Sequence record: PQ478073.1
Length of the DNA stretch: 64,000 nt
Strand: one strand, 5' to 3'
Source: a phage
Shown: positions 1 to 64,000 of the stretch, in pieces
Numbering within the stretch: the first letter of the stretch is position 1
Layout of the letters: every line of letters begins with the position of its first letter
The notes under the pieces: generated by a model
Seen by the model: only the letters and a program-made list of their open reading frames with translations
Databases searched by the model: none
What the model was told of the DNA's origin: nothing
Made by a program: the position numbers and the translations under genes

Positions 1-735
1 TCCCATGATGAGCGTCGCCTTTGTGAAATTTTGCATGGAACTCGTGATACCGAAAAGAAAACAATTTGGACAGATAATTACCTAAATCAAGGCGTTGCTC
101 TTGGTTATACTGGTGGTGAATTGGGTCCAGTGTATGGTAAGCAATGGCGTGAATGGGAAGATTATAAATTTAGTTCCAGTACTGAAGAAATTCAAGAATT
201 AAAAGATAAAGGATACAAAGTTATCGATTATACTGGTTCACATGGTGTTGTTATGAAACGTACAACTGACCAATTACAAGAACTAATCAAAGGTATAAAG
301 TCCGATCCATATGGTCGTCGCCACATTCTAAGTGCATGGAACGTTGGTGAGCTTGATGATATGACGTTGCCACCTTGTCATAGCTTTGTGCAATTTTGTG
401 TAGTACAAGGGAAACTAAGCTGCATTCTACATCAACGCTCCGCTGATCTATTTTTAGGAGTTCCATTTAATATCAGTAGTTACTCACTACTAACTCATAT
501 GATTGCACAAATTACTGGTTTAGATGTTGGTGAATTTATTTGGAATGGTGGTGATTGTCACATTTATAAAAACCACGTTGAACAAGTAAAAGAACAACTA
601 CAGCGAAAACCTCGTGAATTACCTGAATTGTGGCTTGATCCTACAATTACTAATATTGAAGATTTCACAATGGATTCTTTCAAATTAGTGAATTACAACC
701 CAATGCCAACAATTAAAGCACCGATGGCTGTATAA
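1..735 (+). CDS. td: thymidylate synthase (T4 Td-like), 5'-truncated by window edge
   Basis: Frame 1 is open from base 1 (track ORF 31 starts at an internal TTG). Motifs seen: [28 protein letters not shown] (catalytic Cys), [21 protein letters not shown]. Stop TAA 733-735. Confidence 0.93.
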
Positions 736-742
736 ACGAAAA

Positions 743-769
743 GGGAGAACTAATGTTCTCCCTTTTTTT
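743..769. terminator. intrinsic terminator, probably bidirectional, between td and the fibre gene
   Basis: GGGAGAAC-taat-GTTCTCCC hairpin 743-762 followed by T7 run 763-769; A-run upstream gives a weaker T-run on the minus strand. Confidence 0.7.
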
Positions 770-770
770 A

Positions 771-2735
771 TTATCTAATTGTTACCAATGTTCTTCCGTC
801 GAAACGTACATCAGGAGTTGAAGGTATACTAAACACTACGTTAGTGCCGTTAAACGTAACGCTATCGACCTCAACACGAGTATAGACACCAGGACTAACC
901 TGTTCCTGTATCTCTGCTGTGACGATGTTTGAGGCTGTTACAGTAAGGGTGTAGTAGTTACCACTTAATACCCAAGATGAAATGGTAAAAGCATCGGTTC
1001 TCACTGAACCTGAACCAATCGGAACCCATTGACCTTGAACTTTTTGCATTGAAGTACGCTCGGTATTTGAGTATGCAATCATACCATCAACGCCAACAGA
1101 GTTATCAATAGTTGCTAGTACTGGTAATTGGATACCATATCTATTAAAACGTGTTCTTATAGTTCCATTATCATAGATACTTACATCAGCATAATTACCC
1201 ATTGATAGTTTTAAATCAGAACTAACTAATTGGATTGTACTTTGATTAGTAGTACTTTCTAATGTAATTATACCATTAGCTAATAGATTTATATTTTTAA
1301 ATTTATTAGTTGTTCCATTGAAATTAGTGTTTGCTGTAAACGTACTAACTCCATTAACTGTAATTGTATCTGATGCAGCATCGCCTAATATGGTATTACC
1401 TTGAATGTTCAAATTACCACTAGCAGTGATATTACTAGCTGATGTATCACCAGTCAATGTGCTTGTACCATCAACCACAATATTACCATGAAACGCACTT
1501 TCACCATTTTTAAATTCAACTTGTACTTTATTCATTGAACTAAATGAAATAATATTACTACTAGCACTTAGTCCAACATTAGTATTGGTTGCATTATCAA
1601 ATCTTAGTACTGGGGTTGATGCTGGGGTTGAGGTTGTTTGGTATAATGTTAATGTTGAATTATTAATTCTAATACGTTCAGTTCCCGCAGTACTGAAACC
1701 AATTGCATCATCTGCTGGATGAAACATACCAGTATTAGCGTCTGACCATTTTGCAGGATCATTACCTGGGTTATTGGTTGGATCAAATGGATTGTTATTA
1801 AATGTCAATGCTGGTGCTGCTGCACTACCATACACCACACCAAAACGCCCTGAGCCGCTTGTTCCATCATTATACATGGAATCACCAGTTCTACGTAAAC
1901 ATTCAATCACAACGTTATCTATGGATGTTTGTACGGTTCCTGCGTTCGTTCTAAATTGACGATGGTTTGCAATCATTACTGTATTGTCATATAATACAGA
2001 AGCAGCAGAAATGCTTGTTCTTGACTGGCGTAGACGTATGTTTTTATCTTCAGTTATAATGATCCAATCACCATCTGATAGTGCGGTTTGGTTCATTGGA
2101 ACGCCTGAAGCAAATGGTTTGGTTAAGTCAGCATCTGTTGCTAAATTTTTAAGACCATCATGACCAGTACTAGGTATGGAAGCAGTAATAATTCTAGCAA
2201 ATGCATAAGTGACAAGTTTTGCACCTGAAACATTTGGATTTGAATCAACATAATAAAGGATTTCAATCCAGTTTCCCTGACCAGTTGGGTTGGTTGGTGT
2301 AAATGTAACCGGACTTGTTTGTGGGTTATTTGCTTCAAAGTGTGCTTGTGCTGCATCCATAATACCACGAACAACATAATAATCACCATTAAGTGATGCT
2401 GAAGGTGCAGGGAGCGGTGTTTGTGCCAAAGGTGGATCGATGTCGTCAGGGATTGGATTATATGTACCTACGAACTGCAAACCACTTGTTACCGAATCTG
2501 GTAATTGTGAAGTAAGGAGTTTGCCATTGGCATCTAAGTTTGCAAAACGACGATATGCCATTGTACCATCTTCAAAATCCAAAACACCTTCAAATGATTT
2601 CCATTCTTTATTGTACCTAATCATCCCTGAACGTATTACATCAGCGGTTTCTTTAGATGGTGCTTTCGGTAACTCTAAAAAAGATTTACTATCTATGATA
2701 ACACCACCATCACCTCTAATTCGATTTATACTCAT
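771..2735 (-). CDS. putative tail fibre / receptor-binding protein (654 aa)
   Basis: ATG at 2735 with GAGGA SD; Thr/Asn/Gly/Ser-rich beta-type composition typical of fibres; last gene of the minus-strand fibre cluster. Function is inferred from composition and context. Confidence 0.45.
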   Translation of the reverse strand: MSINRIRGDGGVIIDSKSFLELPKAPSKETADVIRSGMIRYNKEWKSFEGVLDFEDGTMAYRRFANLDANGKLLTSQLPDSVTSGLQFVGTYNPIPDDIDPPLAQTPLPAPSASLNGDYYVVRGIMDAAQAHFEANNPQTSPVTFTPTNPTGQGNWIEILYYVDSNPNVSGAKLVTYAFARIITASIPSTGHDGLKNLATDADLTKPFASGVPMNQTALSDGDWIIITEDKNIRLRQSRTSISAASVLYDNTVMIANHRQFRTNAGTVQTSIDNVVIECLRRTGDSMYNDGTSGSGRFGVVYGSAAAPALTFNNNPFDPTNNPGNDPAKWSDANTGMFHPADDAIGFSTAGTERIRINNSTLTLYQTTSTPASTPVLRFDNATNTNVGLSASSNIISFSSMNKVQVEFKNGESAFHGNIVVDGTSTLTGDTSASNITASGNLNIQGNTILGDAASDTITVNGVSTFTANTNFNGTTNKFKNINLLANGIITLESTTNQSTIQLVSSDLKLSMGNYADVSIYDNGTIRTRFNRYGIQLPVLATIDNSVGVDGMIAYSNTERTSMQKVQGQWVPIGSGSVRTDAFTISSWVLSGNYYTLTVTASNIVTAEIQEQVSPGVYTRVEVDSVTFNGTNVVFSIPSTPDVRFDGRTLVTIR

Positions 2736-2817
2736 TAAATATTTCCTCAGAATAGATTATATATGATGTATTTATTTTAGTTAAAAGAAAAGGCCAACCA
2801 TAGTTGACCTTATAATA

Positions 2818-3597
2818 TTAACGAGTACGTTCAGGAATTTCAATACCTTCATATACCCAAGTTGCAGCTTGTTGTGCTTTATAAATTGCATCAGGATCTA
2901 AATCATCAACTGCATCAATTGCAGCACACTGACGATCACATTCTGCAAACAACTGTTCTACCATAGCAAATGCTTCAGTATATAGTTGTGTCATTTCAGC
3001 AGCAGATAGTTTAACTATTGCATCATCGAGAAATATAGAGACAGTTTCAGCACCAGAAGTTACTTGAGTATAATAGTTAAGTAACATTTGACGACCAGCT
3101 AGATCAGTACTATAACGTTGTCCTTTAAACAAATAACCACGATTAATACGTTCACCACGTTCTGCTACAGTTCTGGATTTTAAATCATATTTCACATCAG
3201 TAATATTCATATCAACGTAATGGTATGTTTTCAGTACTGTTAGTGCTTTATACTCTGATGTAGCTTCTTCAATAAATTCAACAACTGGTTGATTATCATC
3301 TTTTAACTTAATAAACTCCAATGGTTGTTCAATAGCATTAACATTGCCAATATTTTTATACACTAACCACCAAAAACCTTCTTCTTTTCTAACAGCATCA
3401 TTAGGTTCCACTGGAGAACCATCTTTACTTGAAATACCATAAAGAGTTCTAATATCACTATAAAGATAACGATAGGTTTGTGGATCTTCTGGTGTAGCAC
3501 CTGGACGTTCTTTCAATCCTTTTACACCAATTGGGTTAGAAATAATGCTACCCAATTCATAATTTTCTTTTGAATTTCCTTTCACATATGTGAACAT
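2818..3597 (-). CDS. hypothetical protein within fibre module (259 aa)
   Basis: ATG at 3597 with GAGGT SD; ordinary composition; product unknown. Confidence 0.5.
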   Translation of the reverse strand: MFTYVKGNSKENYELGSIISNPIGVKGLKERPGATPEDPQTYRYLYSDIRTLYGISSKDGSPVEPNDAVRKEEGFWWLVYKNIGNVNAIEQPLEFIKLKDDNQPVVEFIEEATSEYKALTVLKTYHYVDMNITDVKYDLKSRTVAERGERINRGYLFKGQRYSTDLAGRQMLLNYYTQVTSGAETVSIFLDDAIVKLSAAEMTQLYTEAFAMVEQLFAECDRQCAAIDAVDDLDPDAIYKAQQAATWVYEGIEIPERTR

Positions 3598-3620
3598 ATA
3601 ACTACCTCACTTGTTATGAT

Positions 3621-3660
3621 GGTGTCACCCAAAAGAGTGACACCTTTATTATTATAATTA
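3621..3660 (-). promoter_or_regulatory. intercistronic hairpin between giant fibre gene and downstream ORF
   Basis: 8-bp inverted repeat GGTGTCAC / GTGACACC (3621-3628, 3637-3644) with 8-nt loop. On the minus strand it is not followed by a T-run, so it is probably not a terminator. Confidence 0.3.
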
Positions 3661-6600
3661 TTAAGCTGTACGTTGTGCAATAAACATATCTACAACTGGA
3701 CTTACACCATCATAAATGACTTGGTAAATGGTCACAGAGTTTGCAGTTTTGTTTAGAGTGCCATCAACAACCGCATAAGTACCATCAGTAGTAAAGTTTC
3801 TGTTACCAGTTGCATCTTGTTTCACATAAATGTATACTGAAGATGCTTTACCACCACCGATTAGACCAGTGATTGGTGCTAGAGTTGTATCTTGATCAAG
3901 GGTGATAAAGTATACGTTGCTAGTACCATCAGGAGTCCAAGTACCAGTTGGTGCAATAACAGAAGAAGTTACTTGATTAGGAATAACATCATATTTTTTA
4001 GTAGTTACAGTAGTAGTAGTTAAATCAGCATTAGTTGTTGTTAGTTGACCAGTAACTGTTACATTTTTGTCAAACACAGCATTTTCTTTGAAAGAAGATG
4101 TTGCATTAACAGTTAATGTATCAGCAGCAGCGTCACCTAGAACAACACTACCATTTGCAGTCATTAAACCAGTAACAGTTAAAGTACCACCTACGGTTGC
4201 TGCACCAGTTACAGATGCACTAGCAAGAGTAGCAGCACCAGAAGTAGTAATTGTAGTTACAGAAGTAGCAGCAAGGGTAGCAGTACCAGTTGCAGAAATA
4301 TCACCACCGACAGTTAGGTTACCAGAAGTAATACCAACAGTTCCTGTGATATTCGCACCACTTGACATAGTAACTGCACCACCGAATGAACCAGTAGTAG
4401 TTACTTCAAGAGTGTTACCTTTTAGTAAACCAGTTGCAGTAATGCTTGTTCCTGCGGTAATACTAGTACCAGCAGCAACACTGTTAGTTGCAGTTAAAGA
4501 TTTAACAGCCACATCAGAGTTAGCTTGGTTTAGCGTTGCGTTTAGAACACCAGTTACTGTAAAGTTACCATTGTTAACTACGTTACCATTGATGGTTAAG
4601 TTGTTGTTTTGTGAACCAACATCACCAATAGTTGCAGATTTAGAAATCAATTCTGCACCAGATGTGATATTACCTGCTGCACTAATAGTATCAGCAGCAA
4701 CAACAGCATATGGTTCGATAGTTTGACCACTAACATCGATATCAGCGTTGATACCACCGTCTACACGCAAGGAACCTGCGATGTAAGTGTTAGGGAAAAT
4801 CTGAACTGTTTCTGGTTGATCACCAATTTTTGTACCAATTACAACGTTCGCACCAGTTTTAACTGCACCAGATGTTGTTAGTGAACCTAAAGTTGCTTCA
4901 CCAACTACACCTAATGTACCACCTACGGTTGCGTTATTAGTAACTGCCAAAGCTGTTCCTTCACCGTTAAGGGTGATAGATGGAGCAGTCGCTGCACCAG
5001 TTACGCCTAATGTACCACCTACGGTTGCGTTGCCATCAGAATGTAGTGTAGTAGCTACAGAAAGACTGTTTGCAACTACATCAGTACTTGCAAGATCCAA
5101 TGCACCTGGTGTTAATGTACCAGTAATGTTAACATTATTACCAAAGGTTGCTGCACCAGTAACATCTAGAGTTGTACTAAATGTACCAGAAGTTGCAGAA
5201 ACAGCACCAGAATCTAGTGAACCTACAGTTGCTTTTCCAGTTACACCTAGTGTACCACCTACAGTTGCGTCGGTTGTTACACCTAATGTACCAGTACTAA
5301 CTTCTTGAGCGGTTGCTTTACCAGATGCAGTAATAGTTGAAGTAGATACTCCCCCAGTTAATGTGCTTGCACCAGTTACTGCTAAAGTTGTTGCTGCTGT
5401 TACGCTGTTCACGTTAAGGTCAGCACCAGCTAGGTTCAAACCACCTTCAGGAATAAATTCACCCTTCACTGTTAGTTTTTGTACTGTACTATCACCAGTG
5501 ACTGCCAGTGTAGATGCAGTTAAACCACCATTCATACTAGCTGCACCAGTTACACCGAGTGTAGTGGTTACAACAGCACTATTAAGAGTAGCAGTGTCGG
5601 AAATATTAGCACTTGGTGCAGCAATAGTCCCAGCATCAACTTGAATACCACCAGTAACAACTTGGATACCACCAGCATTAACAGTGAGTTTACCAGCAGT
5701 GTTTAAGGTATTTGATACAGTTGTAGCACCAGATAGTGTACTTGTACCAGTAACACTTAGATTACCAGAAATTATTGGGCTACCAGTTACATTACCAGTT
5801 GTTAGAATTAAATCAGTACCTACAGTTGTAGAACCAGTACTTTCTAATGTTACACCAACAATGTTAGAAGAACTTAGGTTAATTGAACCTGTTACAGTCA
5901 AGTCACCATTAACAGTTGCGTTACCTAGTGAATTTAATGATTTCACTGAAACATCAGTAGTGCTAAGGTCAATTACACCCGCAGTTAATGTACCAGATAC
6001 AGCCAAATCACCAGTGATTGCAGTGTTTTTAGTAATAGAAACACTTTCAGCAGCAGAAGTTAGAGAACCAACAGTCAAAGCACCGCCAACAGTGGCGTTA
6101 TTAGTAACGTTAAGTGCAGTACCAACACCAGATAGTGTTGCAGACGCACCATTAACAGCACCAGAGATATTTGCATTTGCAGCAGATACATCACCTGAAA
6201 CAACCGCAGTTGTTGCATTTACTGTAGTTGCAGTAATATCAGTACTTTGTACTTTTGGTAGTAGGTTAACACCTTCAGCACTACTAACAGTGATGATTCC
6301 AGCACTTGTTAGAGATTTTACTGATACATCAGCAGCAGATAGGTCTACAGTACCAGAAACAACAAGGTCACCACCAATATTTGCACCAGCAGTTGTTGTG
6401 ATTGATTTAGCATTAACATCAGTTGTTGTTAAATCAATAGCACCTGGTGTTACTGTACCAGAAACTGTTAGGTCACCAGTAATAGATGTATTATTAGCAA
6501 TAGATACACCCGCAGTATTACCAATGGTTGGAACTTCAATAGAAACTGCTGTAACTTTACCAGAAGATGTTACATCAGCAACAGAAGTTGCACCAGTTAC

Positions 6601-9186
6601 ATTCAAATTAGTAATATTCGCAGTAGTAGAACCTAGAGTTGCAATTGTCGCATCAGTACTTTGTAGTTTAGGTAGAACACTACTAATAGTTGATTCATTA
6701 CTAACGATTGCACCAGTACTGGTTAGAGATTTAACTGTTACATCAGCAGCAGTTAGGTCTACTGTACCGTTAACGGTTAAGTTTCCACCAATTGTTGCAC
6801 CAGCAGTTGTTGTGATTGATTTAGCGTTAACATCAGTTGATGCTAGGTCGATAGATCCAGGAATCACAGCACCACTAACAGTTAAGTCACCAGTGATAGA
6901 AGTATTATTACCAATTGTAACACCAGTTACATTGGAAATAGATGGAGTAACTAGAGATGCAGTTGTTGTTTCACCACTTACATTTAAAGTTGTTCCGACT
7001 ACAACATCAGCACTTGTACGAACAGATGCTAGATTAGATGGACCTGTTACCGCAAGTTCAGTTGCATTAACAGTATTAATTGTTGCAGTAGTACTATTAA
7101 GTACTGGTAAAACGTTGGCATTAACCAAATCATTACTTTTAACAATACCAGAAGTTGTTACAGATTTAACGTTAAGATCAGCGGCTGATAAATCAAATGA
7201 CCCTTGAACAACTAAATCACCACCAATTGTTGCACCAGCAGTTGTTGTAATAGAGTTTGCATTAATATCAGTAGTGCTTAGATCTAAAGAACCTACAGTC
7301 AAACTACCAGTAATATCAACGTTTTCAGTAAAGTTAGTATTTCCAGTAATAGTTGGAGCAGAAAGACTTGTAGCACTAATAGTTGTACCATTAATAGTTC
7401 CACCACTTAGTGTACCACTTGCAGTAATAGTTGGAGCACTTACTTCAGTGGAAGCAGTAATAGATGGTGCAGATACAGATGTTGTACCAGTAATAACACC
7501 AGCATTAATAGAACCAGCAGATAATGCACCAGATAGATTTGCAGTAGTACCTGCAATATCACCAGTAACGGTTAGTTTAGCACCTACGGTAGTATTTCCA
7601 GTACTTTCAAGAGTTGCACCTTTCACGTTTGCAGCAGCTACAACAGAGTTAGGAGTTAAGTTTTGACCACTAACATCAACAGTTAGGCCAGTAACAGTAC
7701 CAGTGAAATCAACATCATTAAGAATAGTTTTACCACCAACTTGTAGGAATGGTGTACCTGGGGCTTGTGTTTCATTACCAGTGATAGTTAGGTAATCTAG
7801 TTTGTTAAGACCGTTACCAGTAATACCATAGGTAGATAGTGAAGCATTACCAAAAGTTGCGGTTTTTAGAACATTCAATGTTGCAGGTGAAACAACTTCT
7901 GATTGAACTTCGTTAGGTAAAATAACAGTTGGGCGTTGGCCTGGTGCTGTATATCCAAATCCTAATTTAACTGCTGCATCTTGACTGTTTTGACCCAAGC
8001 TAATGGATTTGAAAGAAGCAGTACTATTAAAGCCAGTGATATTTGAACCTAAAGTTACTGCACCAGTTAGTGAAGATGTACCAGTAACATTCAATGAAAC
8101 TGCATTAATATCGTCAAGTTGGAATGTACCACCAAGTAGACCAGAAACGTTAATGTTATTAAAGTTTGCGGTTCCTGTACTTTCAATATTAGGAATAGTT
8201 GCTGTGCCAGTAACTTCAAAGTCAGCAACTTTGGTTTTACCCTTTTGAACTTCCAATAGTGGGGTGTCTGGGGATTGAGTATTGTTACCAGATACAGTTA
8301 GGTAATCTAGTTTGTTAAGACCATTACCTGTAATACCATAAGAAGAAAGAGAAGCGTTACCAAATGTTGCAGATGTCAAAACTGTTAAATTTGCAGGTGA
8401 CATTAATTCAGATTGAATTTCGTTTTGAAGAACTACAGTAGGACGTTTACCTGGAGCACTGTAAGGGAAGCTTAGTCTGAAGGTTTGAGATTCAGAGTTA
8501 GAACCAATACGAATATCTTTGAATGTAGCAGTACTGTTAATACCAGTTACGTTTGCACCAAAAGTTACTGCACCTTGTTGGTTAGATGCACCAGAAACGT
8601 TCAATGTTACTGCATTCAAATCTGATAGATTAAATTGTCCACCAAGTGTACCACTAATAGTTACATCGTTAAATGTAGCAGTACCAGTACTACTAATATT
8701 GGTTGTACTTACATTAGTAATTTCTGCGGTATTAGCAGTAATTTTATCAAATGCAGCAGTAGTACCAACATCAGCAGTAATATTACCTTTAAATGCTGTT
8801 GTTTCAGCAACTTCTAAGTTTTTAACTTTAGTTGCTTGTAGAGTGGTTGTACCAGCAGTTTGTGTAAAATCAGAACCAACTGATACAGTACCGTTAAAGG
8901 TAGCGTTTGAATTAATTGTTGCTGTATCAGACCCGACAACTGCACTACCGATTGTAGTATTACCCTCAACACCAAGACCACCAGAAAGTGTTGCTTTGCC
9001 ACCAACATCTAAAGTAGATGTAATGTTGGCAGTTGATGATTCAATGGCAGTAAAAGTTGCATTTGCAAAAGTTACAGTACCATTTACAGTTAGGTTATTA
9101 TTGAAAACAGCATTTCCTTTGACTAAAAGATCCTTACCAACCGTACCAGCACCAGTAATATCTAAGTCAGTTTTTATTGAGTACAT
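3661..9186 (-). CDS. giant repetitive fibre/adhesin-like structural protein (1841 aa)
   Basis: ATG 9186 with GGAGGG SD; extreme T/G/S/N/V/A composition and internal tandem duplications at protein and DNA level; lies in the fibre cluster. Confidence 0.6.
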   Translation of the reverse strand: MYSIKTDLDITGAGTVGKDLLVKGNAVFNNNLTVNGTVTFANATFTAIESSTANITSTLDVGGKATLSGGLGVEGNTTIGSAVVGSDTATINSNATFNGTVSVGSDFTQTAGTTTLQATKVKNLEVAETTAFKGNITADVGTTAAFDKITANTAEITNVSTTNISSTGTATFNDVTISGTLGGQFNLSDLNAVTLNVSGASNQQGAVTFGANVTGINSTATFKDIRIGSNSESQTFRLSFPYSAPGKRPTVVLQNEIQSELMSPANLTVLTSATFGNASLSSYGITGNGLNKLDYLTVSGNNTQSPDTPLLEVQKGKTKVADFEVTGTATIPNIESTGTANFNNINVSGLLGGTFQLDDINAVSLNVTGTSSLTGAVTLGSNITGFNSTASFKSISLGQNSQDAAVKLGFGYTAPGQRPTVILPNEVQSEVVSPATLNVLKTATFGNASLSTYGITGNGLNKLDYLTITGNETQAPGTPFLQVGGKTILNDVDFTGTVTGLTVDVSGQNLTPNSVVAAANVKGATLESTGNTTVGAKLTVTGDIAGTTANLSGALSAGSINAGVITGTTSVSAPSITASTEVSAPTITASGTLSGGTINGTTISATSLSAPTITGNTNFTENVDITGSLTVGSLDLSTTDINANSITTTAGATIGGDLVVQGSFDLSAADLNVKSVTTSGIVKSNDLVNANVLPVLNSTTATINTVNATELAVTGPSNLASVRTSADVVVGTTLNVSGETTTASLVTPSISNVTGVTIGNNTSITGDLTVSGAVIPGSIDLASTDVNAKSITTTAGATIGGNLTVNGTVDLTAADVTVKSLTSTGAIVSNESTISSVLPKLQSTDATIATLGSTTANITNLNVTGATSVADVTSSGKVTAVSIEVPTIGNTAGVSIANNTSITGDLTVSGTVTPGAIDLTTTDVNAKSITTTAGANIGGDLVVSGTVDLSAADVSVKSLTSAGIITVSSAEGVNLLPKVQSTDITATTVNATTAVVSGDVSAANANISGAVNGASATLSGVGTALNVTNNATVGGALTVGSLTSAAESVSITKNTAITGDLAVSGTLTAGVIDLSTTDVSVKSLNSLGNATVNGDLTVTGSINLSSSNIVGVTLESTGSTTVGTDLILTTGNVTGSPIISGNLSVTGTSTLSGATTVSNTLNTAGKLTVNAGGIQVVTGGIQVDAGTIAAPSANISDTATLNSAVVTTTLGVTGAASMNGGLTASTLAVTGDSTVQKLTVKGEFIPEGGLNLAGADLNVNSVTAATTLAVTGASTLTGGVSTSTITASGKATAQEVSTGTLGVTTDATVGGTLGVTGKATVGSLDSGAVSATSGTFSTTLDVTGAATFGNNVNITGTLTPGALDLASTDVVANSLSVATTLHSDGNATVGGTLGVTGAATAPSITLNGEGTALAVTNNATVGGTLGVVGEATLGSLTTSGAVKTGANVVIGTKIGDQPETVQIFPNTYIAGSLRVDGGINADIDVSGQTIEPYAVVAADTISAAGNITSGAELISKSATIGDVGSQNNNLTINGNVVNNGNFTVTGVLNATLNQANSDVAVKSLTATNSVAAGTSITAGTSITATGLLKGNTLEVTTTGSFGGAVTMSSGANITGTVGITSGNLTVGGDISATGTATLAATSVTTITTSGAATLASASVTGAATVGGTLTVTGLMTANGSVVLGDAAADTLTVNATSSFKENAVFDKNVTVTGQLTTTNADLTTTTVTTKKYDVIPNQVTSSVIAPTGTWTPDGTSNVYFITLDQDTTLAPITGLIGGGKASSVYIYVKQDATGNRNFTTDGTYAVVDGTLNKTANSVTIYQVIYDGVSPVVDMFIAQRTA
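5900..7300 (-). repeat. in-frame tandem repeats, period ~420 bp (~140 aa), 3-4 copies
   Basis: Protein repeats NNTSITGDLTVSG...IDL(A/T)(S/T)TDVNAKSITTTAGA(T/N)IGG(D/N)L; near-identical DNA blocks at ~6370-6510, ~6780-6925 and ~7215-7290. Boundaries approximate. Confidence 0.6.
7650..8710 (-). repeat. in-frame tandem duplication, period ~525 bp (~175 aa), 2 copies
   Basis: Protein repeats ...FPYSAPGKRPTVVLQNEIQSE...GNASLSSYGITGNGLNKLDYLT... vs ...GYTAPGQRPTVILPNEVQSE...GNASLSTYGITGNGLNKLDYLT...; DNA blocks e.g. 7786-7820 vs 8290-8325. Boundaries approximate. Confidence 0.6.
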
Positions 9187-9221
9187 TTATACCCTCCATT
9201 ATAACCTTGTTAATATGTATA

Positions 9222-9228
9222 TATTTAG
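9222..9228 (-). promoter_or_regulatory. candidate late promoter (CTAAATA) for giant fibre gene
   Basis: Minus-strand CTAAATA ~35 nt upstream of ATG 9186 and just downstream of a terminator; resembles the T4-type late -10 element TATAAATA. Confidence 0.35.
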
Positions 9229-9280
9229 TTTTATTATGCTGTTATCCAACAATTAATACATTATTTGACAAAAGCAAATA

Positions 9281-9319
9281 TAATAAAAAAACCAGACTTA
9301 TTTAGAACAAAGTCTGGTT
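9281..9319 (-). terminator. intrinsic terminator (minus strand) after RBP gene
   Basis: Perfect 10-bp stem AACCAGACTT / AAGTCTGGTT (9290-9299, 9310-9319) with minus-strand T-run (complement of 9281-9289), immediately after stop at 9326-9328. Confidence 0.7.
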
Positions 9320-9325
9320 AATTTT

Positions 9326-10222
9326 TTACTTACCGGAGATAACAATCTTACCACTGAAAGAAATATCAGAAGTGAAGATTACATCACCAGTACTACTAAT
9401 TTGTGTATCAGTCACTACCAACTCGAATGGAGATGACGCAACACTCCCAGGTGTTTTATTTGCATAAATTGAAATATACAAATTATCTGGGGTTTGATTG
9501 TGTTCGGATGCTGGAATAGTGATTGTGAAATCACCAGCACTAGAAACCCAATCTGCTTGGTTTACTAATTTACTATAAGGTACTGTCATTGTGGTTGCTC
9601 CTATAATGTTTACTTTAACACTTGCATAATCTGTGATTTGACCAATCACATCAATTGTTATATCCCCAATACCACTAACTGTTACTGTGGTTTGGAATAC
9701 TGATTCCAATGCAACATTACCTGGGTCACCTTGTAGTTGAATCATAATATCAGAACCTCTACCATGAACTGATTCTGGTAGTGTGTAAGTATAATGATCA
9801 GTAGTATCTGGTACTAATGTAAATGCAGAAACAGGAACTATTTCAGTAGTTACATATGAGCTATCAGTTCCAGGTGAGCTACCTTTAAATGGTTTCCAAA
9901 TACCAAGATCTTTAATATAAATTTGAAGAACATTAGTACTATCAACCAAAAAGTAAACGTCACCATCTAGACCAATAGAATCGGATGGTGCTGTTGTTCC
10001 ACGTAAGATACCAGAACTACCACCACCACTGTGTGCGTTTAAATATCCCAATGTAACCAAGTGTGTGTTTGCAGTTGGTTCACCTGCTGAAATTGGAAGA
10101 AGTTGTGTTCCTGAGTAGTTTTGAATTTGCACAACACTACCATTTGTGGTAATCTGTGCACCATTCTTCCCAAGAATGAAGGACTTCTTCATGGTTCCTT
10201 CTAAATTAGAAAAAACTGCCAT
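9326..10222 (-). CDS. receptor-binding protein with conserved N-terminal anchor (298 aa)
   Basis: N-terminus MAVFSNLEGTMKKSFILGKNG is near-identical to that of the adjacent tailspike, with a divergent C-terminus; AAGGAG SD. Confidence 0.55.
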   Translation of the reverse strand: MAVFSNLEGTMKKSFILGKNGAQITTNGSVVQIQNYSGTQLLPISAGEPTANTHLVTLGYLNAHSGGGSSGILRGTTAPSDSIGLDGDVYFLVDSTNVLQIYIKDLGIWKPFKGSSPGTDSSYVTTEIVPVSAFTLVPDTTDHYTYTLPESVHGRGSDIMIQLQGDPGNVALESVFQTTVTVSGIGDITIDVIGQITDYASVKVNIIGATTMTVPYSKLVNQADWVSSAGDFTITIPASEHNQTPDNLYISIYANKTPGSVASSPFELVVTDTQISSTGDVIFTSDISFSGKIVISGK

Positions 10223-10238
10223 TTTAATATAATCTCCT

Positions 10239-12380
10239 TTATGGTAGGGTTATGTAAGTTACGGGTTGGGCGGCTTTTAATGCTGCACCAGCGGCAGTTG
10301 CTGTTATGATAGGATCTGCAATATCAATTCTATATACGTTGTTTACAACATACACTGCACGAGTTATATACGTTCTCAAATCACCACCATTTTCACCAGC
10401 ACCAGATATAATAATCTCAGTACCAGCAGCTTTTGCATATTGGTTTTCACCCCATGACACACCCAATGCTTCTATATATGTTTGTCCTACTACGGTTTGT
10501 CTAATAGTGTCGTATTTTCCGAAAAAAGAACCACCAACGGTCACAATATATTTTCCACCAGATTGCTTATGTATAATAGTACCTTCTGGGAAATAACGAC
10601 CACCCGGAAAAGTGTCGTAGGGAATATAATATTGTTCAACTACTGGTATCAGTACTGGGCCACGGTGACCTGTACCATCGATTGCAGTTGTAACTTTAAA
10701 GTTATTAGATGATTGGTCTATTCTGTCTACATACATTTTAGAAAAACTATATTTTGAAACATTACAATCATCTTGAACAACACAGTTAGTCCAATTAGTA
10801 TAAGTATATTTAGAGCGAGTATAGATACCACCACCTTCGCCTTCTGTAGAGAGATGTTGACCAATTACATCTAATTCTTTAGTTCTAATATCACTAAATT
10901 TAGATGATGATGGCAAACCACGCCAAAGGATTTTAGAACAAGTGATATTGCTCAATTCTGTATTATTTAACCAATTATCAGAACCGGAAGTATAAACAAG
11001 TATAGAAGACTCAGGAATATAGAGATTAGAAATTTTAAAGTTTCTAGGTGGCCCAGCAAAACGACCAGAAGTTACACCCCAGTTTATTGAAACCATTCTA
11101 TTTGTGATAGAAGGATCATTAAGCAAATGACCAGTCAACCCATCAATAATGAATTCTTTAGAACCATAAGTTATAACACCAGCAGTGGTTAATCCAGTAC
11201 CGACAGAAACTAAAGATGATGGATAAACTTCATTATTAAGTATTTTAAAGTCCATGCCTAATTCAACGTGGATACATTGTCTAACATTATATAGTCTGTT
11301 ATTTTTAATAACAAAGTTTCTGACATATTGTGTATCTGGTGCATCTAAACCATAAGGACCAGAACCAGCAACACCAATACCAATACCCCAGTTTGAAAGT
11401 GGGATTGGAGCGTTAGAACCATCAACGTTTTCAATTATGTTCCCTTCAATAACAAAACCATCAGGATAGTGTGAGTTAATTACGTTTAGTTCAATTGCAT
11501 CACCATATATATCATGTATGTGGTTATATGAATATCTACCAACCTTCATTTTCTCACCAGTACCTTGTTGAAGAACACCATACTTACATTGGGTCATTTC
11601 ATTAAAGCAAAAATCTATTGTACCTGGTTGTGTCATGCCTTGCATTAAAAATGCAGCAGTACTTGTGATGTTTATAAATTTATTAAAATAAAACTTACCA
11701 TCGCCACCGAAGAATTTTAAATAACATCCAGTAAGTGTTGCAAATTGTATTTGGGAATTAATAACGGATACCATAGTACCACCGTTACCAGTAATAGTTC
11801 CCCCAAACCAAGTTACATCTTCCAGATATATTGCCGTTTTGATACGGTAATTACCACCAGCCTGAATTTGTATTTTATTTTCTTTAGCATACGCAGCACA
11901 TAAATTTACAGCAGCAGTGTCATCAGTTTCGCCATCACCTTTAGCACCAAATTCTTCTGGTGTTATATAAAACTGTGCCTGTTGAACTGTACCTCCAGTA
12001 ATAAGTCCGATGAAATCCCCACCATTTTTACTGGATAGAACTTTTTTATTAATGTATAATGATTTTACCCATGTACCATTGCTTTTTGCAAAAATATCAA
12101 CAATACCATCTTCATCAATTTGAAAATACGTATTATTGTTCTTTCCTATATCATCGGTAGGTGGTACAACACCAAATAATGCATTAGGGTTATCTTCAAG
12201 ATATTTTACGTTAACTGCTGAATTAGGATCAGATGAAGTTCCTACCTTCAGTGGTAGGAACTGTTCTCCTAGATAATCTTTTATAGAAACTGAATCATTG
12301 ATAAAATTTATTGAAGCACCTTTTTTCCCCAATATGAATTTGGGCTGCATAGTTCCTTCAAAATTAGAAAATACTGCCAT
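10239..12380 (-). CDS. tailspike, pectate-lyase-fold polysaccharide depolymerase candidate (713 aa)
   Basis: N-terminus MAVFSNFEGTMQPKFILGKKG; hallmark FGAKGDGETDDTAAVN motif of beta-helix pectate-lyase-type tailspikes; GGGAGG SD. Confidence 0.7.
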   Translation of the reverse strand: MAVFSNFEGTMQPKFILGKKGASINFINDSVSIKDYLGEQFLPLKVGTSSDPNSAVNVKYLEDNPNALFGVVPPTDDIGKNNNTYFQIDEDGIVDIFAKSNGTWVKSLYINKKVLSSKNGGDFIGLITGGTVQQAQFYITPEEFGAKGDGETDDTAAVNLCAAYAKENKIQIQAGGNYRIKTAIYLEDVTWFGGTITGNGGTMVSVINSQIQFATLTGCYLKFFGGDGKFYFNKFINITSTAAFLMQGMTQPGTIDFCFNEMTQCKYGVLQQGTGEKMKVGRYSYNHIHDIYGDAIELNVINSHYPDGFVIEGNIIENVDGSNAPIPLSNWGIGIGVAGSGPYGLDAPDTQYVRNFVIKNNRLYNVRQCIHVELGMDFKILNNEVYPSSLVSVGTGLTTAGVITYGSKEFIIDGLTGHLLNDPSITNRMVSINWGVTSGRFAGPPRNFKISNLYIPESSILVYTSGSDNWLNNTELSNITCSKILWRGLPSSSKFSDIRTKELDVIGQHLSTEGEGGGIYTRSKYTYTNWTNCVVQDDCNVSKYSFSKMYVDRIDQSSNNFKVTTAIDGTGHRGPVLIPVVEQYYIPYDTFPGGRYFPEGTIIHKQSGGKYIVTVGGSFFGKYDTIRQTVVGQTYIEALGVSWGENQYAKAAGTEIIISGAGENGGDLRTYITRAVYVVNNVYRIDIADPIITATAAGAALKAAQPVTYITLP

Positions 12381-12394
12381 TATGACATCCTCCC

Positions 12395-13510
12395 TTAAAT
12401 ATTATCTTGAATCGGTTGGATAGGAGCTTGCCATGAAAGAGTACAAATAATTTCCATTTTTCCATAAGGACTGTTGTTAACAGAATCGTTGAATACACAT
12501 GAAATAATTTCATCAACATCGGATGCTGCATGATTAGTTTCATTAACAATAAAACGCATCTGACGATTGATATCAAAGTAGGAAGTTGGTGCAATTACAG
12601 TCCCACCAATATCTTCTTGTGCTTCACCACCAAAACGTACAAACATATCAGTTACAGGAAGAGAATAAGGTTGTATAACGTTTACATCAATATTAGAAAC
12701 TACATATCCAGCAGGACACGTACCAATAACTAATAGTGCGTTAGTCCATGAGCTATCTATAGTATTTCTAATAGAAATTGTATCTTTACCTGGTGCACCT
12801 GGTTCGCCTTGTATACCTTGAATACCTTGCTGACCTTCTTTACCACGGAATAGAATACCATCACTCCACTCTTTTGAAGGAGGGGTAGTTGTAGTTACTT
12901 CATCAACATAATATAGTTTTCCATCAGTGTTGTTATAAAAACAATAATCAACTGGAAGATTTTCAATACTTGGAAATTGATCACCACTGCTATCAATATG
13001 GAAACGACCACGCGGACCTTGTTCACCACGGAAAGGGATACCATCACTCCAAGTGGCAGTTACACTTTGATAGAAATAAATCTTACCATCTTGAGTATTA
13101 TAAAATGTATAGTTATTAAAAAGACCAGTTGTTGGGAAAGTAGTTCCAGCACTATCAATGTGGAACGGCTTACCCGCTTCACCCGTATCACCTTTACCAA
13201 ACTCAACACTAATCCATGTACTTGTCGGATCTTGTGCATCATTTGATTTAAAGTATAGAGTACTGGTATTGTTAGCCAAGCTTAAGTAGCACCACCCAAG
13301 TGGTTCACCAACTTTAAATTGTTCGGAAGGAATTTCAAAACCAATCTCATTAGGATAAAAGTTTTTACCATTCTCGCCATTCTGTCCTACAACAAGACCT
13401 AAATCTTGAATTGTGTTATCTGCATAGGTTACAATTAAATGCCCAGCACCATTAATAACTAGACTTTTGATGCCGGAGTTATTACATGAACCATTAAATG
13501 AAATTGTCAT
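12395..13510 (-). CDS. collagen-repeat tail fibre protein (371 aa from ATG 13510)
   Basis: G-X-Y runs (GEQGPRG; GKEGQQGIQGIQGEPGAPGKD). The track start 13546 has no SD; ATG at 13510 has an AGGGA SD. Confidence 0.6.
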   Translation of the reverse strand: MTISFNGSCNNSGIKSLVINGAGHLIVTYADNTIQDLGLVVGQNGENGKNFYPNEIGFEIPSEQFKVGEPLGWCYLSLANNTSTLYFKSNDAQDPTSTWISVEFGKGDTGEAGKPFHIDSAGTTFPTTGLFNNYTFYNTQDGKIYFYQSVTATWSDGIPFRGEQGPRGRFHIDSSGDQFPSIENLPVDYCFYNNTDGKLYYVDEVTTTTPPSKEWSDGILFRGKEGQQGIQGIQGEPGAPGKDTISIRNTIDSSWTNALLVIGTCPAGYVVSNIDVNVIQPYSLPVTDMFVRFGGEAQEDIGGTVIAPTSYFDINRQMRFIVNETNHAASDVDEIISCVFNDSVNNSPYGKMEIICTLSWQAPIQPIQDNI

Positions 13511-13545
13511 AATATTTCCCTTGTATGAGTTAATGTCATATACCA

Positions 13546-13553
13546 ATATTTAT
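13546..13553 (-). promoter_or_regulatory. candidate late promoter (ATAAATAT) for the fibre operon
   Basis: Minus-strand ATAAATAT 36 nt upstream of ATG 13510, in a divergent intergenic region. Confidence 0.35.
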
Positions 13554-13581
13554 CAGTACAAAATACATTTCGTTATCATTA

Positions 13582-13588
13582 ATAAATA
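13582..13588 (+). promoter_or_regulatory. candidate late promoter (ATAAATA) for plus-strand island
   Basis: ATAAATA 33 nt upstream of ATG 13621. Confidence 0.3.
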
Positions 13589-13620
13589 AATGAAAGTTCA
13601 CTACTAAAAGGGCTTAAACA

Positions 13621-14118
13621 ATGGCATTAAGATCAAAAGACTTTCTCTTCAGAAGAAAAACAAAAGATGGTTCATGGCAAGATTTTCCTGAATCTGATAG
13701 CTGGTATCCAGCTAACTTGGATTATCACTGGAATGAACAAACGTTACCACTCGCAAGTGGTGGCTACTATGGCTGTACTACAGGTTTACATACTATTTCA
13801 TTTACACTACGTAATTTTATTGGTAGAATTTATGTATTAGCTACATTAGCTAGTAATCCTACTGATGATGATTGGTTTCCAATTAAATTCACTGAAAGTT
13901 GTAATTATTATCTTGAATTTACTGATATGGTTATTTTAAATCCAAATGGTGGGGATTTAATTAGACAACAAGGAACTACCGGAACATTTGCTGAAACAGT
14001 AACTGGTAATTTTACTTACCTTAAAGTTGGTATAGACCGTGATTATATTAGTAAGTATCCATCAGATGTCCAAAAAAGTTTAGCTGGGAAGTTAGAACAA
14101 ATTTTAATTAACTACTAA
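13621..14118 (+). CDS. hypothetical protein (165 aa)
   Basis: Track ORF tightly packed with the next two genes; product unknown. Confidence 0.5.
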   Translation: MALRSKDFLFRRKTKDGSWQDFPESDSWYPANLDYHWNEQTLPLASGGYYGCTTGLHTISFTLRNFIGRIYVLATLASNPTDDDWFPIKFTESCNYYLEFTDMVILNPNGGDLIRQQGTTGTFAETVTGNFTYLKVGIDRDYISKYPSDVQKSLAGKLEQILINY

Positions 14119-14127
14119 GGATTAGAA

Positions 14128-14736
14128 ATGAAATTAGAAACAGAACAACCAAAACTATTTGTTAAAGGTCATGTCCTAATTACTGACGTTACTGATCCAT
14201 CAAATCAAAAAATCGTTTTAGATAAATCTAACGCTATTCACCCTGAAAATATGAGTACTGCCATTGCTAATGCGTTAGCATATAATCAAGACAGTACTGG
14301 TATTCCTATTGGTTCTATTAGCGAGATGCGTTTTGGTAATGGTGGTACAGTAGTTTTAAGTACTGGTCGTGTTACTTATAAAAAACCACGTGTTACATCA
14401 TTCGGTGGTTTGTATTCACAAACATATTTGAAAAAAATCAACCCACGAATTACGGCAGGTATTGATTCACAATACAATAATATTACAACTGTACATATAC
14501 CAGGACAGTCCTATACTGATATTGTATGTATTTGTACTCTAGGGTTAGGTGAACCATCCGACCAAGGTGTAAGCTCAGGGACAAGCATGGATGGAACTTA
14601 TGTATTTGATGAATTGGGATTGTACACGGATGGCGATAGTGGTATTCCTTTAACCCATATCATTTTTCACCCAGTTGAGAAAAGTGCAAACCGTGTCTTA
14701 CAAATTAAATACACAGTTCGTGTACAATTACAATAA
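14128..14736 (+). CDS. hypothetical protein (202 aa)
   Basis: Track ORF; tight spacing in a 3-gene plus-strand unit; product unknown. Confidence 0.5.
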   Translation: MKLETEQPKLFVKGHVLITDVTDPSNQKIVLDKSNAIHPENMSTAIANALAYNQDSTGIPIGSISEMRFGNGGTVVLSTGRVTYKKPRVTSFGGLYSQTYLKKINPRITAGIDSQYNNITTVHIPGQSYTDIVCICTLGLGEPSDQGVSSGTSMDGTYVFDELGLYTDGDSGIPLTHIIFHPVEKSANRVLQIKYTVRVQLQ

Positions 14737-14748
14737 TGGGGACATATA

Positions 14749-15849
14749 ATGAGTGTTAATTATACAATTTATAGAAGTAATGGTAGTGTTTATGCTACCA
14801 TTCCAAATAATGTTATTTTAGGACCAAACCAACCCGGAAGTAACCCAGTTCCGTTAAATTTAGTTGGTAGAAATAAAGTAAGTTACGGTCAAGCATGGAA
14901 TGAAAACTTTTTACATTTAGTTGAAAATTTCAGTTCAGCATCTGCACCACGTGGCAACGTCAATGGTCAACTTTGGTATAGAAACACTGGTAGTACTGGT
15001 GAGTTATTGATATCATTAGTTGATAATGCTAGACAACCTGCTGATATGGTAAGTGAAGCTGAATGGGCGTCTATCCCTATGATTACTGTTTTTAACACAG
15101 TACCTGATGGTGAAAATAGTGTTATGGGTCGTATGGTATTAACTAGTAACGGTGATTCTCTTCGTGTGTTAATGAAAAACAAAGAATGGCGTGAAATTCA
15201 AACATCTAGACCAGAAAACAAAGAGTATTCATCATTATTAGATATTAACTATGATAATGGTAAAAAATATATAGAGTTCACACAAAGTAATAGTACTAAA
15301 CCGATTGCGTATTTTAACTTAGGTGGTACTTCACAAGTAGATACAAATAACTGGACAACATTAACTAATGGTACAGGTGTCTTTGAATTTGGTAGCAACT
15401 ATTTCTATGAATTAAAAATTATGATTAGAGAAGTAAATGATTCTTCTGGTGAGATAGTTTCTCTTCCATACAATTCCAAAACCTTTTTTATAAAAGGGCA
15501 ATTTTATGTAGATAATCAAGGAACTTTTGTTCCTGGTTCGGTGGGGGCAAGTCAAATGCCAGACCCACGTAGGATTACACAATTAGAATCCATTAAAGAT
15601 GTTATTACCAGTAGTCGCCCAAACTGGGACGTAAATATTGTTATTAATGGTGTAGATCCATCTATCCCAAATCCTAATGGAACATCTAAAGCTGATTATG
15701 AAAATTGGGTTATCAATTCTCTAAACTCAAATAAAAATTTAGGTTTTCGAGTTGATGGTAGTATTAGTAATCTAACTGCTGGTGAATCCGTTAAACTACA
15801 AGCATCCGTGTTGTTAAATATTACAGGTATTCCGATTATTGGAGTATAA
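14749..15849 (+). CDS. putative structural protein, fibre-like N-terminus (366 aa)
   Basis: N-terminal pattern PLNLVGRNKVSYGQAWNENFLHLVENF...GNVNGQLWY looks like tail-fibre N-terminal attachment domains; this is from memory and weak. Confidence 0.35.
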   Translation: MSVNYTIYRSNGSVYATIPNNVILGPNQPGSNPVPLNLVGRNKVSYGQAWNENFLHLVENFSSASAPRGNVNGQLWYRNTGSTGELLISLVDNARQPADMVSEAEWASIPMITVFNTVPDGENSVMGRMVLTSNGDSLRVLMKNKEWREIQTSRPENKEYSSLLDINYDNGKKYIEFTQSNSTKPIAYFNLGGTSQVDTNNWTTLTNGTGVFEFGSNYFYELKIMIREVNDSSGEIVSLPYNSKTFFIKGQFYVDNQGTFVPGSVGASQMPDPRRITQLESIKDVITSSRPNWDVNIVINGVDPSIPNPNGTSKADYENWVINSLNSNKNLGFRVDGSISNLTAGESVKLQASVLLNITGIPIIGV

Positions 15850-15878
15850 AAAAAAAAGGAGCCACACGGCTCCTTTTT
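15848..15878. terminator. bidirectional intrinsic terminator
   Basis: A10 run, GGAGCC-acac-GGCTCC hairpin (15858-15873), TTTTT run 15874-15878; sits between convergent genes. Confidence 0.8.
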
Positions 15879-15881
15879 GTT

Positions 15882-16346
15882 TTAATATCTATATGGTAAA
15901 CTGTTGACAAACTGTGTACCTTCACGTATACTTTCCCATAGTGAGTAAAAATCTTTCATTAAGTTTGTGTTAAGTAAAGTATTTTTAGCACCAGGGTGTA
16001 ATGGTTTAGGCCAAGAACCAATTCTAACCCAAGCATAACCAGAGCTTTCATGATTTAAAGTTGGTACAAATTCATTCTCAACTACAATAACAAATGAATA
16101 ATATTTAAATTTACCATTTTTTGTACAAAATACATCAAACGGTATAATATCAATAATGTTAGGTATTGAGTTGCCCAACTCTTCTTTAATTTCTCTCATC
16201 AGACCTTGTAGTGGTGTTTCGTTATGTTCAAGCTTTCCACCAACAAATGCCCAGTTGTTAGAATAGGTACTTCTTTCAGAACGCAAGTTTAACATCATAT
16301 GTCCAGTACTTTTTGATAAAAATATAGCACCAACCGCTTCATTCAT
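15882..16346 (-). CDS. NUDIX hydrolase (154 aa)
   Basis: Nudix box GGKLEHNETPLQGLMREIKEELG fits G-x5-E-x7-REUxEExGU; AAGGAGG SD. Confidence 0.85.
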   Translation of the reverse strand: MNEAVGAIFLSKSTGHMMLNLRSERSTYSNNWAFVGGKLEHNETPLQGLMREIKEELGNSIPNIIDIIPFDVFCTKNGKFKYYSFVIVVENEFVPTLNHESSGYAWVRIGSWPKPLHPGAKNTLLNTNLMKDFYSLWESIREGTQFVNSLPYRY

Positions 16347-16359
16347 AACAACACCTCCT

Positions 16360-17703
16360 TTATTTGTCAGTGAAAGTTATTTTCCAATATCCCTGACGAT
16401 ACACAGGCATGATACTTTTATGCCATTTAAATTTGTCATTATATCTATAATAACCATTGTCTTCTTTATTATAAATGTAATTTCGTACAGTAGATGGTTC
16501 AATTAATTGTGCACCGTCATTTGTAATTTTAAACAAATAATTTGATGGGATTTCGGTTTCTTTATAAATGATGTTATGTATACTGTTATTTACATAATAT
16601 TGTTCAGGTAATGCACTTGAAAGTACTGAATCTTTCTGCACAAACCCATGTATAGTGTAATCAACAGTATAATTGGTATTATCAAGCTGTACTATAATTT
16701 TGTTGGCATCTTCATTTTCACCATACGACGCTATATGACCTTTTAGTGGGTTGTCTTCTTCAATAGATTGTTGAAATTTAATCCCTACTTTTTTGTCATC
16801 AAAATTTGGTTCTAGATATTTAAGATATTTTTCCCATGAATATATTCCACCGTTGGGAGAAACCGCAGATAGCGATTGGCTAACCAAGGTAAGTTGGTAT
16901 GTATCAGGTAAATTATACTTGGAATTAGTAATTTCTTCAACTTTAATGCATAAATTCTTGGGTGTAAAAACATCTGTTATTATATCTGAATAATTTCCCA
17001 TTTCAAAATCAAATTCGTCACGAGCACCTTTAATATTTGTAGTAATCTGTTGGATTAATTTTGGTTTTTCAACAATAGCTGGTAAAGAAAACCATATTGT
17101 CGTTTCAAATGTTAAAACCATTATATCCAAATCTGGGTCAGTTCCTTGTGGAAAACCACGAGTAGAAAACTGACAATCTATTAGTTCAACATCACTAAGC
17201 GATGTCCAATCTAACGGGTTATCAGATAATTGAAGTTGTATACTAGGTGCAAACAAAGTTGAGATTTGTTCGAATAATTCCATTTTAGTTTGAGTTTGAG
17301 TTACCCAAATATTCAAATCAAACGTAAAAGTCCAAGGTACTGGGTTATGTCTTACAATTTTGTATTGTGTGTCAAGATCTTTTGTGTACTCATTAATAGC
17401 AGGGGACTTGTTAGACCCCATTACTATAGTTTCGTTGGCATTAGAACGAATATTTTTACGATCCAACTTTAGTTGATTAACACTTATGGTCATTATAGGT
17501 GCTGATGGGAGAACATTTTCACTATTCCCATTTATAATTGCTGCTGCCATTCTTGAAATATCGGCATAGCGACATGGAACCTTTTTGTATTTTGGGTTTC
17601 CATTAGCATCAATACCATTTTGTACTTGAAATTCACCAAAAACTCTGATAAGATGTTTCAGTACTCTGCGAAATTGACCGTCATAATAATAATCTATTTT
17701 CAT
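16360..17703 (-). CDS. hypothetical protein, possibly virion-associated (447 aa)
   Basis: Start codon overlaps the upstream stop (ATGA at 17700-17703), implying translational coupling; product unknown. Confidence 0.5.
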   Translation of the reverse strand: MKIDYYYDGQFRRVLKHLIRVFGEFQVQNGIDANGNPKYKKVPCRYADISRMAAAIINGNSENVLPSAPIMTISVNQLKLDRKNIRSNANETIVMGSNKSPAINEYTKDLDTQYKIVRHNPVPWTFTFDLNIWVTQTQTKMELFEQISTLFAPSIQLQLSDNPLDWTSLSDVELIDCQFSTRGFPQGTDPDLDIMVLTFETTIWFSLPAIVEKPKLIQQITTNIKGARDEFDFEMGNYSDIITDVFTPKNLCIKVEEITNSKYNLPDTYQLTLVSQSLSAVSPNGGIYSWEKYLKYLEPNFDDKKVGIKFQQSIEEDNPLKGHIASYGENEDANKIIVQLDNTNYTVDYTIHGFVQKDSVLSSALPEQYYVNNSIHNIIYKETEIPSNYLFKITNDGAQLIEPSTVRNYIYNKEDNGYYRYNDKFKWHKSIMPVYRQGYWKITFTDK

Positions 17704-19193
17704 TCTGTGTCCTTATGTATGCGATAAACAGTATTAGGTTTAACTGCGTCATGTAATGGAACTTTGTTATCACTATTTACAAACTGTGTAAGTGCTAAGT
17801 CTGCACCTTCCCACGGTTTTCTTCCACCATAATCAAAAATAACCCATGAATTCTTAGTTGCATTGAATTCCCATAACGTAACTGGAGTATAATCGGTGCG
17901 ATAGAAATAGTCACCATCTACTGCATCAGTTGGGAACATATTTCCTTCAGGGACTGTACCTCGTGCTGGTGGAATTTTAGGACGATAATCTTGTTGCGAA
18001 TCAATATTACCATATACACAATTGGACGTGAATGGTTCATTGACATAAGTTACCTTTGGTTCCCCCCACTTGTCATCATTATACTGATAAATGTGTGGTT
18101 CTTTATAAAAAATACAAAAATCTTCCACATCTTCTGGTGGAACATCACTGGTAGTATATTCTACATCACAATTTAACCATTTTTTAGCACTTTTATCATA
18201 TTGATACAACGTATAACCTGTCACATCTGCGTCATTTTCTTTAAAGAAGAAGTCACCATCCATTGGTTTTCTGGGAAAGATGGTTCCACGCTTGACTTCC
18301 ACAAAAATCCATGTATCATTAACAAACTCTTTGAGTACTGGGTATGTTTTTTTCAAAAAATACATTCCATCGGCAGGTTCTTCTGGAAAATCATAACCGT
18401 TAAGCATATATTTTGATAAATCTACTGTATCAGGTCGATCATCATACAAATGTTCATTTGTATAATGAATATAGGGTACTTCATCATCAGCTTGCATGAT
18501 GATACGGTTCATGATATCCATTTCATTGCCATAGTTACTGTTTTCCGACGAACCATCATCGGTATTTCCATTACCATTATTAGGGTCATCTGGATTATCA
18601 GGATAATTATTGTTACCGAGTAAATCGGAGTACTCAGGTGAGTCGGTTAGCGGTTTAACTCTAAGTTTATAAATGTGATGTTGCCACGTAACCGAGTATC
18701 CCTCAGATGTACGAAATGCATCTTGGACGACATAGAAGCGGTTTAGACCTGTATCTTTACCCAATACATCAAAATCACGTAAATTTGGTAGTTCTATCAC
18801 ATCCCCTGGCATGATTTTTCTACCTAAACGCTGCATCATTGTATTATAATGGATTGTGATGTCCATAGTGTTGAAATTAAAGAACAATCCTGGGATTTTC
18901 AAGTCTGGAGTTGCTTCTTGAACTTGATAGACACAACTAAGTGTGATAGCTTCAAGGTTGTAGTTTCTGTTTGGTGTGTCACCAAAAATTAAATCGCCAA
19001 TACTTGACACAACTGATCCTGAAGATGTATAATCACCTCCATAGGATAAGTCAGTGTTGTCAGCAACTTGTTTTGGACCGACATATGCATAAAGCCACAT
19101 GTCAACTCCACCAATGTTGTATTGTTCAGCAATGGCAGAATCAATGAACTTGTAATCATTGGTTCTACCTTTTTTCCACATTCTATATGTCAT
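17700..19193 (-). CDS. hypothetical protein (497 aa from ATG 19193)
   Basis: Track start 19205 is TTG; first ATG at 19193 has a GGAG SD. D/N/P-rich segment in the middle; product unknown. Confidence 0.5.
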   Translation of the reverse strand: MTYRMWKKGRTNDYKFIDSAIAEQYNIGGVDMWLYAYVGPKQVADNTDLSYGGDYTSSGSVVSSIGDLIFGDTPNRNYNLEAITLSCVYQVQEATPDLKIPGLFFNFNTMDITIHYNTMMQRLGRKIMPGDVIELPNLRDFDVLGKDTGLNRFYVVQDAFRTSEGYSVTWQHHIYKLRVKPLTDSPEYSDLLGNNNYPDNPDDPNNGNGNTDDGSSENSNYGNEMDIMNRIIMQADDEVPYIHYTNEHLYDDRPDTVDLSKYMLNGYDFPEEPADGMYFLKKTYPVLKEFVNDTWIFVEVKRGTIFPRKPMDGDFFFKENDADVTGYTLYQYDKSAKKWLNCDVEYTTSDVPPEDVEDFCIFYKEPHIYQYNDDKWGEPKVTYVNEPFTSNCVYGNIDSQQDYRPKIPPARGTVPEGNMFPTDAVDGDYFYRTDYTPVTLWEFNATKNSWVIFDYGGRKPWEGADLALTQFVNSDNKVPLHDAVKPNTVYRIHKDTE

Positions 19194-19235
19194 GATTGTC
19201 TCCAAAATAAATCGGGTATATCTTTATTTACCTTG

Positions 19236-19263
19236 TAGACAAACCGTAAGAATGTGATATAAT
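19236..19263 (+). promoter_or_regulatory. sigma70-type early promoter with extended -10, driving the ClpA-like gene
   Basis: -35 TAGACA (19236-19241), 16-nt spacer, TGaTATAAT (19255-19263); same GACA-N16-TGnTATAAT layout as at 42208 and 46909. Confidence 0.6.
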
Positions 19264-19303
19264 GTTTATTAATTAGAGTGACGTGAATCACATAGGAGAA
19301 TAC

Positions 19304-21592
19304 ATGAATCTTACTCAATTGTTCAAAAAAAGCGACGAACTGGCAACATCTCTAGGTCATACATTCTTGACTATTGACCACGTAAGTGCCACAGTACTGA
19401 CTATTGATAGCATCAAGAACGTATTTGAAGATATGAACATTGATGCAGACAAACTGCACAACCGCCTGATGAACTATCTTAAAAATACAACAGTTCCACA
19501 TGCACCAAAAAGTGTTAAAGATGAAGACGCGAATCGCACTTCACTTCTAGTGAATCGCGTTGTACATGAGCTTTCTAAAAAATCAGTTATTGAACAACTA
19601 AAAAGTGATGATTTTTCGATTGATGCATATTTTGTTCTATTCGAATGTCTGTCTTTCCCTAACACAGCACTAGAAGCTGCGTTGAAAGAAGAAGGTGTTA
19701 GCTGTACTGAAGCTGCACGTGCATTGCAAAAACACGTTGAGTCACTTGATAAGGGTATCAACTTACAAAGTATTAATGACGAACCGATTGGAGATAAAAA
19801 AGTGGCCCAACAGCAGCAATCATCTAAACAAAAAGGTTTGGAAGACTATACAACGAATCTAACAGCTCTTGCAAAAGAAGGCAAACTAGATCCTATGATT
19901 GGTCGCCAGAAAGAATTGTCTGCATTGATTGAGACTCTTGCTCGCAAAACCAAAAAGAATGCTATTCTTACTGGTGAAGCTGGTGTAGGTAAAACACAAA
20001 TCATCGACGGTCTTGCACAAGCTATTGCTGACGGCAACGTACCTGAACACCTGAAAGACGTTGAAATTCTTTCACTAAATGTTGGTGCATTGACTGCTGG
20101 TACTAAGTATCGTGGTGAGTTTGAAGAACGCATCGACAATTTGCTAAAAGAACTAAAGAAACGTGAAAATACTATTGTTTTCATTGATGAAATTCATATT
20201 ATGGTTGGGGCTGGTTCCGCAAGTAATGGTTCTATGGACATGAGCAATATGCTTAAGCCAGCACTTTCACGTGGTGAGATTCGTGTAATTGGTGCAACAA
20301 CATATGATGAATATCGTAAAAATATCGAGAAAGATAGTGCATTAACTCGTCGTTTTATGAAAATTGATGTAGTTGAGCCGTCAATTGATGAAACTCGTGC
20401 AATTGTTAATGGTTTGAAACCAACTTATGAAAAATTCCATAATGTTGAGTTCACAACTGATGCAATGGATGCTGTAATTTCTCTCAGTGATAAATTCCTG
20501 AAGAATAAGCACTTCCCAGATAAAGCAATTGATCTAATGGACGCTGCTGCTGCAAAAGTTCGTTCACGTGACAACAATAGTAAGCTTATTACTGCCAATT
20601 TGATTCAAGAAGTTGTTGCTGGTATTGCCAATTTGGATATCAACGTGGTTGCATGTACTGAAAGTGATCGTATGCGTAATCTACCAGATGCACTACGCTC
20701 ACGTGTATACGGTCAAGAGGAAGCTATTCAAAAATTAGTTGATAACGTGATGGTAGCTCGTGCAGGTCTGCGTGACAAATCTAGTGTTCAGGGTGCATTT
20801 ATGTTTGTTGGACCATCTGGTACTGGTAAAACAGAAATTACCAAAGCATTAGCAGATGCAACTGGTGCGGAACTGATTCGCTTTGATATGTCAGAATTTT
20901 CTCAAGAACATACTGTTTCTAAACTAATTGGTTCACCTCCAGGTTATGTTGGTCATGATTCTGGTAACGGTTTACTGTTGGATAAAATTGAGCAGTTCCC
21001 TAATGCAGTACTGTTACTTGATGAAATTGAAAAAGCAGATCGTAAAGTACTACTAACCTTCCTACAGGTTTTGGATGAAGGTCGCCTGACTGGTTCACAA
21101 GGTAAAACTGTATATTTTAATAACGTAACTGTTATTATGACTACAAACCTTGGTGCGGCAGATTCAACGAAGCGTAGCATTGGTATGAGCGGTAGTGATA
21201 CTGCACAAGACAAGGCTATTAAAGCATTCTTGCCACCAGAGTTCATTAACCGTATTGATAGTATCGTTACGTTTAAAGACCTAAGCAGTGAAGCTATTGA
21301 CAGCATCATTGATAAGTTCATGGGCAGTTTGAATGAACAAGTCAAAGACCGCAATGTTAAAGTTACGTTGACAAAAGCTGCACGTGAATGGCTTGCGAAA
21401 AATGGGGTAAAAGTTGGCATGGGTGCACGTCCAATGAAACGTACCATTGAACAAAACATTCGTGTACCACTAGCTAAAGAAATGTTGTGTGGTTCACTTG
21501 TGAATGGTGGTAACATTACATTTGATGTTATTGATGGTAAAATCGGTATTAAACCTAAACGTTCCAAAGCTGTAGATAAAGCACTGGCATAA
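19304..21592 (+). CDS. ClpA-like two-ring AAA+ unfoldase (762 aa from ATG 19304)
   Basis: Double Clp-N-like N-terminal region; D1 Walker [10 protein letters not shown]; D2 Walker [10 protein letters not shown] and Walker [10 protein letters not shown]; no long ClpB-type middle coiled coil; IGM tripeptide at 21179-21187 where ClpA carries its ClpP-docking IGL loop. Track start 19283 is GTG; ATG 19304 has an AGGAG SD. Confidence 0.85.
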
Positions 21593-21602
21593 AAAAAGAA
21601 AA

Positions 21603-21627
21603 GGAGAGCAACATGCTCTCCTTTTTT
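21603..21627. terminator. bidirectional intrinsic terminator
   Basis: GGAGAGC-aacat-GCTCTCC hairpin flanked by an A-run (21591-21602) and a T6 run (21622-21627); between convergent genes. Confidence 0.8.
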
Positions 21628-21628
21628 A

Positions 21629-24600
21629 TTATTTAACTAATAATATATTTTTAATATCATTACCACTAACTTGTAGACTATCAGTGTATACTGAAAGATC
21701 TATAGTGTAACTATTTTGTGTGTAACGTTTTAACATATCATAATTACCTAAATTAATTCCATTGAATGAATATGTAGTATTAAGTTTAAAATCATGTTCT
21801 GCACTATACATTACTCCACGGAGTAAATTATTTGCATTTCTAACTTCAACTTTTTCATATCCAATCGATATAATATCATTTATGTTCGCGGCAGAACCGG
21901 ATAAAACATTATTTCTAATACTATAAGGACTTATTGATTTAGGTTGAGAAACATAGGTTGTATTTTCTTCACTAATGGTTGTGATGTTAGTAACCGTACC
22001 ACCAACAACACCGATGTACATACCGTCAACCATTGGATAACCATAAACCCATATACCTTCATTATTTCTAAACGGTTGAATAACACTTGAATCATATTCA
22101 ATAACGTTGATTTCTAAACTATCAGTCATTTTAGTTCTTGCTAATTCACTAAGAACTCCCGCACCAGTAATTGGTAGGTTATAACCGTTGTCGATAGTAA
22201 TTCCATCAACATCAAATATTTCGTTAGAGATTATCCAAACGTCAACGTCATCTGGTGTTATTCCGTCATTGTACTTACCACCATTTAAAGTAGTATCGTA
22301 GAAAACATCATAATTAATTACATCAATTGTGTAATTTCTATTTTGTTCGTACAATTTGATACCATTCTTCACAAATTCTGGGTCAGCAAATGTTCTAACA
22401 CGAACAATGTTCAATGCAAGAGGCTGTACTGGCTCATTTTGTTGTGCAAGAGTGATATTATCATAACGGAGAACTGCACCAGTACTCTCATCAATCAATT
22501 CAATCGTTTCTTTACCTGTATTTCTTACAGTGAATAGGATCGGAGTTGTATTGTTTTTGATGTTAGATACACGCAAGATTGTTTCCCATGTGTGATTTTG
22601 ATATCTCACAAAATCTTCACCATCAGGAGTGAAAATCATCACCTTATCACCATCAGATAGGTCATTGTCAACTATTTCTGCTTCAGTTAAGCTATTAATA
22701 GATCTCACACGATAGAAATATTTTTCATCAAACTTCGATGTTGTTTTATTAATATCATTTTCAATCTTAGCATATGAAGGAATACTAACAATTGCTTCTG
22801 TATGTTTATATGGATTGATAATTGCCATACCTTCAGTTTGATATCTGCTGTTATCACGTAATTGTACAAGAGATACATTGTCAAACCCATATCCATCAAC
22901 TGTAAATCTAATTTGACCAACATCACGCCCAGAAGGGTTTATGTCAGATATATCCACAATATAAGGATCAACTTCATCATCTTTAACTTCCCATTTTATT
23001 GAAGAAGTTTGAGATTCTAATGCTAGGTTATCAAATGCATTCATATCATTGAAGTACTTAGCTTCAGTAATACTATCAAGTATATATTGATAATCTGAAT
23101 ACATTGGGTTATTTTGATCTAGTGGTAAATCATCTAGATTTATTTCAGCTAGTTCAATCATTTCACCATTTGTGATAAAATAATCTTCCATGAAATCATC
23201 AATACTTTGTTCATCAGGTATACTTTGATATACACCGTTAACATTTAAGTAAACATATTTTCGTGGAATCATTGTAATTGCATAGATATCAATTGGGGTT
23301 TTACTAAGAATCTCTTCAGCTTTTTCGTACTTATCAGTAGCGTCTTTGTCGAATAACCCTCTCATACCTGCTAATACGTGAATAGCATCAGTATAGAAAC
23401 GGGTATCACCACCGACTTCATCATAACGATAAACATATACACCATACTCAACTTCAAGTTTAACTTTTACTTCATAGTCTGATGCGTCAGGATTTTTATC
23501 TTTAATTAATGAAATATATTTTTGATACAGTTCACTGCTTATTTCAAAATATCCATAGTTATAATCATTACTAGAAGAAAAGCCTAATGGAAGTCTAGTA
23601 CTAGGATTGTCATTATAAGTAAGTCCACTAAATCCACAACCAACTTCATCGTGAATTTTCTCATCACTTATATCTTTATAAAGTTTCAAACGGTTTGCCA
23701 ATGTGTTATACTGAACATATTGTCTAAGGTCAGTAAACATATCGTTCTGCGTTGATTCTTTATAAACACGCTCCAATGTAGCAGTAAATTCATCAGTTGC
23801 TTCTAAATCTTCCGCATGGTCTTTATACCACTGGTTAACACCATATGCTGTTCCTAATGTTACATCCAATTCTGGATAGTAGATTTGCATTTGATAAGCA
23901 ATAAGAAGATCGAAAGTTTCTTCACTATATTCTGGGAAAGAATATATATAACGTTGTAATTCATAGTTACTAACAGCATCCTTTTCATTGGATTGATATT
24001 TGTTATTAACACTTACTAATTCATTTATGCTTGCTAAATCTGCATTTGGTTTACATTGAATGTTATCGTAATGCATAATAATATCAATTTCTTGGAATCT
24101 TCTATTTGGTGTAATGAAATCACTTGGTAGTGAACCTACCTGTTCCCATTTTTGGGTAATTTCATTAAATTGAGCGTACTCATAATCCCAAATATCTTTT
24201 TCAGTTTTGACCCAAGAACCGTCAACGAAAATATATCCATTAGGATCTAAATCATTACACAGACCTTTTATTAAATCATCATCAGATGTCTTTTGCTCTA
24301 TTTGTGAACGAATTTTAGTTCTATAAGGTTTAACTTCTTCAAAATATTCAACAATTTGATTAATCAAATTATCGTTTGAATAGTTTTGAACTAATGATTG
24401 TTCCAAACCAACAATATAGATATATGATGTTTTAAATACCCAATCCACAACACTTTGTTCAACATGTACATATTTGACCATATCAAAAACAATTTCGCTT
24501 TGATGTAAATCGAAAGAATTTTTGAGTAAAGCTAGTGCTTTACGAACGTTGATTTCACGATTGCTTAGTGAACCATTATCATTATGAACACTATAATCTG

Positions 24601-27600
24601 CGTAAAGCATATCATTGAGTTCAACTGTACTGTTTTCACGACCAATCGCTTTCCAATAAATTGAATCGCGTGATTGTGATTTAATATACAATGTCCAAAT
24701 GTTTTCACTATCGGTAACTCTGATAATATCTCCAACTTGGTAGTTTTTAGTATTAGCATCTTCTAAGCTTGACTCTTGTGTATAAGTCGTGTTACTATCA
24801 TACCCAACATCATACCAATCAGCATATGACCAGTACTGAGTCATGTCCAATGAAGTTCCTAGTGATTCAACATAATCAGATTGTTTAATCATTTTATGTT
24901 GTCCCTCACCTTTGTTCTCTAACGTTATAGTAACAACACTACCCGCGTTTGCTGGACTATTCATTAACTGAATATATCCATTTTCGTCGAAGTGAATAAA
25001 ATAAACAGCACTAGAAGTTAATGGATTTGGTAGATATCCACTAGTACTTAAAATAACAGCGTCATTTTCTTTAAATTTATCACTTTCAACTGCAATAACT
25101 AATTCATTATTGTAAGACAATACACGGAAAGAAACTTCATTCGGGTTAACTTCAGTGGTTTTAACATTAAACACATCTTCCATAACAACACTATTAGTGG
25201 TTATGTTTTGTGACCTATAATAATTATTAGCACTTTCTACAAAGTTTCTACGAGCTTCTATAACATTTTGGAACCAAGTTTTGTTTGAACCTAAACCGTT
25301 ATCAACATCTGGATATAATAAATTAATCACAGAACCTGATTCAGTTGTTTCTTGACCAATTAGTGAGTTCCACATTGAATCCCAAATTAGTGGGTTAAAG
25401 TTATAGCTGTCACCTTCTTTACATAGTTGATACTGGTCATGTTTAACAACTTCAGTACTATCCATGTAATAAGAAACAGTTAAAATACTGGTATCATCAT
25501 TCACTTTAAATTGCATATTACTAAGAATAAACGAGTTTTCATTGATTGGAGCGAACCAAGGAATGTTTAGCTGTGTTGGATCTTTAATAATACGAGCAAT
25601 GTCAGTACATGATTTTGTTCTGGTATGTAGTGGTGGTACATAAATTGTATCACGTACCCAGAAATAGTATTTTGTCACATAACTATCAGTTGAACTATCA
25701 TATTCCAAAAATGTACTATAATTATCTTCAAGTGCAGTTCCACTTGGTAGATACATAGTATTATTTTTGTTTTTCTTAGCAACATCTTTACAGTATTTGT
25801 CCCAGTTATATGGCTCAACTGGTGAACAAACCCACTCTAACACATCAATTGTACTATGTGGTAATAAACGACCCCAGTTGTAACGTTTGTATTCATTGGT
25901 TGCATCAATGTCAACATTACCGTCTGCGTCATAAATTGCACGAGTATAATCCAAATAAAATGCAGTGCTAGTGTTCCACCATACTTGACCAACTTTATCA
26001 GCACCCCAAGCCTGGATTAACTCTCCATTACTATTATACTGTGCAGGATCAACTGGTGAAGTATATGTTACGTTTTGCATAGCCGCACCTGGAATAACAC
26101 CATTAATTGGGTCATAAACGTTTAGATATAGCTCAGTAATGTTAGTACGTTCATCATATGTCGTTGGACGATCAAATAAAGTACTTTGTGGTGCTTTAAA
26201 ACTATATTTCTTGTCAATGTAAGCTTGACGTTCATCAGTACTGGCAAAACGTGATACATAACGATACAAACGTGGACGTGTATCTGGATCAGTAAATTCA
26301 ATATCAATAGAAGTGTCAAATGGAACTACCATAACTTTAGGATCAGAACCAGCAGTATAATATTGACTTTCTACTGTTAAAGTATCTGGCATAAAGTTAG
26401 TTTCATCAACAAAATAATAATAATCACCATCTTCAAGTGGTACATTATCAGTTAAAGTTACTTTACAAAATTGTTCAGCATACACATCGGTATTTTCAAT
26501 AGGTGTTATAGAAACCATTTGAACATTAGTATCAACCAATTCAAAAATGTTCCACAAACCATTACCGTCTTTAAACATCCACACAGATTCAGGATTTTCA
26601 CCTTTACCATTAGTATAAGTTATGCGGTCATTATATGCAGTACTGAAATCTTTTGTTGTGTACGATACTTCATCCAATGTTACTGGACCAATATCTGGAA
26701 GTTGGATATTTTCACTTCTTCCACTACGCATTGGGAATGAGAACTTACCATTTGGACGTGTAATCCAACGAGGATCTTTACCCTGCTCACCGAAGTATAC
26801 AATATGATTACCATTACCATTTGAAGTTGCATTTACATCAAAAGAAACCATTTGAGGTTGTTGTTTAAATTGGTCATTGATTAGTTTAAATTGAAGGTTT
26901 TTCTTACCATCAATATTACCATATGTACCAATTTTAAATGCCCATTCTTGTAATGCTTTATATTCATCAGTGTCATATGATTTAGAAACACGAAGGACAC
27001 GTTCTAAAACTTGGTTAGTACCTTTATCGTGAATGAATCCTTTATAGAAATCAACACGACTAACATCACTACTAATCATACGCTGTAGATAATCACGAGA
27101 TTGATAACCAATCAAATGGTTTGACAACTCTTGTAATTGTACATCACTTACTGGAGTTTCACTATCATAATAATGTTGGAAATCCGACACTAATTTTTCA
27201 AATGATGGTAGTGTTCCAGCTTCCAAGATAATAAATCCAGGAGCTTGTAGGCGACCAGTCCATGAACCAGTAATATATCCATACATTTTAATTAGTTCTT
27301 GAATAGAACCATATGTTGGCTGATAAATGTAATCACCAAAAATAGTTTTATCATCAAAAATAACAGCATGTTCATATGAACACAAACTTAAACGAATCAA
27401 TGCAATGCGTTTATTAGATTCTAAAGTTCTAACAGTGAAGATATTTCCAATACGAGAAGTTTCAATTTCATATTGGCGAATACCTTGGTTATTATCATCA
27501 AGTAATGACCATACACCACCATTATTTTGCGTAATAGATTGTACTGAACCAAAGTCTGCCCCAAATTTAGCGTTTGCAGCACTTGGGGTACAAGAAATAA

Positions 27601-30600
27601 ATTCACCAGTTACTAGAGAATTCTGACTCCAGATCACGAAATCTTTAGCAATAGTGTTCCAATCTTGTTGAGCACCACTATCATTTACATCTTCAAAAAT
27701 CCAACCATGTTCTTTAAGATATTCACCATATCCACAAATAAAAGTATAAACTTCTTGGTAACTATTGAAAACTTTACCATATTCAATTGAAGCTTCAGAC
27801 TTCCATTCATTATAATGAACAACATTACGGTTTTCCAATTTAAGAGTTACTTTTCTACCATTTTTTACGGGAAGTTTATATTTAAATTTAGCACCAACTA
27901 GATCATATCCATCAATCTGATATGCACTACCATTCCAAGTAATTTTGATCGCACTCATTTGCTCATCACGGATATTATTAGAACGAACAAGACCAATGGT
28001 TTGGTTTTCTTGTGAAATAAGACCGAAAGATTTAGCATTGAATGTTAGCTGATCTGCTTTAGTAAATCCTCCAATTTTATGACCAACATTTATATAAGAA
28101 GAACGAACTACATCCCCATACTTGGTGGTAATATTTTTATTTTGATACATCAAATGGTCACTTACAAACATTTGATAACCAATTGTTCTTGTGCTATTTT
28201 CACCATGAACTACTGTATTTTTATCAAAATTAATACGCTTACGTGTATCACCATAAAGGAATTGTGAACCATCAGTGAATACTTCTTTTAAGTTATCATT
28301 GCGGGTATCCCAGAAATAGTTAGCAAATTGTGCTGGTTTAGCTTTATACAAAAGCATCATTTGGTCATATGCAAACAATGTAGTGTTCATGTATGTAAAT
28401 TCCATGTCACCCATATCACCATATGTCCAAGGTTCTGCTCTATGATTTAAAGATCCAGACACTAAACCTAAAATTTCAGGTGCAATATATTCAACCACAC
28501 AAATATCAATACCAGAAGATGTTTTATTTCCAGTTTTTGTAATTTTGAATGGCTGTACACCAAATCTTTTATATTTGTCATATTGACCACGACGATCACC
28601 AAATAAAATAGTTCCAGTACTGCTATCGCCAATACTTCCGTCAATATCCCAAAGACCACTAGGAACTAAATCACCTTGCTCATTCATAACAAGTGCTTCA
28701 TATACATATACAACATCACTATCACGTTCACCAACTTGAACAGCCGTTGGTTCGTATTCTTGGTTCCACCAAGTTGGACGTTGTGTAAAGCCAAACATTT
28801 CCCACGGATGGGTAGCTGGGCGATATGTACCATATTGGTCAGTGTAAATGGCACGCCATGAACCACGTGCAGGAATTTCAGTACTTTGACCATTAACTAC
28901 ATAATAAGTGCCAGTATAGTTCCAAGTTCTCCAATTGTTAGGATCATAATCATGTGTACTATTACTGATACCATTAGTTGCGGTGAAGTTAATGTATCCA
29001 CGTAGTAATAATGTTTGTTTCTCTTCAGCACTATATTCAGTTTTAGTGAAATATGGTGTAGGGAAAAGGTCATCACTATTCAATACTGGTACGTAATCAA
29101 CATCTTTGAATTTATTATCAATACTATTAAAAATTCTATTTTCTAATTCATATACAACATCATCCATTTTATCAACACCATTGATAACACGGTATGCTTT
29201 GGAAATAATACCAGTATGACTGATGTTATAACAGCTTGGTTTACTACCAGCAGTGAGGAATGTCGCTTTTTCTGGTACATATGCTTGAAGAATACCTAAG
29301 AACTGTGGTGTTGGTGGTATAAATGCACGAATGAATCCAGAAGTACTTCCAACATTATCATAATAGAATGGGAATGAACTATCACGTCCCATATTAATAG
29401 TAGTTAAAATTGCATCAACAATGTTTGCAGCACTATTTTGTAAAAAGTCTGATGGATTTTCATCATACATACGAAGCATTTGTGTATTAAATTTATTAAT
29501 GAATCTAAAATATTCAGATTGCATAAACATAGTTGCTTCAAATAAATCAATATCTTCATTTGCAGTATGTGCCATCAATGGAAGCATAGATGCTTCATTT
29601 TGGATAATTTTAGTACCTACGCCATTATTAACCAATCCTTTAGCCAAACGTTCTTCATAGTCATTGAAATCATCAGAAGAACCACGTGTAATGTTCTTTT
29701 GAATAATATCCTGAAAATGTAAAGTGTAGTCACCTTGGTTAATGTATATAATATTAGAATTATATGGGTTATTTTGTAGGTTGATTGGAACTTCATAAGC
29801 ACCTAATTCTTTATCAGGTGTTACAGTACTGCTATAAGTTCTGATTTGAATAACAGAATCTTCATCCAATTCTACAGTACTATCTAGAGTGATGCTTTGT
29901 ACTTGACCTTTTGAAACATTTTTGGTATATTTGGACACATCAACACCATCAACCACAACTTCAATAATATCAGAATCATTATCTAAAACTTTTTGTGCCA
30001 ATTCGAATGTATGGTCATATTTTACAATCTGAACACCATCACCAGTAATTGGATGCCAATCTAGATAAGTTTCTCGGTCAGCTTTATAGTACTGATATGT
30101 TCTATCAACTTCAATAACATATGCATACATACCATCAACTGGTTCTTTAAAAACTTCCATATCATAAACAGTACTGAATACACGATACATATCAGTACGT
30201 TTGACTTGTGGAGTTTGTTTTACAAATTGTTTAGAGTACTCTTCTGAACGAACCCAATCGGTTTGAAGATTCATTTCATTATTTTCATCAATAATGTTAT
30301 AATAGTATAAACCATCAATTTCAACTTCTTTTCCAAGATGGTCATAGGTATAACGTTGGGATTGTAAAAAGTTTTCATAAATGTAATAATTATAATCACC
30401 AAGTTCAATGTTATATCCATATACACTATCAGTTGCATAGTTGTAATTTATTTTAAAACCAAACAACTCTGAACCTTTAAAGTTACTTGATGGATATGTA
30501 GTACTGTTGTCAAGTTTGATACCATTACGATCATAAAGTTGGAATTTAGGGAATACGTTAACACTAGTTTTTGATTGTGCACGAACCCACAAAGAACCAT

Positions 30601-31600
30601 TCCAGTACATAGAACTATTACCATACTCATTACCTTTAGTGATTAGAACAACATCACCATCTTGAGGTTCACCACTTGGGCGTGATTCGGTTTCTTCTTC
30701 TGGATCTAGTGCTAAACCATAAACACGAGTACCATCTTGCATTTTTTTCACATATACATTATAAATTCTATTGTTTTCACCATTGTTACCAATACTGGTG
30801 AATAGAATACGCATTCCATCTTGCGGAATAATACCATCAATACGTATACCACTATTAATATCTTTTTGAACGATATCTTCAGGTTTAATAATATCAGAGA
30901 ACAGATCAACAGTTCCACGGAATTTTGTACCGTAGTTAATTAGCTCAATATTTTTATTATATTCAATAATTGGTGCACGTGCACGAATAAAACGTGAATC
31001 TTGCATTAATTCTTCAGTTAATATTGAGCCATCTTCTAATGTTTCACCTAAAGTATACCAAAAGTTTTGTAGTGACCATGTATTACCATTAAGTGCTCCG
31101 CGTTCCATTACAATGTAATCAGGTGAAGTAATATTATAAGAGTTTTTAGTATCCCAAAGATATGAGCTAAAATTGTTCATTTTATTTGGGTTAATAGCTG
31201 GAGTCCATGCATAAAACTTACCGTTGAACAAACGGCTTTCATTATCGGTTAGTGCTCCATAATGATTCATGTATCCAACTAGATCATCATAAAATTGAAT
31301 TGAACGAATTGTCGAATCATCATTTTTTGAGACGTAAGCAGTGGACAACTGATAAAGTTGACGTGCTACAGTACTTTCATGTAAGAAGATATTACCAGCA
31401 GCGGCAGGAGAACCCATATCACCAATATAGCCGTCAACTAATTCGTTTTCAGCCGGATTAAACCATTGTTGAATAACATCATCACTGACTTTTTGAATAT
31501 CTTCTAAGCCTTGCATCCACTCAGGCAATCTTTTAATAAAAAGCTTCTTCTGTACTGCTTCAGCCATCTGTGTAGGTTGAAACTTAAAATTATTAGTCAT
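21629..31600 (-). CDS. giant baseplate-associated structural protein (3323 aa from ATG 31600; 3333 aa from ATG 31630)
   Basis: Single uninterrupted ORF of ~10 kb, last gene of the baseplate operon after the gp25-like and gp6-like genes (the gp7 position in T4/P2-type order). ATG 31600 has a GGAG SD; the track ATG at 31630 has none. Confidence 0.6.
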   Translation of the reverse strand: MTNNFKFQPTQMAEAVQKKLFIKRLPEWMQGLEDIQKVSDDVIQQWFNPAENELVDGYIGDMGSPAAAGNIFLHESTVARQLYQLSTAYVSKNDDSTIRSIQFYDDLVGYMNHYGALTDNESRLFNGKFYAWTPAINPNKMNNFSSYLWDTKNSYNITSPDYIVMERGALNGNTWSLQNFWYTLGETLEDGSILTEELMQDSRFIRARAPIIEYNKNIELINYGTKFRGTVDLFSDIIKPEDIVQKDINSGIRIDGIIPQDGMRILFTSIGNNGENNRIYNVYVKKMQDGTRVYGLALDPEEETESRPSGEPQDGDVVLITKGNEYGNSSMYWNGSLWVRAQSKTSVNVFPKFQLYDRNGIKLDNSTTYPSSNFKGSELFGFKINYNYATDSVYGYNIELGDYNYYIYENFLQSQRYTYDHLGKEVEIDGLYYYNIIDENNEMNLQTDWVRSEEYSKQFVKQTPQVKRTDMYRVFSTVYDMEVFKEPVDGMYAYVIEVDRTYQYYKADRETYLDWHPITGDGVQIVKYDHTFELAQKVLDNDSDIIEVVVDGVDVSKYTKNVSKGQVQSITLDSTVELDEDSVIQIRTYSSTVTPDKELGAYEVPINLQNNPYNSNIIYINQGDYTLHFQDIIQKNITRGSSDDFNDYEERLAKGLVNNGVGTKIIQNEASMLPLMAHTANEDIDLFEATMFMQSEYFRFINKFNTQMLRMYDENPSDFLQNSAANIVDAILTTINMGRDSSFPFYYDNVGSTSGFIRAFIPPTPQFLGILQAYVPEKATFLTAGSKPSCYNISHTGIISKAYRVINGVDKMDDVVYELENRIFNSIDNKFKDVDYVPVLNSDDLFPTPYFTKTEYSAEEKQTLLLRGYINFTATNGISNSTHDYDPNNWRTWNYTGTYYVVNGQSTEIPARGSWRAIYTDQYGTYRPATHPWEMFGFTQRPTWWNQEYEPTAVQVGERDSDVVYVYEALVMNEQGDLVPSGLWDIDGSIGDSSTGTILFGDRRGQYDKYKRFGVQPFKITKTGNKTSSGIDICVVEYIAPEILGLVSGSLNHRAEPWTYGDMGDMEFTYMNTTLFAYDQMMLLYKAKPAQFANYFWDTRNDNLKEVFTDGSQFLYGDTRKRINFDKNTVVHGENSTRTIGYQMFVSDHLMYQNKNITTKYGDVVRSSYINVGHKIGGFTKADQLTFNAKSFGLISQENQTIGLVRSNNIRDEQMSAIKITWNGSAYQIDGYDLVGAKFKYKLPVKNGRKVTLKLENRNVVHYNEWKSEASIEYGKVFNSYQEVYTFICGYGEYLKEHGWIFEDVNDSGAQQDWNTIAKDFVIWSQNSLVTGEFISCTPSAANAKFGADFGSVQSITQNNGGVWSLLDDNNQGIRQYEIETSRIGNIFTVRTLESNKRIALIRLSLCSYEHAVIFDDKTIFGDYIYQPTYGSIQELIKMYGYITGSWTGRLQAPGFIILEAGTLPSFEKLVSDFQHYYDSETPVSDVQLQELSNHLIGYQSRDYLQRMISSDVSRVDFYKGFIHDKGTNQVLERVLRVSKSYDTDEYKALQEWAFKIGTYGNIDGKKNLQFKLINDQFKQQPQMVSFDVNATSNGNGNHIVYFGEQGKDPRWITRPNGKFSFPMRSGRSENIQLPDIGPVTLDEVSYTTKDFSTAYNDRITYTNGKGENPESVWMFKDGNGLWNIFELVDTNVQMVSITPIENTDVYAEQFCKVTLTDNVPLEDGDYYYFVDETNFMPDTLTVESQYYTAGSDPKVMVVPFDTSIDIEFTDPDTRPRLYRYVSRFASTDERQAYIDKKYSFKAPQSTLFDRPTTYDERTNITELYLNVYDPINGVIPGAAMQNVTYTSPVDPAQYNSNGELIQAWGADKVGQVWWNTSTAFYLDYTRAIYDADGNVDIDATNEYKRYNWGRLLPHSTIDVLEWVCSPVEPYNWDKYCKDVAKKNKNNTMYLPSGTALEDNYSTFLEYDSSTDSYVTKYYFWVRDTIYVPPLHTRTKSCTDIARIIKDPTQLNIPWFAPINENSFILSNMQFKVNDDTSILTVSYYMDSTEVVKHDQYQLCKEGDSYNFNPLIWDSMWNSLIGQETTESGSVINLLYPDVDNGLGSNKTWFQNVIEARRNFVESANNYYRSQNITTNSVVMEDVFNVKTTEVNPNEVSFRVLSYNNELVIAVESDKFKENDAVILSTSGYLPNPLTSSAVYFIHFDENGYIQLMNSPANAGSVVTITLENKGEGQHKMIKQSDYVESLGTSLDMTQYWSYADWYDVGYDSNTTYTQESSLEDANTKNYQVGDIIRVTDSENIWTLYIKSQSRDSIYWKAIGRENSTVELNDMLYADYSVHNDNGSLSNREINVRKALALLKNSFDLHQSEIVFDMVKYVHVEQSVVDWVFKTSYIYIVGLEQSLVQNYSNDNLINQIVEYFEEVKPYRTKIRSQIEQKTSDDDLIKGLCNDLDPNGYIFVDGSWVKTEKDIWDYEYAQFNEITQKWEQVGSLPSDFITPNRRFQEIDIIMHYDNIQCKPNADLASINELVSVNNKYQSNEKDAVSNYELQRYIYSFPEYSEETFDLLIAYQMQIYYPELDVTLGTAYGVNQWYKDHAEDLEATDEFTATLERVYKESTQNDMFTDLRQYVQYNTLANRLKLYKDISDEKIHDEVGCGFSGLTYNDNPSTRLPLGFSSSNDYNYGYFEISSELYQKYISLIKDKNPDASDYEVKVKLEVEYGVYVYRYDEVGGDTRFYTDAIHVLAGMRGLFDKDATDKYEKAEEILSKTPIDIYAITMIPRKYVYLNVNGVYQSIPDEQSIDDFMEDYFITNGEMIELAEINLDDLPLDQNNPMYSDYQYILDSITEAKYFNDMNAFDNLALESQTSSIKWEVKDDEVDPYIVDISDINPSGRDVGQIRFTVDGYGFDNVSLVQLRDNSRYQTEGMAIINPYKHTEAIVSIPSYAKIENDINKTTSKFDEKYFYRVRSINSLTEAEIVDNDLSDGDKVMIFTPDGEDFVRYQNHTWETILRVSNIKNNTTPILFTVRNTGKETIELIDESTGAVLRYDNITLAQQNEPVQPLALNIVRVRTFADPEFVKNGIKLYEQNRNYTIDVINYDVFYDTTLNGGKYNDGITPDDVDVWIISNEIFDVDGITIDNGYNLPITGAGVLSELARTKMTDSLEINVIEYDSSVIQPFRNNEGIWVYGYPMVDGMYIGVVGGTVTNITTISEENTTYVSQPKSISPYSIRNNVLSGSAANINDIISIGYEKVEVRNANNLLRGVMYSAEHDFKLNTTYSFNGINLGNYDMLKRYTQNSYTIDLSVYTDSLQVSGNDIKNILLVK

Positions 31601-31636
31601 TTTTGGACTCCATATAATTCGTTCATTCATTTGATT

Positions 31637-31643
31637 TATTTAT
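31637..31643 (-). promoter_or_regulatory. candidate late promoter (ATAAATA) for giant gene
   Basis: Minus-strand ATAAATA ~37 nt upstream of ATG 31600, just downstream of a terminator. Confidence 0.35.
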
Positions 31644-31647
31644 GATA

Positions 31648-31672
31648 TAAAAAAGGCGTTCCGAAGAACGCC
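31648..31672 (-). terminator. intrinsic terminator (minus strand), UUCG tetraloop
   Basis: Plus-strand GGCGTTC-cgaa-GAACGCC (31655-31672); on the minus strand this is a UUCG-loop hairpin followed by a T6 run (complement of 31649-31654). Confidence 0.7.
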
Positions 31673-31679
31673 CGTTATA

Positions 31680-34600
31680 TTAAGAACCGATATTAATATT
31701 ACTTTTAGCTAGTGAGTTAACAATTTGAACATTTTCAACAGATGCAGTACTCAAGAATATTTGGTCTGAACGTGAAGGGATTTCAAATAGAGAACCAAAT
31801 TTTGAATTTGGATTTTGTGCAACTATAACAATAGTACTAATATGTCTACCTAACTGTGAGTGTATGTAAGTACACAAATCAGTATAATAGAAACTTTCAC
31901 CGAAATCCCAGTTATCAACATTGAAGTATTCATTAGTTAATGCTATGACATTTTGACGAATTTCATCATCACTCATTGTGCTGTTTGGTAATTTCACTAC
32001 TTTAAAATCAGCTTTGTAATCTTCAGCAGCACTGTTTCCAAATAAAGGTAAGTACTCAGCACTATGCCAAATGATACTATCACTAATGACTATTTTTTGT
32101 TCAACATCTTTGAACATATCTTTTAATTCAACCGATGTTGGTGGTTTAGGAATACTACCAACAGCATTATTTTTCAACCAAACGTCAACTTCAGTTTTAT
32201 ATGAATTGGTTAATACATACATATCAATTAAGTTTGTTCTACTAGGATCAATGCGATTGTCGTCAGGTGCATAGTGTTTCCAATGGAAGTCTATACTAGT
32301 ACGTGCATTAGTTTTAACAGTGTACTGTGAAGTAACATCTTTGTATCCATAATAATCTAGCTTCTGATTCTCGTCAGCATTAGTTCCCATGTTATTAATT
32401 GCACGATAAAAAGCCAATTCAGGACTAACAGTGCCAGTATCATCGGAATAAGTTAAATTACTAATTAGTTGTCCCAAACGATCATTGTTATTGCCAACTG
32501 TTTGTTCAATAAAATAATATTTACCATCATAGTTAAAACCAACTAAAAATCCAGAACCTTTACTATATAATCCACTCAATGTGGTTGAACGAATTGCGTT
32601 ATTTCTAACAAATTCAGTTCTTTTATATGCATTCGGCTCTGCCAAAGCTTGTTCCATTGTATAAGACCACGATGAATCAAGAAGTGTGAAGGTATCATTT
32701 GGTAACGACAGTACTGATATAGTGAAATCACTATTTTCCTGAAATACCAAAATACCACCATATTTTAATGCATCGGTTCCAGTCCAAGTAGGAACAATTT
32801 CTTTAAATTGGTTTGGTTCCAATGGTATACCATTACTATCTACTTTCCTAGATGTAACAATAACACGAGAACCATCTAGATAGCCATTCTCTTGTTGAAT
32901 TGTGTCATAAATTTGAAAATCTATATTACTTGTCAATCCTGAATTACTACTACTAGTAGTGTTAGATGATAAAATTTCAATCTTATCACTTTGAACTGTA
33001 CCAGTACTTATATCAGTAATTTTTTTAGATGATACAAAGTAAAATCTTACTTTTTCTCCACCCACAAAAATATATTCAATACCGTTAGCATCAAATTCCC
33101 AAGTTTCTGCTGTATATTTTACATTTATTATAATTAAAACTTCATTACCATTATACACAATAGTATCGTCATTAGTACTTGCTTCGATTGGAACCCATGA
33201 AGTTGTTTCTTTATCATGTACAATTACAAAATCGGTTTTTTTATCCAACATAGCAGAAATAGACTGAACTTCAACTGTGTTAAATCTAGTTCTATATGGT
33301 AATATGTACTCTATTGCTTGCATTCCACTAGGAACAGATGTGCTTAGTACATAAAAACCATTATCTAACACACTTACAACACTTGCCCATATCGTAGTAC
33401 CAGAATTAGAAAATTTAATAAGAGTACCTACCTGATACGAACCATACACTGTTCCAGACGAACCCAAAATTCTGCCATATGTATTGGTTGTGTAATTTGA
33501 ATTGTACACTGGAGTCCATGCTTGTTGTATTTCAATACCAATTGTATTGGATGGATACGCTTGATAACGTTGTATTACTGCATTTTCCCCAATCAATGGT
33601 TGAATATTGTCAATAACAATACTAGCATTTGTTTTTGTAGTTGGGAGCAATAACGATCTATTAAATTGCGTGTTTTCTTGATATAATGCACCATCATCAC
33701 TAAAAACGTCGGTATTCTGATACTTACCAGTAGGATCATTGATATCAATGAACCTTGATTGACCACTATAAATTCTATTAATAGCTTTAGATTTAAGTAC
33801 TGTATTTCCTAAACTAAGTGGTGCTATATTATAATCTTCACCATTGACAAAACGGTTTTGGGTATAGTACATTTGTGGTGCACGTGCTTTAATCTGCTCA
33901 ATAGTTTCAGCACTTTGTGCACGGTCGGACTCATATTGTAATGAAAAACGTATATCCAATGTACTAGATTCATAACTTGACTGTGTTTTTGTACGATATG
34001 TATATTTTACGCTTTTATTTTGAATTTCAGAAGTTTTAATGTTATATGTTTTACCATTACTAACACGATACCATACACGGAACGTCCCACGGGGAACAAC
34101 ACCACTTCTTGAGTCTGGGTACTTAATTGTTATTTGGTCTTTATCACGAGTAGTAACAGCAAAAATTGTTTTTAATTGACGATTAACAGTGTTATATGCA
34201 ATACTTTCCATTGATGGAACTTTTGTCCATTTGGTACGAACAATACCATCTTCATTTATTTCTTGAACCCATACATCAGTTTCGTTGATATTATCAACGT
34301 TAATATCTTGTATACGGTTCTCTTCACGGATAGCATATTGATAATCTTGATATGTTAATGTACCTTGTACGAAATATACAAAAAACCCAGTATTTGGTGA
34401 GCTAAATCCATTACCATCATTTTGATAAACAATATATTTTTGCTCTTGTGGTTCTGGATGTCGTTCTTCAACACCAACAGACGTAATGTCAGGATTCACT
34501 ACTTCAAATGTCATAGATTCACCATTGACAGTTGCAATAAATGGAATACTGGGTGCTGTCATTGGGATGGTGTTCATTCGATATAGTTGACGGGAGACAC

Positions 34601-35141
34601 CATTAACATCAATACGCTTGACTGGATTACCAAATTGGTTAGTACTGACAAATGAACTGTTCATTACTAGAATAAAGTTTTCATACCAGTTAGCATCCAT
34701 CGGGTCATTCCAACGAATAATTTTATCTTTTAATGATTCATTAAAACTATTACGAACATCTTGGTTTGTTTTAATTTCGGTTAATTTAGCAACTGCACGA
34801 CCTGGATATGAGCGGCGTGGTGAGTAAGAAATCATTTTAGCTAGTTTTAGTACTGATGCACGACGAGTTGCAGTATCTAAAAAGTTTTCACGTGTGTTCA
34901 AATCCATACGAAATGCCAAGTTCTGACCTAGCATAGAAATCGTATCTAAAATAAAAATAAACTGGTCGTTTTCGATCCAGTCATTGAATGAGTCTGGGTA
35001 AGTTGCACGTAGATAATCAATCATACTCTGACGGATAGTGTCGAAATCATAAGCTGTTAGATTGATTTTATAAAAACTTTCATATACTTGAGTCCAATCC
35101 TCACCAGCGTATAAATTTGATTGCCTTTTTTGTTGTGACAT
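31680..35141 (-). CDS. baseplate wedge protein, gp6 / Baseplate-J-like candidate (1153 aa)
   Basis: Sits immediately downstream of the gp25-like gene (the conserved gp25-gp6 / W-J order); AAGGA SD. The assignment is mainly positional. Confidence 0.45.
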   Translation of the reverse strand: MSQQKRQSNLYAGEDWTQVYESFYKINLTAYDFDTIRQSMIDYLRATYPDSFNDWIENDQFIFILDTISMLGQNLAFRMDLNTRENFLDTATRRASVLKLAKMISYSPRRSYPGRAVAKLTEIKTNQDVRNSFNESLKDKIIRWNDPMDANWYENFILVMNSSFVSTNQFGNPVKRIDVNGVSRQLYRMNTIPMTAPSIPFIATVNGESMTFEVVNPDITSVGVEERHPEPQEQKYIVYQNDGNGFSSPNTGFFVYFVQGTLTYQDYQYAIREENRIQDINVDNINETDVWVQEINEDGIVRTKWTKVPSMESIAYNTVNRQLKTIFAVTTRDKDQITIKYPDSRSGVVPRGTFRVWYRVSNGKTYNIKTSEIQNKSVKYTYRTKTQSSYESSTLDIRFSLQYESDRAQSAETIEQIKARAPQMYYTQNRFVNGEDYNIAPLSLGNTVLKSKAINRIYSGQSRFIDINDPTGKYQNTDVFSDDGALYQENTQFNRSLLLPTTKTNASIVIDNIQPLIGENAVIQRYQAYPSNTIGIEIQQAWTPVYNSNYTTNTYGRILGSSGTVYGSYQVGTLIKFSNSGTTIWASVVSVLDNGFYVLSTSVPSGMQAIEYILPYRTRFNTVEVQSISAMLDKKTDFVIVHDKETTSWVPIEASTNDDTIVYNGNEVLIIINVKYTAETWEFDANGIEYIFVGGEKVRFYFVSSKKITDISTGTVQSDKIEILSSNTTSSSNSGLTSNIDFQIYDTIQQENGYLDGSRVIVTSRKVDSNGIPLEPNQFKEIVPTWTGTDALKYGGILVFQENSDFTISVLSLPNDTFTLLDSSWSYTMEQALAEPNAYKRTEFVRNNAIRSTTLSGLYSKGSGFLVGFNYDGKYYFIEQTVGNNNDRLGQLISNLTYSDDTGTVSPELAFYRAINNMGTNADENQKLDYYGYKDVTSQYTVKTNARTSIDFHWKHYAPDDNRIDPSRTNLIDMYVLTNSYKTEVDVWLKNNAVGSIPKPPTSVELKDMFKDVEQKIVISDSIIWHSAEYLPLFGNSAAEDYKADFKVVKLPNSTMSDDEIRQNVIALTNEYFNVDNWDFGESFYYTDLCTYIHSQLGRHISTIVIVAQNPNSKFGSLFEIPSRSDQIFLSTASVENVQIVNSLAKSNINIGS

Positions 35142-35199
35142 AATTTATTCCTTTAAATCAGTAAAGTACTAGTTCAGTACTGGGAATTATATATAGAAA

Positions 35200-35206
35200 T
35201 ATTTAT
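35200..35206 (-). promoter_or_regulatory. candidate late promoter (ATAAATAT) for gp6-like gene
   Basis: Minus-strand ATAAATA(T) between the terminator and the SD of the 35141 start. Confidence 0.35.
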
Positions 35207-35214
35207 TCAAAAAG

Positions 35215-35238
35215 AAAAGCACTCCGAAGAGTGCTTTT
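35215..35238 (-). terminator. intrinsic terminator (minus strand), UUCG tetraloop
   Basis: Plus-strand AAAAGCACTC-cgaa-GAGTGCTTTT; on the minus strand the hairpin is followed by TTTTCTTTTT. Confidence 0.7.
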
Positions 35239-35242
35239 ATAA

Positions 35243-35638
35243 TTATAAAGACGAAACTGAATATGTTGCCATTCGGTTATTACTTCTAGCATCAAATACA
35301 ATAGTAAGTTCTTCTAATGCATCTAATACTACATACTCTAATACGATGTTCATTTGATAACCATATTCTATTCTTGAAATTTGCAATTTCTTGAGATTCA
35401 ATCTTGGATCTAAGCTAATTATTCTACGGGCATCTGCTTCTAAAAGGTTGATAGTATTATAACCTTCTAGTTCAAATAACAAATCCCATGCAATAAAACC
35501 ATAGTCCGCATCAAATGCTCTTTCGCCTTTTTTTGTGTTAAAATGATTCATTAAATCTTGACGAACCAGTTCACTATCATACAATGTTTCGGTTCTACCC
35601 ACAACAGGAGTATGAAATCCTTTAAAAACAACTGCCAT
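35243..35638 (-). CDS. 25: baseplate wedge protein, gp25 / GPW-like (131 aa)
   Basis: Size and pattern RTETLYDSELVRQDLMNHFNTKKGERAFDADYGFIAWDLLFE resemble T4 gp25 (...TRKGSRPFDPEFGCDLSDQLFE...); located between lysozyme and the gp6-like gene. Confidence 0.7.
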   Translation of the reverse strand: MAVVFKGFHTPVVGRTETLYDSELVRQDLMNHFNTKKGERAFDADYGFIAWDLLFELEGYNTINLLEADARRIISLDPRLNLKKLQISRIEYGYQMNIVLEYVVLDALEELTIVFDARSNNRMATYSVSSL

Positions 35639-35652
35639 TGATTATTCCTTTA

Positions 35653-36141
35653 TTATACGGATTCAACGATACGTGCCATCTTTTCCGCTCTTGAAGTGGT
35701 TTGTTTATACCAAGTACTATCACGCATTTCTTTACCAGCAGTTTTGTAATCACCCTTACCCAAAGCAGTGAGTGCTTTTTTGAATTTCAAAACTTTGGTT
35801 TTGCCCATTTGGAATACCATTAACCATAATACACGTTGTACTTGGACTGGTGCGGTCATACCAAATTGTTCATAAATTGATTTTGCATCATTGTACGCAG
35901 TTTGTGCATCTTTAAGAAGAAGTTGGTCAGCTTGTGATTCAGTTAGTCCATTTTTGAAGTTTTCACCTGGAAGAACTAGATGACCATAACCAATAGTATC
36001 AAGACCTAAGCTGTCTTTATATACCCAAAACTTATCATTTTTAAAATAACCAAGTTTTTTCTGGTATGCAATTGTACCTTCAAATTCTTTTACTTCTTTG
36101 AAAAATTGCTCATCTGTATTTTTAATTTCCCATTTACTCAT
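35653..36141 (-). CDS. e: T4-type lysozyme (GH24), endolysin candidate (162 aa)
   Basis: EFEG...YKDSLGLDTIGYGHL (Glu/Asp/Thr catalytic pattern of T4 lysozyme) and LWLMVFQMGKTKVLKF; paralogous to the C-terminal domain of the neighbouring gp5-like protein. Confidence 0.88.
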   Translation of the reverse strand: MSKWEIKNTDEQFFKEVKEFEGTIAYQKKLGYFKNDKFWVYKDSLGLDTIGYGHLVLPGENFKNGLTESQADQLLLKDAQTAYNDAKSIYEQFGMTAPVQVQRVLWLMVFQMGKTKVLKFKKALTALGKGDYKTAGKEMRDSTWYKQTTSRAEKMARIVESV

Positions 36142-36157
36142 AAAGATATCCTCGTTT

Positions 36158-36165
36158 TATTTATA
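36158..36165 (-). promoter_or_regulatory. candidate late promoter (TATAAATA) for lysozyme gene
   Basis: Exact minus-strand TATAAATA 17 nt upstream of ATG 36141. Confidence 0.4.
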
Positions 36166-36177
36166 GTGCTAAAATAT

Positions 36178-38841
36178 TTATTGACATGCCTCCAAACGAC
36201 GAGCCATTAACTCCGCACGGCGGGTGGTTTGGCGATACCAAGCAGAATTGCGGATTTGTGCCGCTGCTTGTTTATAATTACCTTTTGCCATTTCTGATAA
36301 CATAGTTTTAAATTTCAATACACCACCTTTACCCATCTGAAATACCATTTGGCATAGTACTTGTTGAGCAAGATAAGGAGTTTTCATGTTATATGAAGCA
36401 TAAATTGATTTGGCATCATAAATTGCTTTACTACTATCACGAACTAACATATCATTTGCTTGTTGTTCAGTTATTCCATCAGAGAAGTTTTCACCGCTAA
36501 CAATTAAGTGACCGTAACCAATAGTTGGATATCCACGACTATCTAAATAACGCCAGAACTTACCATTACGATAATACCCCTTTGCTTGTTGATATTGTAA
36601 TGTACCCTCATATTCTTTTAATTCAGAAATAAACTGAGCATCACCAGGAACAACTTTCCAATCTATGGCTGTTTTATCAACATTACCTATATTATAAGTT
36701 GGTTGCTCAACTGGCGTAGTTGAAACACCACTTCTTTGTGTTCTTCTTCGACGAGGAACATGTCGTGAACCACGTTGTGAATAACCTGTACCAATTGTTT
36801 TAATTTTTGTAGTAACTACTAATTCATCACTATCAACAGAAGGTTGCACTACTGCTTGAGGTGCAGATTGATTGGTTGCTTTTCCTGCAATTAATGTTTT
36901 ATTGGCTGCGTCAGAACCAGTACCAGTTTGAGATGCATAAAATAGACCCGGATCAACTGAACCGCTAAAACCAAGCACGTTAGCTGATGTAACACGTATT
37001 TCAAACTGTATAACACCATTTGCTTTACCAACAACTTGGCCTTTTTGAACAACATCTTTGTTTAATAAATCAGATTGAATATTATAAAATACAGATTTAT
37101 ATCCTGACTTATGTTGTATTAACAGTGCACCATTAGTAATTACTATTACACCACCATCGGGTGCAACTATGTCACCTTTACATTGTATTTCCCATCCAGA
37201 ACGATCTGACTTCCCACCACTTTGTGTTGGAACACCTTTCCCCCAATAACCATATTGGCGAATAGTACCACTACATGGCATGAACATATGTAAACCTTCA
37301 TATGTAATACTATATCCAGTCATCCCAGGGTCAGATGTCATTAAATCTTGAGATTGCACTTGTTCAGTTTCTGATGTATAGTTAACAAACTGAACAGCTT
37401 CAGTGTCTTGTGCTACGGGTAATTCTGGTGATACATCATTTGCTGGTTGTGGTTGTACTGGTGATTCACTAGAACCACTTCCACCACCTTGTCTTGGTGG
37501 TTCAACATAACTACCATGATTTTCAGCGTTAACCCATGCAGCAATATCATGAATGTGTTCATTAAGACCAGCAGATGGTGTTCTAAAGTTTGGTGCAGTA
37601 AATTCAGCAGTACCGCTATTACCACCACTATTAACTGTTAATGTTTGACCACCACCACTAATAATTGCTGATGATGATCCAATTAGGTTTGCAGATGTTG
37701 CGGCAGAAATAGAAGCATTTGAACCAGCCGTAATATCAGTACTGCTACCACTTTGCATACGTAATGATGCAGCAGTAACTAAACGAAGGTCTGCCCCAGA
37801 ATTAACAACAACTTGTCCACCAACTTTTGCATCAAGAGCACCAATTAGATCTAATTTAGTATTTGCACCAACTCGTGCATTGAAATCTTGTCCGGTTTCA
37901 ATATTATATGAACGTCCAGCAGTAATATTAATATCTTGACCAGCACGAATATTAATATTCTTATCACAGTGCATGTCAATATCACCTTCACCAGTGAATT
38001 TTATACGTGCAGTGCCATCACGGTTAATTAAAAGAACATCACCAGTAGCTTCTGATAAAAGAAGTTGTGCACCACTACGTGTTTTTATTACGACACCTTC
38101 ATTTTTACGAGAACCAACACGTGTATCGTTTACTGGGTTATTAAATTGTGTATCTTGATATCCATCTGGGTCTTGATCCCACGTTGGTGCTGTTAATTCC
38201 TCTTCAGTATATCCATCATCAATAATAAAACTATTACCACGTGGCGAAGACATACCATATACAGTACTGGTGGTTTGTCGAGTACTACTACGATTCGCCA
38301 ACCCAGCTTCTTCGTCATATAAAAGGTTTTGCTTTTTAAGACCTGCGATAATTGGAACGTTAGCATATTTGTCTTGCATATCGGTAGTGATAGTGTTACG
38401 ATCATAGTCAGTAACAGGAAGTGGCATATCAGTTCCACCATAATTACTTACTTCAGTTGCCATGCCTGGAACCATAGTATTCATACGCTGGTCATATACA
38501 CAACCAATCCAATATGCTTGGAATGTACGGGCTTGTGCAAAAATTACAACAACTGTACACCCTACGTCTGGTGGTACTGCCCAAAAACCGTATCCTTTTG
38601 GATATTGACCATATGCATCAGCACTTGGAATACCTGGTGTTTTACCAGCAAAAGGAGACATGTAAGATGCTTCTATCCATGATTCTTTTGAGTTTTTATC
38701 ACTTTGAGAACCTTGTATCCAAACTTTCAGTTTTCCTGATTTAGTTGGATCTCTGTTATCCATAACAGTTGCTAACTGCGGATAAGATGGGTCAAAACGA
38801 CCCAACTGCTGTTGTGCATACTTTTTACTTGTATCTGCCAT
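36178..38841 (-). CDS. 5: baseplate central spike, gp5-like, with C-terminal T4-type lysozyme domain (887 aa)
   Basis: N-terminal OB-like region (GKLKVWIQG...); VgrG/gp5-like beta-helical repeats (INIRAGQDINITAGRSYNIETGQDFNARVGANTKLDL...); M23/LytM-like segment lacking the usual His/Asp zinc ligands (~36994-37323); C-terminal GH24 lysozyme (TIGYGHL, QMVFQMGKGGV; ~36181-36663). Confidence 0.75.
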   Translation of the reverse strand: MADTSKKYAQQQLGRFDPSYPQLATVMDNRDPTKSGKLKVWIQGSQSDKNSKESWIEASYMSPFAGKTPGIPSADAYGQYPKGYGFWAVPPDVGCTVVVIFAQARTFQAYWIGCVYDQRMNTMVPGMATEVSNYGGTDMPLPVTDYDRNTITTDMQDKYANVPIIAGLKKQNLLYDEEAGLANRSSTRQTTSTVYGMSSPRGNSFIIDDGYTEEELTAPTWDQDPDGYQDTQFNNPVNDTRVGSRKNEGVVIKTRSGAQLLLSEATGDVLLINRDGTARIKFTGEGDIDMHCDKNINIRAGQDINITAGRSYNIETGQDFNARVGANTKLDLIGALDAKVGGQVVVNSGADLRLVTAASLRMQSGSSTDITAGSNASISAATSANLIGSSSAIISGGGQTLTVNSGGNSGTAEFTAPNFRTPSAGLNEHIHDIAAWVNAENHGSYVEPPRQGGGSGSSESPVQPQPANDVSPELPVAQDTEAVQFVNYTSETEQVQSQDLMTSDPGMTGYSITYEGLHMFMPCSGTIRQYGYWGKGVPTQSGGKSDRSGWEIQCKGDIVAPDGGVIVITNGALLIQHKSGYKSVFYNIQSDLLNKDVVQKGQVVGKANGVIQFEIRVTSANVLGFSGSVDPGLFYASQTGTGSDAANKTLIAGKATNQSAPQAVVQPSVDSDELVVTTKIKTIGTGYSQRGSRHVPRRRRTQRSGVSTTPVEQPTYNIGNVDKTAIDWKVVPGDAQFISELKEYEGTLQYQQAKGYYRNGKFWRYLDSRGYPTIGYGHLIVSGENFSDGITEQQANDMLVRDSSKAIYDAKSIYASYNMKTPYLAQQVLCQMVFQMGKGGVLKFKTMLSEMAKGNYKQAAAQIRNSAWYRQTTRRAELMARRLEACQ

Positions 38842-38854
38842 AATATTTTATTCC

Positions 38855-41104
38855 TTAATCAACTATACTATCGTGACGTTTAAGTGCACGAATTACAATT
38901 GCAGCTTGAATTTGTTGTGTAAAAGAACCACCTGCACCAAAATCATGAACAATTTTATTAACACGATAAATTGTTTGGTTAAATGTGGTTGGTGTATTAA
39001 TATCCAAAACACCAGTGTTATCATTTATTGATATTACTGGTTGTAATTTTAGTAATAGATACGCTTCAGATGTTATATAATTTGCTACATGATAATCATC
39101 TGGGTTAATTTCCATATCTTCACCATTAATTACTTGTTCTAGATATTGTAAGTAAGAGTAATCACTCCACCCTAACCAGTACGGGTCGCCTACTACACGC
39201 ATATCGAGTTTACACAAAAAAGGTCTATTGTAATAGTTGTCACGTATTTTACGTCTATCCATTTCATATGTGCTGCTGTTATCGTTTAACGAAGCGGATA
39301 AAGTTGTTTCATTGTTAGTTGCTTCGGTTGGCATTGTGAACACTTCACCATAACGGTGACCAACACCATCAGTACCGCCATCGTTTTCTTCATAAGTGGT
39401 TACATAATCTTCAATATATTGAGGTAAAACATTGACTTGATAGTTATTATAACGGTCTTGTTCTTCTGCGTTACCAACCTGCATTTGATTTTTTGCTAAA
39501 GTTTCAACTTCAGTTAACAATTGTTGTTGGGCTTGTGTTAACATCCCTCCTAAATCACGAGTTACACGTAAATCACTTGTTTTTGCCCATGCGTCTGGTA
39601 TACTATTGTATTGTACACCTTGAATATTGAGTTCTTGGGATGTATGTGTACCTGCATGGTTCGCTACATCTTGTATCGGACCAGGGTTACGTGTAGTGGC
39701 TACGAAAAATTGCTGATCAAATTTCAAATCCAAATCAAGTATCTCACTATTAAGCCCACTAAATTGATAATTATAAGTTTTCATGTTTATTTTTGGTTTT
39801 TGATCATTAGGATCTACGTATTTTTCTGCGTTCTCAAAAAAGTACTCAAATGTGAAATTTTCAGGTTGTAAATCCGATTCATGAACAATATCACCTATTT
39901 TAAATCTAACAATATAAAAAATTACTTTATAAACAGAAGTATTACGATAATTATCAAAACCAACGTATTGTTTAACTGGTATAATGTTTACAAATTGACG
40001 CACACTAGTACTATCATCGGCTTGTACAGTACATGTATCAATAACGTCATCAATAATTCGAGATATAGGAGTACTTGGGTTCCATGAAAAGTTTTTAGAA
40101 CCTTGTGCACCACTTTTAGTTGTTCCGGCCTCTGCCATTTGTTTAGAATCATAGTTTATAAACAAATCTTGCAAATCAGGTGCTACTTTAAATTCGAAAA
40201 ATTTACCTTCGGATAATTCACCAAATTTATATCTAAGATAACCATATTGTTGGTCAGCCATCTGATTTAATTTATCTTCTAAATCAAAGCAGAAGTCACC
40301 AAAGTTTTCAGCAGTACAATTGAATGGTTCTTTTAAGGTCCATTCAATGTTATCAACTAAAGCTGCTCTATTATGAACTAAGTTCATAGTATACATCATA
40401 GTACTACCACTTTGTGAAGCACTTGCAGTAACACTATTAATTTTAACTGACCAGCGTCTTGTTGTTTCTGGGATAATTTCAGGTATTCCATTTTTATTAA
40501 AGCCAATAAACTTTAATTCCAAGATCAATGGCAAGTCCATAAATTTATGATATCTAAGTTTGTTACTTAACGAAATTAATTCATCATATAGACTCATACT
40601 ATTATTTTCAGACATATTAAGTACTGCTGTATTAAAACAATAGTTTGTTGTCATTCCTGGTGTTGAAGGTCCAGCTTGTGTCATTTGTACACTAGTGATA
40701 TTATATTTGCCAGTAACACCACTTTCTGATATCACATGTCGTTGCACTTCTGCATCTGGGTAAAGCCAAAAGTTTTTAAAATCATCTTTATCTAAGGCAA
40801 ATAAACAAAAGTGCCAAGTTGGGTTATCATATTTCAATAATTTATTGTCATACGGTATTACAAACTGACTTAAATCGAGATCTTCATAAACTTGATCAAC
40901 ACTAGCACTTTGTTTTGGTAATGATACTACATTACTTACATTTGCTTTGTAATTATTTTTTGTAATAGTTTTTACATCATTTTGTAATGTATTTGCTGTA
41001 GCTTTCAAACTATCAAGTGCATTAGATGTGGTGGTTTTAGCCTTACCAGTAATACTTGTAATATCATTTTGAAAATTATCAACTGTACTTCGTAAATCTG
41101 CCAT
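38855..41104 (-). CDS. putative baseplate hub protein (749 aa)
   Basis: Immediately upstream of the gp5-like spike gene in the same operon; no motif recognised, assignment is positional. Confidence 0.4.
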   Translation of the reverse strand: MADLRSTVDNFQNDITSITGKAKTTTSNALDSLKATANTLQNDVKTITKNNYKANVSNVVSLPKQSASVDQVYEDLDLSQFVIPYDNKLLKYDNPTWHFCLFALDKDDFKNFWLYPDAEVQRHVISESGVTGKYNITSVQMTQAGPSTPGMTTNYCFNTAVLNMSENNSMSLYDELISLSNKLRYHKFMDLPLILELKFIGFNKNGIPEIIPETTRRWSVKINSVTASASQSGSTMMYTMNLVHNRAALVDNIEWTLKEPFNCTAENFGDFCFDLEDKLNQMADQQYGYLRYKFGELSEGKFFEFKVAPDLQDLFINYDSKQMAEAGTTKSGAQGSKNFSWNPSTPISRIIDDVIDTCTVQADDSTSVRQFVNIIPVKQYVGFDNYRNTSVYKVIFYIVRFKIGDIVHESDLQPENFTFEYFFENAEKYVDPNDQKPKINMKTYNYQFSGLNSEILDLDLKFDQQFFVATTRNPGPIQDVANHAGTHTSQELNIQGVQYNSIPDAWAKTSDLRVTRDLGGMLTQAQQQLLTEVETLAKNQMQVGNAEEQDRYNNYQVNVLPQYIEDYVTTYEENDGGTDGVGHRYGEVFTMPTEATNNETTLSASLNDNSSTYEMDRRKIRDNYYNRPFLCKLDMRVVGDPYWLGWSDYSYLQYLEQVINGEDMEINPDDYHVANYITSEAYLLLKLQPVISINDNTGVLDINTPTTFNQTIYRVNKIVHDFGAGGSFTQQIQAAIVIRALKRHDSIVD

Positions 41105-41115
41105 ACGTTACTCCA

Positions 41116-41430
41116 TTAGCCTATGTTTCGAGTACCATTAAGATAATTCTGTACTCTTTGATTTGCTGGTATTCTAATTGTTACTCCACTTTTAAAATTA
41201 TATATAGGATCTTCTCCTAGTATGTCTGGATTTAACAATGCGAAAATATAATATAAGCGTTCATTACCATACATTTCGTATGCTAAACGCCAAGGTTGAT
41301 ATTCATATTTCAATGGGATCTCATAAAAATCATCAGTATCAGCCGGAACAATATCACGTGGTAAATTATACCCAAGATACCATGTTTGTTTCACCTTAGC
41401 GTAAGGTGAGTATTGACTATAGTTGGACAT
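41116..41430 (-). CDS. LysM-like small baseplate protein (104 aa)
   Basis: C-terminal ...YYIFALLNPDILGEDPIYNFKSGVTIRIP resembles the LysM-type motif of tail protein X / gp53-class proteins. Start overlaps the upstream stop (TAATG). Confidence 0.5.
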   Translation of the reverse strand: MSNYSQYSPYAKVKQTWYLGYNLPRDIVPADTDDFYEIPLKYEYQPWRLAYEMYGNERLYYIFALLNPDILGEDPIYNFKSGVTIRIPANQRVQNYLNGTRNIG

Positions 41431-42161
41431 TAAATGAATCCTCCTTTACGTAATAGTTCACCACGTTTGAATGCATTGAGGTTGAACGTTTTAGTCATAT
41501 AATCCGATGTTGGTTGTTCTTCAAGTTGTAACATAACTGAGATTTTTTGTGGAACCCAAACTTCATCTTGTGGGTTCATATATCCAGTACTTCTAAGTTG
41601 TTCGAAGAATTTTCTACTATCCATGTCGGATAAATTAAAAGTACTATCGCTACTATTCAACGGAACTTGAATATAAGAAACATCATTTGGGTAAGTAAAA
41701 TTATAAGATTTTAAAATAACAGGAATATCATTATATGTATAACGACCATATCCACTTAGAAGTAAGATTGGTGGTGGTGCACCTGCAATTGCGAGTTCGG
41801 GGTTATTAGCCGAAGCAGCTTGTCTACCAAAATCCATCAACGAAACAGAACGTATAAAATGAACACATGCCAACGCATACATAGCTTCTGCTGCTGTATT
41901 CGCATAAAATTCACCCTGAATCGTGAAAACTGTATTAGTAGTGTTCTTATAGTTGTTATAGTTACTGTTAGTATGTATAGGGGACTGTGTTTCATACTGA
42001 ATTGACCTTTGTTCAGTAATTGTTGGTGTTACAGTCCAAACCAACCCATTAGTTGGACGCAGAAACGAAAGTAGAGTTGGTTCGGAGCTATCTCCAAAAT
42101 CACCATATACATAGTTAGCACCTGCGGCTTTAGGTCGTAATCGAATTCTACGATCAATCAT
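41430..42161 (-). CDS. hypothetical baseplate-operon protein (243 aa from ATG 42161)
   Basis: Track start 42251 is TTG inside the divergent promoter region; ATG 42161 has a GGAG SD. Product unknown. Confidence 0.45.
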   Translation of the reverse strand: MIDRRIRLRPKAAGANYVYGDFGDSSEPTLLSFLRPTNGLVWTVTPTITEQRSIQYETQSPIHTNSNYNNYKNTTNTVFTIQGEFYANTAAEAMYALACVHFIRSVSLMDFGRQAASANNPELAIAGAPPPILLLSGYGRYTYNDIPVILKSYNFTYPNDVSYIQVPLNSSDSTFNLSDMDSRKFFEQLRSTGYMNPQDEVWVPQKISVMLQLEEQPTSDYMTKTFNLNAFKRGELLRKGGFI

Positions 42162-42207
42162 CTTTTTGATTCTCCATAATAAGGGAACATTTGATGTATT
42201 TATACGT

Positions 42208-42235
42208 GGGACAAACTGCTTTTTGGTGCTATAAT
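42208..42235 (+). promoter_or_regulatory. sigma70-type promoter with extended -10, driving the gp55-like gene
   Basis: -35 GGGACA (42208-42213), 16-nt spacer, TGcTATAAT (42227-42235). Confidence 0.5.
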
Positions 42236-42292
42236 AACATTGATGGTACAAGGATTGTACCTATTGGATTTAAACATGGAGAGTAAAATACA

Positions 42293-43132
42293 ATGACAAA
42301 TAGACCAAAGCGTAAAAAGTATCTCAATAATGCTGATTTACTTCGTGAAATACAAAAAAGTAAAATTTCATATTGCTGGTTATTAGACAAATCATATAGT
42401 ATGTATGATTATATTGTTTTTCATGAGTCAGAAATTACTGCTGAGTTACTAGAAAAAGCTAAGGCAGCACGAATTAAACGACTGAACAATGAAATGCTTG
42501 ATAGTATTCGTGAAAAGGAAAATATGAGTGCTAAAAAAGCTAAAGAATATGCAGATGAACACAATTTAGTTATCACTGACGTTCCAATTGATGAAGTTGT
42601 TATTCGTGTTATTACAGATGAACATATTCCACCAGATACTAGAGTTAACTTTGAACCATTCAAGCATTATATTGTAGATAATGAAGGTATTCTCTATGAA
42701 GTTTGTCGTTCTCACTGGAAAGGCGACCTTGAAACTGGTGAATTCAGTACTGTTCATGGTAAAATTACAAATGAACTTGGGAAGATGTTCATTAAACTTG
42801 CAGAGGAAATCTCACACAAATCTAATTACAGAAACTATACATACTTAGATGAAATGATGGGTGATGCAAGAATACAATTAGTTAAAAACGCACTTCTCTT
42901 TAAAGAGAGCATTCTTTATAAAAAAGATAAACCAGCAGTTCAGCTAAATCCTTTCTCTTACTATACATCATTCGTAAACAATAGTTTTCGTTCTATATTG
43001 AATAGTGAGAAAAATGTTCGAAATATACGTGATGATTTACTTGAAATGCATGGCTTTACGCCATCACATACACGTCAAATTGAAATTGAATTGAACATGA
43101 TTGAAAGGAAAAATGAAGATGGCTCTGTTTGA
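42293..43132 (+). CDS. 55: late-transcription sigma factor, gp55-like (279 aa)
   Basis: N-terminus KRKKYLNNADLLREIQKSK matches T4 gp55 (KPKYNYVNNKELLQAI); lies directly upstream of gp47/gp46 as in T4; ~90 aa longer than T4 gp55. Confidence 0.65.
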   Translation: MTNRPKRKKYLNNADLLREIQKSKISYCWLLDKSYSMYDYIVFHESEITAELLEKAKAARIKRLNNEMLDSIREKENMSAKKAKEYADEHNLVITDVPIDEVVIRVITDEHIPPDTRVNFEPFKHYIVDNEGILYEVCRSHWKGDLETGEFSTVHGKITNELGKMFIKLAEEISHKSNYRNYTYLDEMMGDARIQLVKNALLFKESILYKKDKPAVQLNPFSYYTSFVNNSFRSILNSEKNVRNIRDDLLEMHGFTPSHTRQIEIELNMIERKNEDGSV

Positions 43133-44150
43133 TAAAGCAATTACATTCACTGATATTCATTTAGGTTTAAAGAATAACAGCAAGCAACACAATGAAGATT
43201 GTTTAAACTTCATTAAATTCATGATTGAGGTAGCTAAAAAAAATAATATCAAAGTTTGTGTTTTTATGGGAGATTATTTTCATAATAGAAGTAATATCAA
43301 TATCCAAACACTAAACTATGGTTTACAAATTCTTCAATTATTAAATGATAATTTTGAAAAAGTATATTTTTTAGTAGGCAACCATGATATGTATCATAAA
43401 AACAAACGTGATATAACAAGTATCAATATGGCTCAAGTTTATGAAAATATAGAATTCATTAATGAAATTACAACATTTGATGATTGTACTTTCATTCCAT
43501 TTATGATTGAAGATGAATATAAGTTGTTACCTCAACTAAAAAGTAAGTATGTTTTTGGTCACTTAGAGTTACCAGGTTACTTGCTTAACAAGATGGTAGA
43601 AATGCCTGATCATGGAAAAGAAACAGAAGGTTCTTTTGGTGGTTGTGAGTATGTTTTTAGTGGACATTTTCATAAAAGGCAGTCAAAAACAACTTCAAAA
43701 GGAACTCGTGTAGTTTATACTGGTAATTGTTTTCCACATAATTTTTCCGATACATGGGATGATGCAAGAGGTGTAATGATCCTTGAACATGGTAAAGAAC
43801 CTATTTTCAAATCATGGGAACATGCACCAAAATATAGAACATTTACACTTTCAGAATTGTTAACTGATCCTGGTTATTATCTTCAAGATAATACAATATC
43901 AAAAGTTCAAGTTGATATATCAATAACAACAGATGAGATTAGTTTTATTCGTGATACATTTACTAAACTTTACAACATTAGAGAGTTTAATGTTGTAACG
44001 AGCAAGCAAAGTATCGCAGAATTAATTGAAGATGGTGTTAGTTTTGAAAGTACTGAATCAGTTGATGAGATTGTGTTGCAGCAAATTATGGAAATTGACT
44101 CACCCATGTTTGATAAAAATCTTCTAATCCAAATTTACAGATCGTTATAA
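43119..44150 (+). CDS. 47: recombination/repair nuclease subunit, gp47 / Mre11-SbcD-like (343 aa from ATG 43119)
   Basis: Calcineurin-like phosphoesterase motifs: TDIHLG, GDYFH, LVGNHDMYH, SGHFH. Track start 43101 is TTG. Confidence 0.88.
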   Translation: MALFDKAITFTDIHLGLKNNSKQHNEDCLNFIKFMIEVAKKNNIKVCVFMGDYFHNRSNINIQTLNYGLQILQLLNDNFEKVYFLVGNHDMYHKNKRDITSINMAQVYENIEFINEITTFDDCTFIPFMIEDEYKLLPQLKSKYVFGHLELPGYLLNKMVEMPDHGKETEGSFGGCEYVFSGHFHKRQSKTTSKGTRVVYTGNCFPHNFSDTWDDARGVMILEHGKEPIFKSWEHAPKYRTFTLSELLTDPGYYLQDNTISKVQVDISITTDEISFIRDTFTKLYNIREFNVVTSKQSIAELIEDGVSFESTESVDEIVLQQIMEIDSPMFDKNLLIQIYRSL

Positions 44151-44158
44151 GGGACTAT

Positions 44159-46306
44159 ATGCTAAACATTACACGTATATCTATGAGGAACTTCTTTTCA
44201 TTTGGTAATGCACCACAATCAATTGAATTGAATGGTTCTGACATTTCATTAGTACTGGGTCAAAATAATGATGCAGTTATTGAAGGTGGTGACAGCACCG
44301 GACGTCGAAATGGTGTCGGGAAAAGTGCTATTATTCAAGGATTAGTTTTTGGATTATTTGGGAAAAGTATTGGTAATGATATTAAAATTCCTAACTTAGT
44401 CAATAAAACTAATGGTAAAAATTGTGAAGTAGTTGTAGAGTTTGAAAAAGATGGTGTACAATATCTGGTTGAACGTGGGAGAAGTCCCACGTATTTCAAT
44501 TTTGTTACTTTAGGGAAAGATAATAAAATTGAAGATGAATCAAGGGGAGAAAAGAAAGACACACAAGAAGATTTGAATGAAATTCTTGGTATATCTCAAT
44601 TATTATTTGAACATATTGTAGTACTGAATGCTAACGTTGAACCTTTCTTAGCTTTATCCACACAAAAACAACGTGATATGATAGAAGAACTTCTTGGAAT
44701 AACACAGTTGACGGAAAAAGCTGAAATGCTAAAGGAGATGTATAAGGATACTAAACGTTTAGCCGAACAAGAAAAGTTCAAAAATGAAACTGTAGCTGCA
44801 AGTAATGAACGTATTCAAAAAAGTATTGAGACACTACAAGAACAGGCAAACCAGTTTGAAATTGATAAAAATAATAGAGTATCTAAGTTAAATGAAGAGT
44901 TGAATATATATAAAACTTTAGACTTTAATGACCTCTATGAAGCTGCTGATATAAAAGAGAAAGCTCTTATTCATAACGCAAAGCGTGGGGAAATCGAACG
45001 CCGTGTACAAGAGTTGGCTTTAAAATTTGATGCATATGACCGTGAACTTGAAAGATCTAAAAGAGCATTAAATCTAAGCATTGATAAGCTAAAAACTATT
45101 GATATTAGTGCAGAATTGGAAAATCATAATGAGTTGGAGATATGGAAACAGTTAGAGGGTATTCTAAAAGAGAATAATAACCAAAAACGTTTCAAAGAAC
45201 AAAAACTAAACTCACTAAAAATAGCTTTAAAAGGATATGAATGTTCAATTAATGCTGAAATTGACAAATTATCAACAGTTGAAAACAGCAAATGTCCACT
45301 TTGTATGTCTGAATTAGAACATAACGAACATACTTCTTCAATTAAAGACAAAATCCAAAGTACTATTAATGATCTTCAAGCTAAAATTGATAGTTCTTCT
45401 TCTGAAATTGAAACATTACTTCAAGAAATTGATAGTATTGAGATTTTTGATATGCCACCTAAGCCTGTGACATATTATAATACACTTTCAGAAGCACAAA
45501 TGCATGAACATAAGCTTCAAGAATTGGTCAGAAAGAGTGAAGAAGAACAAATAAACATCTATGCAAATGAACTTATGTCATCATATGATGAACTTAACTC
45601 ATATGAACTAATGGAAGTTCCAGATACATTAAACAAATATGAAGTTAAAGAGTTAGAAATGACTGTAAATTCATTATCACAGCAATTAGATCGTGAATTG
45701 AAGACTACTAACACATTTATTAGCCAAATTAATACCCTGAAGACTGATTCTTTAGTACCAATCGATTATAGCGACTATAATAATCTTGATAAAATGTCAA
45801 ATCACCAAGATTTCTTGGTTAAATTACTTTTAAACAAGGATTCTTATGTCCGTAAACGTATTATTGAGCAAAATATCTCATATTTGAATACACGACTTCA
45901 GTACTATATCGATATGTGCGGTTCTGAGCATAATGTTGTGTTTTTGAATGATTTGAGTGTTGAAATTGAGAAGAGTGGACAGTACTTTGACTATAAACAG
46001 CTTAGTAGAGGTGAGCGTACAAGGGTAAACATCGCATTATCTTGTGCTTTCCGTGATACATATGAGTCATTATACCAAAGTATTAATATTCTTATCATTG
46101 ATGAGATGATTGACCAAGGTCTTGACTCAAGTGGTGTTCTACGTGTGTGGTCTATCTTCCAAGATATGGCTGCTGTACGTGGTAAGAACGTTTATGCTAT
46201 TTCCCACAGAGAAGAGTTACTATCTAAGACTGAAAAAATCCTCAAAGTTGTTAAAGAGGACGGTTTCAGTACTGTTGAATATGCAACCCTTGACGATGTT
46301 TTCTAA
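44159..46306 (+). CDS. 46: recombination/repair ATPase subunit, gp46 / Rad50-SbcC-like (715 aa)
   Basis: Walker A GRRNGVGKS; long central coiled coil with a CPLC zinc hook-like motif; signature LSRGERTRVNIAL and Walker B LIIDEMID. Confidence 0.88.
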   Translation: MLNITRISMRNFFSFGNAPQSIELNGSDISLVLGQNNDAVIEGGDSTGRRNGVGKSAIIQGLVFGLFGKSIGNDIKIPNLVNKTNGKNCEVVVEFEKDGVQYLVERGRSPTYFNFVTLGKDNKIEDESRGEKKDTQEDLNEILGISQLLFEHIVVLNANVEPFLALSTQKQRDMIEELLGITQLTEKAEMLKEMYKDTKRLAEQEKFKNETVAASNERIQKSIETLQEQANQFEIDKNNRVSKLNEELNIYKTLDFNDLYEAADIKEKALIHNAKRGEIERRVQELALKFDAYDRELERSKRALNLSIDKLKTIDISAELENHNELEIWKQLEGILKENNNQKRFKEQKLNSLKIALKGYECSINAEIDKLSTVENSKCPLCMSELEHNEHTSSIKDKIQSTINDLQAKIDSSSSEIETLLQEIDSIEIFDMPPKPVTYYNTLSEAQMHEHKLQELVRKSEEEQINIYANELMSSYDELNSYELMEVPDTLNKYEVKELEMTVNSLSQQLDRELKTTNTFISQINTLKTDSLVPIDYSDYNNLDKMSNHQDFLVKLLLNKDSYVRKRIIEQNISYLNTRLQYYIDMCGSEHNVVFLNDLSVEIEKSGQYFDYKQLSRGERTRVNIALSCAFRDTYESLYQSINILIIDEMIDQGLDSSGVLRVWSIFQDMAAVRGKNVYAISHREELLSKTEKILKVVKEDGFSTVEYATLDDVF

Positions 46307-46317
46307 TTAAAGATAAA

Positions 46318-46340
46318 GGGAGCCTTAGCTCCCTTTTTTT
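46318..46340. terminator. bidirectional intrinsic terminator
   Basis: GGGAGC-ctta-GCTCCC hairpin with T7 run (46334-46340) on plus and an A-rich run upstream; overlaps the stop of the convergent minus-strand gene. Confidence 0.75.
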
Positions 46341-46816
46341 ATATCAACCATATTTAATTTACCGTCCTTAATCAGCTTTCTAGCTTGCTTTACACGAGCA
46401 GTAGTGTTACTACCAGGGACAACTCCTAACCCTTCCAGAATCGCGTTTTGCTGTGTTGCTGGAAGCCTTTTAAACTTATTAACATCCACAGTTAGTGCAG
46501 TGTGATGTATAACTTGTTCATCGTCAGGAATGCTGTTATTACGCTCTAAGTAATCAGCAAGATTTCTGAGTACCTCATATAATGGTTTATCAGTTAAGTG
46601 CTTCATATATCGATTGAAGCTGTTTTGTACCTTTCCTTCCCAAGCATTGACTTCATTTTGAAGAACTTGTCTACAATGTTGGTTACCATAGTGGTAGTGA
46701 TCCAGTACTGGTTTAGTTATTGGTTCTTTAATTATAGGATCTATTCCATTTTGTTTCTTTAGCAATTCGTTTCGATAGTTTGCAGCATCCTTACTATCTT
46801 TTAATCTTTTTTTCAT
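46325..46816 (-). CDS. Endo VII-like (T4 gp49 family) protein lacking the Cys4 zinc cluster (163 aa)
   Basis: Aligns by eye to T4 Endo VII: QNG; LDHYHYGN vs LDHDHELNG; NAWEG vs NAAEG; FNR; L.NL..YL. The CxxC...CxxC zinc-site cysteines are absent. Confidence 0.5.
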   Translation of the reverse strand: MKKRLKDSKDAANYRNELLKKQNGIDPIIKEPITKPVLDHYHYGNQHCRQVLQNEVNAWEGKVQNSFNRYMKHLTDKPLYEVLRNLADYLERNNSIPDDEQVIHHTALTVDVNKFKRLPATQQNAILEGLGVVPGSNTTARVKQARKLIKDGKLNMVDIKKGS

Positions 46817-46846
46817 AATTCCTCACCAAACTATTTGTTATCAAAA

Positions 46847-46854
46847 TATTTATA
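46847..46854 (-). promoter_or_regulatory. candidate late promoter (TATAAATA) for Endo VII-like gene
   Basis: Exact minus-strand TATAAATA ~30 nt upstream of ATG 46816. Confidence 0.4.
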
Positions 46855-46908
46855 GATTAGTTATTTGCAATATTTTAAGTACTTAATGAATATTTTTATA
46901 AAAATAGT

Positions 46909-46936
46909 GAGACAACTTTAAAGTTTGTGCTATAAT
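46909..46936 (+). promoter_or_regulatory. orphan sigma70-type promoter with extended -10, facing an ORF-free region
   Basis: -35 GAGACA (46909-46914), 16-nt spacer, TGcTATAAT (46928-46936); no ORF of 60 aa or more downstream on the plus strand for ~700 bp. Confidence 0.5.
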
Positions 46937-46942
46937 GTTTGT

Positions 46943-47396
46943 TGTAGTAATGACAATCCTGTTGAATGCAGAAATGCATATAAATTAGAACCTGATCCTA
47001 TCGAAAATGTAGATGGCAGATGAGCAGTTCAACAGTGCGATGAGCAAAAGAAACCCGTTAGATGTGGGCATAGTTTGAACCCCTCACGGCAATGCGGCTC
47101 AATAAAGAACTCCGATAAGCATACAGAGAGTTCCTAGATAGACATATAAGGATCGCACCTTACCAGATTTGCTAAGGGAGTTTATTAAGTGATTTTAATA
47201 AACAGCCTGAAGTTTGATTGTATAGACTTTCAGGTGAGTGTCAGGATGATTAAGACTGACGACCGTTGCACATGACTGCGATAGAGAGAAACAGAGCAAC
47301 CCGCTTTCGTTCTTAATATATTTTTAAGAAATTCGCAATACAATAAATGCTGAAACCATCAGCGTCAAGAAATAGAGACTTCATTGTCTCTTTTTT
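46943..47396 (+). ncRNA. candidate ~450-nt structured non-coding RNA (unknown class)
   Basis: Bounded by the promoter at 46909-46936 and a hairpin+T-run at 47374-47396; only ORFs of 21 codons or fewer; locally higher GC than surroundings; several local stems (e.g. CCTGAA/TTCAGG 47206-47234, GTCAG/CTGAC 47240-47260). No tRNA T-loop/acceptor pattern found. Confidence 0.35.
47374..47396 (+). terminator. intrinsic terminator (plus strand) ending the candidate ncRNA
   Basis: AGAGAC-ttcatt-GTCTCT hairpin followed by TTTTTTATT. Confidence 0.5.
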
Positions 47397-47404
47397 ATTG
47401 TCTT

Positions 47405-47424
47405 CATTCCCCTGCGGGGGGATG
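47405..47424. other. GC-rich hairpin (CATTCCCC-tgcg-GGGGGATG) not followed by a T-run on either strand
   Basis: 8-bp stem with G6 run, conspicuous in an AT-rich genome; possible RNA processing/stability element or protein-binding site. Confidence 0.3.
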
Positions 47425-47490
47425 AAAATGTCCTCAACAAATCCCGTCAAGTATTAAATCTTTTAAAGTTCTTTATAATTAATTTAATTA

Positions 47491-47555
47491 AATGAATATG
47501 AGTTACGTAGTAACGAATATTCTTCAGCTAACGAATGAAATGAGTTAGATGAATC
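47491..47555. repeat. iteron-like direct repeats in AT-rich spacer
   Basis: AA(C/T)GAAT at 47491, 47512 and 47530 (spacings 21 and 18 bp) with a partial (A)TGAAT at 47549; TAACGAAT twice (47511-47518, 47529-47536); ATGAGTTA twice (47498-47505, 47540-47547). Confidence 0.35.
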
Positions 47556-47612
47556 CAATAATATTAAAATTAATCCTTTCATAATTCAATTCAAATAATT
47601 CTGTAGTTTAAA

Positions 47613-47641
47613 ACCAAAAAAAACCAGCAACAATGTGCTGG
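47613..47641 (-). terminator. intrinsic terminator (minus strand) after the 69-aa gene
   Basis: CCAGCA-caatgt-GCTGG hairpin (plus 47623-47640); on the minus strand it is followed by TTTTTTTTGG (complement of 47613-47622). Confidence 0.75.
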
Positions 47642-47652
47642 CTATATGAAAA

Positions 47653-47862
47653 TTAGTGCTTCTCGTTTTGTTTTTTAATTTTTTTATTAAAAGACTTAAC
47701 TAATAAGTCTCTATCTATTAATGGCATATTAAGGAGTGTTCCATAGTCAATGTTATCCATATATACAGAACATTCCATTAGTGCATTTTTGATTTCTGAC
47801 TTATTCAGTTCTATCTCCTTCAGTACTTCTTGTATTTCTTCAGGAGATGACTGGAGAAGCAT
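47653..47862 (-). CDS. hypothetical small protein (69 aa)
   Basis: Start overlaps the upstream stop (TAATG at 47860-47864), implying translational coupling; product unknown. Confidence 0.45.
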   Translation of the reverse strand: MLLQSSPEEIQEVLKEIELNKSEIKNALMECSVYMDNIDYGTLLNMPLIDRDLLVKSFNKKIKKQNEKH

Positions 47863-48698
47863 TACTCGAAAAAATGACTAGGATCATATTTTAGTCCATC
47901 AATTTCCCATTGATGATTACATCCATCACATTCTACTTCCATACTATGAGATACACCAATTTCAAGTACTTCATCCATTTTTTCACGAATTAGTTTAAGT
48001 ACTCCCTTCGATTGTTGTCCAAGCCATTCATTAATAAATTCTTTTTCAACTACTTCATCACCATCTGGTGTTATAATTTTTGCAATAACTCCACCAATCA
48101 TATCGAAGTTAAGTTGAGCCATGTTTTCAAATACTTCAGAAAATATTTTTACTTTTTCATCTTTATCAATATCAGCAGTTTCAAGAAACTTAGTCTTCTG
48201 CTGCTCACTGAACATGCGTTCAGCAAACGATGAATATTCTTTCCATGTCAGTGGTCTAAATTCTAAACGTAGTCCATTATCTAAATCAATTGATGGGATT
48301 TCTTCAAATGCTTGTGCAGTTTCAAGAAGATATGATAGATTACGTTCAAATCGACCTTCTTTTTCACATTCAGGACATACAACGTTAATATCATATGTTT
48401 CTTCTTTAGAAGCAACTTTAATAGCAATAAGAAGCATTTCAACGTCATTTACATACAACTCATCAGCGTCAATTACATTAGGAACACAGTTTTCAATAAC
48501 ACGGGATACTGCATCTCCGTTTAGTAACATATCGGGGGTATTAAGTGTCATTTCATCACGTGCACTACGTGCACAAACTCCACATTTGACACCTTTTGGG
48601 CCTAGAACTCCTTCTTTATAAGGAATAACGCCGTTTGTAACTAACTTAGTACTGATCTCTTCAATTTTAGTGTACTTAGCAAGTGGATTCATAGCCAT
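47862..48698 (-). CDS. hypothetical protein with paired CxxC motifs, putative zinc-binding (278 aa)
   Basis: CGVC...CPEC...CDGC motifs; GGAG SD; divergent from the head-module gene at 48829. Confidence 0.5.
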   Translation of the reverse strand: MAMNPLAKYTKIEEISTKLVTNGVIPYKEGVLGPKGVKCGVCARSARDEMTLNTPDMLLNGDAVSRVIENCVPNVIDADELYVNDVEMLLIAIKVASKEETYDINVVCPECEKEGRFERNLSYLLETAQAFEEIPSIDLDNGLRLEFRPLTWKEYSSFAERMFSEQQKTKFLETADIDKDEKVKIFSEVFENMAQLNFDMIGGVIAKIITPDGDEVVEKEFINEWLGQQSKGVLKLIREKMDEVLEIGVSHSMEVECDGCNHQWEIDGLKYDPSHFFE

Positions 48699-48789
48699 TT
48701 TATTAAATCTCCATGTAATAAATGTGTTTTAGTATTTATAAGACTAAAAAAGATTAAATTAAACTAATTTTTATATTCTCTATAGTTTC

Positions 48790-48796
48790 ATAAATA
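48790..48796 (+). promoter_or_regulatory. candidate late promoter (ATAAATA) for head-module first gene
   Basis: CATAAATAT ~33 nt upstream of ATG 48829; a TATAAT hexamer also present at 48801-48806. Confidence 0.3.
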
Positions 48797-48828
48797 TTTC
48801 TATAATACATCTATTAAAAGGGAATGTT

Positions 48829-51033
48829 ATGGCTGGAAATACAAGTGATTACCTACTCCAGCAGTTGGTTAATCAAACTAAAGATAACAACGATAGTTTG
48901 AGTGCTATACGTGAGTTATTGGCTGAAAATATAAAAAATGATAGAAAGAAATCCGGTTCTAAAAGTGGAAAACGTAATGGAAGTAATTCATCAAGTTCTG
49001 GAAACCGTGGCTCTCGAACAAATAACAAAGCTGATGATGGTAAAGAATTTGGAAAAATATTCAAATCATTATCATCTGAAGTATCGAATGTCGGCAAAAC
49101 TATGATGAGTACGTCTGCAAACGTTAGCAATGTTGTAAACTCACTAGGAATGAGTGCATCTTCATTTGCTGGTTCATTAGCAATGATCCCAGGTCCAGTT
49201 GGTGCAGCAGCATCTGCATTCAAATTGGTTGCTGACGCTGGTTTAGCAGTTTATAATGTGTTAAATGCACAGCTTGAAGTTTATAATAGAATAAACAGTG
49301 CTGGTGTCGCTCTATCTGAAGGTTACGGCTCCATATTAAAAGGTGCTGGTGCATCAATGATGAGTATTGATGCATTTGGTGAAGCATTACAAACTCATAG
49401 TGCCGTTGTTGCACAATTAGATGGTGCATATGGTGATGGTGTTTCTACATTTGGTAAATTATTGGGTACTGTGCAACAAGCACAAAATCAATTAGGTTTA
49501 TATGGTGTTTCTCAAAAAACATTAACTGATTTAACTGCACGTAATATTAAATTCCAAAAGCAATTTGGTGGAAGAGAAATGTTACGTAGTATGGATCAAG
49601 CAAAAAGTACTGAACAGTTTATCATGAGTATGACTAAGTTCAGTAAAAGTATGGGTGAGTCAGTTGATGCACTATTAAATAAAACACAAAACTTAGATAA
49701 ATCATTAGACACACGTTCAATGCAAATCGCATTACAAAACTATTCTGGATTATCTAGTAAAGCAGCAGTTGCAACATCAAAAGCATTTAACGAAGCTGCT
49801 GCCAGTATGGGTGATGCTGGTGCAGATTTTCTACGTTTAATTTCACATCGTTTAACTATTGGTGGAGTACCAGATGATTTATTGACTCCAGTACTGAACC
49901 AATTTGCTGATTTAGGTGAGAACTTGGTACGTAGTGGTGTTACTGATTCACAAGAAATTCGCCGTCAACAATTGGAATTTGTTAAAAAGAACAAAGAACT
50001 AATAAAGCAAGATTTATTAAATCAGATACAATTAGGAAACACTACGGCAGCAACCTTCAACCAACAACTACTTGATATGGAAGCTGCGATTAATGATCCT
50101 AAGAGTCAACCAGCAGATAAACTAACACAATTCACTGATAGATTCAATAGATGGATTAGTAAAGAATTTACTGAACCATTTAATAAAATGTATGCAGATA
50201 CACAAAATTCTATTGCGGATTACCTTACTGATATTGCAGACCGTACTGATGGTGCATGGGAATTTATCGGAGAGTTAGCACTTGATGGTTTTGGTTTGGT
50301 TCCTATTGCGAAAGATGCAGTTGCGTATTTGGATAGGATTGGTGGTGAGTTTGAGCAGTGGTTAGAAGGGTTAGGTACTGAAATTTTTGGTAGTGGATAT
50401 AATAAAGTTTCAGAAGCATTTGATAGCTTTATGAATAACCTAATGGATCTTCCTGGTAAACTTTGGGATTCTGTTAAAGGTTGGTTTGGTGGATCAGACG
50501 ACAAAGTAAAAGTAGAAAACAATTCTGTTACCGATGGTGCAGAAAAAGTTAATAATTATTTTGAAGAAAAAATGAATTCATTTGGTGATTATATTTCTAG
50601 TTCATTTGATGGTTTTTTAAAATGGAATTCAAGTAGAAACTTTAAACAACCAAAACCCCTTGATGAATCAGTTGCTGAAAAACTTATTAGTAGTGGTCTT
50701 GAAAATAAGCCAAGAGCAACTGCGAGAATCGAAAAATCTGAACATGTTGCACCATATGTTACCATAACTCCAAAAACTTTTGATAAATCAGCATGGGGTC
50801 CAAATGAACCACCAATTCAAGCTGAACCGGACGATTATGAGGCCATGAAAGCGATGATAAATAGTGGTAGTAGTATGGCAAATGCTAATAATAATGCCAC
50901 AATATCAGAAGACATGAAAGAGTTACTTAAAAAACTTGCTGATGTTAATGAGCAATCTCTATCTGCCGTGCAACAGACAAATAACTATCTAAGAACTATC
51001 TCTGAAAACACTCAAGGTGAGAGAAACAGTTAA
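48829..51033 (+). CDS. hypothetical virion-associated protein, Ala/Gly-rich helical (734 aa); possible tape-measure or internal protein
   Basis: Low-complexity basic/Ser N-terminus (GSKSGKRNGSNSSSSGNRGSR), long alpha-helix-type A/G/L/Q composition; directly upstream of the portal with the portal SD overlapping its stop. Confidence 0.35.
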   Translation: MAGNTSDYLLQQLVNQTKDNNDSLSAIRELLAENIKNDRKKSGSKSGKRNGSNSSSSGNRGSRTNNKADDGKEFGKIFKSLSSEVSNVGKTMMSTSANVSNVVNSLGMSASSFAGSLAMIPGPVGAAASAFKLVADAGLAVYNVLNAQLEVYNRINSAGVALSEGYGSILKGAGASMMSIDAFGEALQTHSAVVAQLDGAYGDGVSTFGKLLGTVQQAQNQLGLYGVSQKTLTDLTARNIKFQKQFGGREMLRSMDQAKSTEQFIMSMTKFSKSMGESVDALLNKTQNLDKSLDTRSMQIALQNYSGLSSKAAVATSKAFNEAAASMGDAGADFLRLISHRLTIGGVPDDLLTPVLNQFADLGENLVRSGVTDSQEIRRQQLEFVKKNKELIKQDLLNQIQLGNTTAATFNQQLLDMEAAINDPKSQPADKLTQFTDRFNRWISKEFTEPFNKMYADTQNSIADYLTDIADRTDGAWEFIGELALDGFGLVPIAKDAVAYLDRIGGEFEQWLEGLGTEIFGSGYNKVSEAFDSFMNNLMDLPGKLWDSVKGWFGGSDDKVKVENNSVTDGAEKVNNYFEEKMNSFGDYISSSFDGFLKWNSSRNFKQPKPLDESVAEKLISSGLENKPRATARIEKSEHVAPYVTITPKTFDKSAWGPNEPPIQAEPDDYEAMKAMINSGSSMANANNNATISEDMKELLKKLADVNEQSLSAVQQTNNYLRTISENTQGERNS

Positions 51034-51044
51034 GGACGAAAATA

Positions 51045-52784
51045 ATGAGTTGGAAACGACATATGACAGTGGGAAGGTCTAAACTATCGACCATCCCAAA
51101 TCAGTCCAGTAATAGCAATAAATCAACAGGAACGAAAACAAATTTCGCTTCCTATCTTCCTGTTGTATATAATGGATTGGCAAACCGTACTGAGCGTTAT
51201 AGTCAGTATGAGCAAATGGACCAAGATCCTGAAATTAGAACTGCATTGAATATAATTGCTGACTTTTGTACCCAAAGTACTGAAGATTTTGGTTTACCAT
51301 ATAAAATCAAATATAAAGATGACATTGGTGATACTGAAGTAACGACTATTGAAGATCGTTTAGATGCATGGACTGAACAAAATGATTTTAAAACACGAAT
51401 GTATGAAATTGTGCGTGGTCTTCTGAAATATGGTGATCAATTTTTCATTCGAGATCCAGAAACATTCGATTGGTATTGGGTAAGCCCCAAAAATGTTGAG
51501 CAAGTATTTGTTAACGAAGCCACTGGTAAAACACCAGTAATTTATTATATACGTGACGTATCATTAAATTTGAAAGATAAAGTTTTTAGTAACCTTCAAG
51601 TAGGATTTGATAAAACCGCTTATCCAGGAGCTATTCCGACAACAATGGGTGGCGGTGGTTCAGTAGCTGCGGGTGGTGCATCTGGTTTTACAAGTCAAGG
51701 AAATACTGCTGACCCATTCAGTACTAACGGTCAATTAGACGTTATTCCTGTTGGTGCAGAACACGTAATTCATCTAACGCTAAATACAGGACAAGATGGG
51801 GTATGGCCTTTTGGTACTAGTATACTTGAGGACGTATTTAAAGTCTATAAGCAAAAAGAACTTCTGGAAGATAGTATCATAATTTATCGTGTACAACGTG
51901 CACCTGAGCGTCGTGTATTTAAAATTGATGTTGGTGATATGCAAGCACACCAAGCGATGGCTTATGTTGAAAGATTTAAAAATGAAATCCACCAGCGTAG
52001 AATACCTTCAAACAAAGGTGGAAGTACTTCATTAATGGATGCAGCATATAATCCATTAAGCATTTTAGAAGACTACTTTTTCCCACAAACTTCTGAAGGT
52101 CGTGGTTCAGATGTTCAAACATTACCAGGCGGTGATAACTTAGGACAAATTGATGACTTACGTTATTTTAATAATAAATTGATTCGTGGTCTTCAAATAC
52201 CAGCTTCTTATCTACCACAAGGTCCAGATGATGGTGGTGTTTCATTATTTGGTGATGGTGCTACACAAGCTATGGCAAGTGAATTGCGATTCAATAATCA
52301 ATGTATGCGTTATCAACGTTTAGTTGCAAAACATTTTGATGCTGAATTCAAAAGATTTATGGTTAAAAATGGATATAACATTAGTACTTCATCTTTTGAA
52401 GTTATTATGAATCCACCTATTAACTTAGCTTCTTATCGTAAAGCTGAACTAGATGCTAAACTAATTAATACATATCTTCCTCTTAATGACTTGCCTTATA
52501 TGGCGAAACAAACAATTCTTGAAAAAATGGGCTTTTCTAAAGCTGATATTGTTAAGAATGAACAAATGTGGTTACAAGAGAATCCACAAGATGGTTCCCA
52601 ACCTTCTGGTGGTGAAGAAGATTCCGCTGGATTACAGTCTGTTGGTATTGATGCTCCAAATGATCCTGGAATGGATCTTGGTATTGATGGAGAAGGTAAT
52701 TTGGAAAGTGCTGATGCCGAATACCAAGAGCAACAGAGTGGAAGTGGTGGTTTCAACCCTAATAATTTAGGCAATTCTTTTTAA
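51045..52784 (+). CDS. 20: portal protein, gp20-like (579 aa)
   Basis: [21 protein letters not shown] vs T4 gp20 [41 protein letters not shown] vs [20 protein letters not shown]. Confidence 0.9.
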   Translation: [579 protein letters not shown]

Positions 52785-52857
52785 ACATAAATAACAGTGT
52801 ATAAGAATGAGGGTTTATTTTTACCCTCATTTATAATGCATATTTCAAGGAGATCAA

Positions 52858-53085
52858 ATGTTAAAGGACATCTTTGAATCTAGCAGTGATTCAATGTACG
52901 ACCCTGAAGATGATCAGAACGTATATAAAATTACTGATTCCAGAAAACCGAAACTAACATTACAAGTATTAAACAACTTAAGAAAGTACCGTGAATTTAA
53001 AGCACATGAAGAACAACGCCGCAAAAATGTGGTTGCAGTTGTTTATGCCGCTGCACCAACTGGTGACGGTTCTGGGTTAATGTAA
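52858..53085 (+). CDS. small prohead core protein candidate (75 aa)
   Basis: Position between portal and protease matches T4 gp67/gp68-type small core proteins; AAGGAG SD; no motif evidence. Confidence 0.4.
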   Translation: MLKDIFESSSDSMYDPEDDQNVYKITDSRKPKLTLQVLNNLRKYREFKAHEEQRRKNVVAVVYAAAPTGDGSGLM

Positions 53086-53137
53086 ATCAAAAATCGCACT
53101 TTTTAAAGCTTTTAAAAAAGGCGATTTTATTCAGTAC

Positions 53138-53153
53138 TAAATAATATCATACT
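53138..53153 (+). promoter_or_regulatory. candidate late promoter block (C)TAAATAATATCATACT
   Basis: 16-mer TAAATAATATCATACT identical to the block upstream of the major capsid gene (55902-55917); sits after an AU-rich hairpin (53091-53127) and 34 nt before ATG 53187. Confidence 0.45.
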
Positions 53154-53186
53154 TTATACGAATGTAATATATCTATGGAGGATATA

Positions 53187-54035
53187 ATGGCGAATTTAAA
53201 ACTACTACAAGAAGCAATTGCGGCGTTTGCAAATGGCGAACAAGATATTGCTGATAAAAAAATGCGTAAGTATTTCGTTGAGCAAGCTCAAGAAATTAAC
53301 AAACAACTAGAAGAAAGCATGGAAGATGAAGACGACGATGAAGATTGTGAAGTCGAAGTTAAAGTCAAAGATGAAGAAAAGCTTGACGAAGATTTTGATG
53401 TACAACCAGACGAAGGTCTAAATGCTGAAATCGAATACACCCTTGGTGAAGAAGATGAAAGTGCAGAAGAAGAAGTTGAATTCTCTGCTGATGCAGATGG
53501 TGACGGTGAAGACGATGTTGACGTTGAAGTGAAAGCTGATGCTGATGTTCCTTCCGAAGACCAATGGGAATCAATCCAAGATGCTTTCCGTGGCCTACAA
53601 CAAATGTTTGATGAAATCGGTGACGGTGAAGTTGATCTAGATTCTGAAGAAGAAGTAGAAGATAGCGAAGAAGAAGTTGGCGTTGACGGTGACGACGAAT
53701 TTGCTGATGTTGAATTCGGTGATGAAAAATTCGGTGAATCCTTCAAACTAGAAAAAGTTGCTCCAGTTGATAAGAAAGAAAAAGCTGGCACTCATTCCAA
53801 ATCTCCAGTAGCACCAGAAGCTAAATCTCCAGTAGCAGGAGCAGAGCCAGTTAAATTCGCTAAGAAAACTGACCAAGCACCATTACTAGACCTAGATGAT
53901 AAATCTGTTCTACCAAAAGATAGTCTAGATCTTGGTAAAAATGCTCGCGGTGAAATGAAAGATGTTAAAGCACCAAAAACTACTGCATCTAATTCTAAAT
54001 CACCACTAAGCAAAGCACAACCTAAACTAAAATAA
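53187..54035 (+). CDS. highly acidic prohead core/scaffold protein (282 aa from ATG 53187)
   Basis: Extreme D/E content (EDEDDDEDCEVEVKVKDEEKLDEDFD...); GGAGGATATAATG start context mirrors the capsid gene (GGAGATATATAATG). Track start is 53175. Confidence 0.6.
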   Translation: MANLKLLQEAIAAFANGEQDIADKKMRKYFVEQAQEINKQLEESMEDEDDDEDCEVEVKVKDEEKLDEDFDVQPDEGLNAEIEYTLGEEDESAEEEVEFSADADGDGEDDVDVEVKADADVPSEDQWESIQDAFRGLQQMFDEIGDGEVDLDSEEEVEDSEEEVGVDGDDEFADVEFGDEKFGESFKLEKVAPVDKKEKAGTHSKSPVAPEAKSPVAGAEPVKFAKKTDQAPLLDLDDKSVLPKDSLDLGKNARGEMKDVKAPKTTASNSKSPLSKAQPKLK

Positions 54036-54038
54036 ATA
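54032..54038 (+). promoter_or_regulatory. candidate late promoter (ATAAATATCTG) for protease gene
   Basis: ATAAATATCTG, shared 11-mer with the 54692 site, overlapping the upstream stop codon. Confidence 0.3.
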
Positions 54039-54055
54039 TCTGAAAGGAGATCATT

Positions 54056-54679
54056 ATGAGTAGTATGATTCGTGAATGGTCTTCATTCAATGATTCTAAA
54101 GTTGTTTTGGAACATCGTGATAATGGATTTGGTGGGCGTGACTGCTATCTTCGTGGTATTGCTATTCAAGCCGACCAACGAAATTTGAACGAGAGAATTT
54201 ACCCTTTATCTGAAATTACAAGGGCAGTAAATAACATGAACCAGCGTTTAGCTAAAGGTGAAAGCATTCTTGTTGAATGTGACCATCCAGAAACACTAAC
54301 TATTAACCTAGACCGAGTAGCAGCAATGATTACTAAGGTTTGGATGGAAGGTGCTAATGGTATGGCAGAAATCAAACTACTTGATACTGCACATGGTCAA
54401 AATATCCGTAAAATGCTAGAGGCTGGTGTAAAACTTGGTGTAAGTTCTCGCGGTTCCGGTAACGTTGATTATAATGGAATAGTTTCTGATTTTGAAATTA
54501 TCACTATTGATATTGTTGCTCAACCTAGTGCTCCAGAAGCATACCCAACAGCGGTATTTGAATCTCTGATGAGTAAGTACGGATCACCTTGTAATAGTTC
54601 TAAAAAAATCACTGAATCTAAAAAAGTAAATAATTTAGATTCTGAAATATACGATTTTTTCAAGAAATTAAAAGGTTAA
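54056..54679 (+). CDS. 21: prohead core protease, gp21-like (207 aa)
   Basis: LVECDHPE and VSSRGSG resemble T4 gp21 VELGHP and FSMRGLVS; position between core proteins and scaffold. Confidence 0.7.
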   Translation: MSSMIREWSSFNDSKVVLEHRDNGFGGRDCYLRGIAIQADQRNLNERIYPLSEITRAVNNMNQRLAKGESILVECDHPETLTINLDRVAAMITKVWMEGANGMAEIKLLDTAHGQNIRKMLEAGVKLGVSSRGSGNVDYNGIVSDFEIITIDIVAQPSAPEAYPTAVFESLMSKYGSPCNSSKKITESKKVNNLDSEIYDFFKKLKG

Positions 54680-54690
54680 CATTTTAAAAA

Positions 54691-54721
54691 TATAAATATC
54701 TGTATGTTGAAGTACAGATAT
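54691..54721 (+). promoter_or_regulatory. candidate late promoter TATAAATA overlapped by a 9-bp palindrome
   Basis: TATAAATA 54691-54698; perfect inverted repeat ATATCTGTA-N8-TACAGATAT (54696-54704, 54713-54721) spanning the -10 element and the expected start site. Confidence 0.4.
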
Positions 54722-54745
54722 TTCAGTACTTAAAGGAGAGAACGA

Positions 54746-55861
54746 ATGTCTAAATTAGAAAAGCTTCTAAAAGAATCATCTCTTTCTGATGAGGCAAAAC
54801 AGCTAATTCAGGAAGCATGGAATGAAGAAAAGAATACACTAGCCGCAGAGATGCGTGAAGAAATGAAAGGCCGTTATCAGCAAGATTTGGCTGAACTAAC
54901 CGAAGGTTTGAACACTATGGTTACTCAAGTCATTGCTGAAGAAATGGGTGCTGTATATGAAGAGAAAAAACGTCTCGTTGAAGATCGTGTAACTCTACGT
55001 AAAACACTAAGCAATTTCTCTGCGTTTTCAAACTCTGTTTTGGCTGAAGAAGTTAAACAAATGCGTAAAGAACGTAAGCATCTTCATGAATGCATGGGTA
55101 AATTCGTTAATTTTTCTAACGGTATCCTAGCAGAAGAGCTAAAAGAATTCCACACTGAAAAACGTCAACTAGTTGAAACTCGCGTTAAACTACTTGCTGA
55201 AGGTTCACGTCAAATTGCTGAAGCTCGTAATAACTTCATCAAACGTACATCTGAAAGTGCTGCTAAATATATTGCAGAAACCACTCAGAAGAATCTATAT
55301 GCGTTGAAACAAGATCTAGTGGAAGCAAAACAAAATATGTTTGGTCGTAAAATCTTTGAAGCATTTGCTCAAGAGTTTAATGTCAAACAATTTAATGAAA
55401 ACTCATTGCTACGTTCCCTAACTGAATCAATTAAATCTAAAGAAGATGAAATTGCTCAAGTTAAGCAAGAACTACATGAAACTGCTAATGCCGTTAAAGC
55501 TGCTAAAACCAAACTACGTATTATGGAAGATGCACAAGCACGTAATGCGATTATGTCTGAACTAGTAAAACCACTAACTGCACAGCAAAAACAAATTATG
55601 GAATCCCTTCTAGCTACTTCACCTACTGAAAAGCTTAAAGAAGATTTCAGCAAGTACCATAAGTCAGTACTTAACGGTACTAAAGTAAATGAATCTGCTA
55701 CCACTCGTCAAGCAGTTCAGTCTTCCGCTAAGAAAACTCTTGCAGAAGGTAAAGTAATCACTGGCAACCGTCAGGCTATTGTTGAAAGCGAAGAAATGAC
55801 CGCTGACGATATGGCATTCCTAAAAGAACTCGATGTTCTTTCAGGTATCAATAAAAAATAA
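54746..55861 (+). CDS. prohead scaffold protein, gp22-like (371 aa)
   Basis: A/E/K/L-rich heptad-like coiled-coil composition; immediately upstream of the major capsid gene. Confidence 0.6.
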   Translation: MSKLEKLLKESSLSDEAKQLIQEAWNEEKNTLAAEMREEMKGRYQQDLAELTEGLNTMVTQVIAEEMGAVYEEKKRLVEDRVTLRKTLSNFSAFSNSVLAEEVKQMRKERKHLHECMGKFVNFSNGILAEELKEFHTEKRQLVETRVKLLAEGSRQIAEARNNFIKRTSESAAKYIAETTQKNLYALKQDLVEAKQNMFGRKIFEAFAQEFNVKQFNENSLLRSLTESIKSKEDEIAQVKQELHETANAVKAAKTKLRIMEDAQARNAIMSELVKPLTAQQKQIMESLLATSPTEKLKEDFSKYHKSVLNGTKVNESATTRQAVQSSAKKTLAEGKVITGNRQAIVESEEMTADDMAFLKELDVLSGINKK

Positions 55862-55899
55862 ACATTTTAAAGCATTTTAATAATCAAATTTTTCAGTTC

Positions 55900-55917
55900 T
55901 ATAAATAATATCATACT
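55900..55917 (+). promoter_or_regulatory. late promoter TATAAATA plus conserved 16-mer, for major capsid gene
   Basis: Exact TATAAATA (55900-55907) 45 nt upstream of ATG 55953; the same TAAATAATATCATACT block occurs at 53138-53153. Confidence 0.55.
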
Positions 55918-55952
55918 GAAAAACGAATATAACATCTTTAAGGAGATATATA

Positions 55953-57128
55953 ATGTCACAACTACTAAATGAATCCAAATGGGTAGCAGTAAAAGAGAAA
56001 CTAGTTGAAGGTCTACAGGGTACTCGTAAGTCTGTAATGGAAACTGTTCTTGATAACCATCGTAAAGTTATGCTAACTGAATCCGCAACTTCTGGTGCAA
56101 CTACCGCTGGTAACATCGCTACTCTAAACAAAGTGATTCTACCAATTATGCGTCGTGTAATGCCAACCGTTATTGCTAACGAAATCATCGGTGTTCAACC
56201 AATGACTGGTCCAGTTGGTCAGATCCACACCCTACGTGTGCAATATGCTGATAACGCACCTGGTGTTATCGCTGGTGAAGAAATGCTTTCTCCATACAAA
56301 ATCGCTAAATCCTACTCTGGTGATCTAAATGCGGATAATAGCAACCCACAAGCTGCTCCTACTAGCCAACTAGAAGGTACTATGGGTCGTCGCGTTAACA
56401 TCCGTATTCTACGTGAAACTGTTGAAGCGAAATCTCGTCGTCTATCTGCACGTTGGACTGTTGAATCTGCACAAGATGCTCAATCCCAACATGGTGTTGA
56501 CGTTGAAGCAGAACTAATGGCTGCAATCGCTCAAGAAGTTACCGTAGAAATCGACCAAGAGCTACTAAGCCGTCTACGTGCACTACCTGGTGCTGCTGCT
56601 GTAACTTATGACCAATCTAAAGTTACTGGTGTTGCAACCTTCGTTGGTGATGAGCACGCTGCTCTAGCAACTCTAATTAACCGTCAAGCAAACGAAGTTG
56701 CTCGTCGTACTAAGCGTGGTGCTGCAAACTGGGCTGTTGTTTCCCCAACTGCACTAACCATTCTACAATCTGCTACTACTTCTAGCTTTGCACGTACCAC
56801 TGAAGGTACTTTCGAAGCACCAACTAACGTTAAGTTTGTAGGTACTCTAAACAGCACTATGCGTATTTTTGTTGATACTTATGCAAGTGATGCAGAAGAT
56901 ATTCTAATTGGTTATAAAGGTAATGCAGAAACTGATGCTGGTGTGTTCTATTGCCCATACATCCCACTAATGGCTTCCGGTACTGTAATGGACCCTAACA
57001 CTGGGGAATTGGTCACAACTTTCTTAACCAGGTATGGTTATGTTCAGTTGACCGATAGCACCAGTTCACTAGGTAACGCTGCGGACTACTACAGCAAAAT
57101 CGCTATCAAAAACGTTACTTTCATGTAA
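55953..57128 (+). CDS. 23: major capsid protein, gp23-like (391 aa)
   Basis: RRVMPTVIANEIIGVQPMTGPVGQIHTLRVQYA vs T4 gp23 RRAIPNLIAFDICGVQPMNSPTGQVFALRAVYG; VEAKSRRLSARWTVESAQD vs IEAKSRQLKAAYSIELAQD; YKGNAETDAGVFYCPYIPL vs YKGPNEMDAGIYYAPYVAL. About 130 aa shorter than T4 gp23. Confidence 0.92.
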   Translation: MSQLLNESKWVAVKEKLVEGLQGTRKSVMETVLDNHRKVMLTESATSGATTAGNIATLNKVILPIMRRVMPTVIANEIIGVQPMTGPVGQIHTLRVQYADNAPGVIAGEEMLSPYKIAKSYSGDLNADNSNPQAAPTSQLEGTMGRRVNIRILRETVEAKSRRLSARWTVESAQDAQSQHGVDVEAELMAAIAQEVTVEIDQELLSRLRALPGAAAVTYDQSKVTGVATFVGDEHAALATLINRQANEVARRTKRGAANWAVVSPTALTILQSATTSSFARTTEGTFEAPTNVKFVGTLNSTMRIFVDTYASDAEDILIGYKGNAETDAGVFYCPYIPLMASGTVMDPNTGELVTTFLTRYGYVQLTDSTSSLGNAADYYSKIAIKNVTFM

Positions 57129-57174
57129 TTGTAATAGATTTAAAAGATTTAATCAAAAAAAAATAAAAACAATA

Positions 57175-57204
57175 GGGACTCTTCGGAGTCCCTTTTCTTT
57201 TTAT
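57175..57204 (+). terminator. strong intrinsic terminator after capsid gene (UUCG tetraloop)
   Basis: GGGACTC-ttcg-GAGTCCC followed by TTTTCTTTTTATT. Confidence 0.85.
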
Positions 57205-57214
57205 TAAAAAACCC

Positions 57215-57243
57215 TTGACACAATGTTCTGGAATGTATATAAT
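57215..57243 (+). promoter_or_regulatory. consensus sigma70 promoter (TTGACA-17-TATAAT)
   Basis: -35 TTGACA 57215-57220, 17-nt spacer, -10 TATAAT 57238-57243; ATG 57276 lies ~26 nt downstream of the predicted start site. Confidence 0.7.
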
Positions 57244-57275
57244 ACGCACATACACGAAAATAAAGAGACAAAATT

Positions 57276-58373
57276 ATGCCAAACGTAAGTATCAACAAAG
57301 AAGAGTTTATCAGCAAAATGACTGCTAAGTATGGTGAATTTGATTTCAGTACTTTAGTATTCAAAGCAAGTAAGACAACAGTGAAATGTAACAAGTGTGG
57401 AAAAGAAAACACCAAACCTGCACTTCGTCACATTGCATGTACATGTGCATCATGTTATTCAAACATGTCACAACGTTCAAACAACGACACATTCATCAGT
57501 ACTATAGAAACTAAATTTGGAAAAGATAAATTCAAATTTGATAAACTAAATTACACTAATGCTATATCAAAAGTAACAATTTTCTGCACAGATGAAGATC
57601 ACAATGATTACTTTGAAATTACACCCAATAAATTTCTTTCTGGTAAAGGATGCCCCGTATGTAATAAAAATGAAGCATACAGTACTGAAGAGTTCAAAGA
57701 AAAAGTAAAAGATAATTATGGTGATTTATTGGATTTAACTAACACGGTGTATGTAAATCAAAAAACTAAAGTAACTGTGTATTGTAACGCAGGTAATCAT
57801 GAATGGACAGTTGATCCAAAAACTTTACTTGTTGGTAAGACTGGATGTGGTACATGCTCCGGTAAAGGCGGTCGAAGTACTGAACGTTTCATTGAACTTG
57901 TGTCGCCTATCCATAACCATAAGTATGATTATAGCTTGGTGGATTACAAGACTAGTGATGAACATGTGGATATTATTTGTCCTGAACATGGTGTCTTTAA
58001 ACAAATACCCAAATCTCATATGGCAGGAAGAGGATGTCCATCATGTGGTGAGTATGGTTATCAACCATCAAAGCCTGGATATTTCTATGTACAAAAACTA
58101 TCTAATAACTCAAAAGTCGTTTACAAATACGGAATTACCGGAGACATGAAGAGACGAATTCATGAACAAAGTCGCAATTCTGAGTTCGAGCATGAATTAC
58201 TGGTAGAACGTTACTTTGAGGATGGTAATAAACCATTATTATTGGAAAAGTTTATCAAGCAATACATTGAAAGTGGTGTTGTAAGTACTGAAGAGTTACC
58301 GTCAGGATTTACTGAAACATTTGATGCTAAGTATCTTGAAAGTGTTTTAGAAATTGTAAATACTTTTAAGTAA
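57276..58373 (+). CDS. tandem zinc-ribbon protein with C-terminal GIY-YIG-like (T5orf172-type) domain (365 aa)
   Basis: Four repeats of C/H...CxxC modules (CNKCGKEN...CTCASC; CTDEDH...CPVC; CNAGNH...CGTC; CPEHG...CPSC); C-terminus GYFYVQK...VYKYGITGDMKRRIHEQ... matches the GIY...YIG..R pattern (~58077-58373). Confidence 0.55.
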   Translation: MPNVSINKEEFISKMTAKYGEFDFSTLVFKASKTTVKCNKCGKENTKPALRHIACTCASCYSNMSQRSNNDTFISTIETKFGKDKFKFDKLNYTNAISKVTIFCTDEDHNDYFEITPNKFLSGKGCPVCNKNEAYSTEEFKEKVKDNYGDLLDLTNTVYVNQKTKVTVYCNAGNHEWTVDPKTLLVGKTGCGTCSGKGGRSTERFIELVSPIHNHKYDYSLVDYKTSDEHVDIICPEHGVFKQIPKSHMAGRGCPSCGEYGYQPSKPGYFYVQKLSNNSKVVYKYGITGDMKRRIHEQSRNSEFEHELLVERYFEDGNKPLLLEKFIKQYIESGVVSTEELPSGFTETFDAKYLESVLEIVNTFK

Positions 58374-58396
58374 ACAATCTAAAGGAGTTGACACGG

Positions 58397-58747
58397 ATGT
58401 TAACTGTATACAAATTTAACAAAGAAGAGTACTTAAAGAGTCAGTACTCAAATATAGAAATAAATGTTCCTTATGGTACGTTAGTTGGATATGATGAAGC
58501 CACTGAAACATTGTATTATAATGATGATAGATTGGATTATAGTTTAGATTCATTCATTGAAGATATACTTAATACACATACTGAAGATATGTTGTATGAA
58601 GAATACATAGACCATTATAGAGAACGTATGTCGGTGCTGCATTCTGATGCTCCTGTACTAAACATAGCACAAGAACCATCGGAATTTCAGCCACATAATC
58701 CTTTTCAACGTTTAATTGATATTGGTTTAAAATTCACTATTAGTTGA
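58397..58747 (+). CDS. hypothetical acidic protein (116 aa from ATG 58397)
   Basis: Track start 58388 is TTG; ATG 58397 lies 9 nt after an AAAGGAG SD; product unknown. Confidence 0.45.
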   Translation: MLTVYKFNKEEYLKSQYSNIEINVPYGTLVGYDEATETLYYNDDRLDYSLDSFIEDILNTHTEDMLYEEYIDHYRERMSVLHSDAPVLNIAQEPSEFQPHNPFQRLIDIGLKFTIS

Positions 58748-58750
58748 TAG

Positions 58751-58779
58751 ATAAATATCTCCATATTAATGATGGAGAT
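58751..58779 (+). promoter_or_regulatory. ATAAATATCT late-promoter-like motif followed by an 8-bp inverted repeat that includes the SD
   Basis: ATAAATA 58751-58757; ATCTCCAT-N7-ATGGAGAT (58757-58764, 58772-58779) with GGAG inside the 3' arm. Confidence 0.35.
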
Positions 58780-58786
58780 TGAATCT

Positions 58787-59095
58787 ATGTCACAGATATG
58801 TTATGTTATAATAAACTCTGCATGGCCTGACTATGTTAAGATTGGTTTCACTTCTAAATCTGAAATGACAGAGCGTTTGAGAACGTATCAGACAGCTACC
58901 CCGTTTCGTGATTTTGAAGTTTATCATGAAGTTCACTTTGAAGACGCACGTTTAGCTGAAAAAGAGATACATAAAAGGCTTAAACAAATGAATGCAACTA
59001 GACAACCAAACACAGAGTGGTTTAAAATGTCTAAAAAGATAGCAGCAAACATCATTGATTCTGTGTGGGATGATATGGATAACGACTTGCTATAG
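58787..59095 (+). CDS. stand-alone GIY-YIG-like (T5orf172-type) domain protein (102 aa from ATG 58787)
   Basis: ICYVIINSAWPDYVKIGFT...ERLRTY...EIHKRL...EWF matches the T5orf172/GIY-YIG-like pattern. Start choice (58769, 58772 or 58787) is uncertain. Confidence 0.55.
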   Translation: MSQICYVIINSAWPDYVKIGFTSKSEMTERLRTYQTATPFRDFEVYHEVHFEDARLAEKEIHKRLKQMNATRQPNTEWFKMSKKIAANIIDSVWDDMDNDLL

Positions 59096-59097
59096 GA

Positions 59098-59104
59098 ATA
59101 AATA
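59098..59104 (+). promoter_or_regulatory. candidate late promoter (AATAAATAT) for fibre gene
   Basis: ATAAATA ~32 nt upstream of ATG 59136. Confidence 0.3.
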
Positions 59105-59135
59105 TAGTATATATTAATCATAAAGGGATTTATAC

Positions 59136-60746
59136 ATGAGCATAAGTTTTAATAACCCATTGGATACAATGACCAGTACTGGTGCTAATGGATCTTTAGA
59201 ACTAATAGTGCTTGGTGGTACACCAACTAACCCAAGACCTATTCGTTTTAATTCGTCATCAGTTATTATACCAGTACAAACGTTACCTACTGGTGAACAA
59301 GGTGCAATGGTTTTTGATCGAAGCGAATTAGTTTTGAAGTATCATAACGGTACAAGTTGGATTGCAGTATATGATACTGATACTATTTTGGAACCAATTA
59401 GAATTTCATTAGATGAAGTAAACAGAAAATTAAATTTAAAAGTAGAAAGTGTAACATACAGTAGCAGTACTGTTCCTAGTGCAAGTATTAGTGGAACAAA
59501 CTTAAACATTGTATTCCCTACTGCTTCTAGTGGTGGTTCTGGACCAACTGGTCTTTACACTTCACTTAAACCTGGTGCTATTACACAATATTCATTGACT
59601 TCTGGTCAATCTGTTGCTAGTATACGTGAACAAATGTCAGGGCAATCGAATGGACAAAGTGGACGAAACGGTTCACAAGGTGCTCCGTGGAAAACGTCTG
59701 ACGGTTGGTGTTTTGCTGATGGTATGTGGTGGCAATGGGAGGGGGAAAATGGTACAATTACCAAACAAGTACCAAACCTTAACCAAAACGCGTATTTAAA
59801 AGGTATAACAACATCAGGTGTAACTAAAACTGATAGTGTTATTGGTAGTAGTGGTAACATTAGTGGAACTGTATTGAGTGTTGCCCAGTTACCATCACAC
59901 TCATTTAGTTTTAGTGGAACCACTGGTGCTGCTGGTCGTCATGGTCATAGTCAAGCACTAAAAGGTATGGACCGTAGTGGTCTAAATGCGTTAACTTCAA
60001 GTAATGATAACGGTATACCAACTGTAATCAATAACATTAACGAAGCACCAGACCACATTCACTCATTTAGTGGAAACACTAACACACTTGGTGGAAACCA
60101 ACCACACTATCATGGTATTAGCAACATTGATGTGGAACACTTTAACGTTGCATACCTATATAACATTGCTGAATCTAACGTCGCATTGAGTGAAAAAGTT
60201 GCAAACACTCGTTATGTACTAAAAACTGGTGATACAATGACTGGTTCATTGACTATTGCAAACAGTGCGTCAATTAAGTCAAATGATACATCATTAGTTC
60301 TATATTTCCGTAACGCAAGCGGTGGTGAGCGTGCGGCAGTGTATCATAACTCTTCAAATAATACATTGAGATTACGTTCCGGTGGAGCAGAAGTTACTGT
60401 AAACTCTTCTGGTACTTTAGCTGCTCCATCATTAACTGTTTCTAACAACTCAGCTACTGTTGGTGGTAAAAATATTGTTCGTTCAATTAACGGTACTGCT
60501 GCTGATGCTAGTGGCAACGTTACTTTGCAAATTAGTACTAATAACGTACAAAGTATTCGTTTGAGTGCACGTATTGAAACAAGTAAAATACCTGATTCTT
60601 CATGGACATATACACCAGAAGGTGCATTTATGGATGGCGTATGGATTTCTGTTAATGGTAGTTCAGGCACTCACTTAGAACGAATTAGTTATCGCTATGT
60701 TCAAATGCAAATAAATGGTAACTGGGAAACAGTACGTCAACAATAA
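59136..60746 (+). CDS. tail fibre protein with His-x-His metal-site-like motifs (536 aa)
   Basis: S/T/G/N-rich; HSFSFSGTTGAAGRHGHS and HIHSFSGNTNTLGGNQPHYHG resemble the HxH ion-binding repeats of T4 gp12/gp37 receptor-binding tips; followed by a Tfa-type chaperone gene. Confidence 0.6.
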   Translation: MSISFNNPLDTMTSTGANGSLELIVLGGTPTNPRPIRFNSSSVIIPVQTLPTGEQGAMVFDRSELVLKYHNGTSWIAVYDTDTILEPIRISLDEVNRKLNLKVESVTYSSSTVPSASISGTNLNIVFPTASSGGSGPTGLYTSLKPGAITQYSLTSGQSVASIREQMSGQSNGQSGRNGSQGAPWKTSDGWCFADGMWWQWEGENGTITKQVPNLNQNAYLKGITTSGVTKTDSVIGSSGNISGTVLSVAQLPSHSFSFSGTTGAAGRHGHSQALKGMDRSGLNALTSSNDNGIPTVINNINEAPDHIHSFSGNTNTLGGNQPHYHGISNIDVEHFNVAYLYNIAESNVALSEKVANTRYVLKTGDTMTGSLTIANSASIKSNDTSLVLYFRNASGGERAAVYHNSSNNTLRLRSGGAEVTVNSSGTLAAPSLTVSNNSATVGGKNIVRSINGTAADASGNVTLQISTNNVQSIRLSARIETSKIPDSSWTYTPEGAFMDGVWISVNGSSGTHLERISYRYVQMQINGNWETVRQQ

Positions 60747-60756
60747 GGAATGTGTA

Positions 60757-61272
60757 ATGCAACTAACAAATTTTAAGATGTATGAAAAAGAAGGTGGTAA
60801 TCCTAATTCTTTGTATATGATGTCCGATGAAGGTATGGATTGGTATGAATCTCGTGAATTGTTTGACATTAATAAAGCAAAATTTATGTATGATATTAAC
60901 GGTTTAATTGTTTCAGCATCATATAACATTTATGATCTAGTACCTTTAGGTTTTAGTGTTTCTGAAATTGAATATGATGGTGATATTAACAAACTTTATG
61001 GTATGGTTTACGATGGAAATACTATTCATGACTATATTGAAACTAAAGAAGAAAAAATTGAACGCCTAAAAAATGAATTATCTAATTTGAAATACATTGC
61101 AATTCAAGAACTTGGACACTTAAAAACTGCTATGGATCTTGAGTTAGCAACTGATGAAGAAGCTGTATTGTTTGTAAAATTGAAAGATTATGTAACGCAA
61201 TTGAATTCAATCAAACCAGCAGACATGATTAAGAAAACATTTTCATTTCCAGTTAAACCGGAAAAAAAATGA
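60757..61272 (+). CDS. tail fibre assembly chaperone, Tfa/gp38-like (171 aa from ATG 60757)
   Basis: LKTAMDLELATDEEAVLFVKLKDYVTQLNSIKPAD resembles the Tfa C-terminal motif (...DLGMATDEE...WKKYRVLLNRVD...APD). Track start 60715 lies inside the fibre gene; ATG 60757 follows an AAGGA SD. Confidence 0.6.
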   Translation: MQLTNFKMYEKEGGNPNSLYMMSDEGMDWYESRELFDINKAKFMYDINGLIVSASYNIYDLVPLGFSVSEIEYDGDINKLYGMVYDGNTIHDYIETKEEKIERLKNELSNLKYIAIQELGHLKTAMDLELATDEEAVLFVKLKDYVTQLNSIKPADMIKKTFSFPVKPEKK

Positions 61273-61301
61273 GACAACACGTAAAGACGTGATACAATTA
61301 A

Positions 61302-61337
61302 GTCATCTCACCGATTGTGGTGAGGTGACATTTTTTT
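61302..61337 (+). terminator. intrinsic terminator after Tfa gene
   Basis: 11-bp stem (61302-61312 / 61319-61329, one G-U pair), loop GATTGT, then T7 run 61331-61337. Confidence 0.75.
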
Positions 61338-61362
61338 GAAAACACACATGGAGAAATACAAA

Positions 61363-61665
61363 ATGGCTAAATCTAAAAAAGAAGTTAAAGTTGAAATTCG
61401 TGATCTAAACGATGAACAACGTAAACGTCTCGGTGACGCACTTAACAACATTGTTGTACAACTAACTTTCATTGATGATACCAAAGCATCCTTATCTGAT
61501 TTTGTTTCTAGTGTTTCTGATGAACTTGGTATCGATGCATCTGATATCAAACAAGCTGCACAACGTATGTACAAAGGTGATTACTTTGACAAACAAAATA
61601 AACTCGATAATATCGAAACTATTCTTAGTGTTACTAATAATCTTCCACAAGCAGATGATTACTAA
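61363..61665 (+). CDS. hypothetical small protein (100 aa from ATG 61363)
   Basis: Track start 61336 is TTG inside the terminator T-run; ATG 61363 follows a GGAG SD at 9 nt; product unknown. Confidence 0.45.
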   Translation: MAKSKKEVKVEIRDLNDEQRKRLGDALNNIVVQLTFIDDTKASLSDFVSSVSDELGIDASDIKQAAQRMYKGDYFDKQNKLDNIETILSVTNNLPQADDY

Positions 61666-61687
61666 TTAGTACTAAAATATATTAAAT

Positions 61688-61715
61688 AGCCTCCAATGAC
61701 GGAGGCTTTCTTTTT
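61688..61715 (+). terminator. intrinsic terminator upstream of DNA polymerase gene
   Basis: AGCCTCC-aatgac-GGAGGCT hairpin followed by TTCTTTTT. Confidence 0.7.
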
Positions 61716-61744
61716 AACTTAATAAACGTAAGGGAATACAAACG

Positions 61745-64000
61745 ATGTATATCGATGCTTATATGGAACGTAAACGTACTGGTGATATTCTTCATGTAGT
61801 TGAACGTAAGAATGGTAAACGTATTCTACGCGAATTAGATCCAGTATATGAATATTATGTTGAATCCCCACAAGGAACACATAAAACTGTTTATGGTACA
61901 ATGGCTAAACATTTTGAGTTTCAAACTCAAGCTCAAATGAATAAAAGTGTAGAGCAACACAAAAGTGAAGGTCTACGTATTTTTGAAAGTGATTGTAACA
62001 TTACATTTAAAACATTAGCTAAAGAATATATGGGAAAAGGTTCACCCGATTTGAACATCGTGTTCTTCGATATCGAGACTGATTTCCATAAGAAATTTGG
62101 TTATGCTCCACCATCAGACCCGTTTAACCGAGTAACCGCTATTTCTCTATATCAATCATGGACTGGAAAGGATTATGTACTTACTTTACCACCTGCTGAT
62201 ATGGAAATTTATGAAGCACAAGATATTGTTCGCCAACTAAATGAAGAAACAAACGATCCTAACAGTACTGTAATTTTATATACAGACGAAAAGGAAATGT
62301 TTATGGAATTCTTTAGTTTAATTGATGATTCTGATGTTATTTCAGGATGGAATAGTGAATTCTTTGATATTCCATATATGATCAATCGAACTAAAAAAAT
62401 CTTCAATGAAGCAACAACTGCTCGTTGGTGTTTATGGAATAAAAAACCAAATTCACGTGAAGCAGACAACTTTGGTAAAACTGTTCAAACATATGATCTG
62501 GTAGGTCGCGTCCATCTTGATTATTTGGCTTTGTATAAGAAACATGCTGGTCAAGTTGAACAATCTTATAAACTAGATTATATTGCTGAAAAAGTAACTA
62601 AAGAAAATAAAGTATCCTATGAAGGTTCATTGGATAAACTTTACAGAGAGGATTACATTACTTTCTTGCGTTATTCTAAACAGGATAGTATTCTTCTTAA
62701 AAAGATTGATGCTAAATGTGACTATATCAACCTACACAATCGACTTGCACACAAAGAATGTGTACTTATCAGTACAACAATGGGTTCAGTAGCACTAATC
62801 GACACTGCTATTATCAACTTAGCACATACTCGTGGTGAAGTTGTTTTCAACAAAGCACCGAAAGATGATCTTGAGTTTGATCCAGAAATGGAATATTATG
62901 GTGAAGATGGTGAAGAAGAAGATGAGAAAATTAGTGCAAAAGCAGCAGGTGCATGGGTACAAGATCCAGTACTAGGACTTGTAAGTGACCTTGGGTGTAC
63001 TGACTTTAACTCTCTTTACCCTACTGTTCTACGTACTTTGGGTATGAGTACTGAATGTATTCTTGGTCAATTACGTCAAGATTACACCGATGCGTATCTT
63101 GCAGCTAAAATCCAAGAACAGAAGAACAAATCTAAATCTAAATCATTTGAACCAGATTGGACTGCGGCATGGCATGGTTTATTTGCTGCTGTTGAATTTA
63201 CAATGGTTCATGAAAAGTCAGAAGAAACATTGATTGTTGATTTAGAAGATGGGAGTTCTTTTAAAGCAACGGGCAAAGAGCTATATGATATTATTTTTGC
63301 AGAAGATAGTACTATTGTACTTAGTGCAAACGGAACACTTTTTGATAAGTCTAAGTCTGGTGTAATTCCTGACATTCTAACTCAATGGTATTCTGAACGT
63401 AAAGCACAGCAAAAAATGGTCATTGACTACAAACATATGTATACTGATGGTTGGGAGTTTAATGGCTATGAAAAAGTTGAACCACTACTATCAAACTATA
63501 CCCCTGGTACAATGTTTAGAACTAATATTCATGATAATGATCCTGTATACTTACTTCGTAAAGAAATTGGTAAAGGACAGTGGGATGAAGTTGCTAAGTT
63601 GATTGTAGAAAACGGATTAGTACTAAAAGATGGTCGTATTTTCTGTCCTAAAGAAGAAAAAGATTACTTCAAACAACGTAGTGCTTTTTGGAAACAGAAC
63701 CAACAGATTCGTAAGATTCTTCTAAACAGTCTATATGGTGCACTATTGAACAAAGGTTCTCGTTTCTTTGACAAACGTTTAGGTCAATCTGTAACATTAA
63801 CTGGACGTTCTATGACCAAACATATGGCAAGTCGTATCAATGAAATTACTACTGGTGTATATAACCACCAAGGTGGTTCAGTAATTTATGGTGATACTGA
63901 CTCAGTTTACTTTAGTGTAACTCATTATCTGAAAGAACAAGGTATTCCATATAATCTATCTAAAGAAGAGATTGTTGATATGTATATTAAAATTGGTGAA
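61745..64000 (+). CDS. 43: B-family DNA polymerase, gp43-like, 3'-truncated by window edge (first 752 codons)
   Basis: Not in the ORF track because it has no stop within the window. Frame open from ATG 61745 to 64000. Exo I FFDIETD, Exo II ISGWNSEFFDIPYM, Exo III YSKQDSIL, motif A DFNSLYPT, KILLNSLYG, motif C VIYGDTDSVYF; each matches T4 gp43. Confidence 0.93.
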   Translation, partial: MYIDAYMERKRTGDILHVVERKNGKRILRELDPVYEYYVESPQGTHKTVYGTMAKHFEFQTQAQMNKSVEQHKSEGLRIFESDCNITFKTLAKEYMGKGSPDLNIVFFDIETDFHKKFGYAPPSDPFNRVTAISLYQSWTGKDYVLTLPPADMEIYEAQDIVRQLNEETNDPNSTVILYTDEKEMFMEFFSLIDDSDVISGWNSEFFDIPYMINRTKKIFNEATTARWCLWNKKPNSREADNFGKTVQTYDLVGRVHLDYLALYKKHAGQVEQSYKLDYIAEKVTKENKVSYEGSLDKLYREDYITFLRYSKQDSILLKKIDAKCDYINLHNRLAHKECVLISTTMGSVALIDTAIINLAHTRGEVVFNKAPKDDLEFDPEMEYYGEDGEEEDEKISAKAAGAWVQDPVLGLVSDLGCTDFNSLYPTVLRTLGMSTECILGQLRQDYTDAYLAAKIQEQKNKSKSKSFEPDWTAAWHGLFAAVEFTMVHEKSEETLIVDLEDGSSFKATGKELYDIIFAEDSTIVLSANGTLFDKSKSGVIPDILTQWYSERKAQQKMVIDYKHMYTDGWEFNGYEKVEPLLSNYTPGTMFRTNIHDNDPVYLLRKEIGKGQWDEVAKLIVENGLVLKDGRIFCPKEEKDYFKQRSAFWKQNQQIRKILLNSLYGALLNKGSRFFDKRLGQSVTLTGRSMTKHMASRINEITTGVYNHQGGSVIYGDTDSVYFSVTHYLKEQGIPYNLSKEEIVDMYIKIGE

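What the first reader, a model, noticed from the sequence alone, without database searches (positions are those of the whole stretch)
771..13510. Multi-receptor-binding-protein arsenal with a shared N-terminal anchor module
Five or six consecutive minus-strand fibre or spike genes fill ~12.7 kb. The 298-aa and 713-aa proteins share a near-identical ~20-aa N-terminus (MAVFSN(L/F)EGTM...FILGK(N/K)G) and then diverge, the pattern expected for interchangeable spikes docking to one adaptor. One carries the pectate-lyase tailspike motif and another has collagen triplets. This implies a branched, multi-specificity host-recognition apparatus.
Basis: seen in the sequence. Interest (0 to 1): 0.6.

Follow-up and report, generated by a model that had tools for sequence, protein, structure and literature searches.

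The report
Jumbo coliphage tail-fibre cluster, shared anchor
This is the tail-fibre gene cluster of a known type of giant E. coli phage, in which a slime-degrading (colanic acid) spike enzyme borrowed from unrelated phages carries the same N-terminal module as a small conserved fibre protein; the pattern is real but is an ordinary example of how phages build modular host-recognition proteins.

Summary
Six consecutive minus-strand structural genes fill 771-13510 of a window from an Asteriusvirus (121Q/PBECO4/phAPEC6-like jumbo coliphage, 92% nucleotide identity; 99% to a metagenome contig). The 298-aa and 713-aa proteins share about 105 N-terminal residues (39% identity, E 7e-20), not only 20. 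The DNA has diverged, so this is not an assembly artefact.

The 713-aa protein is a chimera. Residues 96-712 are a phi92 gp150-type colanidase (PDB 6E0V, E 1e-236). That body occurs in many unrelated phage genera, but never with residues 1-95.

The module is a ~65-aa anchor core plus one copy of a widespread fibre hairpin repeat. In metagenomic phages the core heads other depolymerases and long fibres, which argues for a portable module.

The "arsenal" is smaller than claimed:
- The 259-aa protein is a DUF4376 fibre chaperone or cap.
- The 298-, 371- and 654-aa proteins are conserved components, not swapped cassettes.
- Swapping is seen in the long fibre.

The docking partner and the branched architecture remain untested. 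I rate this a new member of a known kind, of modest interest.

The parts
12395..13510 (-). 371-aa conserved 'tail protein' (ORF as listed runs to 13546 from an upstream TTG). Predicted N-terminal beta domain, three beta-hairpin repeats separated by short collagen-like G-X-Y runs, and a C-terminal jelly-roll head.
   Evidence: PHROG 13565 'tail protein'. Homologues are 368-387 aa and start at Met13. AF2 model mean pLDDT 78. Foldseek matches the head to trimeric phage cement proteins and other viral jelly rolls. Orthologues detected in virions: phAPEC6 gp253 (65.6% coverage) and CBB_228.
12782..12844 (-). Longest collagen-like run in the 371-aa protein: 7 G-X-Y triplets, GKEGQQGIQGIQGEPGAPGKD.
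   Evidence: Regex on the translation. Pfam Collagen 16.3 bits, below the 27.2 cut-off.
10239..12380 (-). 713-aa chimeric colanidase tailspike: class-A N-module joined to a colanic-acid-degrading beta-helix body.
   Evidence: Precomputed Pfam PF27800 WcaM. NCBIfam WcaM partial hit.
12066..12380 (-). Class-A N-terminal module of the colanidase (residues 1-105). The anchor core is residues 1-65 (12186-12380); a hairpin repeat follows.
   Evidence: 39% identity to the 298-aa protein's N-terminus, E 7e-20. Profile search. dN/dS 0.09-0.12.
10239..12095 (-). Colanidase body (residues 96-713), homologous to phi92 gp150.
   Evidence: PDB 6E0V, E 1.1e-236, residues 96-712. 57% identity to Justusliebigvirus SD2 residues 189-801, which carries an unrelated 188-aa N-terminus. 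Found in many genera, always starting at residue 96 or later.
9326..10222 (-). 298-aa conserved mini-fibre: class-A N-module followed by two Ig-like beta-sandwich domains.
   Evidence: PHROG 10468 'virion structural protein'. 73 homologous clusters, all full length. AF2 mean pLDDT 81. Only generic Ig-like fold matches. CBB_227 detected in virions.
9887..10222 (-). Class-A N-terminal module of the 298-aa protein (residues 1-112). The anchor core is residues 1-65 (10028-10222).
   Evidence: More conserved across the family (61-64% pairwise) than the Ig-like domains (42-55%).
3661..9186 (-). 1841-aa long tail fibre with internal ~140-aa shaft repeats. This is the most variable gene of the locus.
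   Evidence: PHROG 4549 'tail fiber'. DNA repeats of 264 nt at a period of 414-435 nt. phAPEC6 gp256 and CBB_226 detected in virions. 30-92% identity among relatives, and one or two paralogous genes per genome.
8827..9186 (-). Class-B N-terminus of the long fibre (MYSIKTDL..., residues 1-120), shared by all long-fibre paralogues of the clade.
   Evidence: 46-72% identity over 120 aa to GAP32, CBB, Munch, XaC1, WPEC3, Turkey5, JNE01 and A4 fibres, including both paralogues where there are two.
3673..4221 (-). C-terminal tip region of the long fibre (residues 1656-1838).
   Evidence: Matches solved chain 9CUY_g 'putative tail fiber protein', E 8e-29. The last ~95 aa are about 40% identical to tail fibres of rV5-, phAPEC8-, PVP-SE1- and CR3-like phages.
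2818..3597 (-). 259-aa DUF4376 protein, probably the cognate tail-fibre chaperone/cap of the long fibre.
   Evidence: Pfam PF14301, E 1.4e-9, 38.8 bits against a cut-off of 25. It lies directly downstream of the fibre and diverges together with it (87% against 99% for the flanking genes). DUF4376 proteins are tail-fibre chaperones in Alteromonas phages V22 and A5 (PMC10579305). CBB_225 detected in virions.
771..2735 (-). 654-aa conserved fibre-like structural protein: conserved N-terminal domain, shaft repeats like those of the long fibre, and a C-terminal hairpin followed by a region weakly similar to the 298-aa protein.
   Evidence: PHROG 14293. Weak local similarity to the long fibre (E 7e-5) and, not significantly, to the 298-aa protein (E 0.2-0.9). 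51-65% identical across the clade, with the middle deleted in RaK2. CBB_224 detected in virions.

Best explanation
The region is the tail-fibre/host-recognition module of an Asteriusvirus (121Q-like jumbo myovirus), next to the baseplate genes.

Gene order:
- a conserved collagen-hinged 371-aa fibre-like protein;
- a colanidase tailspike;
- a conserved 298-aa mini-fibre;
- the variable long fibre;
- its DUF4376 chaperone/cap;
- a conserved 654-aa fibre-like protein.

The 298-aa and 713-aa proteins carry paralogous copies of one N-terminal module. It consists of a ~65-residue anchor core (MAxFSNxxGTMxxxFxLGKxG..., ending in a trimeric 'neck'-like motif) and one beta-hairpin fibre repeat.

Most likely mechanism (inferred, not shown): the module trimerises and docks its carrier onto a conserved virion or baseplate site. 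The ancestral RaK2-like phage had only the 298-aa protein at this position. The E. coli lineage gained a second carrier when a diverged copy of the module was fused, at about residue 96-105, to a horizontally mobile colanidase body of the phi92 gp150 type.

The virion can then cut through the colanic-acid slime layer while the long fibre, and possibly the Ig-like mini-fibre and the 654-aa fibre, bind cell-surface receptors.

Shown here: homology, chimerism, the phyletic pattern, purifying selection, and virion presence of orthologues of five of the six proteins. Inferred: docking function, trimeric state, virion attachment of the colanidase, and enzymatic specificity.
For: Identity of the locus:
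- 92% nucleotide identity and full synteny with 121Q, SP27 and phAPEC6.
- 99% identity to a metagenome contig.
- Baseplate wedge, hub and gp15-like genes lie adjacent.

Shared module:
- BLASTP E 7e-20 over about 105 aa.
- Two copies per genome in roughly 30 Escherichia/Salmonella records of the Asteriusvirus group; one copy in GAP32, CBB, Munch, XaC1, RaK2 and K64-1.
- In the outgroups the order is tail protein, ~290-aa protein, long fibre, ~210-aa protein, ~645-aa protein, thyA, with no colanidase.

Chimerism:
- Residues 96-712 match PDB 6E0V at E 1e-236.
- phi92-type proteins have an unrelated 188-aa N-terminus.
- 256 phage records carry the body, always from residue 96 or later outside this genus.

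Portability of the anchor core. A profile search of 1.84 billion representatives finds it at residue 1 of:
- a KP32gp37-like depolymerase with an S74 chaperone domain (P0092, E 1e-12);
- a beta-helix depolymerase (P0095, E 6e-12);
- BNR-propeller fibres of 1218-1366 aa (P0113, P0116, P0147, P0200);
- further proteins.
Two of these sit in one fibre locus of an uncultured phage.

Constraint:
- dN/dS is 0.09-0.13 for both modules.
- The module is the most conserved part of the 298-aa family.
- RaK2-type phages keep the module alone as a 115-aa protein.

Virion presence: CBB_224-228 and phAPEC6 gp253 and gp256 were found by mass spectrometry.

A second N-terminal class (MYSIKTDL...) shared by long-fibre paralogues shows the same design principle.
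Against: - No docking partner or branching domain was identified. Pfam, PHROG and PDB searches of neighbouring conserved proteins gave nothing informative.
- The colanidase, the 298-aa, the 259-aa and the 654-aa orthologues are not in the phAPEC6 virion list of 62 proteins. RaK2 gp062, the 371-aa orthologue, was not detected either.
- The two anchors are only 40-48% identical and evolve at different rates, so they may not share a site.
- The AF2 model of the anchor is only moderately confident (pLDDT about 44-83 over residues 1-70) and monomeric. No structural match to a known adaptor-binding domain was found.
- dS is saturated (above 1), so the dN/dS values are rough.
Confidence: 0.7

Rival explanations
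1. The module is real, but the 298-aa protein is a structural baseplate or fibre-connector component rather than a receptor-binding protein. The colanidase simply copied its attachment domain. The locus then holds only two genuine host-recognition proteins (long fibre and colanidase) plus accessory and structural parts, not a five-to-six-protein arsenal.
For: - The 298-aa family has one fixed architecture in 73 clusters and 41-100% identity over the full length.
- It is retained, with the 371-aa and 654-aa proteins, across phages of Escherichia, Cronobacter, Erwinia, Salmonella, Xanthomonas and Klebsiella hosts.
- RaK2 keeps only the N-module.
- Fold searches give only generic Ig-like matches.
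- The 259-aa protein is a chaperone-type DUF4376 protein.
Against: - The first Ig-like domain is the fastest-evolving part (42% pairwise identity; dN/dS up to 0.36 for the body against phage A4), as expected of a ligand-contacting tip.
- The same hairpin-plus-beta-sandwich arrangement ends the BNR-propeller fibres (P0113) and possibly the 654-aa protein, though its similarity to the 298-aa protein is not significant (E 0.2-0.9).
Confidence: 0.4
2. The shared N-terminal module is a self-contained trimerisation and folding nucleus of the fibre, not a docking domain. Attachment to the virion is mediated elsewhere or not at all.
For: - The second half of the module is a generic fibre repeat found in up to 13 copies inside many unrelated proteins.
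- Positions 39-66 resemble the trimeric neck motif of autotransporter adhesins and phage hyaluronidase HylP, but at sub-threshold E values of 0.03-0.1.
Against: - The distinctive part (residues 1-38, including the invariant start MAxFSNxxGTM) is always at the extreme N-terminus and is never repeated internally.
- It is kept as a stand-alone 115-aa protein in RaK2-type phages.
- In known tailspikes the N-terminus is the particle-binding end (established knowledge; framework summarised in 10.1101/2022.03.15.484430).
Confidence: 0.15
3. The 713-aa colanidase is a soluble, non-virion enzyme released at lysis, and its N-module is a relic.
For: Not listed among the 62 phAPEC6 virion proteins. PHROG files the family under 'moron/auxiliary'.
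Against: - The N-module is under purifying selection (dN/dS about 0.1).
- It is intact in about 30 genomes.
- The gene sits inside the fibre operon between two virion proteins.
- The phAPEC6 GenBank record lacks CDS features for this gene, so it may not have been in the search database (speculation).
- The homologous phi92 gp150 has been proposed to be a virion fibre, although its placement in the phi92 maps is still unresolved.
Confidence: 0.1
4. The N-terminal identity is a local duplication or assembly artefact.
For: None beyond the near-identity of the first ~35 nucleotides.
Against: - The DNA diverges after 35 nt and the proteins are 39% identical.
- The same arrangement occurs in about 30 independently sequenced phages, metagenome contigs and bacterial assemblies.
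Confidence: 0.01

Closest known systems
Tail-fibre locus of Escherichia phage 121Q (genes 569-574) and other Asteriusvirus members (PBECO4, phAPEC6, SP27)
   Same: Same six genes in the same order at 87-99% protein identity, next to thyA and the baseplate genes.
   Different: Relative to 121Q there is a mosaic tract of 75-90% nucleotide identity over about 2100-8700, covering the long fibre, the DUF4376 protein and the 5' part of the 654-aa gene. Some near-identical relatives carry an extra 496-aa fibre gene or two long-fibre genes. The papers on these phages that I searched do not mention the shared N-module.
Phage phi92 gp150 colanidase tailspike (PDB 6E0V/6E0W)
   Same: Residues 96-712 align end to end, E 1e-236, with 57% identity to a Justusliebigvirus orthologue. 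gp150 is reported to hydrolyse the beta-1,4 Glc-Fuc bond of colanic acid (PMC13450770).
   Different: The N-terminal particle-binding part is unrelated: 188 aa in the phi92 type against the 95-105-aa class-A module here. Activity was not tested here.
Branched receptor-binding-protein systems with N-terminal docking domains or peptides (G7C gp63.1/gp66, CBA120 TSP1-4, Klebsiella KP32/KP34 RBP1-RBP2, phiKp24, RaK2 gp526/gp529)
   Same: Two receptor-binding-type proteins share a conserved N-terminus and have unrelated C-terminal bodies. The N-terminal structural part is short (about 100 aa), as for 'secondary' fibres (PMC13352976 listed).
   Different: No sequence similarity to those anchors. No T4 gp10-like branching domain or primary RBP was identified. 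One of the two carriers is a conserved non-enzymatic mini-fibre, and a stand-alone anchor exists in RaK2.
Alteromonas phage V22 gp26/gp27 and A5 gp8/gp9 tail fibre plus DUF4376 chaperone cap
   Same: A DUF4376 protein is encoded directly downstream of the fibre. Here it co-varies with the fibre.
   Different: The fibre here is five times longer. The chaperone orthologue is found in purified CBB virions. The function is untested.
Klebsiella jumbo phages RaK2 and K64-1 (multi-depolymerase fibres)
   Same: Same phage clade. The syntenic locus is present, with the 371-aa orthologue, the class-A module and the 654-aa orthologue.
   Different: In RaK2 the locus is reduced: a 115-aa module-only protein, no long fibre or chaperone, and an internally deleted 654-aa orthologue. 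Its many depolymerases are encoded elsewhere and use other N-terminal motifs.

Membership tests
Asteriusvirus tail-fibre locus (121Q genes 569-574) | Nucleotide similarity and conserved gene order between thyA and the divergently transcribed structural genes | tested here: met
   100% query coverage at 92% identity in 14 or more records. Identical gene order. 87-99% protein identity.
phi92 gp150-type colanidase tailspikes | Full-length homology of the beta-helix catalytic body to a solved colanidase | tested here: met
   phmmer against PDB 6E0V, E 1.1e-236, residues 96-712 against 11-623. Precomputed Pfam PF27800 WcaM.
phi92 gp150-type colanidase tailspikes | phi92-type N-terminal particle-binding domain | tested here: not met
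   No similarity between residues 1-95 and the 188-aa N-terminus of the SD2 orthologue. Outside the Asteriusvirus group, no hit among the 60 sampled of 256 records covers residues 1-95.
phi92 gp150-type colanidase tailspikes | Hydrolysis of colanic acid | not testable with these tools
   Needs purified protein and colanic acid, or a halo assay on a mucoid (rcsC/lon) E. coli strain.
Branched RBP systems with shared N-terminal anchors (G7C/CBA120/KP32 type) | Two or more RBP-type proteins in one genome with homologous N-termini and unrelated C-terminal bodies | tested here: met
   A second class is shared by long-fibre paralogues in relatives.
Branched RBP systems with shared N-terminal anchors (G7C/CBA120/KP32 type) | A primary RBP or adaptor with a branching (T4 gp10-like) domain that receives the anchor | tested here: inconclusive
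   No Pfam, NCBIfam or PDB-sequence hit of that kind in the six proteins or in the conserved neighbours. Sequence searches could miss a fold-level match.
Branched RBP systems with shared N-terminal anchors (G7C/CBA120/KP32 type) | Physical attachment of the anchor to the virion | not testable with these tools
   Requires cryo-EM, pull-downs or multimer modelling, which were not available here.
Collagen triple-helix repeat proteins (Pfam PF01391) | Score above the Pfam gathering threshold, i.e. a long G-X-Y run | tested here: not met
   16.3 bits against a cut-off of 27.2. The longest run is 7 triplets. 'Collagen-like hinges' is the most that can be said.
DUF4376 tail-fibre chaperones (Pfam PF14301) | Pfam domain above threshold, and a gene immediately downstream of a tail-fibre gene | tested here: met
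   38.8 bits against a cut-off of 25, residues 138-236. The gene starts 64 nt after the fibre stop. Role of the family taken from PMC10579305.
DUF4376 tail-fibre chaperones (Pfam PF14301) | Requirement for folding of the cognate fibre | not testable with these tools
   Needs co-expression experiments.

The most novel reading that the evidence does not exclude
The ~65-residue N-terminal core (MAxFSNxxGTMxxxFxLGKxG... plus neck motif) may define an undescribed docking-module family with no Pfam model (none in the local copy, and none in newer precomputed Pfam annotations of the window proteins). It would be shared by RaK2-like jumbo phages and unrelated uncultured phages to mount interchangeable bodies: colanidase, capsule depolymerases, BNR-propeller fibres and Ig-like mini-fibres. 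In Klebsiella jumbo phages it would be reduced to a stand-alone 115-aa 'plug' that keeps the socket filled. If so, it offers a defined splice point (about residue 65-105) for re-targeting jumbo phages.
Probability: 0.45. Interest if true: 0.45.

Novelty: new member of a known kind. Interest (0 to 1): 0.3.

Why it matters
Jumbo coliphages of this genus are being isolated repeatedly as therapy candidates, yet their receptor-binding apparatus is essentially unannotated.

This analysis contributes three things:
- It assigns a role to each of the six genes.
- It shows which genes actually vary between isolates: the long fibre, its chaperone and an optional extra fibre.
- It identifies a natural fusion point at which a foreign depolymerase was grafted onto a phage-specific anchor.

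That gives a concrete design rule for swapping depolymerase or fibre bodies in this phage group. It also gives a sequence signature for finding more carriers of the same anchor in metagenomes. It does not change any general concept, because modular receptor-binding proteins with shared N-terminal anchors are textbook phage biology.

Tried and rejected
- A word-indexed homologue search with the 114-aa module alone returned only three short proteins. The exhaustive profile search was needed.
- Sequence searches of the PDB gave nothing for the 298-, 383-, 654- and 366-aa proteins.
- A 12-sequence anchor profile against the PDB gave only sub-threshold 'neck' motif hits to HylP and autotransporter adhesins.
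- I suspected that Pfam PF27114 'Phage_tail_beta', reported for two metagenomic anchor carriers, was the anchor. It is not: the window proteins lack it in the same precomputed annotation.
- Looking for a co-occurring partner gene around metagenomic anchor carriers failed. Only the first ~64 residues are shared with the window, and the contigs are short or flanked by non-structural genes.
- The split colanidase gene in phage JNE01, which breaks exactly at the module junction, looked like a natural separation of anchor and enzyme. Its close relative Turkey5 has the intact gene, so it is an isolate-specific frameshift or a sequencing error.
- A possible third shared N-terminus (M[TS]ISFN in the 371-aa protein and in the 536-aa fibre at 59136-60746) is not significant.
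- Promoter and terminator scans gave no more promoter-like sites than shuffled sequence (42 against 54 expected). They gave a few terminator-like hairpins, at 738-767, 2790-2811 and 3621-3644.

Full report
**Where the window comes from**

Region 771-13546 matches 56 phage records. At least 14 of them cover it completely at about 92% nucleotide identity: Escherichia phages SP27, phAPEC6, G17, 121Q, Sharanji and others, all genus Asteriusvirus of the RaK2-like jumbo myoviruses. An ENA metagenome scaffold is 99.0% identical over window 240-16000. Two contigs from bacterial genome assemblies are 98.7% identical. The neighbours are thymidylate synthase on one side. On the other side lie three divergently transcribed structural genes, a NUDIX hydrolase, a T4 gp15-like protein, a ClpA-like protease, a 3333-aa virion protein, a gp6-like baseplate wedge and the hub/lysozyme. 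The finding therefore sits in the tail/baseplate part of a known phage type.

**Check of the observation**

All six minus-strand ORFs are present. The last one most likely starts at Met13 (coordinate 13510, 371 aa), as in all relatives.

The 298-aa and 713-aa proteins share much more than a 20-residue motif. BLASTP aligns residues 1-109 with 1-104 at 39% identity, E 7e-20. The module occurs nowhere else in the 64-kb window.

The DNA of the two 5' ends is nearly identical for only about 35 nt and then diverges. The same gene pair is found in about 30 independently sequenced genomes. An assembly or duplication artefact is therefore excluded.

The 'pectate-lyase' signal is a sub-threshold PF12708 hit. 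The collagen triplets are one run of seven G-X-Y and three runs of three in the 371-aa protein, below the Pfam Collagen threshold.

**What each gene is**

- 713 aa. Residues 96-712 match the solved phi92 gp150 colanidase (6E0V) at E 1e-236. A newer precomputed Pfam annotation calls it WcaM-like, and NCBIfam gives partial WcaM hits. gp150 is reported to cleave the beta-1,4 Glc-Fuc bond of colanic acid (PMC13450770).
- 1841 aa. A PHROG 'tail fiber' with ~140-aa shaft repeats. Its C-terminal 180 residues match a solved tail-fibre chain (9CUY_g, E 8e-29). Its last ~95 residues resemble the fibre tips of rV5-, phAPEC8- and PVP-SE1-like phages.
- 259 aa. It carries DUF4376 above threshold. In Alteromonas phages the DUF4376 protein encoded after the fibre is its chaperone, described as a transient cap (PMC10579305).
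- 371 aa. The model shows an N-terminal beta domain, three hairpin repeats separated by the low-confidence collagen-like runs, and a C-terminal jelly roll that resembles trimeric phage cement proteins.
- 654 aa. A conserved fibre-like protein with shaft repeats like the long fibre (E 7e-5). Its C-terminal region shows only a non-significant similarity to the 298-aa protein (E 0.2-0.9).

**Virion presence**

In Pectobacterium phage CBB the syntenic genes CBB_224 to CBB_228 are orthologues of the 654-, 259-, 1841-, 298- and 371-aa proteins. All were detected in purified virions. In phAPEC6 only gp253 (the 371-aa protein, 65.6% coverage) and gp256 (the long fibre) from this locus are in the list of 62 proteins. 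The colanidase has therefore not been shown to be in any virion. RaK2 gp062 was not detected either.

**Anatomy of the shared module**

I searched a two-sequence profile against 1.84 billion representative proteins. The result splits the module in two.

Positions ~66-110 are one copy of a widespread fibre repeat (G..P....G..GD.Y......Y.K....W). It occurs in up to 13 copies in many unrelated proteins and three times in the 371-aa protein.

Positions 1-65 are a distinct core that is always at residue 1. This core heads:
- the 285-300-aa family;
- module-only proteins of 113-115 aa;
- the colanidases;
- a KP32gp37-like depolymerase with an S74 chaperone domain (P0092, E 1e-12);
- a beta-helix depolymerase (P0095);
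- four BNR-propeller fibres of 1218-1366 aa;
- several smaller proteins.

P0092 and P0095 lie in the same fibre locus of an uncultured phage, a second case of two enzymes sharing this anchor. The last third of the core resembles the trimeric neck motif of autotransporter adhesins and phage HylP, but only at sub-threshold E values. No Pfam model covers the core.

**Evolutionary pattern**

The outgroups GAP32, CBB, Munch and XaC1 have one module-bearing gene, the ~290-aa protein. Their gene order is tail protein, 290-aa protein, long fibre, DUF4376 protein, ~645-aa protein, thyA. Asteriusvirus genomes have the colanidase inserted between the first two.

The colanidase body is found in Justusliebigvirus, Phapecoctavirus, Seunavirus, 42-kb phages, T7-like Cronobacter phages and, at another locus, GAP32. 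In all of these, homology starts at residue 96 or later. The phi92-type protein has an unrelated 188-aa N-terminus. The 713-aa protein is thus a chimera with its joint at about residue 96-105.

The colanidase anchor is roughly equidistant (35-39%) from all 298-type anchors, whereas those are 54-69% identical among genera. The duplication is therefore old, or was followed by fast divergence. Within each genome the two anchors stay at 40-48% identity, with no sign of homogenisation.

Both modules are under purifying selection (dN/dS 0.09-0.13; dS is saturated, so the values are rough). In the 298-aa family the module is the best-conserved part (61-64% against 42-55% pairwise identity). In the colanidases the body is better conserved than the anchor. 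That fits an invariant substrate.

RaK2 and K64-1-type phages have lost the long fibre, the chaperone and the Ig-like domains. They keep a 115-aa module-only protein next to the 371-aa orthologue. This argues that the module has a structural role of its own.

**Where the locus really varies**

Against 121Q, divergence is confined to about 2100-8700: the long fibre, the DUF4376 gene and the 5' part of the 654-aa gene, the last mostly at synonymous sites. The colanidase, 298-aa and 371-aa genes are 97-100% identical. WPEC3, Turkey5, JNE01 and XaC1 have two long-fibre genes. Two contigs that are 98.7% identical to the window carry an extra 496-aa repeat-rich fibre gene between the DUF4376 and 654-aa genes.

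All long-fibre paralogues share their own conserved N-terminus, MYSIKTDL... (46-72% identity over 120 aa against 30-55% for the rest). This is a second anchor class built on the same logic.

**Interpretation**

The best-supported reading has three parts.
- The module is a trimeric particle-binding anchor.
- The ancestral carrier is a conserved mini-fibre.
- The E. coli lineage grafted a mobile colanidase onto a diverged copy of the anchor.

This adds slime-layer penetration to a host-recognition set whose variable element is the long fibre with its chaperone.

Three of its elements are not supported:
- 'Interchangeable spikes on one adaptor' is not shown.
- 'Five or six receptor-binding proteins' overstates the count. 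One is a chaperone and three are clade-conserved components of unknown binding function.
- No adaptor or branching domain was found.

**Comparison with known systems, and novelty**

The design is that of known modular or branched receptor-binding systems: G7C, CBA120, KP32/KP34, phiKp24 and RaK2 gp526/gp529. The anchor is unrelated to theirs in sequence. The genes themselves are already in GenBank, annotated as 'colanic acid degradation', 'tail fiber' and 'structural protein'. The papers on this genus that I could search do not mention the shared module.

I rate it a new member of a known kind. It is useful for annotating and engineering these phages, but it would not surprise a specialist.

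Noticed in passing
L021 19619-21109 and L022 19619-21109 (contigs from bacterial assemblies GCA_031701365.1 and GCA_014685065.1); corresponds to the 82-nt gap at window 2736-2817: Relatives 98.7% identical to the window carry an extra 496-aa gene between the DUF4376 and 654-aa genes. It has about nine ~37-aa repeats (GNILS.DS.GLFVP.N..Y.AGNGI.I....IS.KIS), a C-terminal globular part and an N-terminus MYNIRTDI... that faintly recalls the long-fibre start. It looks like an optional fibre cassette. GenBank relatives with a ~1.8-kb longer locus (BAU.Micro_ELP-22, UB, CRJP21) probably have it too.
   Followed up: partly
L003 12001-12348 (RaK2 ORF061w) and 12513-14045 (ORF060w): In Klebsiella phage RaK2 the class-A module exists alone as a 115-aa protein. 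The 654-aa orthologue has lost its middle third, and the long fibre and DUF4376 genes are absent. The same 1-104 match is seen in K64-1, Muenster, KP13-7 and phiKp_21.
   Followed up: partly
L006 14001-14426 and 14377-16143 (phage JNE01): The colanidase gene is split by a frameshift exactly at the anchor/body junction (residues 120/121), giving a 141-aa anchor-only product. The close relative Turkey5 has an intact 713-aa gene, so this is isolate-specific or a sequencing error.
   Followed up: yes
window 2100-2700: The 5' part of the 654-aa gene is only about 89% identical to 121Q in DNA while the protein is 99% identical. The divergence is almost purely synonymous at the edge of the mosaic tract that covers the long fibre, which suggests recombination with a diverged relative under strong purifying selection.
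   Followed up: partly
L001 6001-18789 (phAPEC6 record MK817115.1): The GenBank record has no CDS features for the colanidase, 298-aa, 259-aa and 654-aa genes, although intact ORFs 87-99% identical to the window proteins are there. This may explain why they are missing from the published virion proteome.
   Followed up: no
window 59136-60746 (+): Another tail-fibre gene (536 aa, PHROG 13229 'tail fiber protein') lies far from the cluster, beyond the portal, major-head and HNH genes. It has His-x-His motifs (DHIHSF, HYHGI) reminiscent of T4 gp12/gp37-type metal sites. It does not carry the class-A or class-B N-terminus.
   Followed up: partly
window 57276-58373 (+): An HNH/endonuclease-family ORF (PHROG 681/559) sits directly after the major head protein gene. 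It is probably a homing endonuclease.
   Followed up: no
window 4067-9256 (+ strand): Several long plus-strand ORFs (up to 507 aa at 5684-7207) overlap the long-fibre gene. They are rich in P/V/T/A and are most likely antisense artefacts of the repetitive, stop-poor fibre sequence, not genes.
   Followed up: no
L010/L017 (Logan SRR18476386 contig, 119.9 kb), genes at L017 1431-3773 and 10001-12118: An uncultured phage has two depolymerases with the class-A anchor core. One is KP32gp37-like with an S74 chaperone domain and one is a beta-helix protein. They flank two paralogous ~910-aa fibres that share their own N-terminus (MSKKI.G.L.V...) and a 199-aa protein. The cluster lies between nrdD/nrdG and small non-structural genes.
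   Followed up: partly
window 738-767: A strong 13-bp-stem hairpin lies between the convergent thyA and 654-aa genes and looks like a bidirectional terminator. A further terminator-like hairpin lies at 2790-2811, between the DUF4376 and 654-aa genes.
   Followed up: no
L015 4683-6704 (GAP32_128): Cronobacter phage GAP32 has a distant colanidase homologue (28% identity) at an unrelated locus among non-structural genes. Its N-terminus is different and it lacks the class-A anchor.
   Followed up: partly

Follow-up and report, generated by a model that had tools for sequence, protein, structure and literature searches.

The gene at positions 3661-9186 (- strand) of the phage DNA analysed here very probably encodes a fibre shaft built of ancient, diverged, in-frame module duplications, the number of which changes occasionally by unequal homologous recombination. 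The DNA is a stretch of 64,000 nucleotides from sequence record PQ478073.1, referred to below at its full length as the window. We propose that the region would form the shaft of a virion fibre protein in an Asteriusvirus-type (121Q/PBECO4-like) jumbo coliphage. An N-terminal part of ~178 residues would be followed by two B modules of 170 aa, four A modules of ~140-155 aa, two related C modules of 112 aa and a C-terminal domain. The repeats would serve as structural building blocks, each copy being kept as a protein by purifying selection. Crossovers would fall either within the core of a module, its short and best-conserved part, or between the short repeats that flank it, and each would add or remove exactly one module, in frame.

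Identity and neighbourhood of the fibre gene

The list of open reading frames and their translations gives a single product of 1841 aa for 3661-9186 (- strand), with an intact reading frame. Over its full length, the first 25 kb of the window is ~95% identical at the nucleotide level to the Asteriusvirus jumbo coliphages SP27, phAPEC6, G17 and 121Q. The fibre gene aligns with 121Q gp571 across all 1841 aa with zero gaps (86.9% nt and 92.2% aa identity), and phAPEC6 gp256 was checked and found to be the same 5526-nt gene. The protein matches PHROG 4549 'tail fiber protein' (E 1.5e-223), and its similarity to the gp571/gp256 group extends over the full length. Judged by these matches, the gene is orthologous to 121Q gp571 and phAPEC6 gp256 and belongs to the Asteriusvirus fibre group.

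The gene order around it is that of 121Q genes 568-574: thymidylate synthase and two structural genes come first, then the fibre gene, followed by another structural gene and a colanic-acid-degradation-like protein. PHROG and family matches identify the neighbours as tail or virion proteins, along with a DUF4376 protein and a pectate-lyase-like one of the 'colanic acid degradation' kind; in the family-library scan, the genes downstream of the fibre encode a DUF4376 protein of 259 aa and a structural protein of 654 aa. The similarity with 121Q gp571 thus includes the length, the neighbours and the module order (2 B, 4 A, C0, C1). The two differ in that the window gene is strongly diverged at synonymous sites from ~aa 150 onwards (dS ~0.5), while the flanking genes are 97-100% identical. 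On this comparison, we consider the window gene to be a different allele of the 121Q gp571 gene.

The structural proteome in Table 1 of the phAPEC6 report lists gp256 as a tail fibre protein of 180.38 kDa, detected with 15 unique peptides by mass spectrometry of virions (PMC7247149). Because an orthologue was found in phAPEC6 virions according to this table, the product of the fibre gene would be a virion fibre protein. It could be located at the baseplate or be one of the 'hairy' sheath fibres.

Two families of in-frame modules

The original prediction, an earlier reading of this DNA, had described two families of large in-frame tandem repeats in the fibre gene, at 5900-8710. We scanned the gene against itself at in-frame shifts only, recording the best identity over 240 nt, with 20 codon shuffles as the control. 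Peaks were obtained at offsets of 414 nt (0.77), 510 nt (0.72), 435 nt (0.67), 849 nt (0.65) and 465 nt (0.61), whereas the maxima of the shuffles averaged 0.487 and reached 0.504 at most. Self-blastn of the gene also returned off-diagonal matches, of 68.3% over 650 nt (E 1e-56) and 71.8% over 394 nt (E 7e-54). As whole-protein self-blastp reported the identity match only, the units were instead compared with one another by blastp, which gave E 6e-68 for the two B units and E 1e-11 to 4e-37 for pairs of A units. Both families are therefore real, since the self-comparison signal lies far above background (0.77 against at most 0.504), and they lie roughly where they had been placed: family A, aligned as four units, at 5569-7347 and family B, aligned as two 510-nt units, at 7633-8652, both on the - strand.

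From the N-terminus, the first ~150 aa of the protein (8737-9186, - strand) are nearly invariant relative to 121Q, with dS 0.03 and dN 0, whereas the remainder of the gene has a dS of about 0.3-0.9. This part may be the conserved attachment part of the fibre. Module B1 follows at 8143-8652 (- strand; aa 179-348, 510 nt) and is 59% identical in amino acids and 63-67% in nucleotides to B2 (blastp E 6e-68, as above). Module B2, at 7633-8142 (- strand; aa 349-518, 510 nt), corresponds to residues 180-352 of the long tail fibre of phage phiTE, with a profile E-value of 1.1e-23 for the stretch. The predicted family of ~525 bp with two copies was thus right in copy number, the unit length being 510 nt.

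A linker between B2 and A1 (7348-7632, - strand; aa 519-613) contains a SAP(S/T)IT mini-repeat, at which Tandem Repeats Finder reports a period-15 array (7347-7399). The A units come next on the same strand. A1 (6913-7347; aa 614-758, 435 nt) was delimited in the four-unit alignment and matches A2 with a blastp E-value of 2.9e-32; A2 (6499-6912; aa 759-896, 414 nt) was delimited by unit alignment and A3 (6034-6498; aa 897-1051, 465 nt) by unit alignment and unit blastp. A2 and A3 form the closest pair, at 58% aa and 67% nt identity and 77% over the best 240 nt. The last unit, A4 (5569-6033; aa 1052-1206, 465 nt), is degenerate, with 30-40% aa identity to A1-A3 and blastp E-values of 1e-11 to 3e-17, and it is the last A unit in every relative examined (61-85% identity). 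A family of ~420 bp in three to four copies had been proposed; we find four units of 435, 414, 465 and 465 nt, of which the fourth is weak.

A third module, C1, lies at 4888-5223 (- strand; aa 1322-1433, 336 nt), outside the range 5900-8710 of the original prediction, where it went unmentioned. It is present in a single copy here, and UB and CRJP21 carry a 112-aa insertion at the site. Its relatives within the protein, by blastp, are the preceding C0 unit (E 6.7e-14) and A2 (E 3.8e-9). Two direct repeats of 56 nt bracket the module on the - strand, the upstream copy at 5215-5270 being 87.5% identical to the downstream copy at 4879-4934, from which it is offset by 336 nt. The protein ends in a C-terminal domain (aa ~1656-1838; 3672-4220, - strand) that matches residues 611-792 of the phiTE fibre chain 9cuy_g by phmmer (E 1.6e-13 for the stretch). 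With two B units, four A units and one C1, the window carries the common short allele.

A different picture emerged for the statement that copies share high DNA identity, which did not hold. Over whole units, the copies within the gene are 50-67% identical in nucleotides and 30-59% in amino acids. No exact run shared by two places in the gene is longer than 31 nt (6795-6825 and 6381-6411), and Tandem Repeats Finder, run on 3000-10000, called four short arrays only, with periods of 15-36 nt, and no large repeat. By all three measures the gene is not a tandem array of near-identical DNA.

Relatives in structure and in sequence families

Scans of the whole protein and of its pieces against Pfam, NCBIfam and PHROG gave nothing above threshold except PHROG 4549. 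Family scans gave sub-threshold hints of bactofilin-like or left-handed beta-helix matches at both ends of the protein, and PF26209, precomputed on homologues, was not reproduced in the Pfam scan of the fibre protein. AlphaFold2 monomer models were poor, both for B1-B2 (alignment of 22 sequences; pLDDT 58.6, pTM 0.27) and for A2-A3 (14 sequences; pLDDT 61.7, pTM 0.33). Both models, of too low a quality for fold searches, contain strands only, at a low-confidence pLDDT of about 60; the repeat units of the fibre are 112-170 aa long.

Sequence and profile searches of the PDB found a single relative, from Pectobacterium phage phiTE: its long tail fibre (PDB 9CUY/9MJN chain g, 793 aa), with a phmmer E-value of 8e-29 for the whole protein and a profile E-value of 1.1e-38. 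The fibre has the organization of the phiTE type, namely a B-type module after an N-terminal domain of ~175 aa together with a common C-terminal domain. In both proteins the B-type module starts near residue 180, and they share the C-terminal domain of ~180 aa and the recurring motif G-x-(I/L/V)-D-(L/V)-S-x-x-D-(I/L). However, the phiTE fibre, not half the length of the window protein, carries a single B module, lacks an A array and shows no detectable similarity to the N-terminal 178 aa of the window protein; aa 1-178 had no significant match in the PDB. In phiTE chain g only residues 14-171 have been modelled experimentally, so that it offers no structure for the shared parts (PMC11972413).

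The B module itself is restricted in its distribution. Among 1.84 billion representative proteins, a profile of single B units picked up only 52 clusters, and in nearly all 52 the module starts at residue ~170-190. In terms of these profile matches, the B module is rare, fibre-specific and sited directly after the N-terminal part.

Like T4 gp34, the window product is a long fibre protein with several copies of a repeated structural motif (PMC5537660), and phages are known to mix, match and duplicate such fibre domains (PMC5537660). The gp34 repeats are mixed alpha-beta and about 33-47 aa long, whereas the modules of the window are 112-170 aa and predicted to be helix-free in low-confidence models. 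Homology to gp34 was not detected: no gp34 chain appeared among the PDB matches with E up to 1, and no Pfam or NCBIfam family exceeded threshold. Several GenBank records use the gp34-type label 'long tail fiber proximal subunit'. A further parallel is given by the BACON repeats of crAss-like phages, which in the available portion of PMC6949934 are in-frame tandem domain repeats whose number differs between related phages; there, the domain and the protein are both unrelated to those of the fibre described here. The passages searched in the Asteriusvirus genome papers on fEgEco12 and phAPEC6 yielded no description of these fibre repeats.

Age and constraint of the modules

To the extent that alignments date them, the repeats are old, diverged duplications of protein modules held by selection. 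Compared with 121Q, the fibre gene has an omega of 0.03-0.14 although dS is about 0.5, which indicates that each copy is maintained as a protein by purifying selection. Orthologous units are closer than paralogous ones: B1 of the window is 88% identical in nucleotides to B1 of 121Q, and B1 and B2 within the window are 63% identical. Concerted evolution or gene conversion between units was considered and is ruled out by this pattern, as orthologous units are far closer to each other than paralogous units are. Distant homologues, at 31-36% identity, already possess a pair of B units and between two and four A units, and unit number and order are the same in the window and in 121Q across a dS of about 0.5.

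The original prediction also held that the repeats are recombination substrates. For the window copies this is not supported, as they are not highly identical and would be poor substrates. No rearrangement was observed in the window isolate and rearrangement is rare, in view of the at most 31 identical bases between copies in the window and of the constant copy number across that synonymous distance. The module number is usually stable, since in 12 records (11 phages) the alignment covers exactly 5526 nt as a single piece, with no length change.

Gain and loss of modules among relatives

The idea that module number could vary between isolates was, for its part, confirmed by comparison across isolates: B, A and C1 counts all differ among relatives. 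The differences are whole-module, in-frame insertions or deletions (+170, +112 and about +145 aa), as in an array of variable copy number. In a tblastn survey of 37 phage records, most fibre genes have two B units; three were found in JP4, CRJP21, JNE01 and Turkey5, where the split of B units per gene in Turkey5 is inferred from the analogous case of JNE01. JNE01 and both fEgEco12 paralogues have an A array of three units, one fewer than in the window. A4 is orthologous everywhere, and orthology among A1-A3 blurs with distance. A link between module number and host serotype was rejected, as two-B and three-B alleles both occur in phages isolated on O157 strains.

CRJP21 offers the clearest view of such a change. 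Its protein is 91.6% identical to that of the window, and the only large differences are the addition of 170 aa (a B unit) and of 112 aa (a C unit), apart from 6 aa. The third B unit is found in CRJP21 and JP4, and we analysed the units in CRJP21. The extra unit, in the middle, is of the B2 type over its 5' 286 nt and of the B1 type over the remainder. A model with one breakpoint, at nt 286-300 within the conserved ATFGNAS core, accounts for 177 of the 215 informative sites. By its site pattern, this B2/B1 chimera is what an unequal crossover between B2 and B1 would be expected to produce. The chimeric unit is ~7% diverged from its candidate parents, which suggests that the event is old or that it involved another lineage.

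Other gains followed different paths. The third B unit of JNE01 arose by a separate route, as a duplicate of B1 whose copies are 84% identical in amino acids. C1 is duplicated in tandem in UB and CRJP21, the copies being 88-98% identical in nucleotides, and it is this module that lies between the two 56-nt repeats in the window. Junctions of the kind left by unequal crossover are thus present in the chimeric B unit of CRJP21 and in the C1 duplication of UB and CRJP21.

Could the duplications instead be frozen relics that no longer recombine, with differences in copy number spread by the exchange of whole fibre alleles between phages? The low identity of the window units (50-67% nt, with a longest exact run of 31 nt) and the identical architecture of the window and 121Q despite a dS of about 0.5 speak for this possibility. 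So does the finding that the fibre region is a mosaic block relative to its flanks, which indicates that allele exchange occurs. On the other hand, the middle B unit of CRJP21 is a single-breakpoint chimera of its two neighbouring unit types, and the C1 copies of UB and CRJP21 are adjacent and 88-98% identical. Both are expected products of intragenic unequal exchange, for which allele import alone is insufficient. We therefore hold the frozen-relic explanation to be improbable and favour old module duplications that occasionally change in number by unequal recombination.

Reliability of the assembled repeats

Repeats of this size had been flagged as an assembly hazard, a concern that our data do not bear out. 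It is extremely unlikely that the repeats are an artefact of assembly, through a collapse or expansion of the copy number; no supporting point was found beyond the caution in the original prediction itself. The units are too diverged to confuse an assembler, and because no exact repeat exceeds 31 nt, ordinary reads can be placed uniquely. Moreover, the reading frame is intact, and the architecture is reproduced in many independent assemblies: the 12 records (11 phages) mentioned above align over all 5526 nt in one piece with unchanged length, and 121Q, the sole unit-by-unit comparison, has the same unit order and number. The repeats call for no special assembly precaution.

Open reading frames on the opposite strand

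Five long ORFs on the + strand lie inside the gene and share a single antisense frame, where only 29 of 1842 codons are stops. The longest encodes 507 aa (5684-7207, + strand). The original prediction had called the antisense ORFs spurious and attributed them to the repeats. We agree with the first part; as to the cause, codon shuffling, which destroys the repeats, leaves about 32 stops in the antisense frame. Because shuffles without repeats stay stop-poor, the scarcity of stops is explained by amino-acid composition (62% of the fibre residues are Thr, Gly, Ala, Val or Ser), and the repeats are not responsible.

We weighed the alternative that the ORF at 5684-7207 (+ strand) is a real overlapping gene. 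Its observed open stretch of 520 codons exceeds the maximum of 517 in 500 codon shuffles, and PBECO4 records annotate three similar antisense ORFs as CDS. When the shuffles were synonymous and so kept the fibre protein, however, the longest open stretch averaged 456 codons against the 520 observed (P = 0.24). 121Q has four additional stops within the 507-aa ORF and, although the same stop-poor antisense frame is present in every relative, its open stretch varies between 281 and 548 codons. There is next to no chance, in our estimate, that this ORF is a gene. For annotation, this means one intact fibre gene of 1841 aa, and the five + strand ORFs within it should stay uncalled, unlike in the PBECO4 record.

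Implications for fibre evolution in Asteriusvirus

By analogy, the modules would determine how long the fibre is and how far it reaches; the fibre itself would be all-beta and probably trimeric. The notion of a trimeric beta-shaft with a fixed length per module comes from the known behaviour of fibres such as T4 gp34 (PMC5537660), and we infer the trimeric state, the length-setting role and the position of the fibre in the virion alike. A more ambitious reading is that module number acts as an adaptive length dial that is used repeatedly, with the conserved cores as crossover sites, fixed increments that match the thickness of the host capsule or O-antigen, and selection for B expansions. We consider this doubtful. 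If it were true, the independent expansions from two to three B units in the CRJP21/JP4 and JNE01/Turkey5 lineages would have been selected and would not be neutral accidents.

That tail-fibre shafts are modular, carry duplications and recombine is well established, and our results change no general view in this respect. The modular-fibre feature is real but ordinary, being the shaft part of a jumbo-phage fibre gene that was already known. For the gene family, variation of module number by recombination is right, and it is now documented by a chimeric unit mapped at the sequence level. The map of B, A and C units could guide the engineering of fibre length or the comparison of host range among Asteriusvirus isolates. 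As a worked example, the chimeric unit with its mapped breakpoint shows how the fibres of jumbo phages may gain modules.

Annotation and genomic context of the fibre gene

The linker joining the last B module of the fibre protein to the first A module (B2-A1) carries a period-15 mini-repeat at 7347-7399, which encodes SAP(S/T)IT-type pentapeptide-like repeats. Nearly all homologues of this protein (P0001-P0025) have a precomputed Pfam match to PF26209, and two of them additionally to PF26208; neither family was returned by a local Pfam scan of the window protein, P0001, P0003, P0006 and P0025. In the records of the related phage PBECO4 (KC295538.1 / NC_027364.1), three antisense ORFs within the fibre gene (317-4993) are annotated as hypothetical proteins, the fibre CDS itself is absent from the annotation, and the gene is also split by the ends of the linear record.

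In several relatives (Ec-M-J, fEgEco12 and JNE01), a paralogue of the fibre gene lies immediately upstream of it; one example is fEgEco12 g317 (1644 aa, with two B and three A units). The window lacks such a paralogue; its fibre gene is directly followed by a 298-aa ORF (9326-10222). Farther along, a 3333-aa ORF occupies 21629-31630 on the minus strand; phAPEC6 gp245, a listed 382-kDa virion protein, is similar to it in size.

Divergence from phage 121Q

Nucleotide identity to 121Q is only 75–95% over positions ~2100-8700, compared with 97–100% on both flanks. This diverged block, with a dS of ~0.5 and an omega of 0.03–0.14 relative to 121Q, comprises the fibre from residue ~150 to 1841, a 259-aa DUF4376 protein (2818-3597, minus strand) and the N-terminal part of a 654-aa structural protein (gene at 771-2735). 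The block resembles the result of a cassette-type exchange of alleles, located downstream of the conserved N-terminal ~150 residues of the fibre.

The 259-aa protein is encoded immediately downstream of the fibre gene; its DUF4376 domain was detected with an E value of 1.4e-9, and its match to a tail-fibre PHROG is weak. Within its gene, ~3001-3300 shares 79% nucleotide identity with 121Q and is among the most diverged stretches. The DUF4376 protein may co-vary with the distal end of the fibre.

Follow-up and report, generated by a model that had tools for sequence, protein, structure and literature searches.

The jumbo phage from which sequence record PQ478073.1 derives encodes a ClpA-type two-ring AAA+ unfoldase, which by its alignments and motifs is neither of the ClpB nor of the ClpC type, and which is probably the ATPase half of a ClpAP protease whose peptidase is also encoded by the phage. 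The stretch of 64,000 nt that was analysed (the window) belongs to Asteriusvirus, i.e., to the 121Q/PBECO4-like jumbo phages. Its ClpA shares 99.5% of its residues with 121Q gp581 and phAPEC6 gp246c, and the identity is 76% with the RaK2 protein and 62% with that of GAP32. The gene is a known conserved member of the gene set of the RaK2-like phages (PMC6102473, PMC7824862), already annotated as ClpA-like in 121Q, RaK2, GAP32 and phAPEC6, and the one in the window is a further copy. The protein falls in the same orthologous group as 121Q gp581, RaK2 ORF069, GAP32_229 and phAPEC6 gp246c (phrog_4871), and synteny, promoter and terminator are shared with no difference of substance; the gene itself is ordinary within this group of phages. 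A first-pass annotation of this DNA had remarked that T4 has no such gene, a comparison that is beside the point for an Asteriusvirus; taken as a whole, its observation is confirmed in part and its interpretation is supported in part. In the literature searched, no study of the function of a phage-encoded ClpA or ClpP was found for any member of the clade, so that any substrate found would be new.

Domain organization of the phage ClpA

A single long open reading frame occupies positions 19283..21592 of the plus strand. The ATG at 19304 is preferred as the start because it is preceded by the sequence AGGAGA and because the orthologues begin at the same Met; on the same grounds the GTG at 19283 was set aside. 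The features of the gene, all on the plus strand, are the following:

19294..19299, Shine-Dalgarno sequence AGGAGA, 4 nt 5' of the ATG; GGAG is retained in orthologues
19304..21592, clpA-like coding sequence, 762 aa, likely start ATG 19304
19304..19753, diverged Clp N-domain, aa 1-150 (Pfam, AF2, Foldseek)
19754-19837, poorly conserved linker, aa 151-178
19838..20593, D1 AAA+ module (Pfam, motif alignment)
19973-19996, D1 Walker A, GEAGVGKT
20105-20116, D1 pore loop, KYRG
20180-20197, D1 Walker B, FIDEIH
20594..21538, D2 AAA+ module (Pfam, motif alignment)
20810-20833, D2 Walker A, GPSGTGKT
20942-20953, D2 pore loop, GYVG
21014-21037, D2 Walker B, LLDEIEKA
21179..21187, IGM tripeptide, aa 626-628, aligned to ClpA I617-G618-L619
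21422-21436, D2 sensor-2, GARPM

The Pfam domains appear in the order Clp_N, AAA, AAA_lid_9, AAA_2 and ClpB_D2-small. With E. coli ClpA (PDB 1ksf) one continuous alignment was obtained, from residues 17-741 of the query against 20-734 of the chain (E 6.5e-181), and the identity is 43.6% over 732 aa; unlike this, the alignments with ClpB, ClpC and Hsp104 are split into two stretches. The ClpA alignment is uninterrupted and of equal length, i.e., the M-domain, the coiled coil found at the boundary between D1 and D2, is absent. For this reason, and because ClpA is the best model, the ClpB, ClpC and ClpV classes were ruled out. Both AAA+ modules keep intact Walker A and B motifs, pore-1 loops, arginine fingers (the RRF arginines in D1) and sensor-2, as in ClpA, and the D1 and D2 motifs are essentially invariant among 114 sequences of the clade. 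The profile phrog_4871, 'ATP-dependent protease', matched residues 2-756 along positions 11-761 of its 764 with 1036.5 bits. The cut-offs of the NCBIfam ClpA equivalogs were missed (755.6 versus 993.15 bits for TIGR02639, and 656.2 versus 1350 bits for NF008263); nevertheless, ClpA is still the best-scoring family, and from these scores the protein is best named 'ClpA-like', in a diverged viral clade. The complete two-ring ClpA-type protein described by the first-pass annotation is therefore borne out by the end-to-end alignment, the domain order and the motifs, and profile searches place the protein in the Clp family.

In comparison with E. coli ClpA (PDB 1ksf and 6w1z), the order of N-domain, D1, D2 and D2-small is the same, the length is similar (762 versus 758 aa), and the two proteins agree fully or almost fully in the Walker motifs, the KYRG and GYVG pore loops, the arginine fingers and sensor-2; the phage protein differs in being encoded by a virus and, apparently, in being paired with a diverged viral ClpP. 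With ClpB/Hsp104 and ClpC it has in common the two AAA+ rings and the fold of the Clp N-domain, but it is devoid of their coiled-coil M-domain. ClpB and Hsp104 lack a ClpP-docking loop; neither this lack nor the long M-domain of these disaggregases is seen in the phage protein.

The N-terminal region is strongly diverged. Pfam detected only repeat 1 of Clp_N, with a marginal score (21.7 bits, where 20.7 are required), the identity to the N-domain of E. coli ClpA is 19.6%, and the match to PDB sequences is likewise marginal (E 0.015). Given this marginal match, the assignment was settled by an AF2 model (pLDDT 83) and Foldseek, which retrieved exclusively N-domains of Clp/Hsp100 proteins, with a top TM-score of 0.73 for ClpA-N (1r6o_B); the N-domains of ClpC1, ClpB and Hsp104 match the model nearly as well as that of ClpA. 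The region is thus predicted to adopt a Clp_N-type fold, as in ClpA. A search for homologues with the N-domain alone, limited by the word index, gave 2 matches. From the five residues of E. coli ClpA that contact the adaptor ClpS (E23, E28, T81, R86 and H94), E28 alone is conservatively kept, as D25, so that these contacts seem mostly different in the phage protein, with low confidence given the weak alignment of this domain. A further difference from E. coli is that no clpS was detected by tblastn adjoining clpA or elsewhere in a near-identical full genome, nor was a clpX, the sensitivity of the search being limited for a protein as short as ClpS.

The putative ClpP-docking loop

The loop that carries the IGM tripeptide is the counterpart of the IGL loop of E. 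coli ClpA (residues 610-628), whose role is the docking of ClpP (PMC9663308). The placement of IGM at this position, proposed from the sequence in the first-pass annotation, is confirmed by a column-for-column alignment with I617-G618-L619; IGM is a conservative variant of the I/L-G-F/L docking signature. The position is the same as in E. coli, but two residues are missing from the phage loop, and the tripeptide varies in the clade. A loop of the ClpP type, at ClpA length, is kept in 114 of 114 clade members, and 77 of them (68%) show a hydrophobic-G-hydrophobic tripeptide; the others have hydrophobic-[N/S]-hydrophobic (17), hydrophobic-G-[G/A] (15) or other combinations (5), as exemplified by MNM in 7t3 and IGG in Hallingskeid. 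Since only 68% of the clade keep the hydrophobic-G-hydrophobic form, the docking loop is a weaker feature here than in cellular ClpA.

The clpA transcription unit

The gene lies between minus-strand genes, which the first-pass annotation had described as late operons; they encode virion proteins and carry late-like (A)TAAATA boxes, and the motif ATAAATA has been reported as a late motif in the related phage CBB (PMC5259590). The signals around clpA are:

19225..19230, minus strand, late-promoter-like TAAATA box of the divergent virion gene 17700-19193 (minus strand); (A)TAAATA is found in orthologous intergenic regions
19236..19241, plus strand, clpA promoter, -35-like hexamer TAGACA (promoter scan), whose GACA core at 19238-19241 characterizes the promoter class
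19255..19263, plus strand, extended -10 TGaTATAAT (promoter scan); TGnTATAAT is invariant in 7 phages of 5 genera
21597..21627, both strands, bidirectional intrinsic terminator (scores on both strands; folding and conservation)

The complete promoter-like element, TAGACA-16-TGaTATAAT, covers positions 19236-19263. Promoter and hairpin were compared with six orthologous loci (RaK2, GAP32, fHe-Yen9-04, 7t3, Hallingskeid and Turkey5), where the -35 position is occupied by TTGACA, TTGGAA or TTGGGA; the bases around TGnTATAAT diverge between the 7 phages. This conservation across five genera upholds the claim that clpA has its own sigma70-type promoter. The 3' terminator is common to clpA and to the convergent gene of a 3,333-aa virion protein on the minus strand. 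The hairpin folds with -19.1 kcal/mol on the plus strand and -16.9 kcal/mol on the minus strand (z -6.4 and -4.9; 0 of 200 shuffles were as stable), its pairing is kept by compensatory stem changes in the six loci, and in the annotation of phage G17 it is listed as a terminator. A second hairpin, upstream at 19137-19166, was rejected as a terminator because it is located within the coding region of the adjacent gene, where conserved M-W-K-K-G codons account for its T-run on the complementary strand, and because orthologues do not preserve its fold (z -0.05 to -2.0). Therefore, from the terminators that had been proposed on both sides only the 3' one stands, and the upstream side of clpA is a divergent promoter region.

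It follows that clpA is a monocistronic unit of its own, with a non-late sigma70-type promoter, inside blocks of late virion genes. The unit had been called early; its promoter is indeed of a non-late kind, and, judging from the promoter motifs, which do not distinguish between the two phases, expression would be early or middle. The main text of the PA5oct RNA-seq paper does not mention the Clp genes.

A phage-encoded ClpP

A tblastn search of the window for ClpP, ClpS and ClpX gave no match, in accordance with the first-pass annotation. The near-identical Asteriusvirus genome OR844650.1, whose ClpA is 99.5% identical, nevertheless encodes a ClpP with an intact catalytic triad in a region outside the window, at ~239 kb of the record, with clpA at ~156 kb, i.e., ~82 kb apart. 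The description of the unfoldase as stand-alone thus holds for the 64-kb window only; in OR844650.1 the peptidase expected of a ClpAP system is present in the same genome. The phage ClpP is 35.6% identical to E. coli ClpP over residues 17-203 (tblastn, E 1.8e-33), scores 141 bits with Pfam CLP_protease, above the cut-off, and reaches ~155 bits with the NCBIfam ClpP models versus 51 with the model of the ClpP-related head-maturation protease. The gene is found as a single copy per genome, and the Ser-His-Asp triad together with P4, V6 and I7 is conserved in 7 phage ClpPs. At the docking pocket, which in E. coli ClpP includes Y60, F82 and L114, the phage proteins differ (Y60T, F82S and L114G); this pocket and the C-terminal tail, both unlike those of E. 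coli ClpP, hint at a private docking interface.

With a threshold of at least 60% identity, orthologues of ClpA were found in 71 phage records and orthologues of ClpP in 70. Both genes are present in Asteriusvirus, Alcyoneusvirus, GAP32, Eneladusvirus, Erwinia and Xanthomonas phages, PA5oct and Atu_ph07. They also share a class of promoter: the motif GACA-N13-TGnTATAAT occurs at 18 sites in the genome, all on one strand and 15 of them intergenic (~0.07 are expected per strand), and it precedes clpA, clpP and the genes for a gp32-like SSB, RNase H, a PD-(D/E)XK nuclease, a NUDIX hydrolase and Mre11/Rad50-like proteins. In addition, clpP sits among replication-phase genes, and the ClpA and ClpP set appears to be co-regulated with the replication genes.

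PA5oct (ClpA, ClpP and DnaJ) and Atu_ph07 resemble Asteriusvirus in encoding ClpA together with ClpP; in these two phages ClpA has the canonical IGF tripeptide and a DnaJ-like gene is located directly 5' of clpA. No DnaJ gene was found in Asteriusvirus, so that a DnaJ partner of this kind was discarded. Atu_ph07 has seven Clp-family genes (PMC6102473), among them ClpS, ClpX and ClpB, whereas Asteriusvirus has only ClpA and ClpP.

Possible roles of the phage ClpA

From the co-occurrence of clpA and clpP, their common promoter class, the intact ClpP triad and the IGM loop, we infer that both proteins work as a pair. In such a ClpAP protease, hexamers of ClpA would dock by their IGM loops onto rings of the phage ClpP, unfold chosen proteins and feed them into it at the early or middle (replication) stage of infection; the diverged N-domain would choose the substrate or an adaptor, and the candidate substrates are host proteins, or early proteins of the phage that need to be removed. 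ClpA is not a virion component, since gp246c is missing from the 62 virion proteins of phAPEC6 and its neighbours gp245 and gp248 were detected. Several observations speak against this pairing, i.e., the distance between the two loci, a docking tripeptide that with 32% of the clade deviating is unusually variable for a partner of ClpP, the altered pocket residues of the phage ClpPs, and the detection of ClpP in virion preparations of CBB (one peptide) and PA5oct (an 'ESI-MS/MS' note).

The first-pass annotation had pictured an unfoldase that borrows the ClpP of the host and redirects its proteolysis. Docking on host ClpP, alone or mixed with the phage one, would be favoured by the alignment of IGM with the IGL of E. 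coli ClpA, by a D2 docking face that is 48% identical overall to that of E. coli ClpA, and by the abundance of host ClpP when infection starts; however, a host partner is not needed because the phage carries its own ClpP, intact, co-regulated and co-occurring with ClpA. Moreover, the pocket and tail of this ClpP do not resemble those of E. coli, and the tripeptide drifts widely among phages whose hosts presumably have a ClpA with IGL. This reading is no longer the most economical one and we consider it unlikely. A role without any ClpP, in which the protein assists the folding or assembly of very large virion proteins, such as the adjoining 3,333-aa product, or remodels its targets without degradation, seems quite improbable. 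It would fit the place of clpA within the tail/baseplate gene block, conserved in five genera, and the DnaJ-like gene of PA5oct and Atu_ph07, as well as the relaxed docking tripeptide in 32% of the clade. Nevertheless, the conserved place may simply mirror the overall collinearity of these genomes, and the DnaJ gene is missing in Asteriusvirus; the promoter of clpA belongs to the replication-phase class and not to the late class of the neighbouring virion genes, which are on the opposite strand; and clpP co-occurs throughout a group in which every ClpA keeps the ClpP-type loop that is absent from ClpB and Hsp104.

That the phage ClpP acts only in head maturation, with no link to ClpA, is very improbable. 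Its best PHROG match is phrog_94, 'head maturation protease', its RefSeq label is the same, and the peptides in the virion preparations of CBB and PA5oct point in that direction. Against this, the window contains a dedicated prohead protease of the T4 gp21 type (Peptidase_S77, 54056-54679) adjoining gp23- and gp20-like genes, and its phAPEC6 equivalent, gp227c, is present in the virion proteome, so that the role of head protease does not fall to ClpP. The cellular ClpP models score three times above the head-maturation model, the residues of the N-terminal axial loop, which in ClpP contact the ATPase partner, are kept, and clpP is located among replication-phase genes behind the early or middle promoter class.

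A bolder version of the phage-encoded ClpAP, which we put forward as speculative and rather doubtful, is a private protease with its own docking code, separate from the host ClpAP. The code would reside in the drifting hydrophobic-x-hydrophobic tripeptide, the remodelled pocket of ClpP and its conserved C-terminal tail, and the targets that the diverged N-domain would pick for degradation at a set time of the replication phase would be host proteins (e.g., stress or defence factors) or early proteins of the phage. If true, this ClpAP would be a virus-encoded switch of regulated proteolysis instead of a housekeeping chaperone. In any case, a complete and seemingly co-regulated ClpA and ClpP set moves the question away from which host protease is hijacked; which ClpP is used is a question that is tractable biochemically, although not a surprising one.

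Apart from the clp genes, the region 46998-47451 of the window, which was rejected as a tRNA, a tmRNA, a member of any Rfam family or a group I intron, holds a conserved, multi-copy structured non-coding RNA of ~450 nt.

The clpA gene and its product

The interval 19236-21627 holds a single long open reading frame, 19283..21592 on the plus strand. Translation is unlikely to begin at the GTG at 19283; AGGAGA lies ahead of the ATG at 19304 and the equivalent Met is the start in all clpA orthologues, therefore the product was taken to have 762 residues.

19294-19299, plus strand: AGGAGA before the clpA ATG at 19304 (from the sequence)
21179-21187, plus strand: IGM tripeptide (residues 626-628), in the same column as I617-G618-L619 of E. 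coli ClpA

Pfam detects a marginal Clp_N domain (one repeat), AAA, AAA_lid_9, AAA_2 and ClpB_D2-small, and the top NCBIfam model is ClpA (TIGR02639; 755.6 bits, residues 9-747, below the equivalog cut-off of 993). In a search of PDB sequences E. coli ClpA aligns in one stretch (query 17-741 with chain 20-734, E 6.5e-181), whereas ClpB, ClpC and Hsp104 align in two, which fits the absence of an M-domain from the phage protein; by tblastn the identity to E. coli ClpA is 43.6% over 732 residues. The protein has the Walker A and B motifs, both pore loops (KYRG and GYVG), the arginine fingers and sensor-2, all of them near-invariant across 114 related sequences. In E. coli, the IGL loop of ClpA (residues 610-628) docks into the ClpP clefts (PMC9663308). 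The first-pass annotation, which had described a ClpA-type protein with IGM at the ClpP-docking position, thus rightly recognised a genuine ClpA-type gene.

The N-domain is the most diverged part of the protein, with 19.6% identity to E. coli ClpA-N versus 47.8% for D1-D2. Its AlphaFold model (71 sequences; pLDDT 83, pTM 0.79) has eight helices, and Foldseek matched it to Clp/Hsp100 N-domains only, the top TM-score being 0.73 to ClpA-N (1r6o_B). Of five residues that we take to be the ClpS contacts of E. coli ClpA, a weak test, only E28 is conservatively kept; clpS was undetected by tblastn in OR844650.1, the complete, unannotated Asteriusvirus genome used for comparison, whose ClpA is 99.5% identical.

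Annotation of this gene and reports of its conservation among RaK2-like phages predate this analysis. Its interval shares 98.2-98.6% DNA identity with the nearest Asteriusvirus genomes (121Q, PBECO4, phAPEC6, slurp01 and the Salmonella SD-series), and Asteriusvirus records name its product ClpA-like or ATP-dependent Clp protease subunit. According to Attai et al., most RaK2-like phages share a highly conserved ClpA (PMC6102473); Iyer et al. listed ClpA and ClpX in jumbo-phage subgroup 2.2 and suggested translocase or assembly roles (PMC7824862). The protein is a full-length match to phrog_4871, and a protein search delimits a viral clade of ~114 clusters (53-93% identity, many from contigs of ~350 kb) that is sharply bounded, the following match falling from 845 to 652 bits. 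Literature searches brought up no experimental study of a protein from this clade. The PA5oct ClpA carries the label 'porphyrin biosynthesis', and several other records give ClpA as a hypothetical protein.

A ClpP homologue in the same genomes

As the first-pass annotation had stated, ClpP, ClpS and ClpX are not encoded within the window (tblastn). The complete genome OR844650.1 has one ClpP homologue, ~82 kb from clpA.

42986-43681 of L008 (the part of OR844650.1 carrying clpP), minus strand: phage clpP, outside the window
54056-54679 of the window, plus strand: T4-type Peptidase_S77 prohead protease, adjoining gp23- and gp20-like genes

With E. coli ClpP (residues 17-203) the phage ClpP shares 35.6% identity (tblastn, E 1.8e-33); it scores above threshold for Pfam CLP_protease (141 bits), and fits cellular ClpP models (~155 bits) better than the head-maturation model for ClpP-related proteins (51 bits). 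In seven phage ClpPs the Ser, His and Asp of the catalytic triad are retained, as are P4, V6 and I7 near the N-terminus. At 60% identity or more, ClpA orthologues were found in 71 phage records and ClpP orthologues in 70, and both genes were found in every lineage checked, including PA5oct and Atu_ph07. A role of this ClpP as the capsid protease was rejected, since the window encodes a separate prohead protease; the phAPEC6 prohead protease, gp227c, is present in the virion proteome. RefSeq labels the phage ClpP 'head maturation protease' (via phrog_94), despite the separate Peptidase_S77.

RaK2-like ClpPs share a conserved C-terminal extension of ~20 residues ('...KRRGGVEEWV') that is absent from the E. 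coli and PA5oct ClpPs, and several positions that we take to form the docking pocket of E. coli ClpP are changed in the phage proteins (Y60T, F82S, L114G). The tail and the pocket changes could produce an altered ATPase-docking surface. Directly 3' of clpP lies a small ORF of ~95-105 residues (L008 42647-42964, minus strand), conserved in six of six RaK2-like loci, that matches phrog_16159 and for which the Muenster annotators recorded an HHpred match to 1YVW.

Transcription signals and expression phase

19236-19263, plus strand: clpA promoter, TAGACA-16-TGaTATAAT (promoter scan)
21597-21627, scoring on both strands: hairpin and T-run 3' of clpA (terminator scan)
21629-31630, minus strand: ORF of 3,333 residues (~382 kDa), convergent with clpA, counterpart of phAPEC6 gp245
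19238, 42210 and 46911, plus strand: window sites of the GACA-N13-TGnTATAAT class (pattern search)

Promoter-like matches in the 3.1-kb scanned region are as many as shuffles predict, so that the scan alone proves nothing and support comes from conservation. TGnTATAAT is invariant in RaK2, GAP32, fHe-Yen9-04, 7t3, Hallingskeid and Turkey5 while the neighbouring bases diverge, and in all six a -35-like hexamer is retained 16-18 nt away. Likewise, the pairing of the 3' hairpin is preserved via compensatory changes (GGAGAGC/GCTCTCC, GGGAGCC/GGCTCCC, AGAGGGC/GCCCTCT and GGAGCC/GGCTCC), with folding energies of -17 to -21 kcal/mol that none of 200 shuffles equalled. An A-run and a T-run flank this hairpin on opposite sides. 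It ends 1 base before the stop of the convergent gene, and so serves both clpA and the 3,333-residue ORF. Terminators had been proposed on both sides of clpA; the downstream one stands. The upstream candidate (19137-19166, plus strand; a -15 kcal/mol hairpin with a T-run) was rejected: it lies within the neighbouring virion gene, whose conserved N-terminal codons M-W-K-K-G produce the T-run on the opposite strand, and five genera show no conservation of the hairpin fold (z -0.05 to -2.0). The upstream side of clpA is a divergent promoter region, in which a late-like TAAATA box serves the minus-strand gene. The size and position of the 3,333-residue ORF are kept in six of six orthologous loci, and gp245 gave 17 peptides in phAPEC6 virions.

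The pattern GACA-N13-TGnTATAAT has 18 sites in the 352-kb genome OR844650.1, all 18 on the strand of clpA (the majority strand) and 15 of them intergenic, where ~0.07 per strand would be expected. This class precedes clpA, clpP (as TTGGAC-17-TGaTATAAT), gp32-like SSB (twice), RNase H, a PD-(D/E)XK nuclease, a NUDIX hydrolase and an AAA ATPase, as well as, in the window, a Mre11/Rad50-like pair. It resembles the second, RpoD-like promoter class found before the DNA-synthesis genes of the related phage CBB, whose late genes carry ATAAATA (PMC5259590), and it probably marks the early/middle regulon of these phages. On both sides of clpA lie virion genes that carry (A)TAAATA boxes; gp245 and gp248 are present in phAPEC6 virions, and gp246c, the ClpA orthologue, is absent from them. 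These observations make clpA a non-late unit of host-sigma70 type inside a late block. The insulated early unit of the original description survives to this extent, 'early' being indistinguishable from middle by promoter motifs.

A second non-late island within the virion-gene block (42293-46306, plus strand), with the same promoter class, encodes in order a 279-residue protein that has no Pfam match, a Metallophos (Mre11/gp47-like) protein and a Rad50 zinc-hook (gp46-like) protein. OR844650.1 has ~455 ORFs on the strand of clpA versus ~52 on the opposite one, and the latter cluster in two virion-gene blocks (~130-180 kb and 320-350 kb).

Possible roles of the phage ClpA

The most economical reading, which we hold to be somewhat probable, is that the virus encodes a ClpAP protease of its own and makes it during the replication phase. 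Phage ClpA hexamers would dock on phage ClpP through their IGM loops, and the diverged N-domain would choose the targets. Several points count against such a protease. The tripeptide is unusually variable in the clade (n=114: hydrophobic-G-hydrophobic in 77, hydrophobic-[N/S]-hydrophobic in 17, hydrophobic-G-[G/A] in 15 and other in 5), and the changes at the presumed ClpP pocket also speak against it. Virion preparations contained ClpP in two relatives, CBB (one peptide) and PA5oct, and the position of clpA in the tail/baseplate block is conserved. A further point against it is that clpA directly follows a DnaJ-like gene of the same orientation in the distant relatives PA5oct (784-1473 of locus L019) and Atu_ph07 (597-1403 of locus L020); no DnaJ homologue was found in the Asteriusvirus genome.

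Because of these points, two other roles retain some probability: phage ClpA may dock host ClpP, or it may act as a ClpP-independent chaperone. The former was first framed as a stand-alone unfoldase hijacking host ClpP, and this framing is undercut by the ClpP encoded in the phage's own genome. As for the phage ClpAP protease, the pocket changes, taken with the conserved C-terminal tail of ClpP, could equally reflect a private, co-adapted ClpA-ClpP interface.

A candidate structured RNA family

46817-47652, plus strand: ORF-free stretch of ~840 nt, core 46998-47451, candidate ncRNA

A GAGACA-N13-TGCTATAAT promoter of the class found at clpA precedes or opens this stretch, and the other copies too carry GACA-N13-TGnTATAAT upstream. 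The family occupies 291 places in 71 records, with 4-5 copies per genome in the RaK2-like group (four paralogues in the Asteriusvirus genome) and ~70-75% nucleotide identity across RaK2-like phages. From a nine-sequence alignment, RNAalifold predicts 84 base pairs in 16 helices, 42 of the 84 with compensatory double changes; 95.9% of the cells are paired, versus 40-48% in controls that shift the partners by 1-3 columns, and none of 500 shuffles reached the observed values. The RNA matches no Rfam family, and neither a tRNA nor a tmRNA was found; on this comparative evidence it looks like a candidate large structured ncRNA family, apparently undescribed. In the related phage PA5oct, four ncRNAs have been defined by RNA-seq.

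Follow-up and report, generated by a model that had tools for sequence, protein, structure and literature searches.

Four sites in the 64,000-nt window (the whole stretch of phage DNA analysed, from record PQ478073.1), here named P1, P2, P3 and P5, are very probably real promoters of one conserved class. We propose that this class forms the middle tier of an early, middle and late cascade and needs a phage factor for its use, a joint reading that we hold at a probability of roughly 0.6. The window belongs to a Rak2-like jumbo coliphage of the 121Q/PBECO4/JP4 type, and the JP4 genome with its annotation was used for genome-wide promoter counts and downstream gene sets. The promoter grammar offers a sequence-level map of the programme of this group of 350-kb phages, with putative early, middle and late tiers. 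It also marks a structured RNA, present in several copies per genome, that phages share with bacterial mobile elements.

Class promoters in the window

The predicted class promoters, and a hairpin that follows one of them, are as follows.

19235..19263, + strand: P1, GTAGACAAA box and TGTGATATAAT (TRTGn-TATAAT), 25.4 bits on the class position weight matrix (PWM); TAGACA at 19236-41, 16-nt spacer, TGA-TATAAT ending at 19263
42207..42235, + strand: P2, TGGGACAAA box and GGTGCTATAAT, 28.7 bits; GGGACA at 42208-13, 16-nt spacer, TGC-TATAAT ending at 42235
42245..42261, + strand: conserved hairpin in the 5'-UTR of the gp55-like mRNA, GGTACAAGGATTGTACC, with a GGA-containing loop
46908..46936, + strand: P3, TGAGACAAC box and TGTGCTATAAT, 34.7 bits; GAGACA at 46909-14, 16-nt spacer, TGC-TATAAT ending at 46936
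61270..61298, + strand: P5, TGAGACAACACGTAAAGACGTGATACAAT (TGAGACAAC...CGTGATACAAT), 28.7 bits

P1 is followed, at a distance of 41 nt, by the ATG (19304) of a ClpA-like AAA+ gene (19304-21592), in which ClpA/B domains were detected. P2 precedes the gene for a gp55-like late sigma factor (42293-43132), and the stem of the hairpin between them covaries in phages CBB, GAP32 and 7t3. Downstream of P3 is the structured RNA; downstream of P5 are a small ORF (61363-61665) and the DNA polymerase gene.

The first-pass annotation had placed GACA-type promoters at 19236, 42208 and 46909, and all three were re-located there; it overlooked the site at 61270, which brings the total to four. Its formula GACA-N16-TGnTATAAT holds if the 16 nt are taken as the hexamer-to-hexamer spacer, TGn included, but the literal pattern has no match in the window. 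Written as GACA-N13-TGnTATAAT, the motif has exactly three matches against 0.01 expected, and none of 100 shuffles reaches three. TGnTATAAT by itself is not enriched in the window (12 against 8.1), so the signal lies in the combination of the two elements and their register. A generic scan of the window for consensus promoters likewise returned no more promoter-like sites than in shuffles. P2, P3 and P5 match TGRRAC-N14-TGnTA(T/C)AAT with at most one mismatch and P1 with two, and the class PWM gives the four sites 25-35 bits. The extended -10 element of sigma-70 promoters is present as TGA- or TGC-TATAAT at P1-P3 and as G-TG-n-TATAAT in the class logo. GACA is present as described, but calling it a weak -35 understates a specific, lineage-variable box of ~9 nt, TG(A/G)GAC(A)AA.

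The class across the genome and in related phages

Scanning the JP4 genome with the PWM at a threshold of at least 14 bits gave 38 matches, every one on the + strand, compared with 0-3 in shuffles; they correspond to about 36 unique copies, and P3 has the best score of this 38-member class. The class is built as a fixed 29-nt unit, in which the TG(A/G)GAC(A)AA box at about -35 to -27 is followed by 11 variable bases and then by (T)RTGnTATAAT, a perfect E. coli-type extended -10. Its members are confined to the strand carrying the non-structural genes, where they stand before tRNAs, each copy of the structured RNA and genes for replication, recombination and nucleotide metabolism. In JP4, the downstream genes include those for primase, exonuclease, topoisomerase II, the ClpA-like and gp55-like proteins, DNA polymerase and SSB/UvsX/UvsY, together with the clamp-loader operon, the ThyA operon and tRNA-Ser/Arg.

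An equivalent class was predicted bioinformatically with MEME in Pectobacterium phage CBB, where 'Promoter 1', or 'divergent RpoD-like promoter', has the consensus TG(A/G)AAC(G)-N13-RTGnTATAAT and occurs 18 times, chiefly ahead of genes for DNA synthesis (Buttimer et al. 2017, PMC5259590, Table S6). Its members include Porf_244 (gp55-like) and Porf_235 (ClpA-like), and a 'divergent RpoD-like promoter' has also been reported for Cronobacter phage GAP32 (PMC5259590; Abbasifar et al. 2014). Porf_244 is the orthologue of P2 and Porf_235 that of P1. The class is new for the 121Q/PBECO4 genus, having earlier been predicted only for related phages, with MEME. The window promoters resemble CBB Promoter 1 in the 29-nt architecture and register (box 14 nt upstream of RTGnTATAAT), in the DNA-synthesis gene set, in the orthologous sites before the gp55-like and ClpA-like genes, and in coexisting with canonical RpoD-type promoters and ATAAATA late promoters. 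The box itself differs, since CBB and GAP32 have TG(A/G)AAC(G) and the window has TG(A/G)GAC(A)AA; none of the window promoters carries the CBB box consensus TGAAACG. The window version is common to 7t3-like phages, and we read it as a lineage variant that would not exclude these sites from the Promoter 1 class, defined here by a TGrrAC-type box N14 (rarely N15) from TGnTATAAT.

Position is conserved for all orthologous promoters checked. Orthologues of P1 were found in SE_PL and CBB, and in Klebsiella phage phiKp_21, where the promoter reads as plain TTGACA with TGATATAAT. P2 has orthologues in 7t3, CBB and GAP32. P3 is conserved before the RNA element in 7t3, CBB, GAP32, K64-1/RaK2, Serratia BF, a Yersinia phage and UViGs. 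The box and the extended -10 stand out as phylogenetic footprints that hold their mutual register despite divergent spacers; across lineages the extended -10 does not change, and the form of the upstream box is particular to each lineage.

It had been argued from shared architecture that the promoter of this then orphan RNA is real and belongs with those of the gp55-like and ClpA-like genes. Several lines of evidence bear this out: the top PWM score in the genome, the retention of P1, P2 and P3 in diverged genera despite drift of spacers and flanks, the prior publication of the CBB orthologues of P1 and P2 as Promoter 1 members, and the presence of such a promoter at nearly all full-length copies of the RNA element, whether in isolates, metagenomic contigs or bacterial islands. 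Co-regulation of the class promoters, and their timing, we infer from sequence.

Canonical and late promoters of the same genome

This genome has two further promoter classes, separate from the one described above: the canonical TTGACA-17-TATAAT promoters and the T4-type TATAAATA promoters. The canonical sites and the P4 cassette are as follows.

19004..19033, + strand: canonical promoter, TTGACA-18-TATAAT, 12/12 consensus bases
57174..57243, + strand: terminator hairpin (57174-93) after the major head gene, then P4
57215..57243, + strand: P4, canonical promoter, TTGACA at 57215-20, 17-nt spacer, TATAAT at 57238-43, 12/12 consensus bases
57276..58373, + strand: cassette gene driven by P4, with a treble-clef zinc finger (DUF4379) and a weak T5orf172 match

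P4 had been set apart as a full-consensus host promoter of a zinc-ribbon cassette, and this contrast is confirmed. As the sole canonical locus it does not stand, a second perfect site at 19004-19033 having been missed; the window thus holds two perfect TTGACA-N16-18-TATAAT sites against 0.07 expected. The second, about 270 nt before P1, falls within a virion gene of the minus strand (17700-19205) and is conserved in JP4 (position 305912). It is possibly an early promoter acting in tandem with P1 on the ClpA-like gene. The cassette gene is homing-endonuclease-like, given its treble-clef domain and weak T5orf172 match; it is polymorphic between close relatives or missing from them, and looks like a mobile insertion. 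Genome-wide, canonical promoters number 93 against 5-10 expected. They cluster at 50-100 and 120-165 kb, in small-ORF regions, and are also found upstream of the phage sigma operon. Mobile endonuclease cassettes would in this map fall under host-type promoters.

Late promoters of the T4 type consist of TATAAATA about 10 nt before the start, without a -35 element. The motif occurs in the window as follows.

36158..36165, - strand: late motif upstream of the baseplate hub/tail lysozyme gene
42197..42204, - strand: late motif of the leftward baseplate/virion operon, back-to-back with P2
46847..46854, - strand: late motif of the endonuclease VII gene (46325-46816, - strand), divergent from P3
48733-40, - strand: late motif
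54691-98, + strand: late motif
55900-07, + strand: late motif of the major head gene

TATAAATA is 7-fold depleted genome-wide, yet all six window copies sit before virion genes. It is absent from all five of P1-P5, which do not fit the pattern of gp55-dependent late promoters.

A putative middle tier and candidate readers of the box

Middle promoters of T4 combine a MotA box at -30 with a sigma-70 -10 element, and are used through appropriation of sigma by AsiA and MotA. The class resembles them in having a phage-specific box in place of the -35, set at constant spacing from a -10 of the sigma-70 type that is often extended, and in driving replication and recombination genes together with gene 55 (here its gp55-like counterpart). 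It would likewise occupy a tier between sigma-70 early promoters and gp55 late promoters with TATAAATA. The class differs in its box, which bears no relation to (a/t)(a/t)TGCTT(t/c)A, and in that the window phage encodes an RpoD-like sigma factor, which T4 lacks. Where a MotA box centred at -30 was sought, the boxes instead read TGGGACAAA, TGAGACAAC and GTAGACAAA. The downstream half of the unit matches E. coli extended -10 promoters exactly, including the T/R positions upstream of TG. Host promoters of that kind differ from the class in lacking a conserved 9-nt box at -35 to -27 and in not being arranged as a phage-lineage-specific regulon.

In the proposed mechanism, early promoters would be followed by middle and then late ones, with the late sigma factor itself under a middle promoter. 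The -10 half could be read by regions 2 and 3 of a sigma-70-type factor and the box by a phage-encoded specificity factor. Transcription of the RNA from P3 would then coincide with DNA replication.

The phage's own RpoD-like sigma is our preferred, if tentative, candidate for reading the box. It has regions 2, 3 and 4, and its 4.2 helix differs from that of sigma-70 and tracks the box type across 3-4 lineages. Its gene, in one of the small-ORF regions, closely follows canonical TTGACA promoters and is therefore probably expressed early. Weighing against this candidate, the phage sigma carries, relative to sigma-70, W433S, W434S, Q437M, T440Y, H455Y and E458V, at positions that we take to be among the readers of -12/-11 and TG, and its region 2.4 varies between lineages though the class -10 is invariant.

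The last observation also suits the next candidate, host sigma-70 with a MotA-like activator, to which we give a somewhat lower chance. As in T4, sigma-70 would read the extended -10, an anti-sigma factor would remodel its region 4 and the activator would bind the TG(A/G)GAC box, leaving the phage sigma to serve another promoter set. Such an arrangement is consistent with a -10 that equals the sigma-70 consensus while region 2.4 of the phage sigma varies, and with the T4 logic of a fixed box replacing the -35 before replication genes and a late sigma. Against it, the box is unlike that of MotA, the hallmark RpoD-like sigma would be left without a promoter class, and the 4.2 helix of that sigma correlates with box type. 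A tblastn search of JP4 with T4 AsiA and MotA found no homologue (best E = 0.86), a weak test with approximate queries that distant homologues would escape. The class thus invites a choice between recognition of the lineage-specific box by the RpoD-like sigma and re-targeting of host sigma-70 in the T4 manner.

Unmodified E. coli RNA polymerase may suffice, given a textbook sigma-70 extended -10 (TRTGnTATAAT) and a partial -35, GACA at a 16-nt spacer supplying four of the six consensus bases of TTGACA. The promoters would then be used from the start of infection, with no phage factor, and the box would be a lineage habit of the -35 region. This fits the TTGACA of the Klebsiella phage ClpA promoter, the same promoter type before the RNA in bacterial chromosomes, including islands that keep the box without an obvious phage sigma, and the poor conservation of -10-reading residues in the phage sigma. 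We nevertheless regard it as unlikely: a separate, abundant TTGACA class is kept for other genes, conservation of the box spans about 9 nt and reaches beyond the -35 hexamer, and class members go with DNA-metabolism genes and the late sigma. Moreover, different boxes are found in phage lineages that infect closely related Enterobacterales, hosts that would be expected to have near-identical sigma-70. Chance resemblance among AT-rich intergenic regions, the sites being non-functional as promoters, would agree with the unenriched TGnTATAAT and the shuffle-level generic scan but is effectively refuted, and wholly improbable, in view of the three window matches against 0.01 expected, the 38 single-strand PWM matches against about 0.7, the conservation of position across genera and the independent publication of the class.

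The structured RNA behind P3

P3 stands before copy A of four paralogous copies of a noncoding RNA in the genome of the window phage, with these predicted features.

46943..47451, + strand: structured noncoding RNA, copy A, with a predicted start at about 46943
46967-78, + strand: leader hairpin
46991-47451, + strand: conserved core
47214-26 and 47337-46, + strand: pseudoknot, loop and pairing partner
47261-47304, + strand: most conserved block
47374-47400, + strand: terminator-like hairpin and T-run
47403-26, + strand: GC hairpin
47494..47522, + strand: 'module 2' hairpin with ACGTAGT loop motif, downstream of copy A

On balance this appears to be a real, transcribed and hitherto undescribed family of structured RNA. 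In copy A, 94% is paired against 38-47% in slid controls, with 49 covarying pairs and z = -4.3, and no conserved ORF was found in the RNA. At gathering thresholds, the Rfam 15 covariance models (GOLLD, ROOL, RNase P, tmRNA and 6S included) gave no match in the window; 46900-47520 gave only noise matches (E > 0.5), the bacterial copies gave none, and a tRNA/tmRNA search found nothing in the window. The family is also absent from the searchable literature. The link between promoter class and RNA was overlooked in CBB because the search there covered only 100 nt upstream of ORFs.

All Rak2-like jumbo phages that were examined have the RNA, with 4-5 diverged copies per genome across the clade, and its conservation extends from E. 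coli phages as far as jumbo phages of Xanthomonas. Further copies lie beside mobile-element genes in three enterobacterial genomes: those in two Serratia genomes adjoin a large serine recombinase (in one, ParB/RepB-like genes too), and that in a metagenome-assembled genome (MAG) adjoins a CI-like repressor gene. Nearly every full-length copy, bacterial islands included, stands behind a class promoter. Large structured RNAs of unknown function are, to our knowledge, rare, and the tie of this one to a regulatory tier of cultivable coliphages (121Q, PBECO4, phAPEC6) would make it unusually tractable.

T4 middle promoters also fire the primer transcripts of the origins oriF and oriG, and this RNA likewise begins at a middle-type promoter at several dispersed genome sites. 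By analogy with these or with ColE1 RNA II, it might be a structured primer or origin RNA, a speculative and rather improbable reading in keeping with the class promoter, the scatter of copies and their occurrence on islands; GC skew gives no support for priming or R-loop formation. If this were so, carriage of the RNA could allow satellites to be replicated or induced by an infecting jumbo phage. Alternatively, it may be a trans-acting 'ornate' RNA like GOLLD or ROOL, which it resembles in its length of several hundred nt, its many covarying helices and pseudoknot, and its occurrence in phages and mobile elements untied to any neighbouring protein gene. It differs from them in matching no Rfam family in sequence or structure and in its 4-5 diverged paralogues per genome. 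The core measures about 480 nt. The 'module 2' hairpin recurs after most copies, so the true 3' end may lie past 47451, for a possible full length of about 600 nt.

Phage identity and promoter sites in the window

When 10 kb of the window served as a probe, identity was 99-99.9% to the Escherichia phages JP4, phAPEC6, PBECO4, 121Q and G17, all members of Asteriusvirus (Rak2-like jumbo myoviruses of ~350 kb), and 60-80% to relatives infecting Klebsiella, Cronobacter, Pectobacterium, Erwinia, Serratia and Xanthomonas. By the JP4 annotation, the window encodes virion genes, a ClpA-like ATPase, a gp55-like 'sigma factor for late transcription', SbcCD, endonuclease VII, head genes and the start of the DNA polymerase operon. 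The JP4 genome was put together from its annotated pieces for genome-wide promoter scans. The JP4 record contains a ~20 kb direct duplication with an identical gene series, at about 123.7-143.8 kb and 143.8-163.9 kb (sequence extracts L005 and L006). This is probably the terminal repeat assembled internally, and motif counts are consequently doubled in that region.

All four promoter elements of the first-pass annotation (P1 to P4) were found in place, and two further sites missing from its list were added:

19004-19033, plus strand: canonical TTGACA-18-TATAAT, lying 270 nt before P1 within a virion gene of the minus strand
19235-19263: P1, class promoter of the ClpA-like gene
42207-42235: P2, class promoter of the gp55-like gene
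46908-46936: P3, class promoter of the ORF-less RNA unit
57215-57243: P4, canonical TTGACA-17-TATAAT before the zinc-ribbon cassette
61270-61298, plus strand: P5, class promoter (TGAGACAAC...CGTGATACAAT)

P1, P2, P3 and P5 share a 29-nt middle-type architecture: a box TG(A/G)GAC(A)AA, N11, and the extended -10 element (T)RTGnTATAAT. The first three had been described as GACA-N16-TGnTATAAT, a pattern that taken literally has no match in the window; all three instead match GACA-N13-TGnTATAAT, the '16-nt spacer' being the distance between hexamers misread as the gap from GACA to TGn. The corrected pattern returns exactly P1, P2 and P3 in the window against 0.01 expected, while TGnTATAAT by itself is not enriched there (12 versus 8 expected). 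The count of three class loci holds for the exact pattern, and P5 appears as a fourth once one mismatch is allowed. P5 lies in the gap upstream of a small 100-aa ORF and the DNA polymerase gene, and is followed by a hairpin (61304-61327).

Perfect TTGACA-N16-18-TATAAT occurs only twice in the window, at 57215 and at 19004-19033, against 0.07 expected. P4 is the full consensus host promoter it was said to be and belongs to a canonical tier, and the 19004-19033 site may serve the ClpA-like gene as an early promoter, paired in tandem with P1. Generic consensus scans found promoter-like sites to be no commoner than in shuffled sequence, so single sites cannot be validated by such scans.

A genome-wide promoter class shared with sister genera

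When all extended -10 elements of the JP4 genome were listed, TG(A/G)GAC was found in one constant register before ~30 of them. A position weight matrix, seeded with the 18 strictest sites and then iterated, gave 38 matches of at least 14 bits (~36 unique after discounting the duplicated terminal repeat), all on the plus strand, against 0-3 in shuffles counting both strands. Its information lies mostly in TGrGACA and G-TG-n-TATAAT. P3 is the top-scoring site of the genome at 34.7 bits, ahead of P2 and P5 (28.7 bits each) and P1 (25.4 bits), whose box is the degenerate GTAGAC. This ranking, together with conservation of the class in relatives, bears out the earlier proposal that the promoter of the orphan RNA is real and belongs with those of the gp55-like and ClpA-like genes. 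Downstream of JP4 class sites lie genes for primase/helicase, exonucleases, Dda, topoisomerase II, the clamp-loader operon, tRNA-Ser/Arg, Nudix, the dNMP kinase region, DprA/ThyA, the ClpA-like and gp55-like proteins and DNA polymerase. Two tandem class sites precede SSB/UvsX/UvsY.

Three promoter types were predicted with MEME in phage CBB. The presumed early region has 18 RpoD-like promoters that carry UP elements; a further 18, termed 'divergent RpoD-like', combine a classic -10 with TGAAACG where the -35 element would be; the third type is the ATAAATA late promoter (Buttimer et al. 2017, PMC5259590). The divergent promoters lie mostly upstream of DNA-synthesis genes, with one before the gp55-like gene, and a passage of the same paper places this type in GAP32 too (PMC5259590). 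The CBB sequences in Table S6, such as Porf_244 (TGGAACGTTTTTTAAAATTGTGGTATAAT), have a 29-nt register identical to that of the window class sites, and the ClpA-like gene of CBB begins directly downstream of Porf_235. Judged by sequence, the window promoters appear to be the Asteriusvirus version of a class published for sister genera as a prediction only. No prior description of Asteriusvirus promoters was found in the literature searched.

The promoter upstream of the gp55-like gene is retained in 7t3, CBB and GAP32 with diverged spacers, and that of the ClpA-like gene in SE_PL and CBB; the equivalent position in Klebsiella phage phiKp_21 carries TTGACA-N15-TGATATAAT. Across the orthologous promoters compared, the extended -10 is invariant. 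The box follows lineage: TG(A/G)GAC(A)AA in Asteriusvirus and 7t3-like phages, TG(A/G)AAC(G) in Mimasvirus and in Yersinia, Serratia and Erwinia phages, and TGAACG or TTGACA in Alcyoneusvirus.

The gp55-like 5' UTR also contains a conserved hairpin (window 42245-42261, plus strand; CBB, extract L011, about 1062-1080; 7t3, extract L013, about 1813-1829). Its stem covaries (GGTACA/TGTACC, TAAAAC/GTTTTA, GGGAC/GTCTC) while the loop retains A(A/C)GGAT(Y), which we take to resemble a CsrA-type GGA hairpin. The hairpin may act as an operator controlling translation of the late sigma factor.

Which factor reads the class

The reading we rank first, with a probability of roughly 0.4, is that the class is recognised by the phage's own RpoD-like sigma factor, JP4_CDS0143 (extract L004, 25264-26229; orthologues in L053-L056). 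This 321-aa protein contains Pfam sigma regions 2, 3 and 4 and aligns to sigma-70 residues 373-578, with W433, W434, Q437, T440, H455 and E458 of sigma-70 all replaced. Its region 4.2 recognition helix reads R-[ST]-S-[IL]-H-R-x-Y in three lineages with a TGGGAC box and K-A-T-L-S-R-R-Y in GAP32, which has a TGGAAC box; the helix-turn-helix of this region carries a 7-residue insertion. Region 2.4 varies by lineage although the -10 is constant. The protein evolves very fast: its identity is only 57-60% among E. coli phages that share 97% identity in copy A of the RNA (the structured RNA behind P3), and 35-44% to its counterparts in other genera. Canonical promoters stand just ahead of its gene, which is located among small ORFs, so early expression is likely.

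Somewhat less probable is recognition by host sigma-70 together with a MotA-like or other activator; tblastn with T4 AsiA and MotA detected no homologue in JP4, a weak test in which distant homologues would be missed. Sigma-70 acting alone is an unlikely third: the class -10 equals the E. coli extended -10 consensus, but the box of ~9 nt is lineage-specific and unlike the TTGACA class of the same genome, which speaks for a phage factor.

Predicted early, late and cassette promoters

JP4 carries three promoter tiers, the 29-nt class being accompanied by canonical and T4-type late motifs. Canonical TTGAC(A/T)-N16-18-TAnnnT sites number 93 in JP4 against 5-10 in shuffles. They cluster among short ORFs, at 50-100 and 120-165 kb, and are also present upstream of the operon containing the phage RpoD-like sigma gene. 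Many canonical early-type promoters in these two regions share TTGACA-N9-AGTACTG-TATAAT (e.g. 132439, 133015 and 136409; extracts L004-L006), several others overlap a hairpin TTGACTTCGGTCAGCC...TGCTATAAT, and the palindrome CAGTACTG is very frequent across both regions.

The T4-type late promoter octamer TATAAATA occurs 15 times in JP4 where ~100 would be expected, an approximately 7-fold depletion. Within the window, all six copies fall between genes, each a short distance ahead of a virion gene and in the correct orientation:

36158-65, 42197-204, 46847-54 and 48733-40, minus strand: before virion genes
54691-98 and 55900-07, plus strand: before virion genes

Such placement and depletion are consistent with a functional late promoter of T4 type, avoided at other positions. 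P2 and P3 each stand back-to-back with a minus-strand octamer.

P4 precedes a gene (57276-58373) whose product combines a treble-clef zinc finger (DUF4379) with a weak T5orf172 match. Downstream of the major head gene, the cassette (57174-58373, plus strand) fills a hypervariable slot, with 83-93% identity against ~99% in the flanks. The gene is missing from PBECO4 and several other relatives, and G17, Sharanji and slurp01 instead carry a different T5orf172/GIY-YIG gene in the slot. The cassette looks like a free-standing, mobile homing-endonuclease unit with its own terminator and host-type promoter.

A probable structured RNA family behind class promoters

The lasting value of the promoter grammar is that it leads to what appears to be an undescribed RNA family, in jumbo coliphages that can be cultivated. 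Four JP4 class promoters precede at least 550 nt without a credible ORF, and paralogous copies of the RNA lie behind four class promoters, at 334.6 kb (P3), 76.3, 201.4 and 255.8 kb:

Window 46943-47451, plus strand: copy A, core about 480 nt
JP4 76328-76780 (L004), 201443-201923 (L007) and 255767-256323 (L008): paralogues, 70-85% identity across 450-520 nt, E 1e-48 to 1e-70

In the terminal repeat (JP4 123 kb), a class-like site is followed by another ORF-less stretch, which bears no relation to the RNA.

Distant blastn located the element at 291 places in 71 phage records. Each Asteriusvirus has four copies; EJP2, 7t3, GAP32, CBB, Serratia BF, a Yersinia phage, Erwinia phages and Xanthomonas phage XbC2 have five, and K64-1-like phages at least two. 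Copy A is syntenic in 7t3, CBB and GAP32, and the K64-1 match is syntenic with copy C. A pattern scan of IMG/VR added 29 loci, all on jumbo-size contigs or fragments thereof. Nearly all full copies have a class promoter 40-95 nt ahead of the conserved start CCUGAUCC.

RNAalifold on eight sequences gave 84 pairs, 50 with double compensatory changes, and 95% of cells paired against 42-46% with slid partners; for 23 non-redundant sequences the figures were 94% and 38-47%. The slid-partner control is somewhat favourable in both cases, as each structure was deduced from the alignment it is scored on. In the larger alignment 49 pairs and 259 cells show covariation, compared with 10-21 pairs for slid partners and 0/500 shuffles. 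A 7-bp pseudoknot joins a conserved hairpin loop (window 47214-26) to 47337-46, with 99% pairing and covariation at 5/7 pairs across the 23 sequences. The stem flanking this loop, supported in a smaller alignment (A1), is only 49% paired in alignment A2, as MAFFT misaligns this variable stem. Copy A folds as a single sequence with z = -4.3, and conserved G-U pairs place the RNA on the strand of P3.

No conserved ORF was found: the longest ATG ORFs encode 26-89 aa and change strand and frame. Rfam 15 returned no match at gathering thresholds and no known family at E up to 10, and ARAGORN reported no known RNA in the region. Blocks such as ACGACC..GCA, AGAGAG.AAAC and ACAGA..ACCCG.CUU resemble RNase P by eye, yet no RNase P model scores. 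The PA5oct ncRNAs 1-4 known from RNA-seq were considered as expressed homologues and rejected: the best nhmmer hit (E = 0.12) is a single 3' hairpin, the hallmark blocks are absent, and no relation is detectable. No earlier description of this multi-copy, pseudoknotted family was found in the literature searched.

'C-type' copies carry a GC hairpin and T-run between the class promoter and the core (JP4 201377-201410, i.e. L007 1377-1410; also L019, L021, L027, L030 and L031), which could be a leader terminator/attenuator or a 5' stabiliser. In many genomes the core is followed by a second conserved module, comprising GAATTGAGTT, a hairpin with an ACGnAGTG loop, and AACGAAAATTCTTTGACATTCGAAGAATGGCAAAT (window 47494-47522, plus strand, and after most other copies); with it, the length of the transcript or element may reach about 600 nt.

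Possible roles of the RNA

By analogy with GOLLD and ROOL, our default reading is that the RNA would be a trans-acting ornate RNA. Several points make a role as structured primer or origin RNA attractive, though we consider it improbable: middle promoters serve the origins of T4, the copies are scattered through the genome in a common orientation, the core is followed by a G-run hairpin and an AT-rich tract, and satellites could borrow such an element. Cumulative GC skew, used as an origin test, gave no support and tracks gene orientation only. Some copies are immediately followed by a gene, for instance one for a DNA methyltransferase or, by our reading of the ORF start, an ADP-ribosylglycohydrolase-like gene, but a purely cis-regulatory role is unlikely since copy A has no same-strand gene downstream.

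Copies in bacterial genomes

The RNA pattern scan also found three bacterial records with full-length homology (E 1e-73 to 1e-80):

L049 3666-4149, minus strand: complete Serratia fonticola GTA-SR07 chromosome
L048 5404-5932, plus strand: Serratia sp. 2723
L047 6456-7055, plus strand: an Enterobacteriaceae MAG

The S. fonticola copy adjoins two ParB/RepB-like genes and a large serine recombinase gene, with duplicates of rof and tilS alongside; that of Serratia sp. 2723 also adjoins a large serine recombinase gene, and that of the MAG a CI-like repressor gene. From this gene context, the copies appear to sit at the edge of integrative mobile elements. All keep a Mimasvirus-type promoter, TGAAAC...T(G/C)nTATACT, and the presence of a phage-type box and RNA on a bacterial island invites the speculation that the element senses or exploits jumbo-phage infection.
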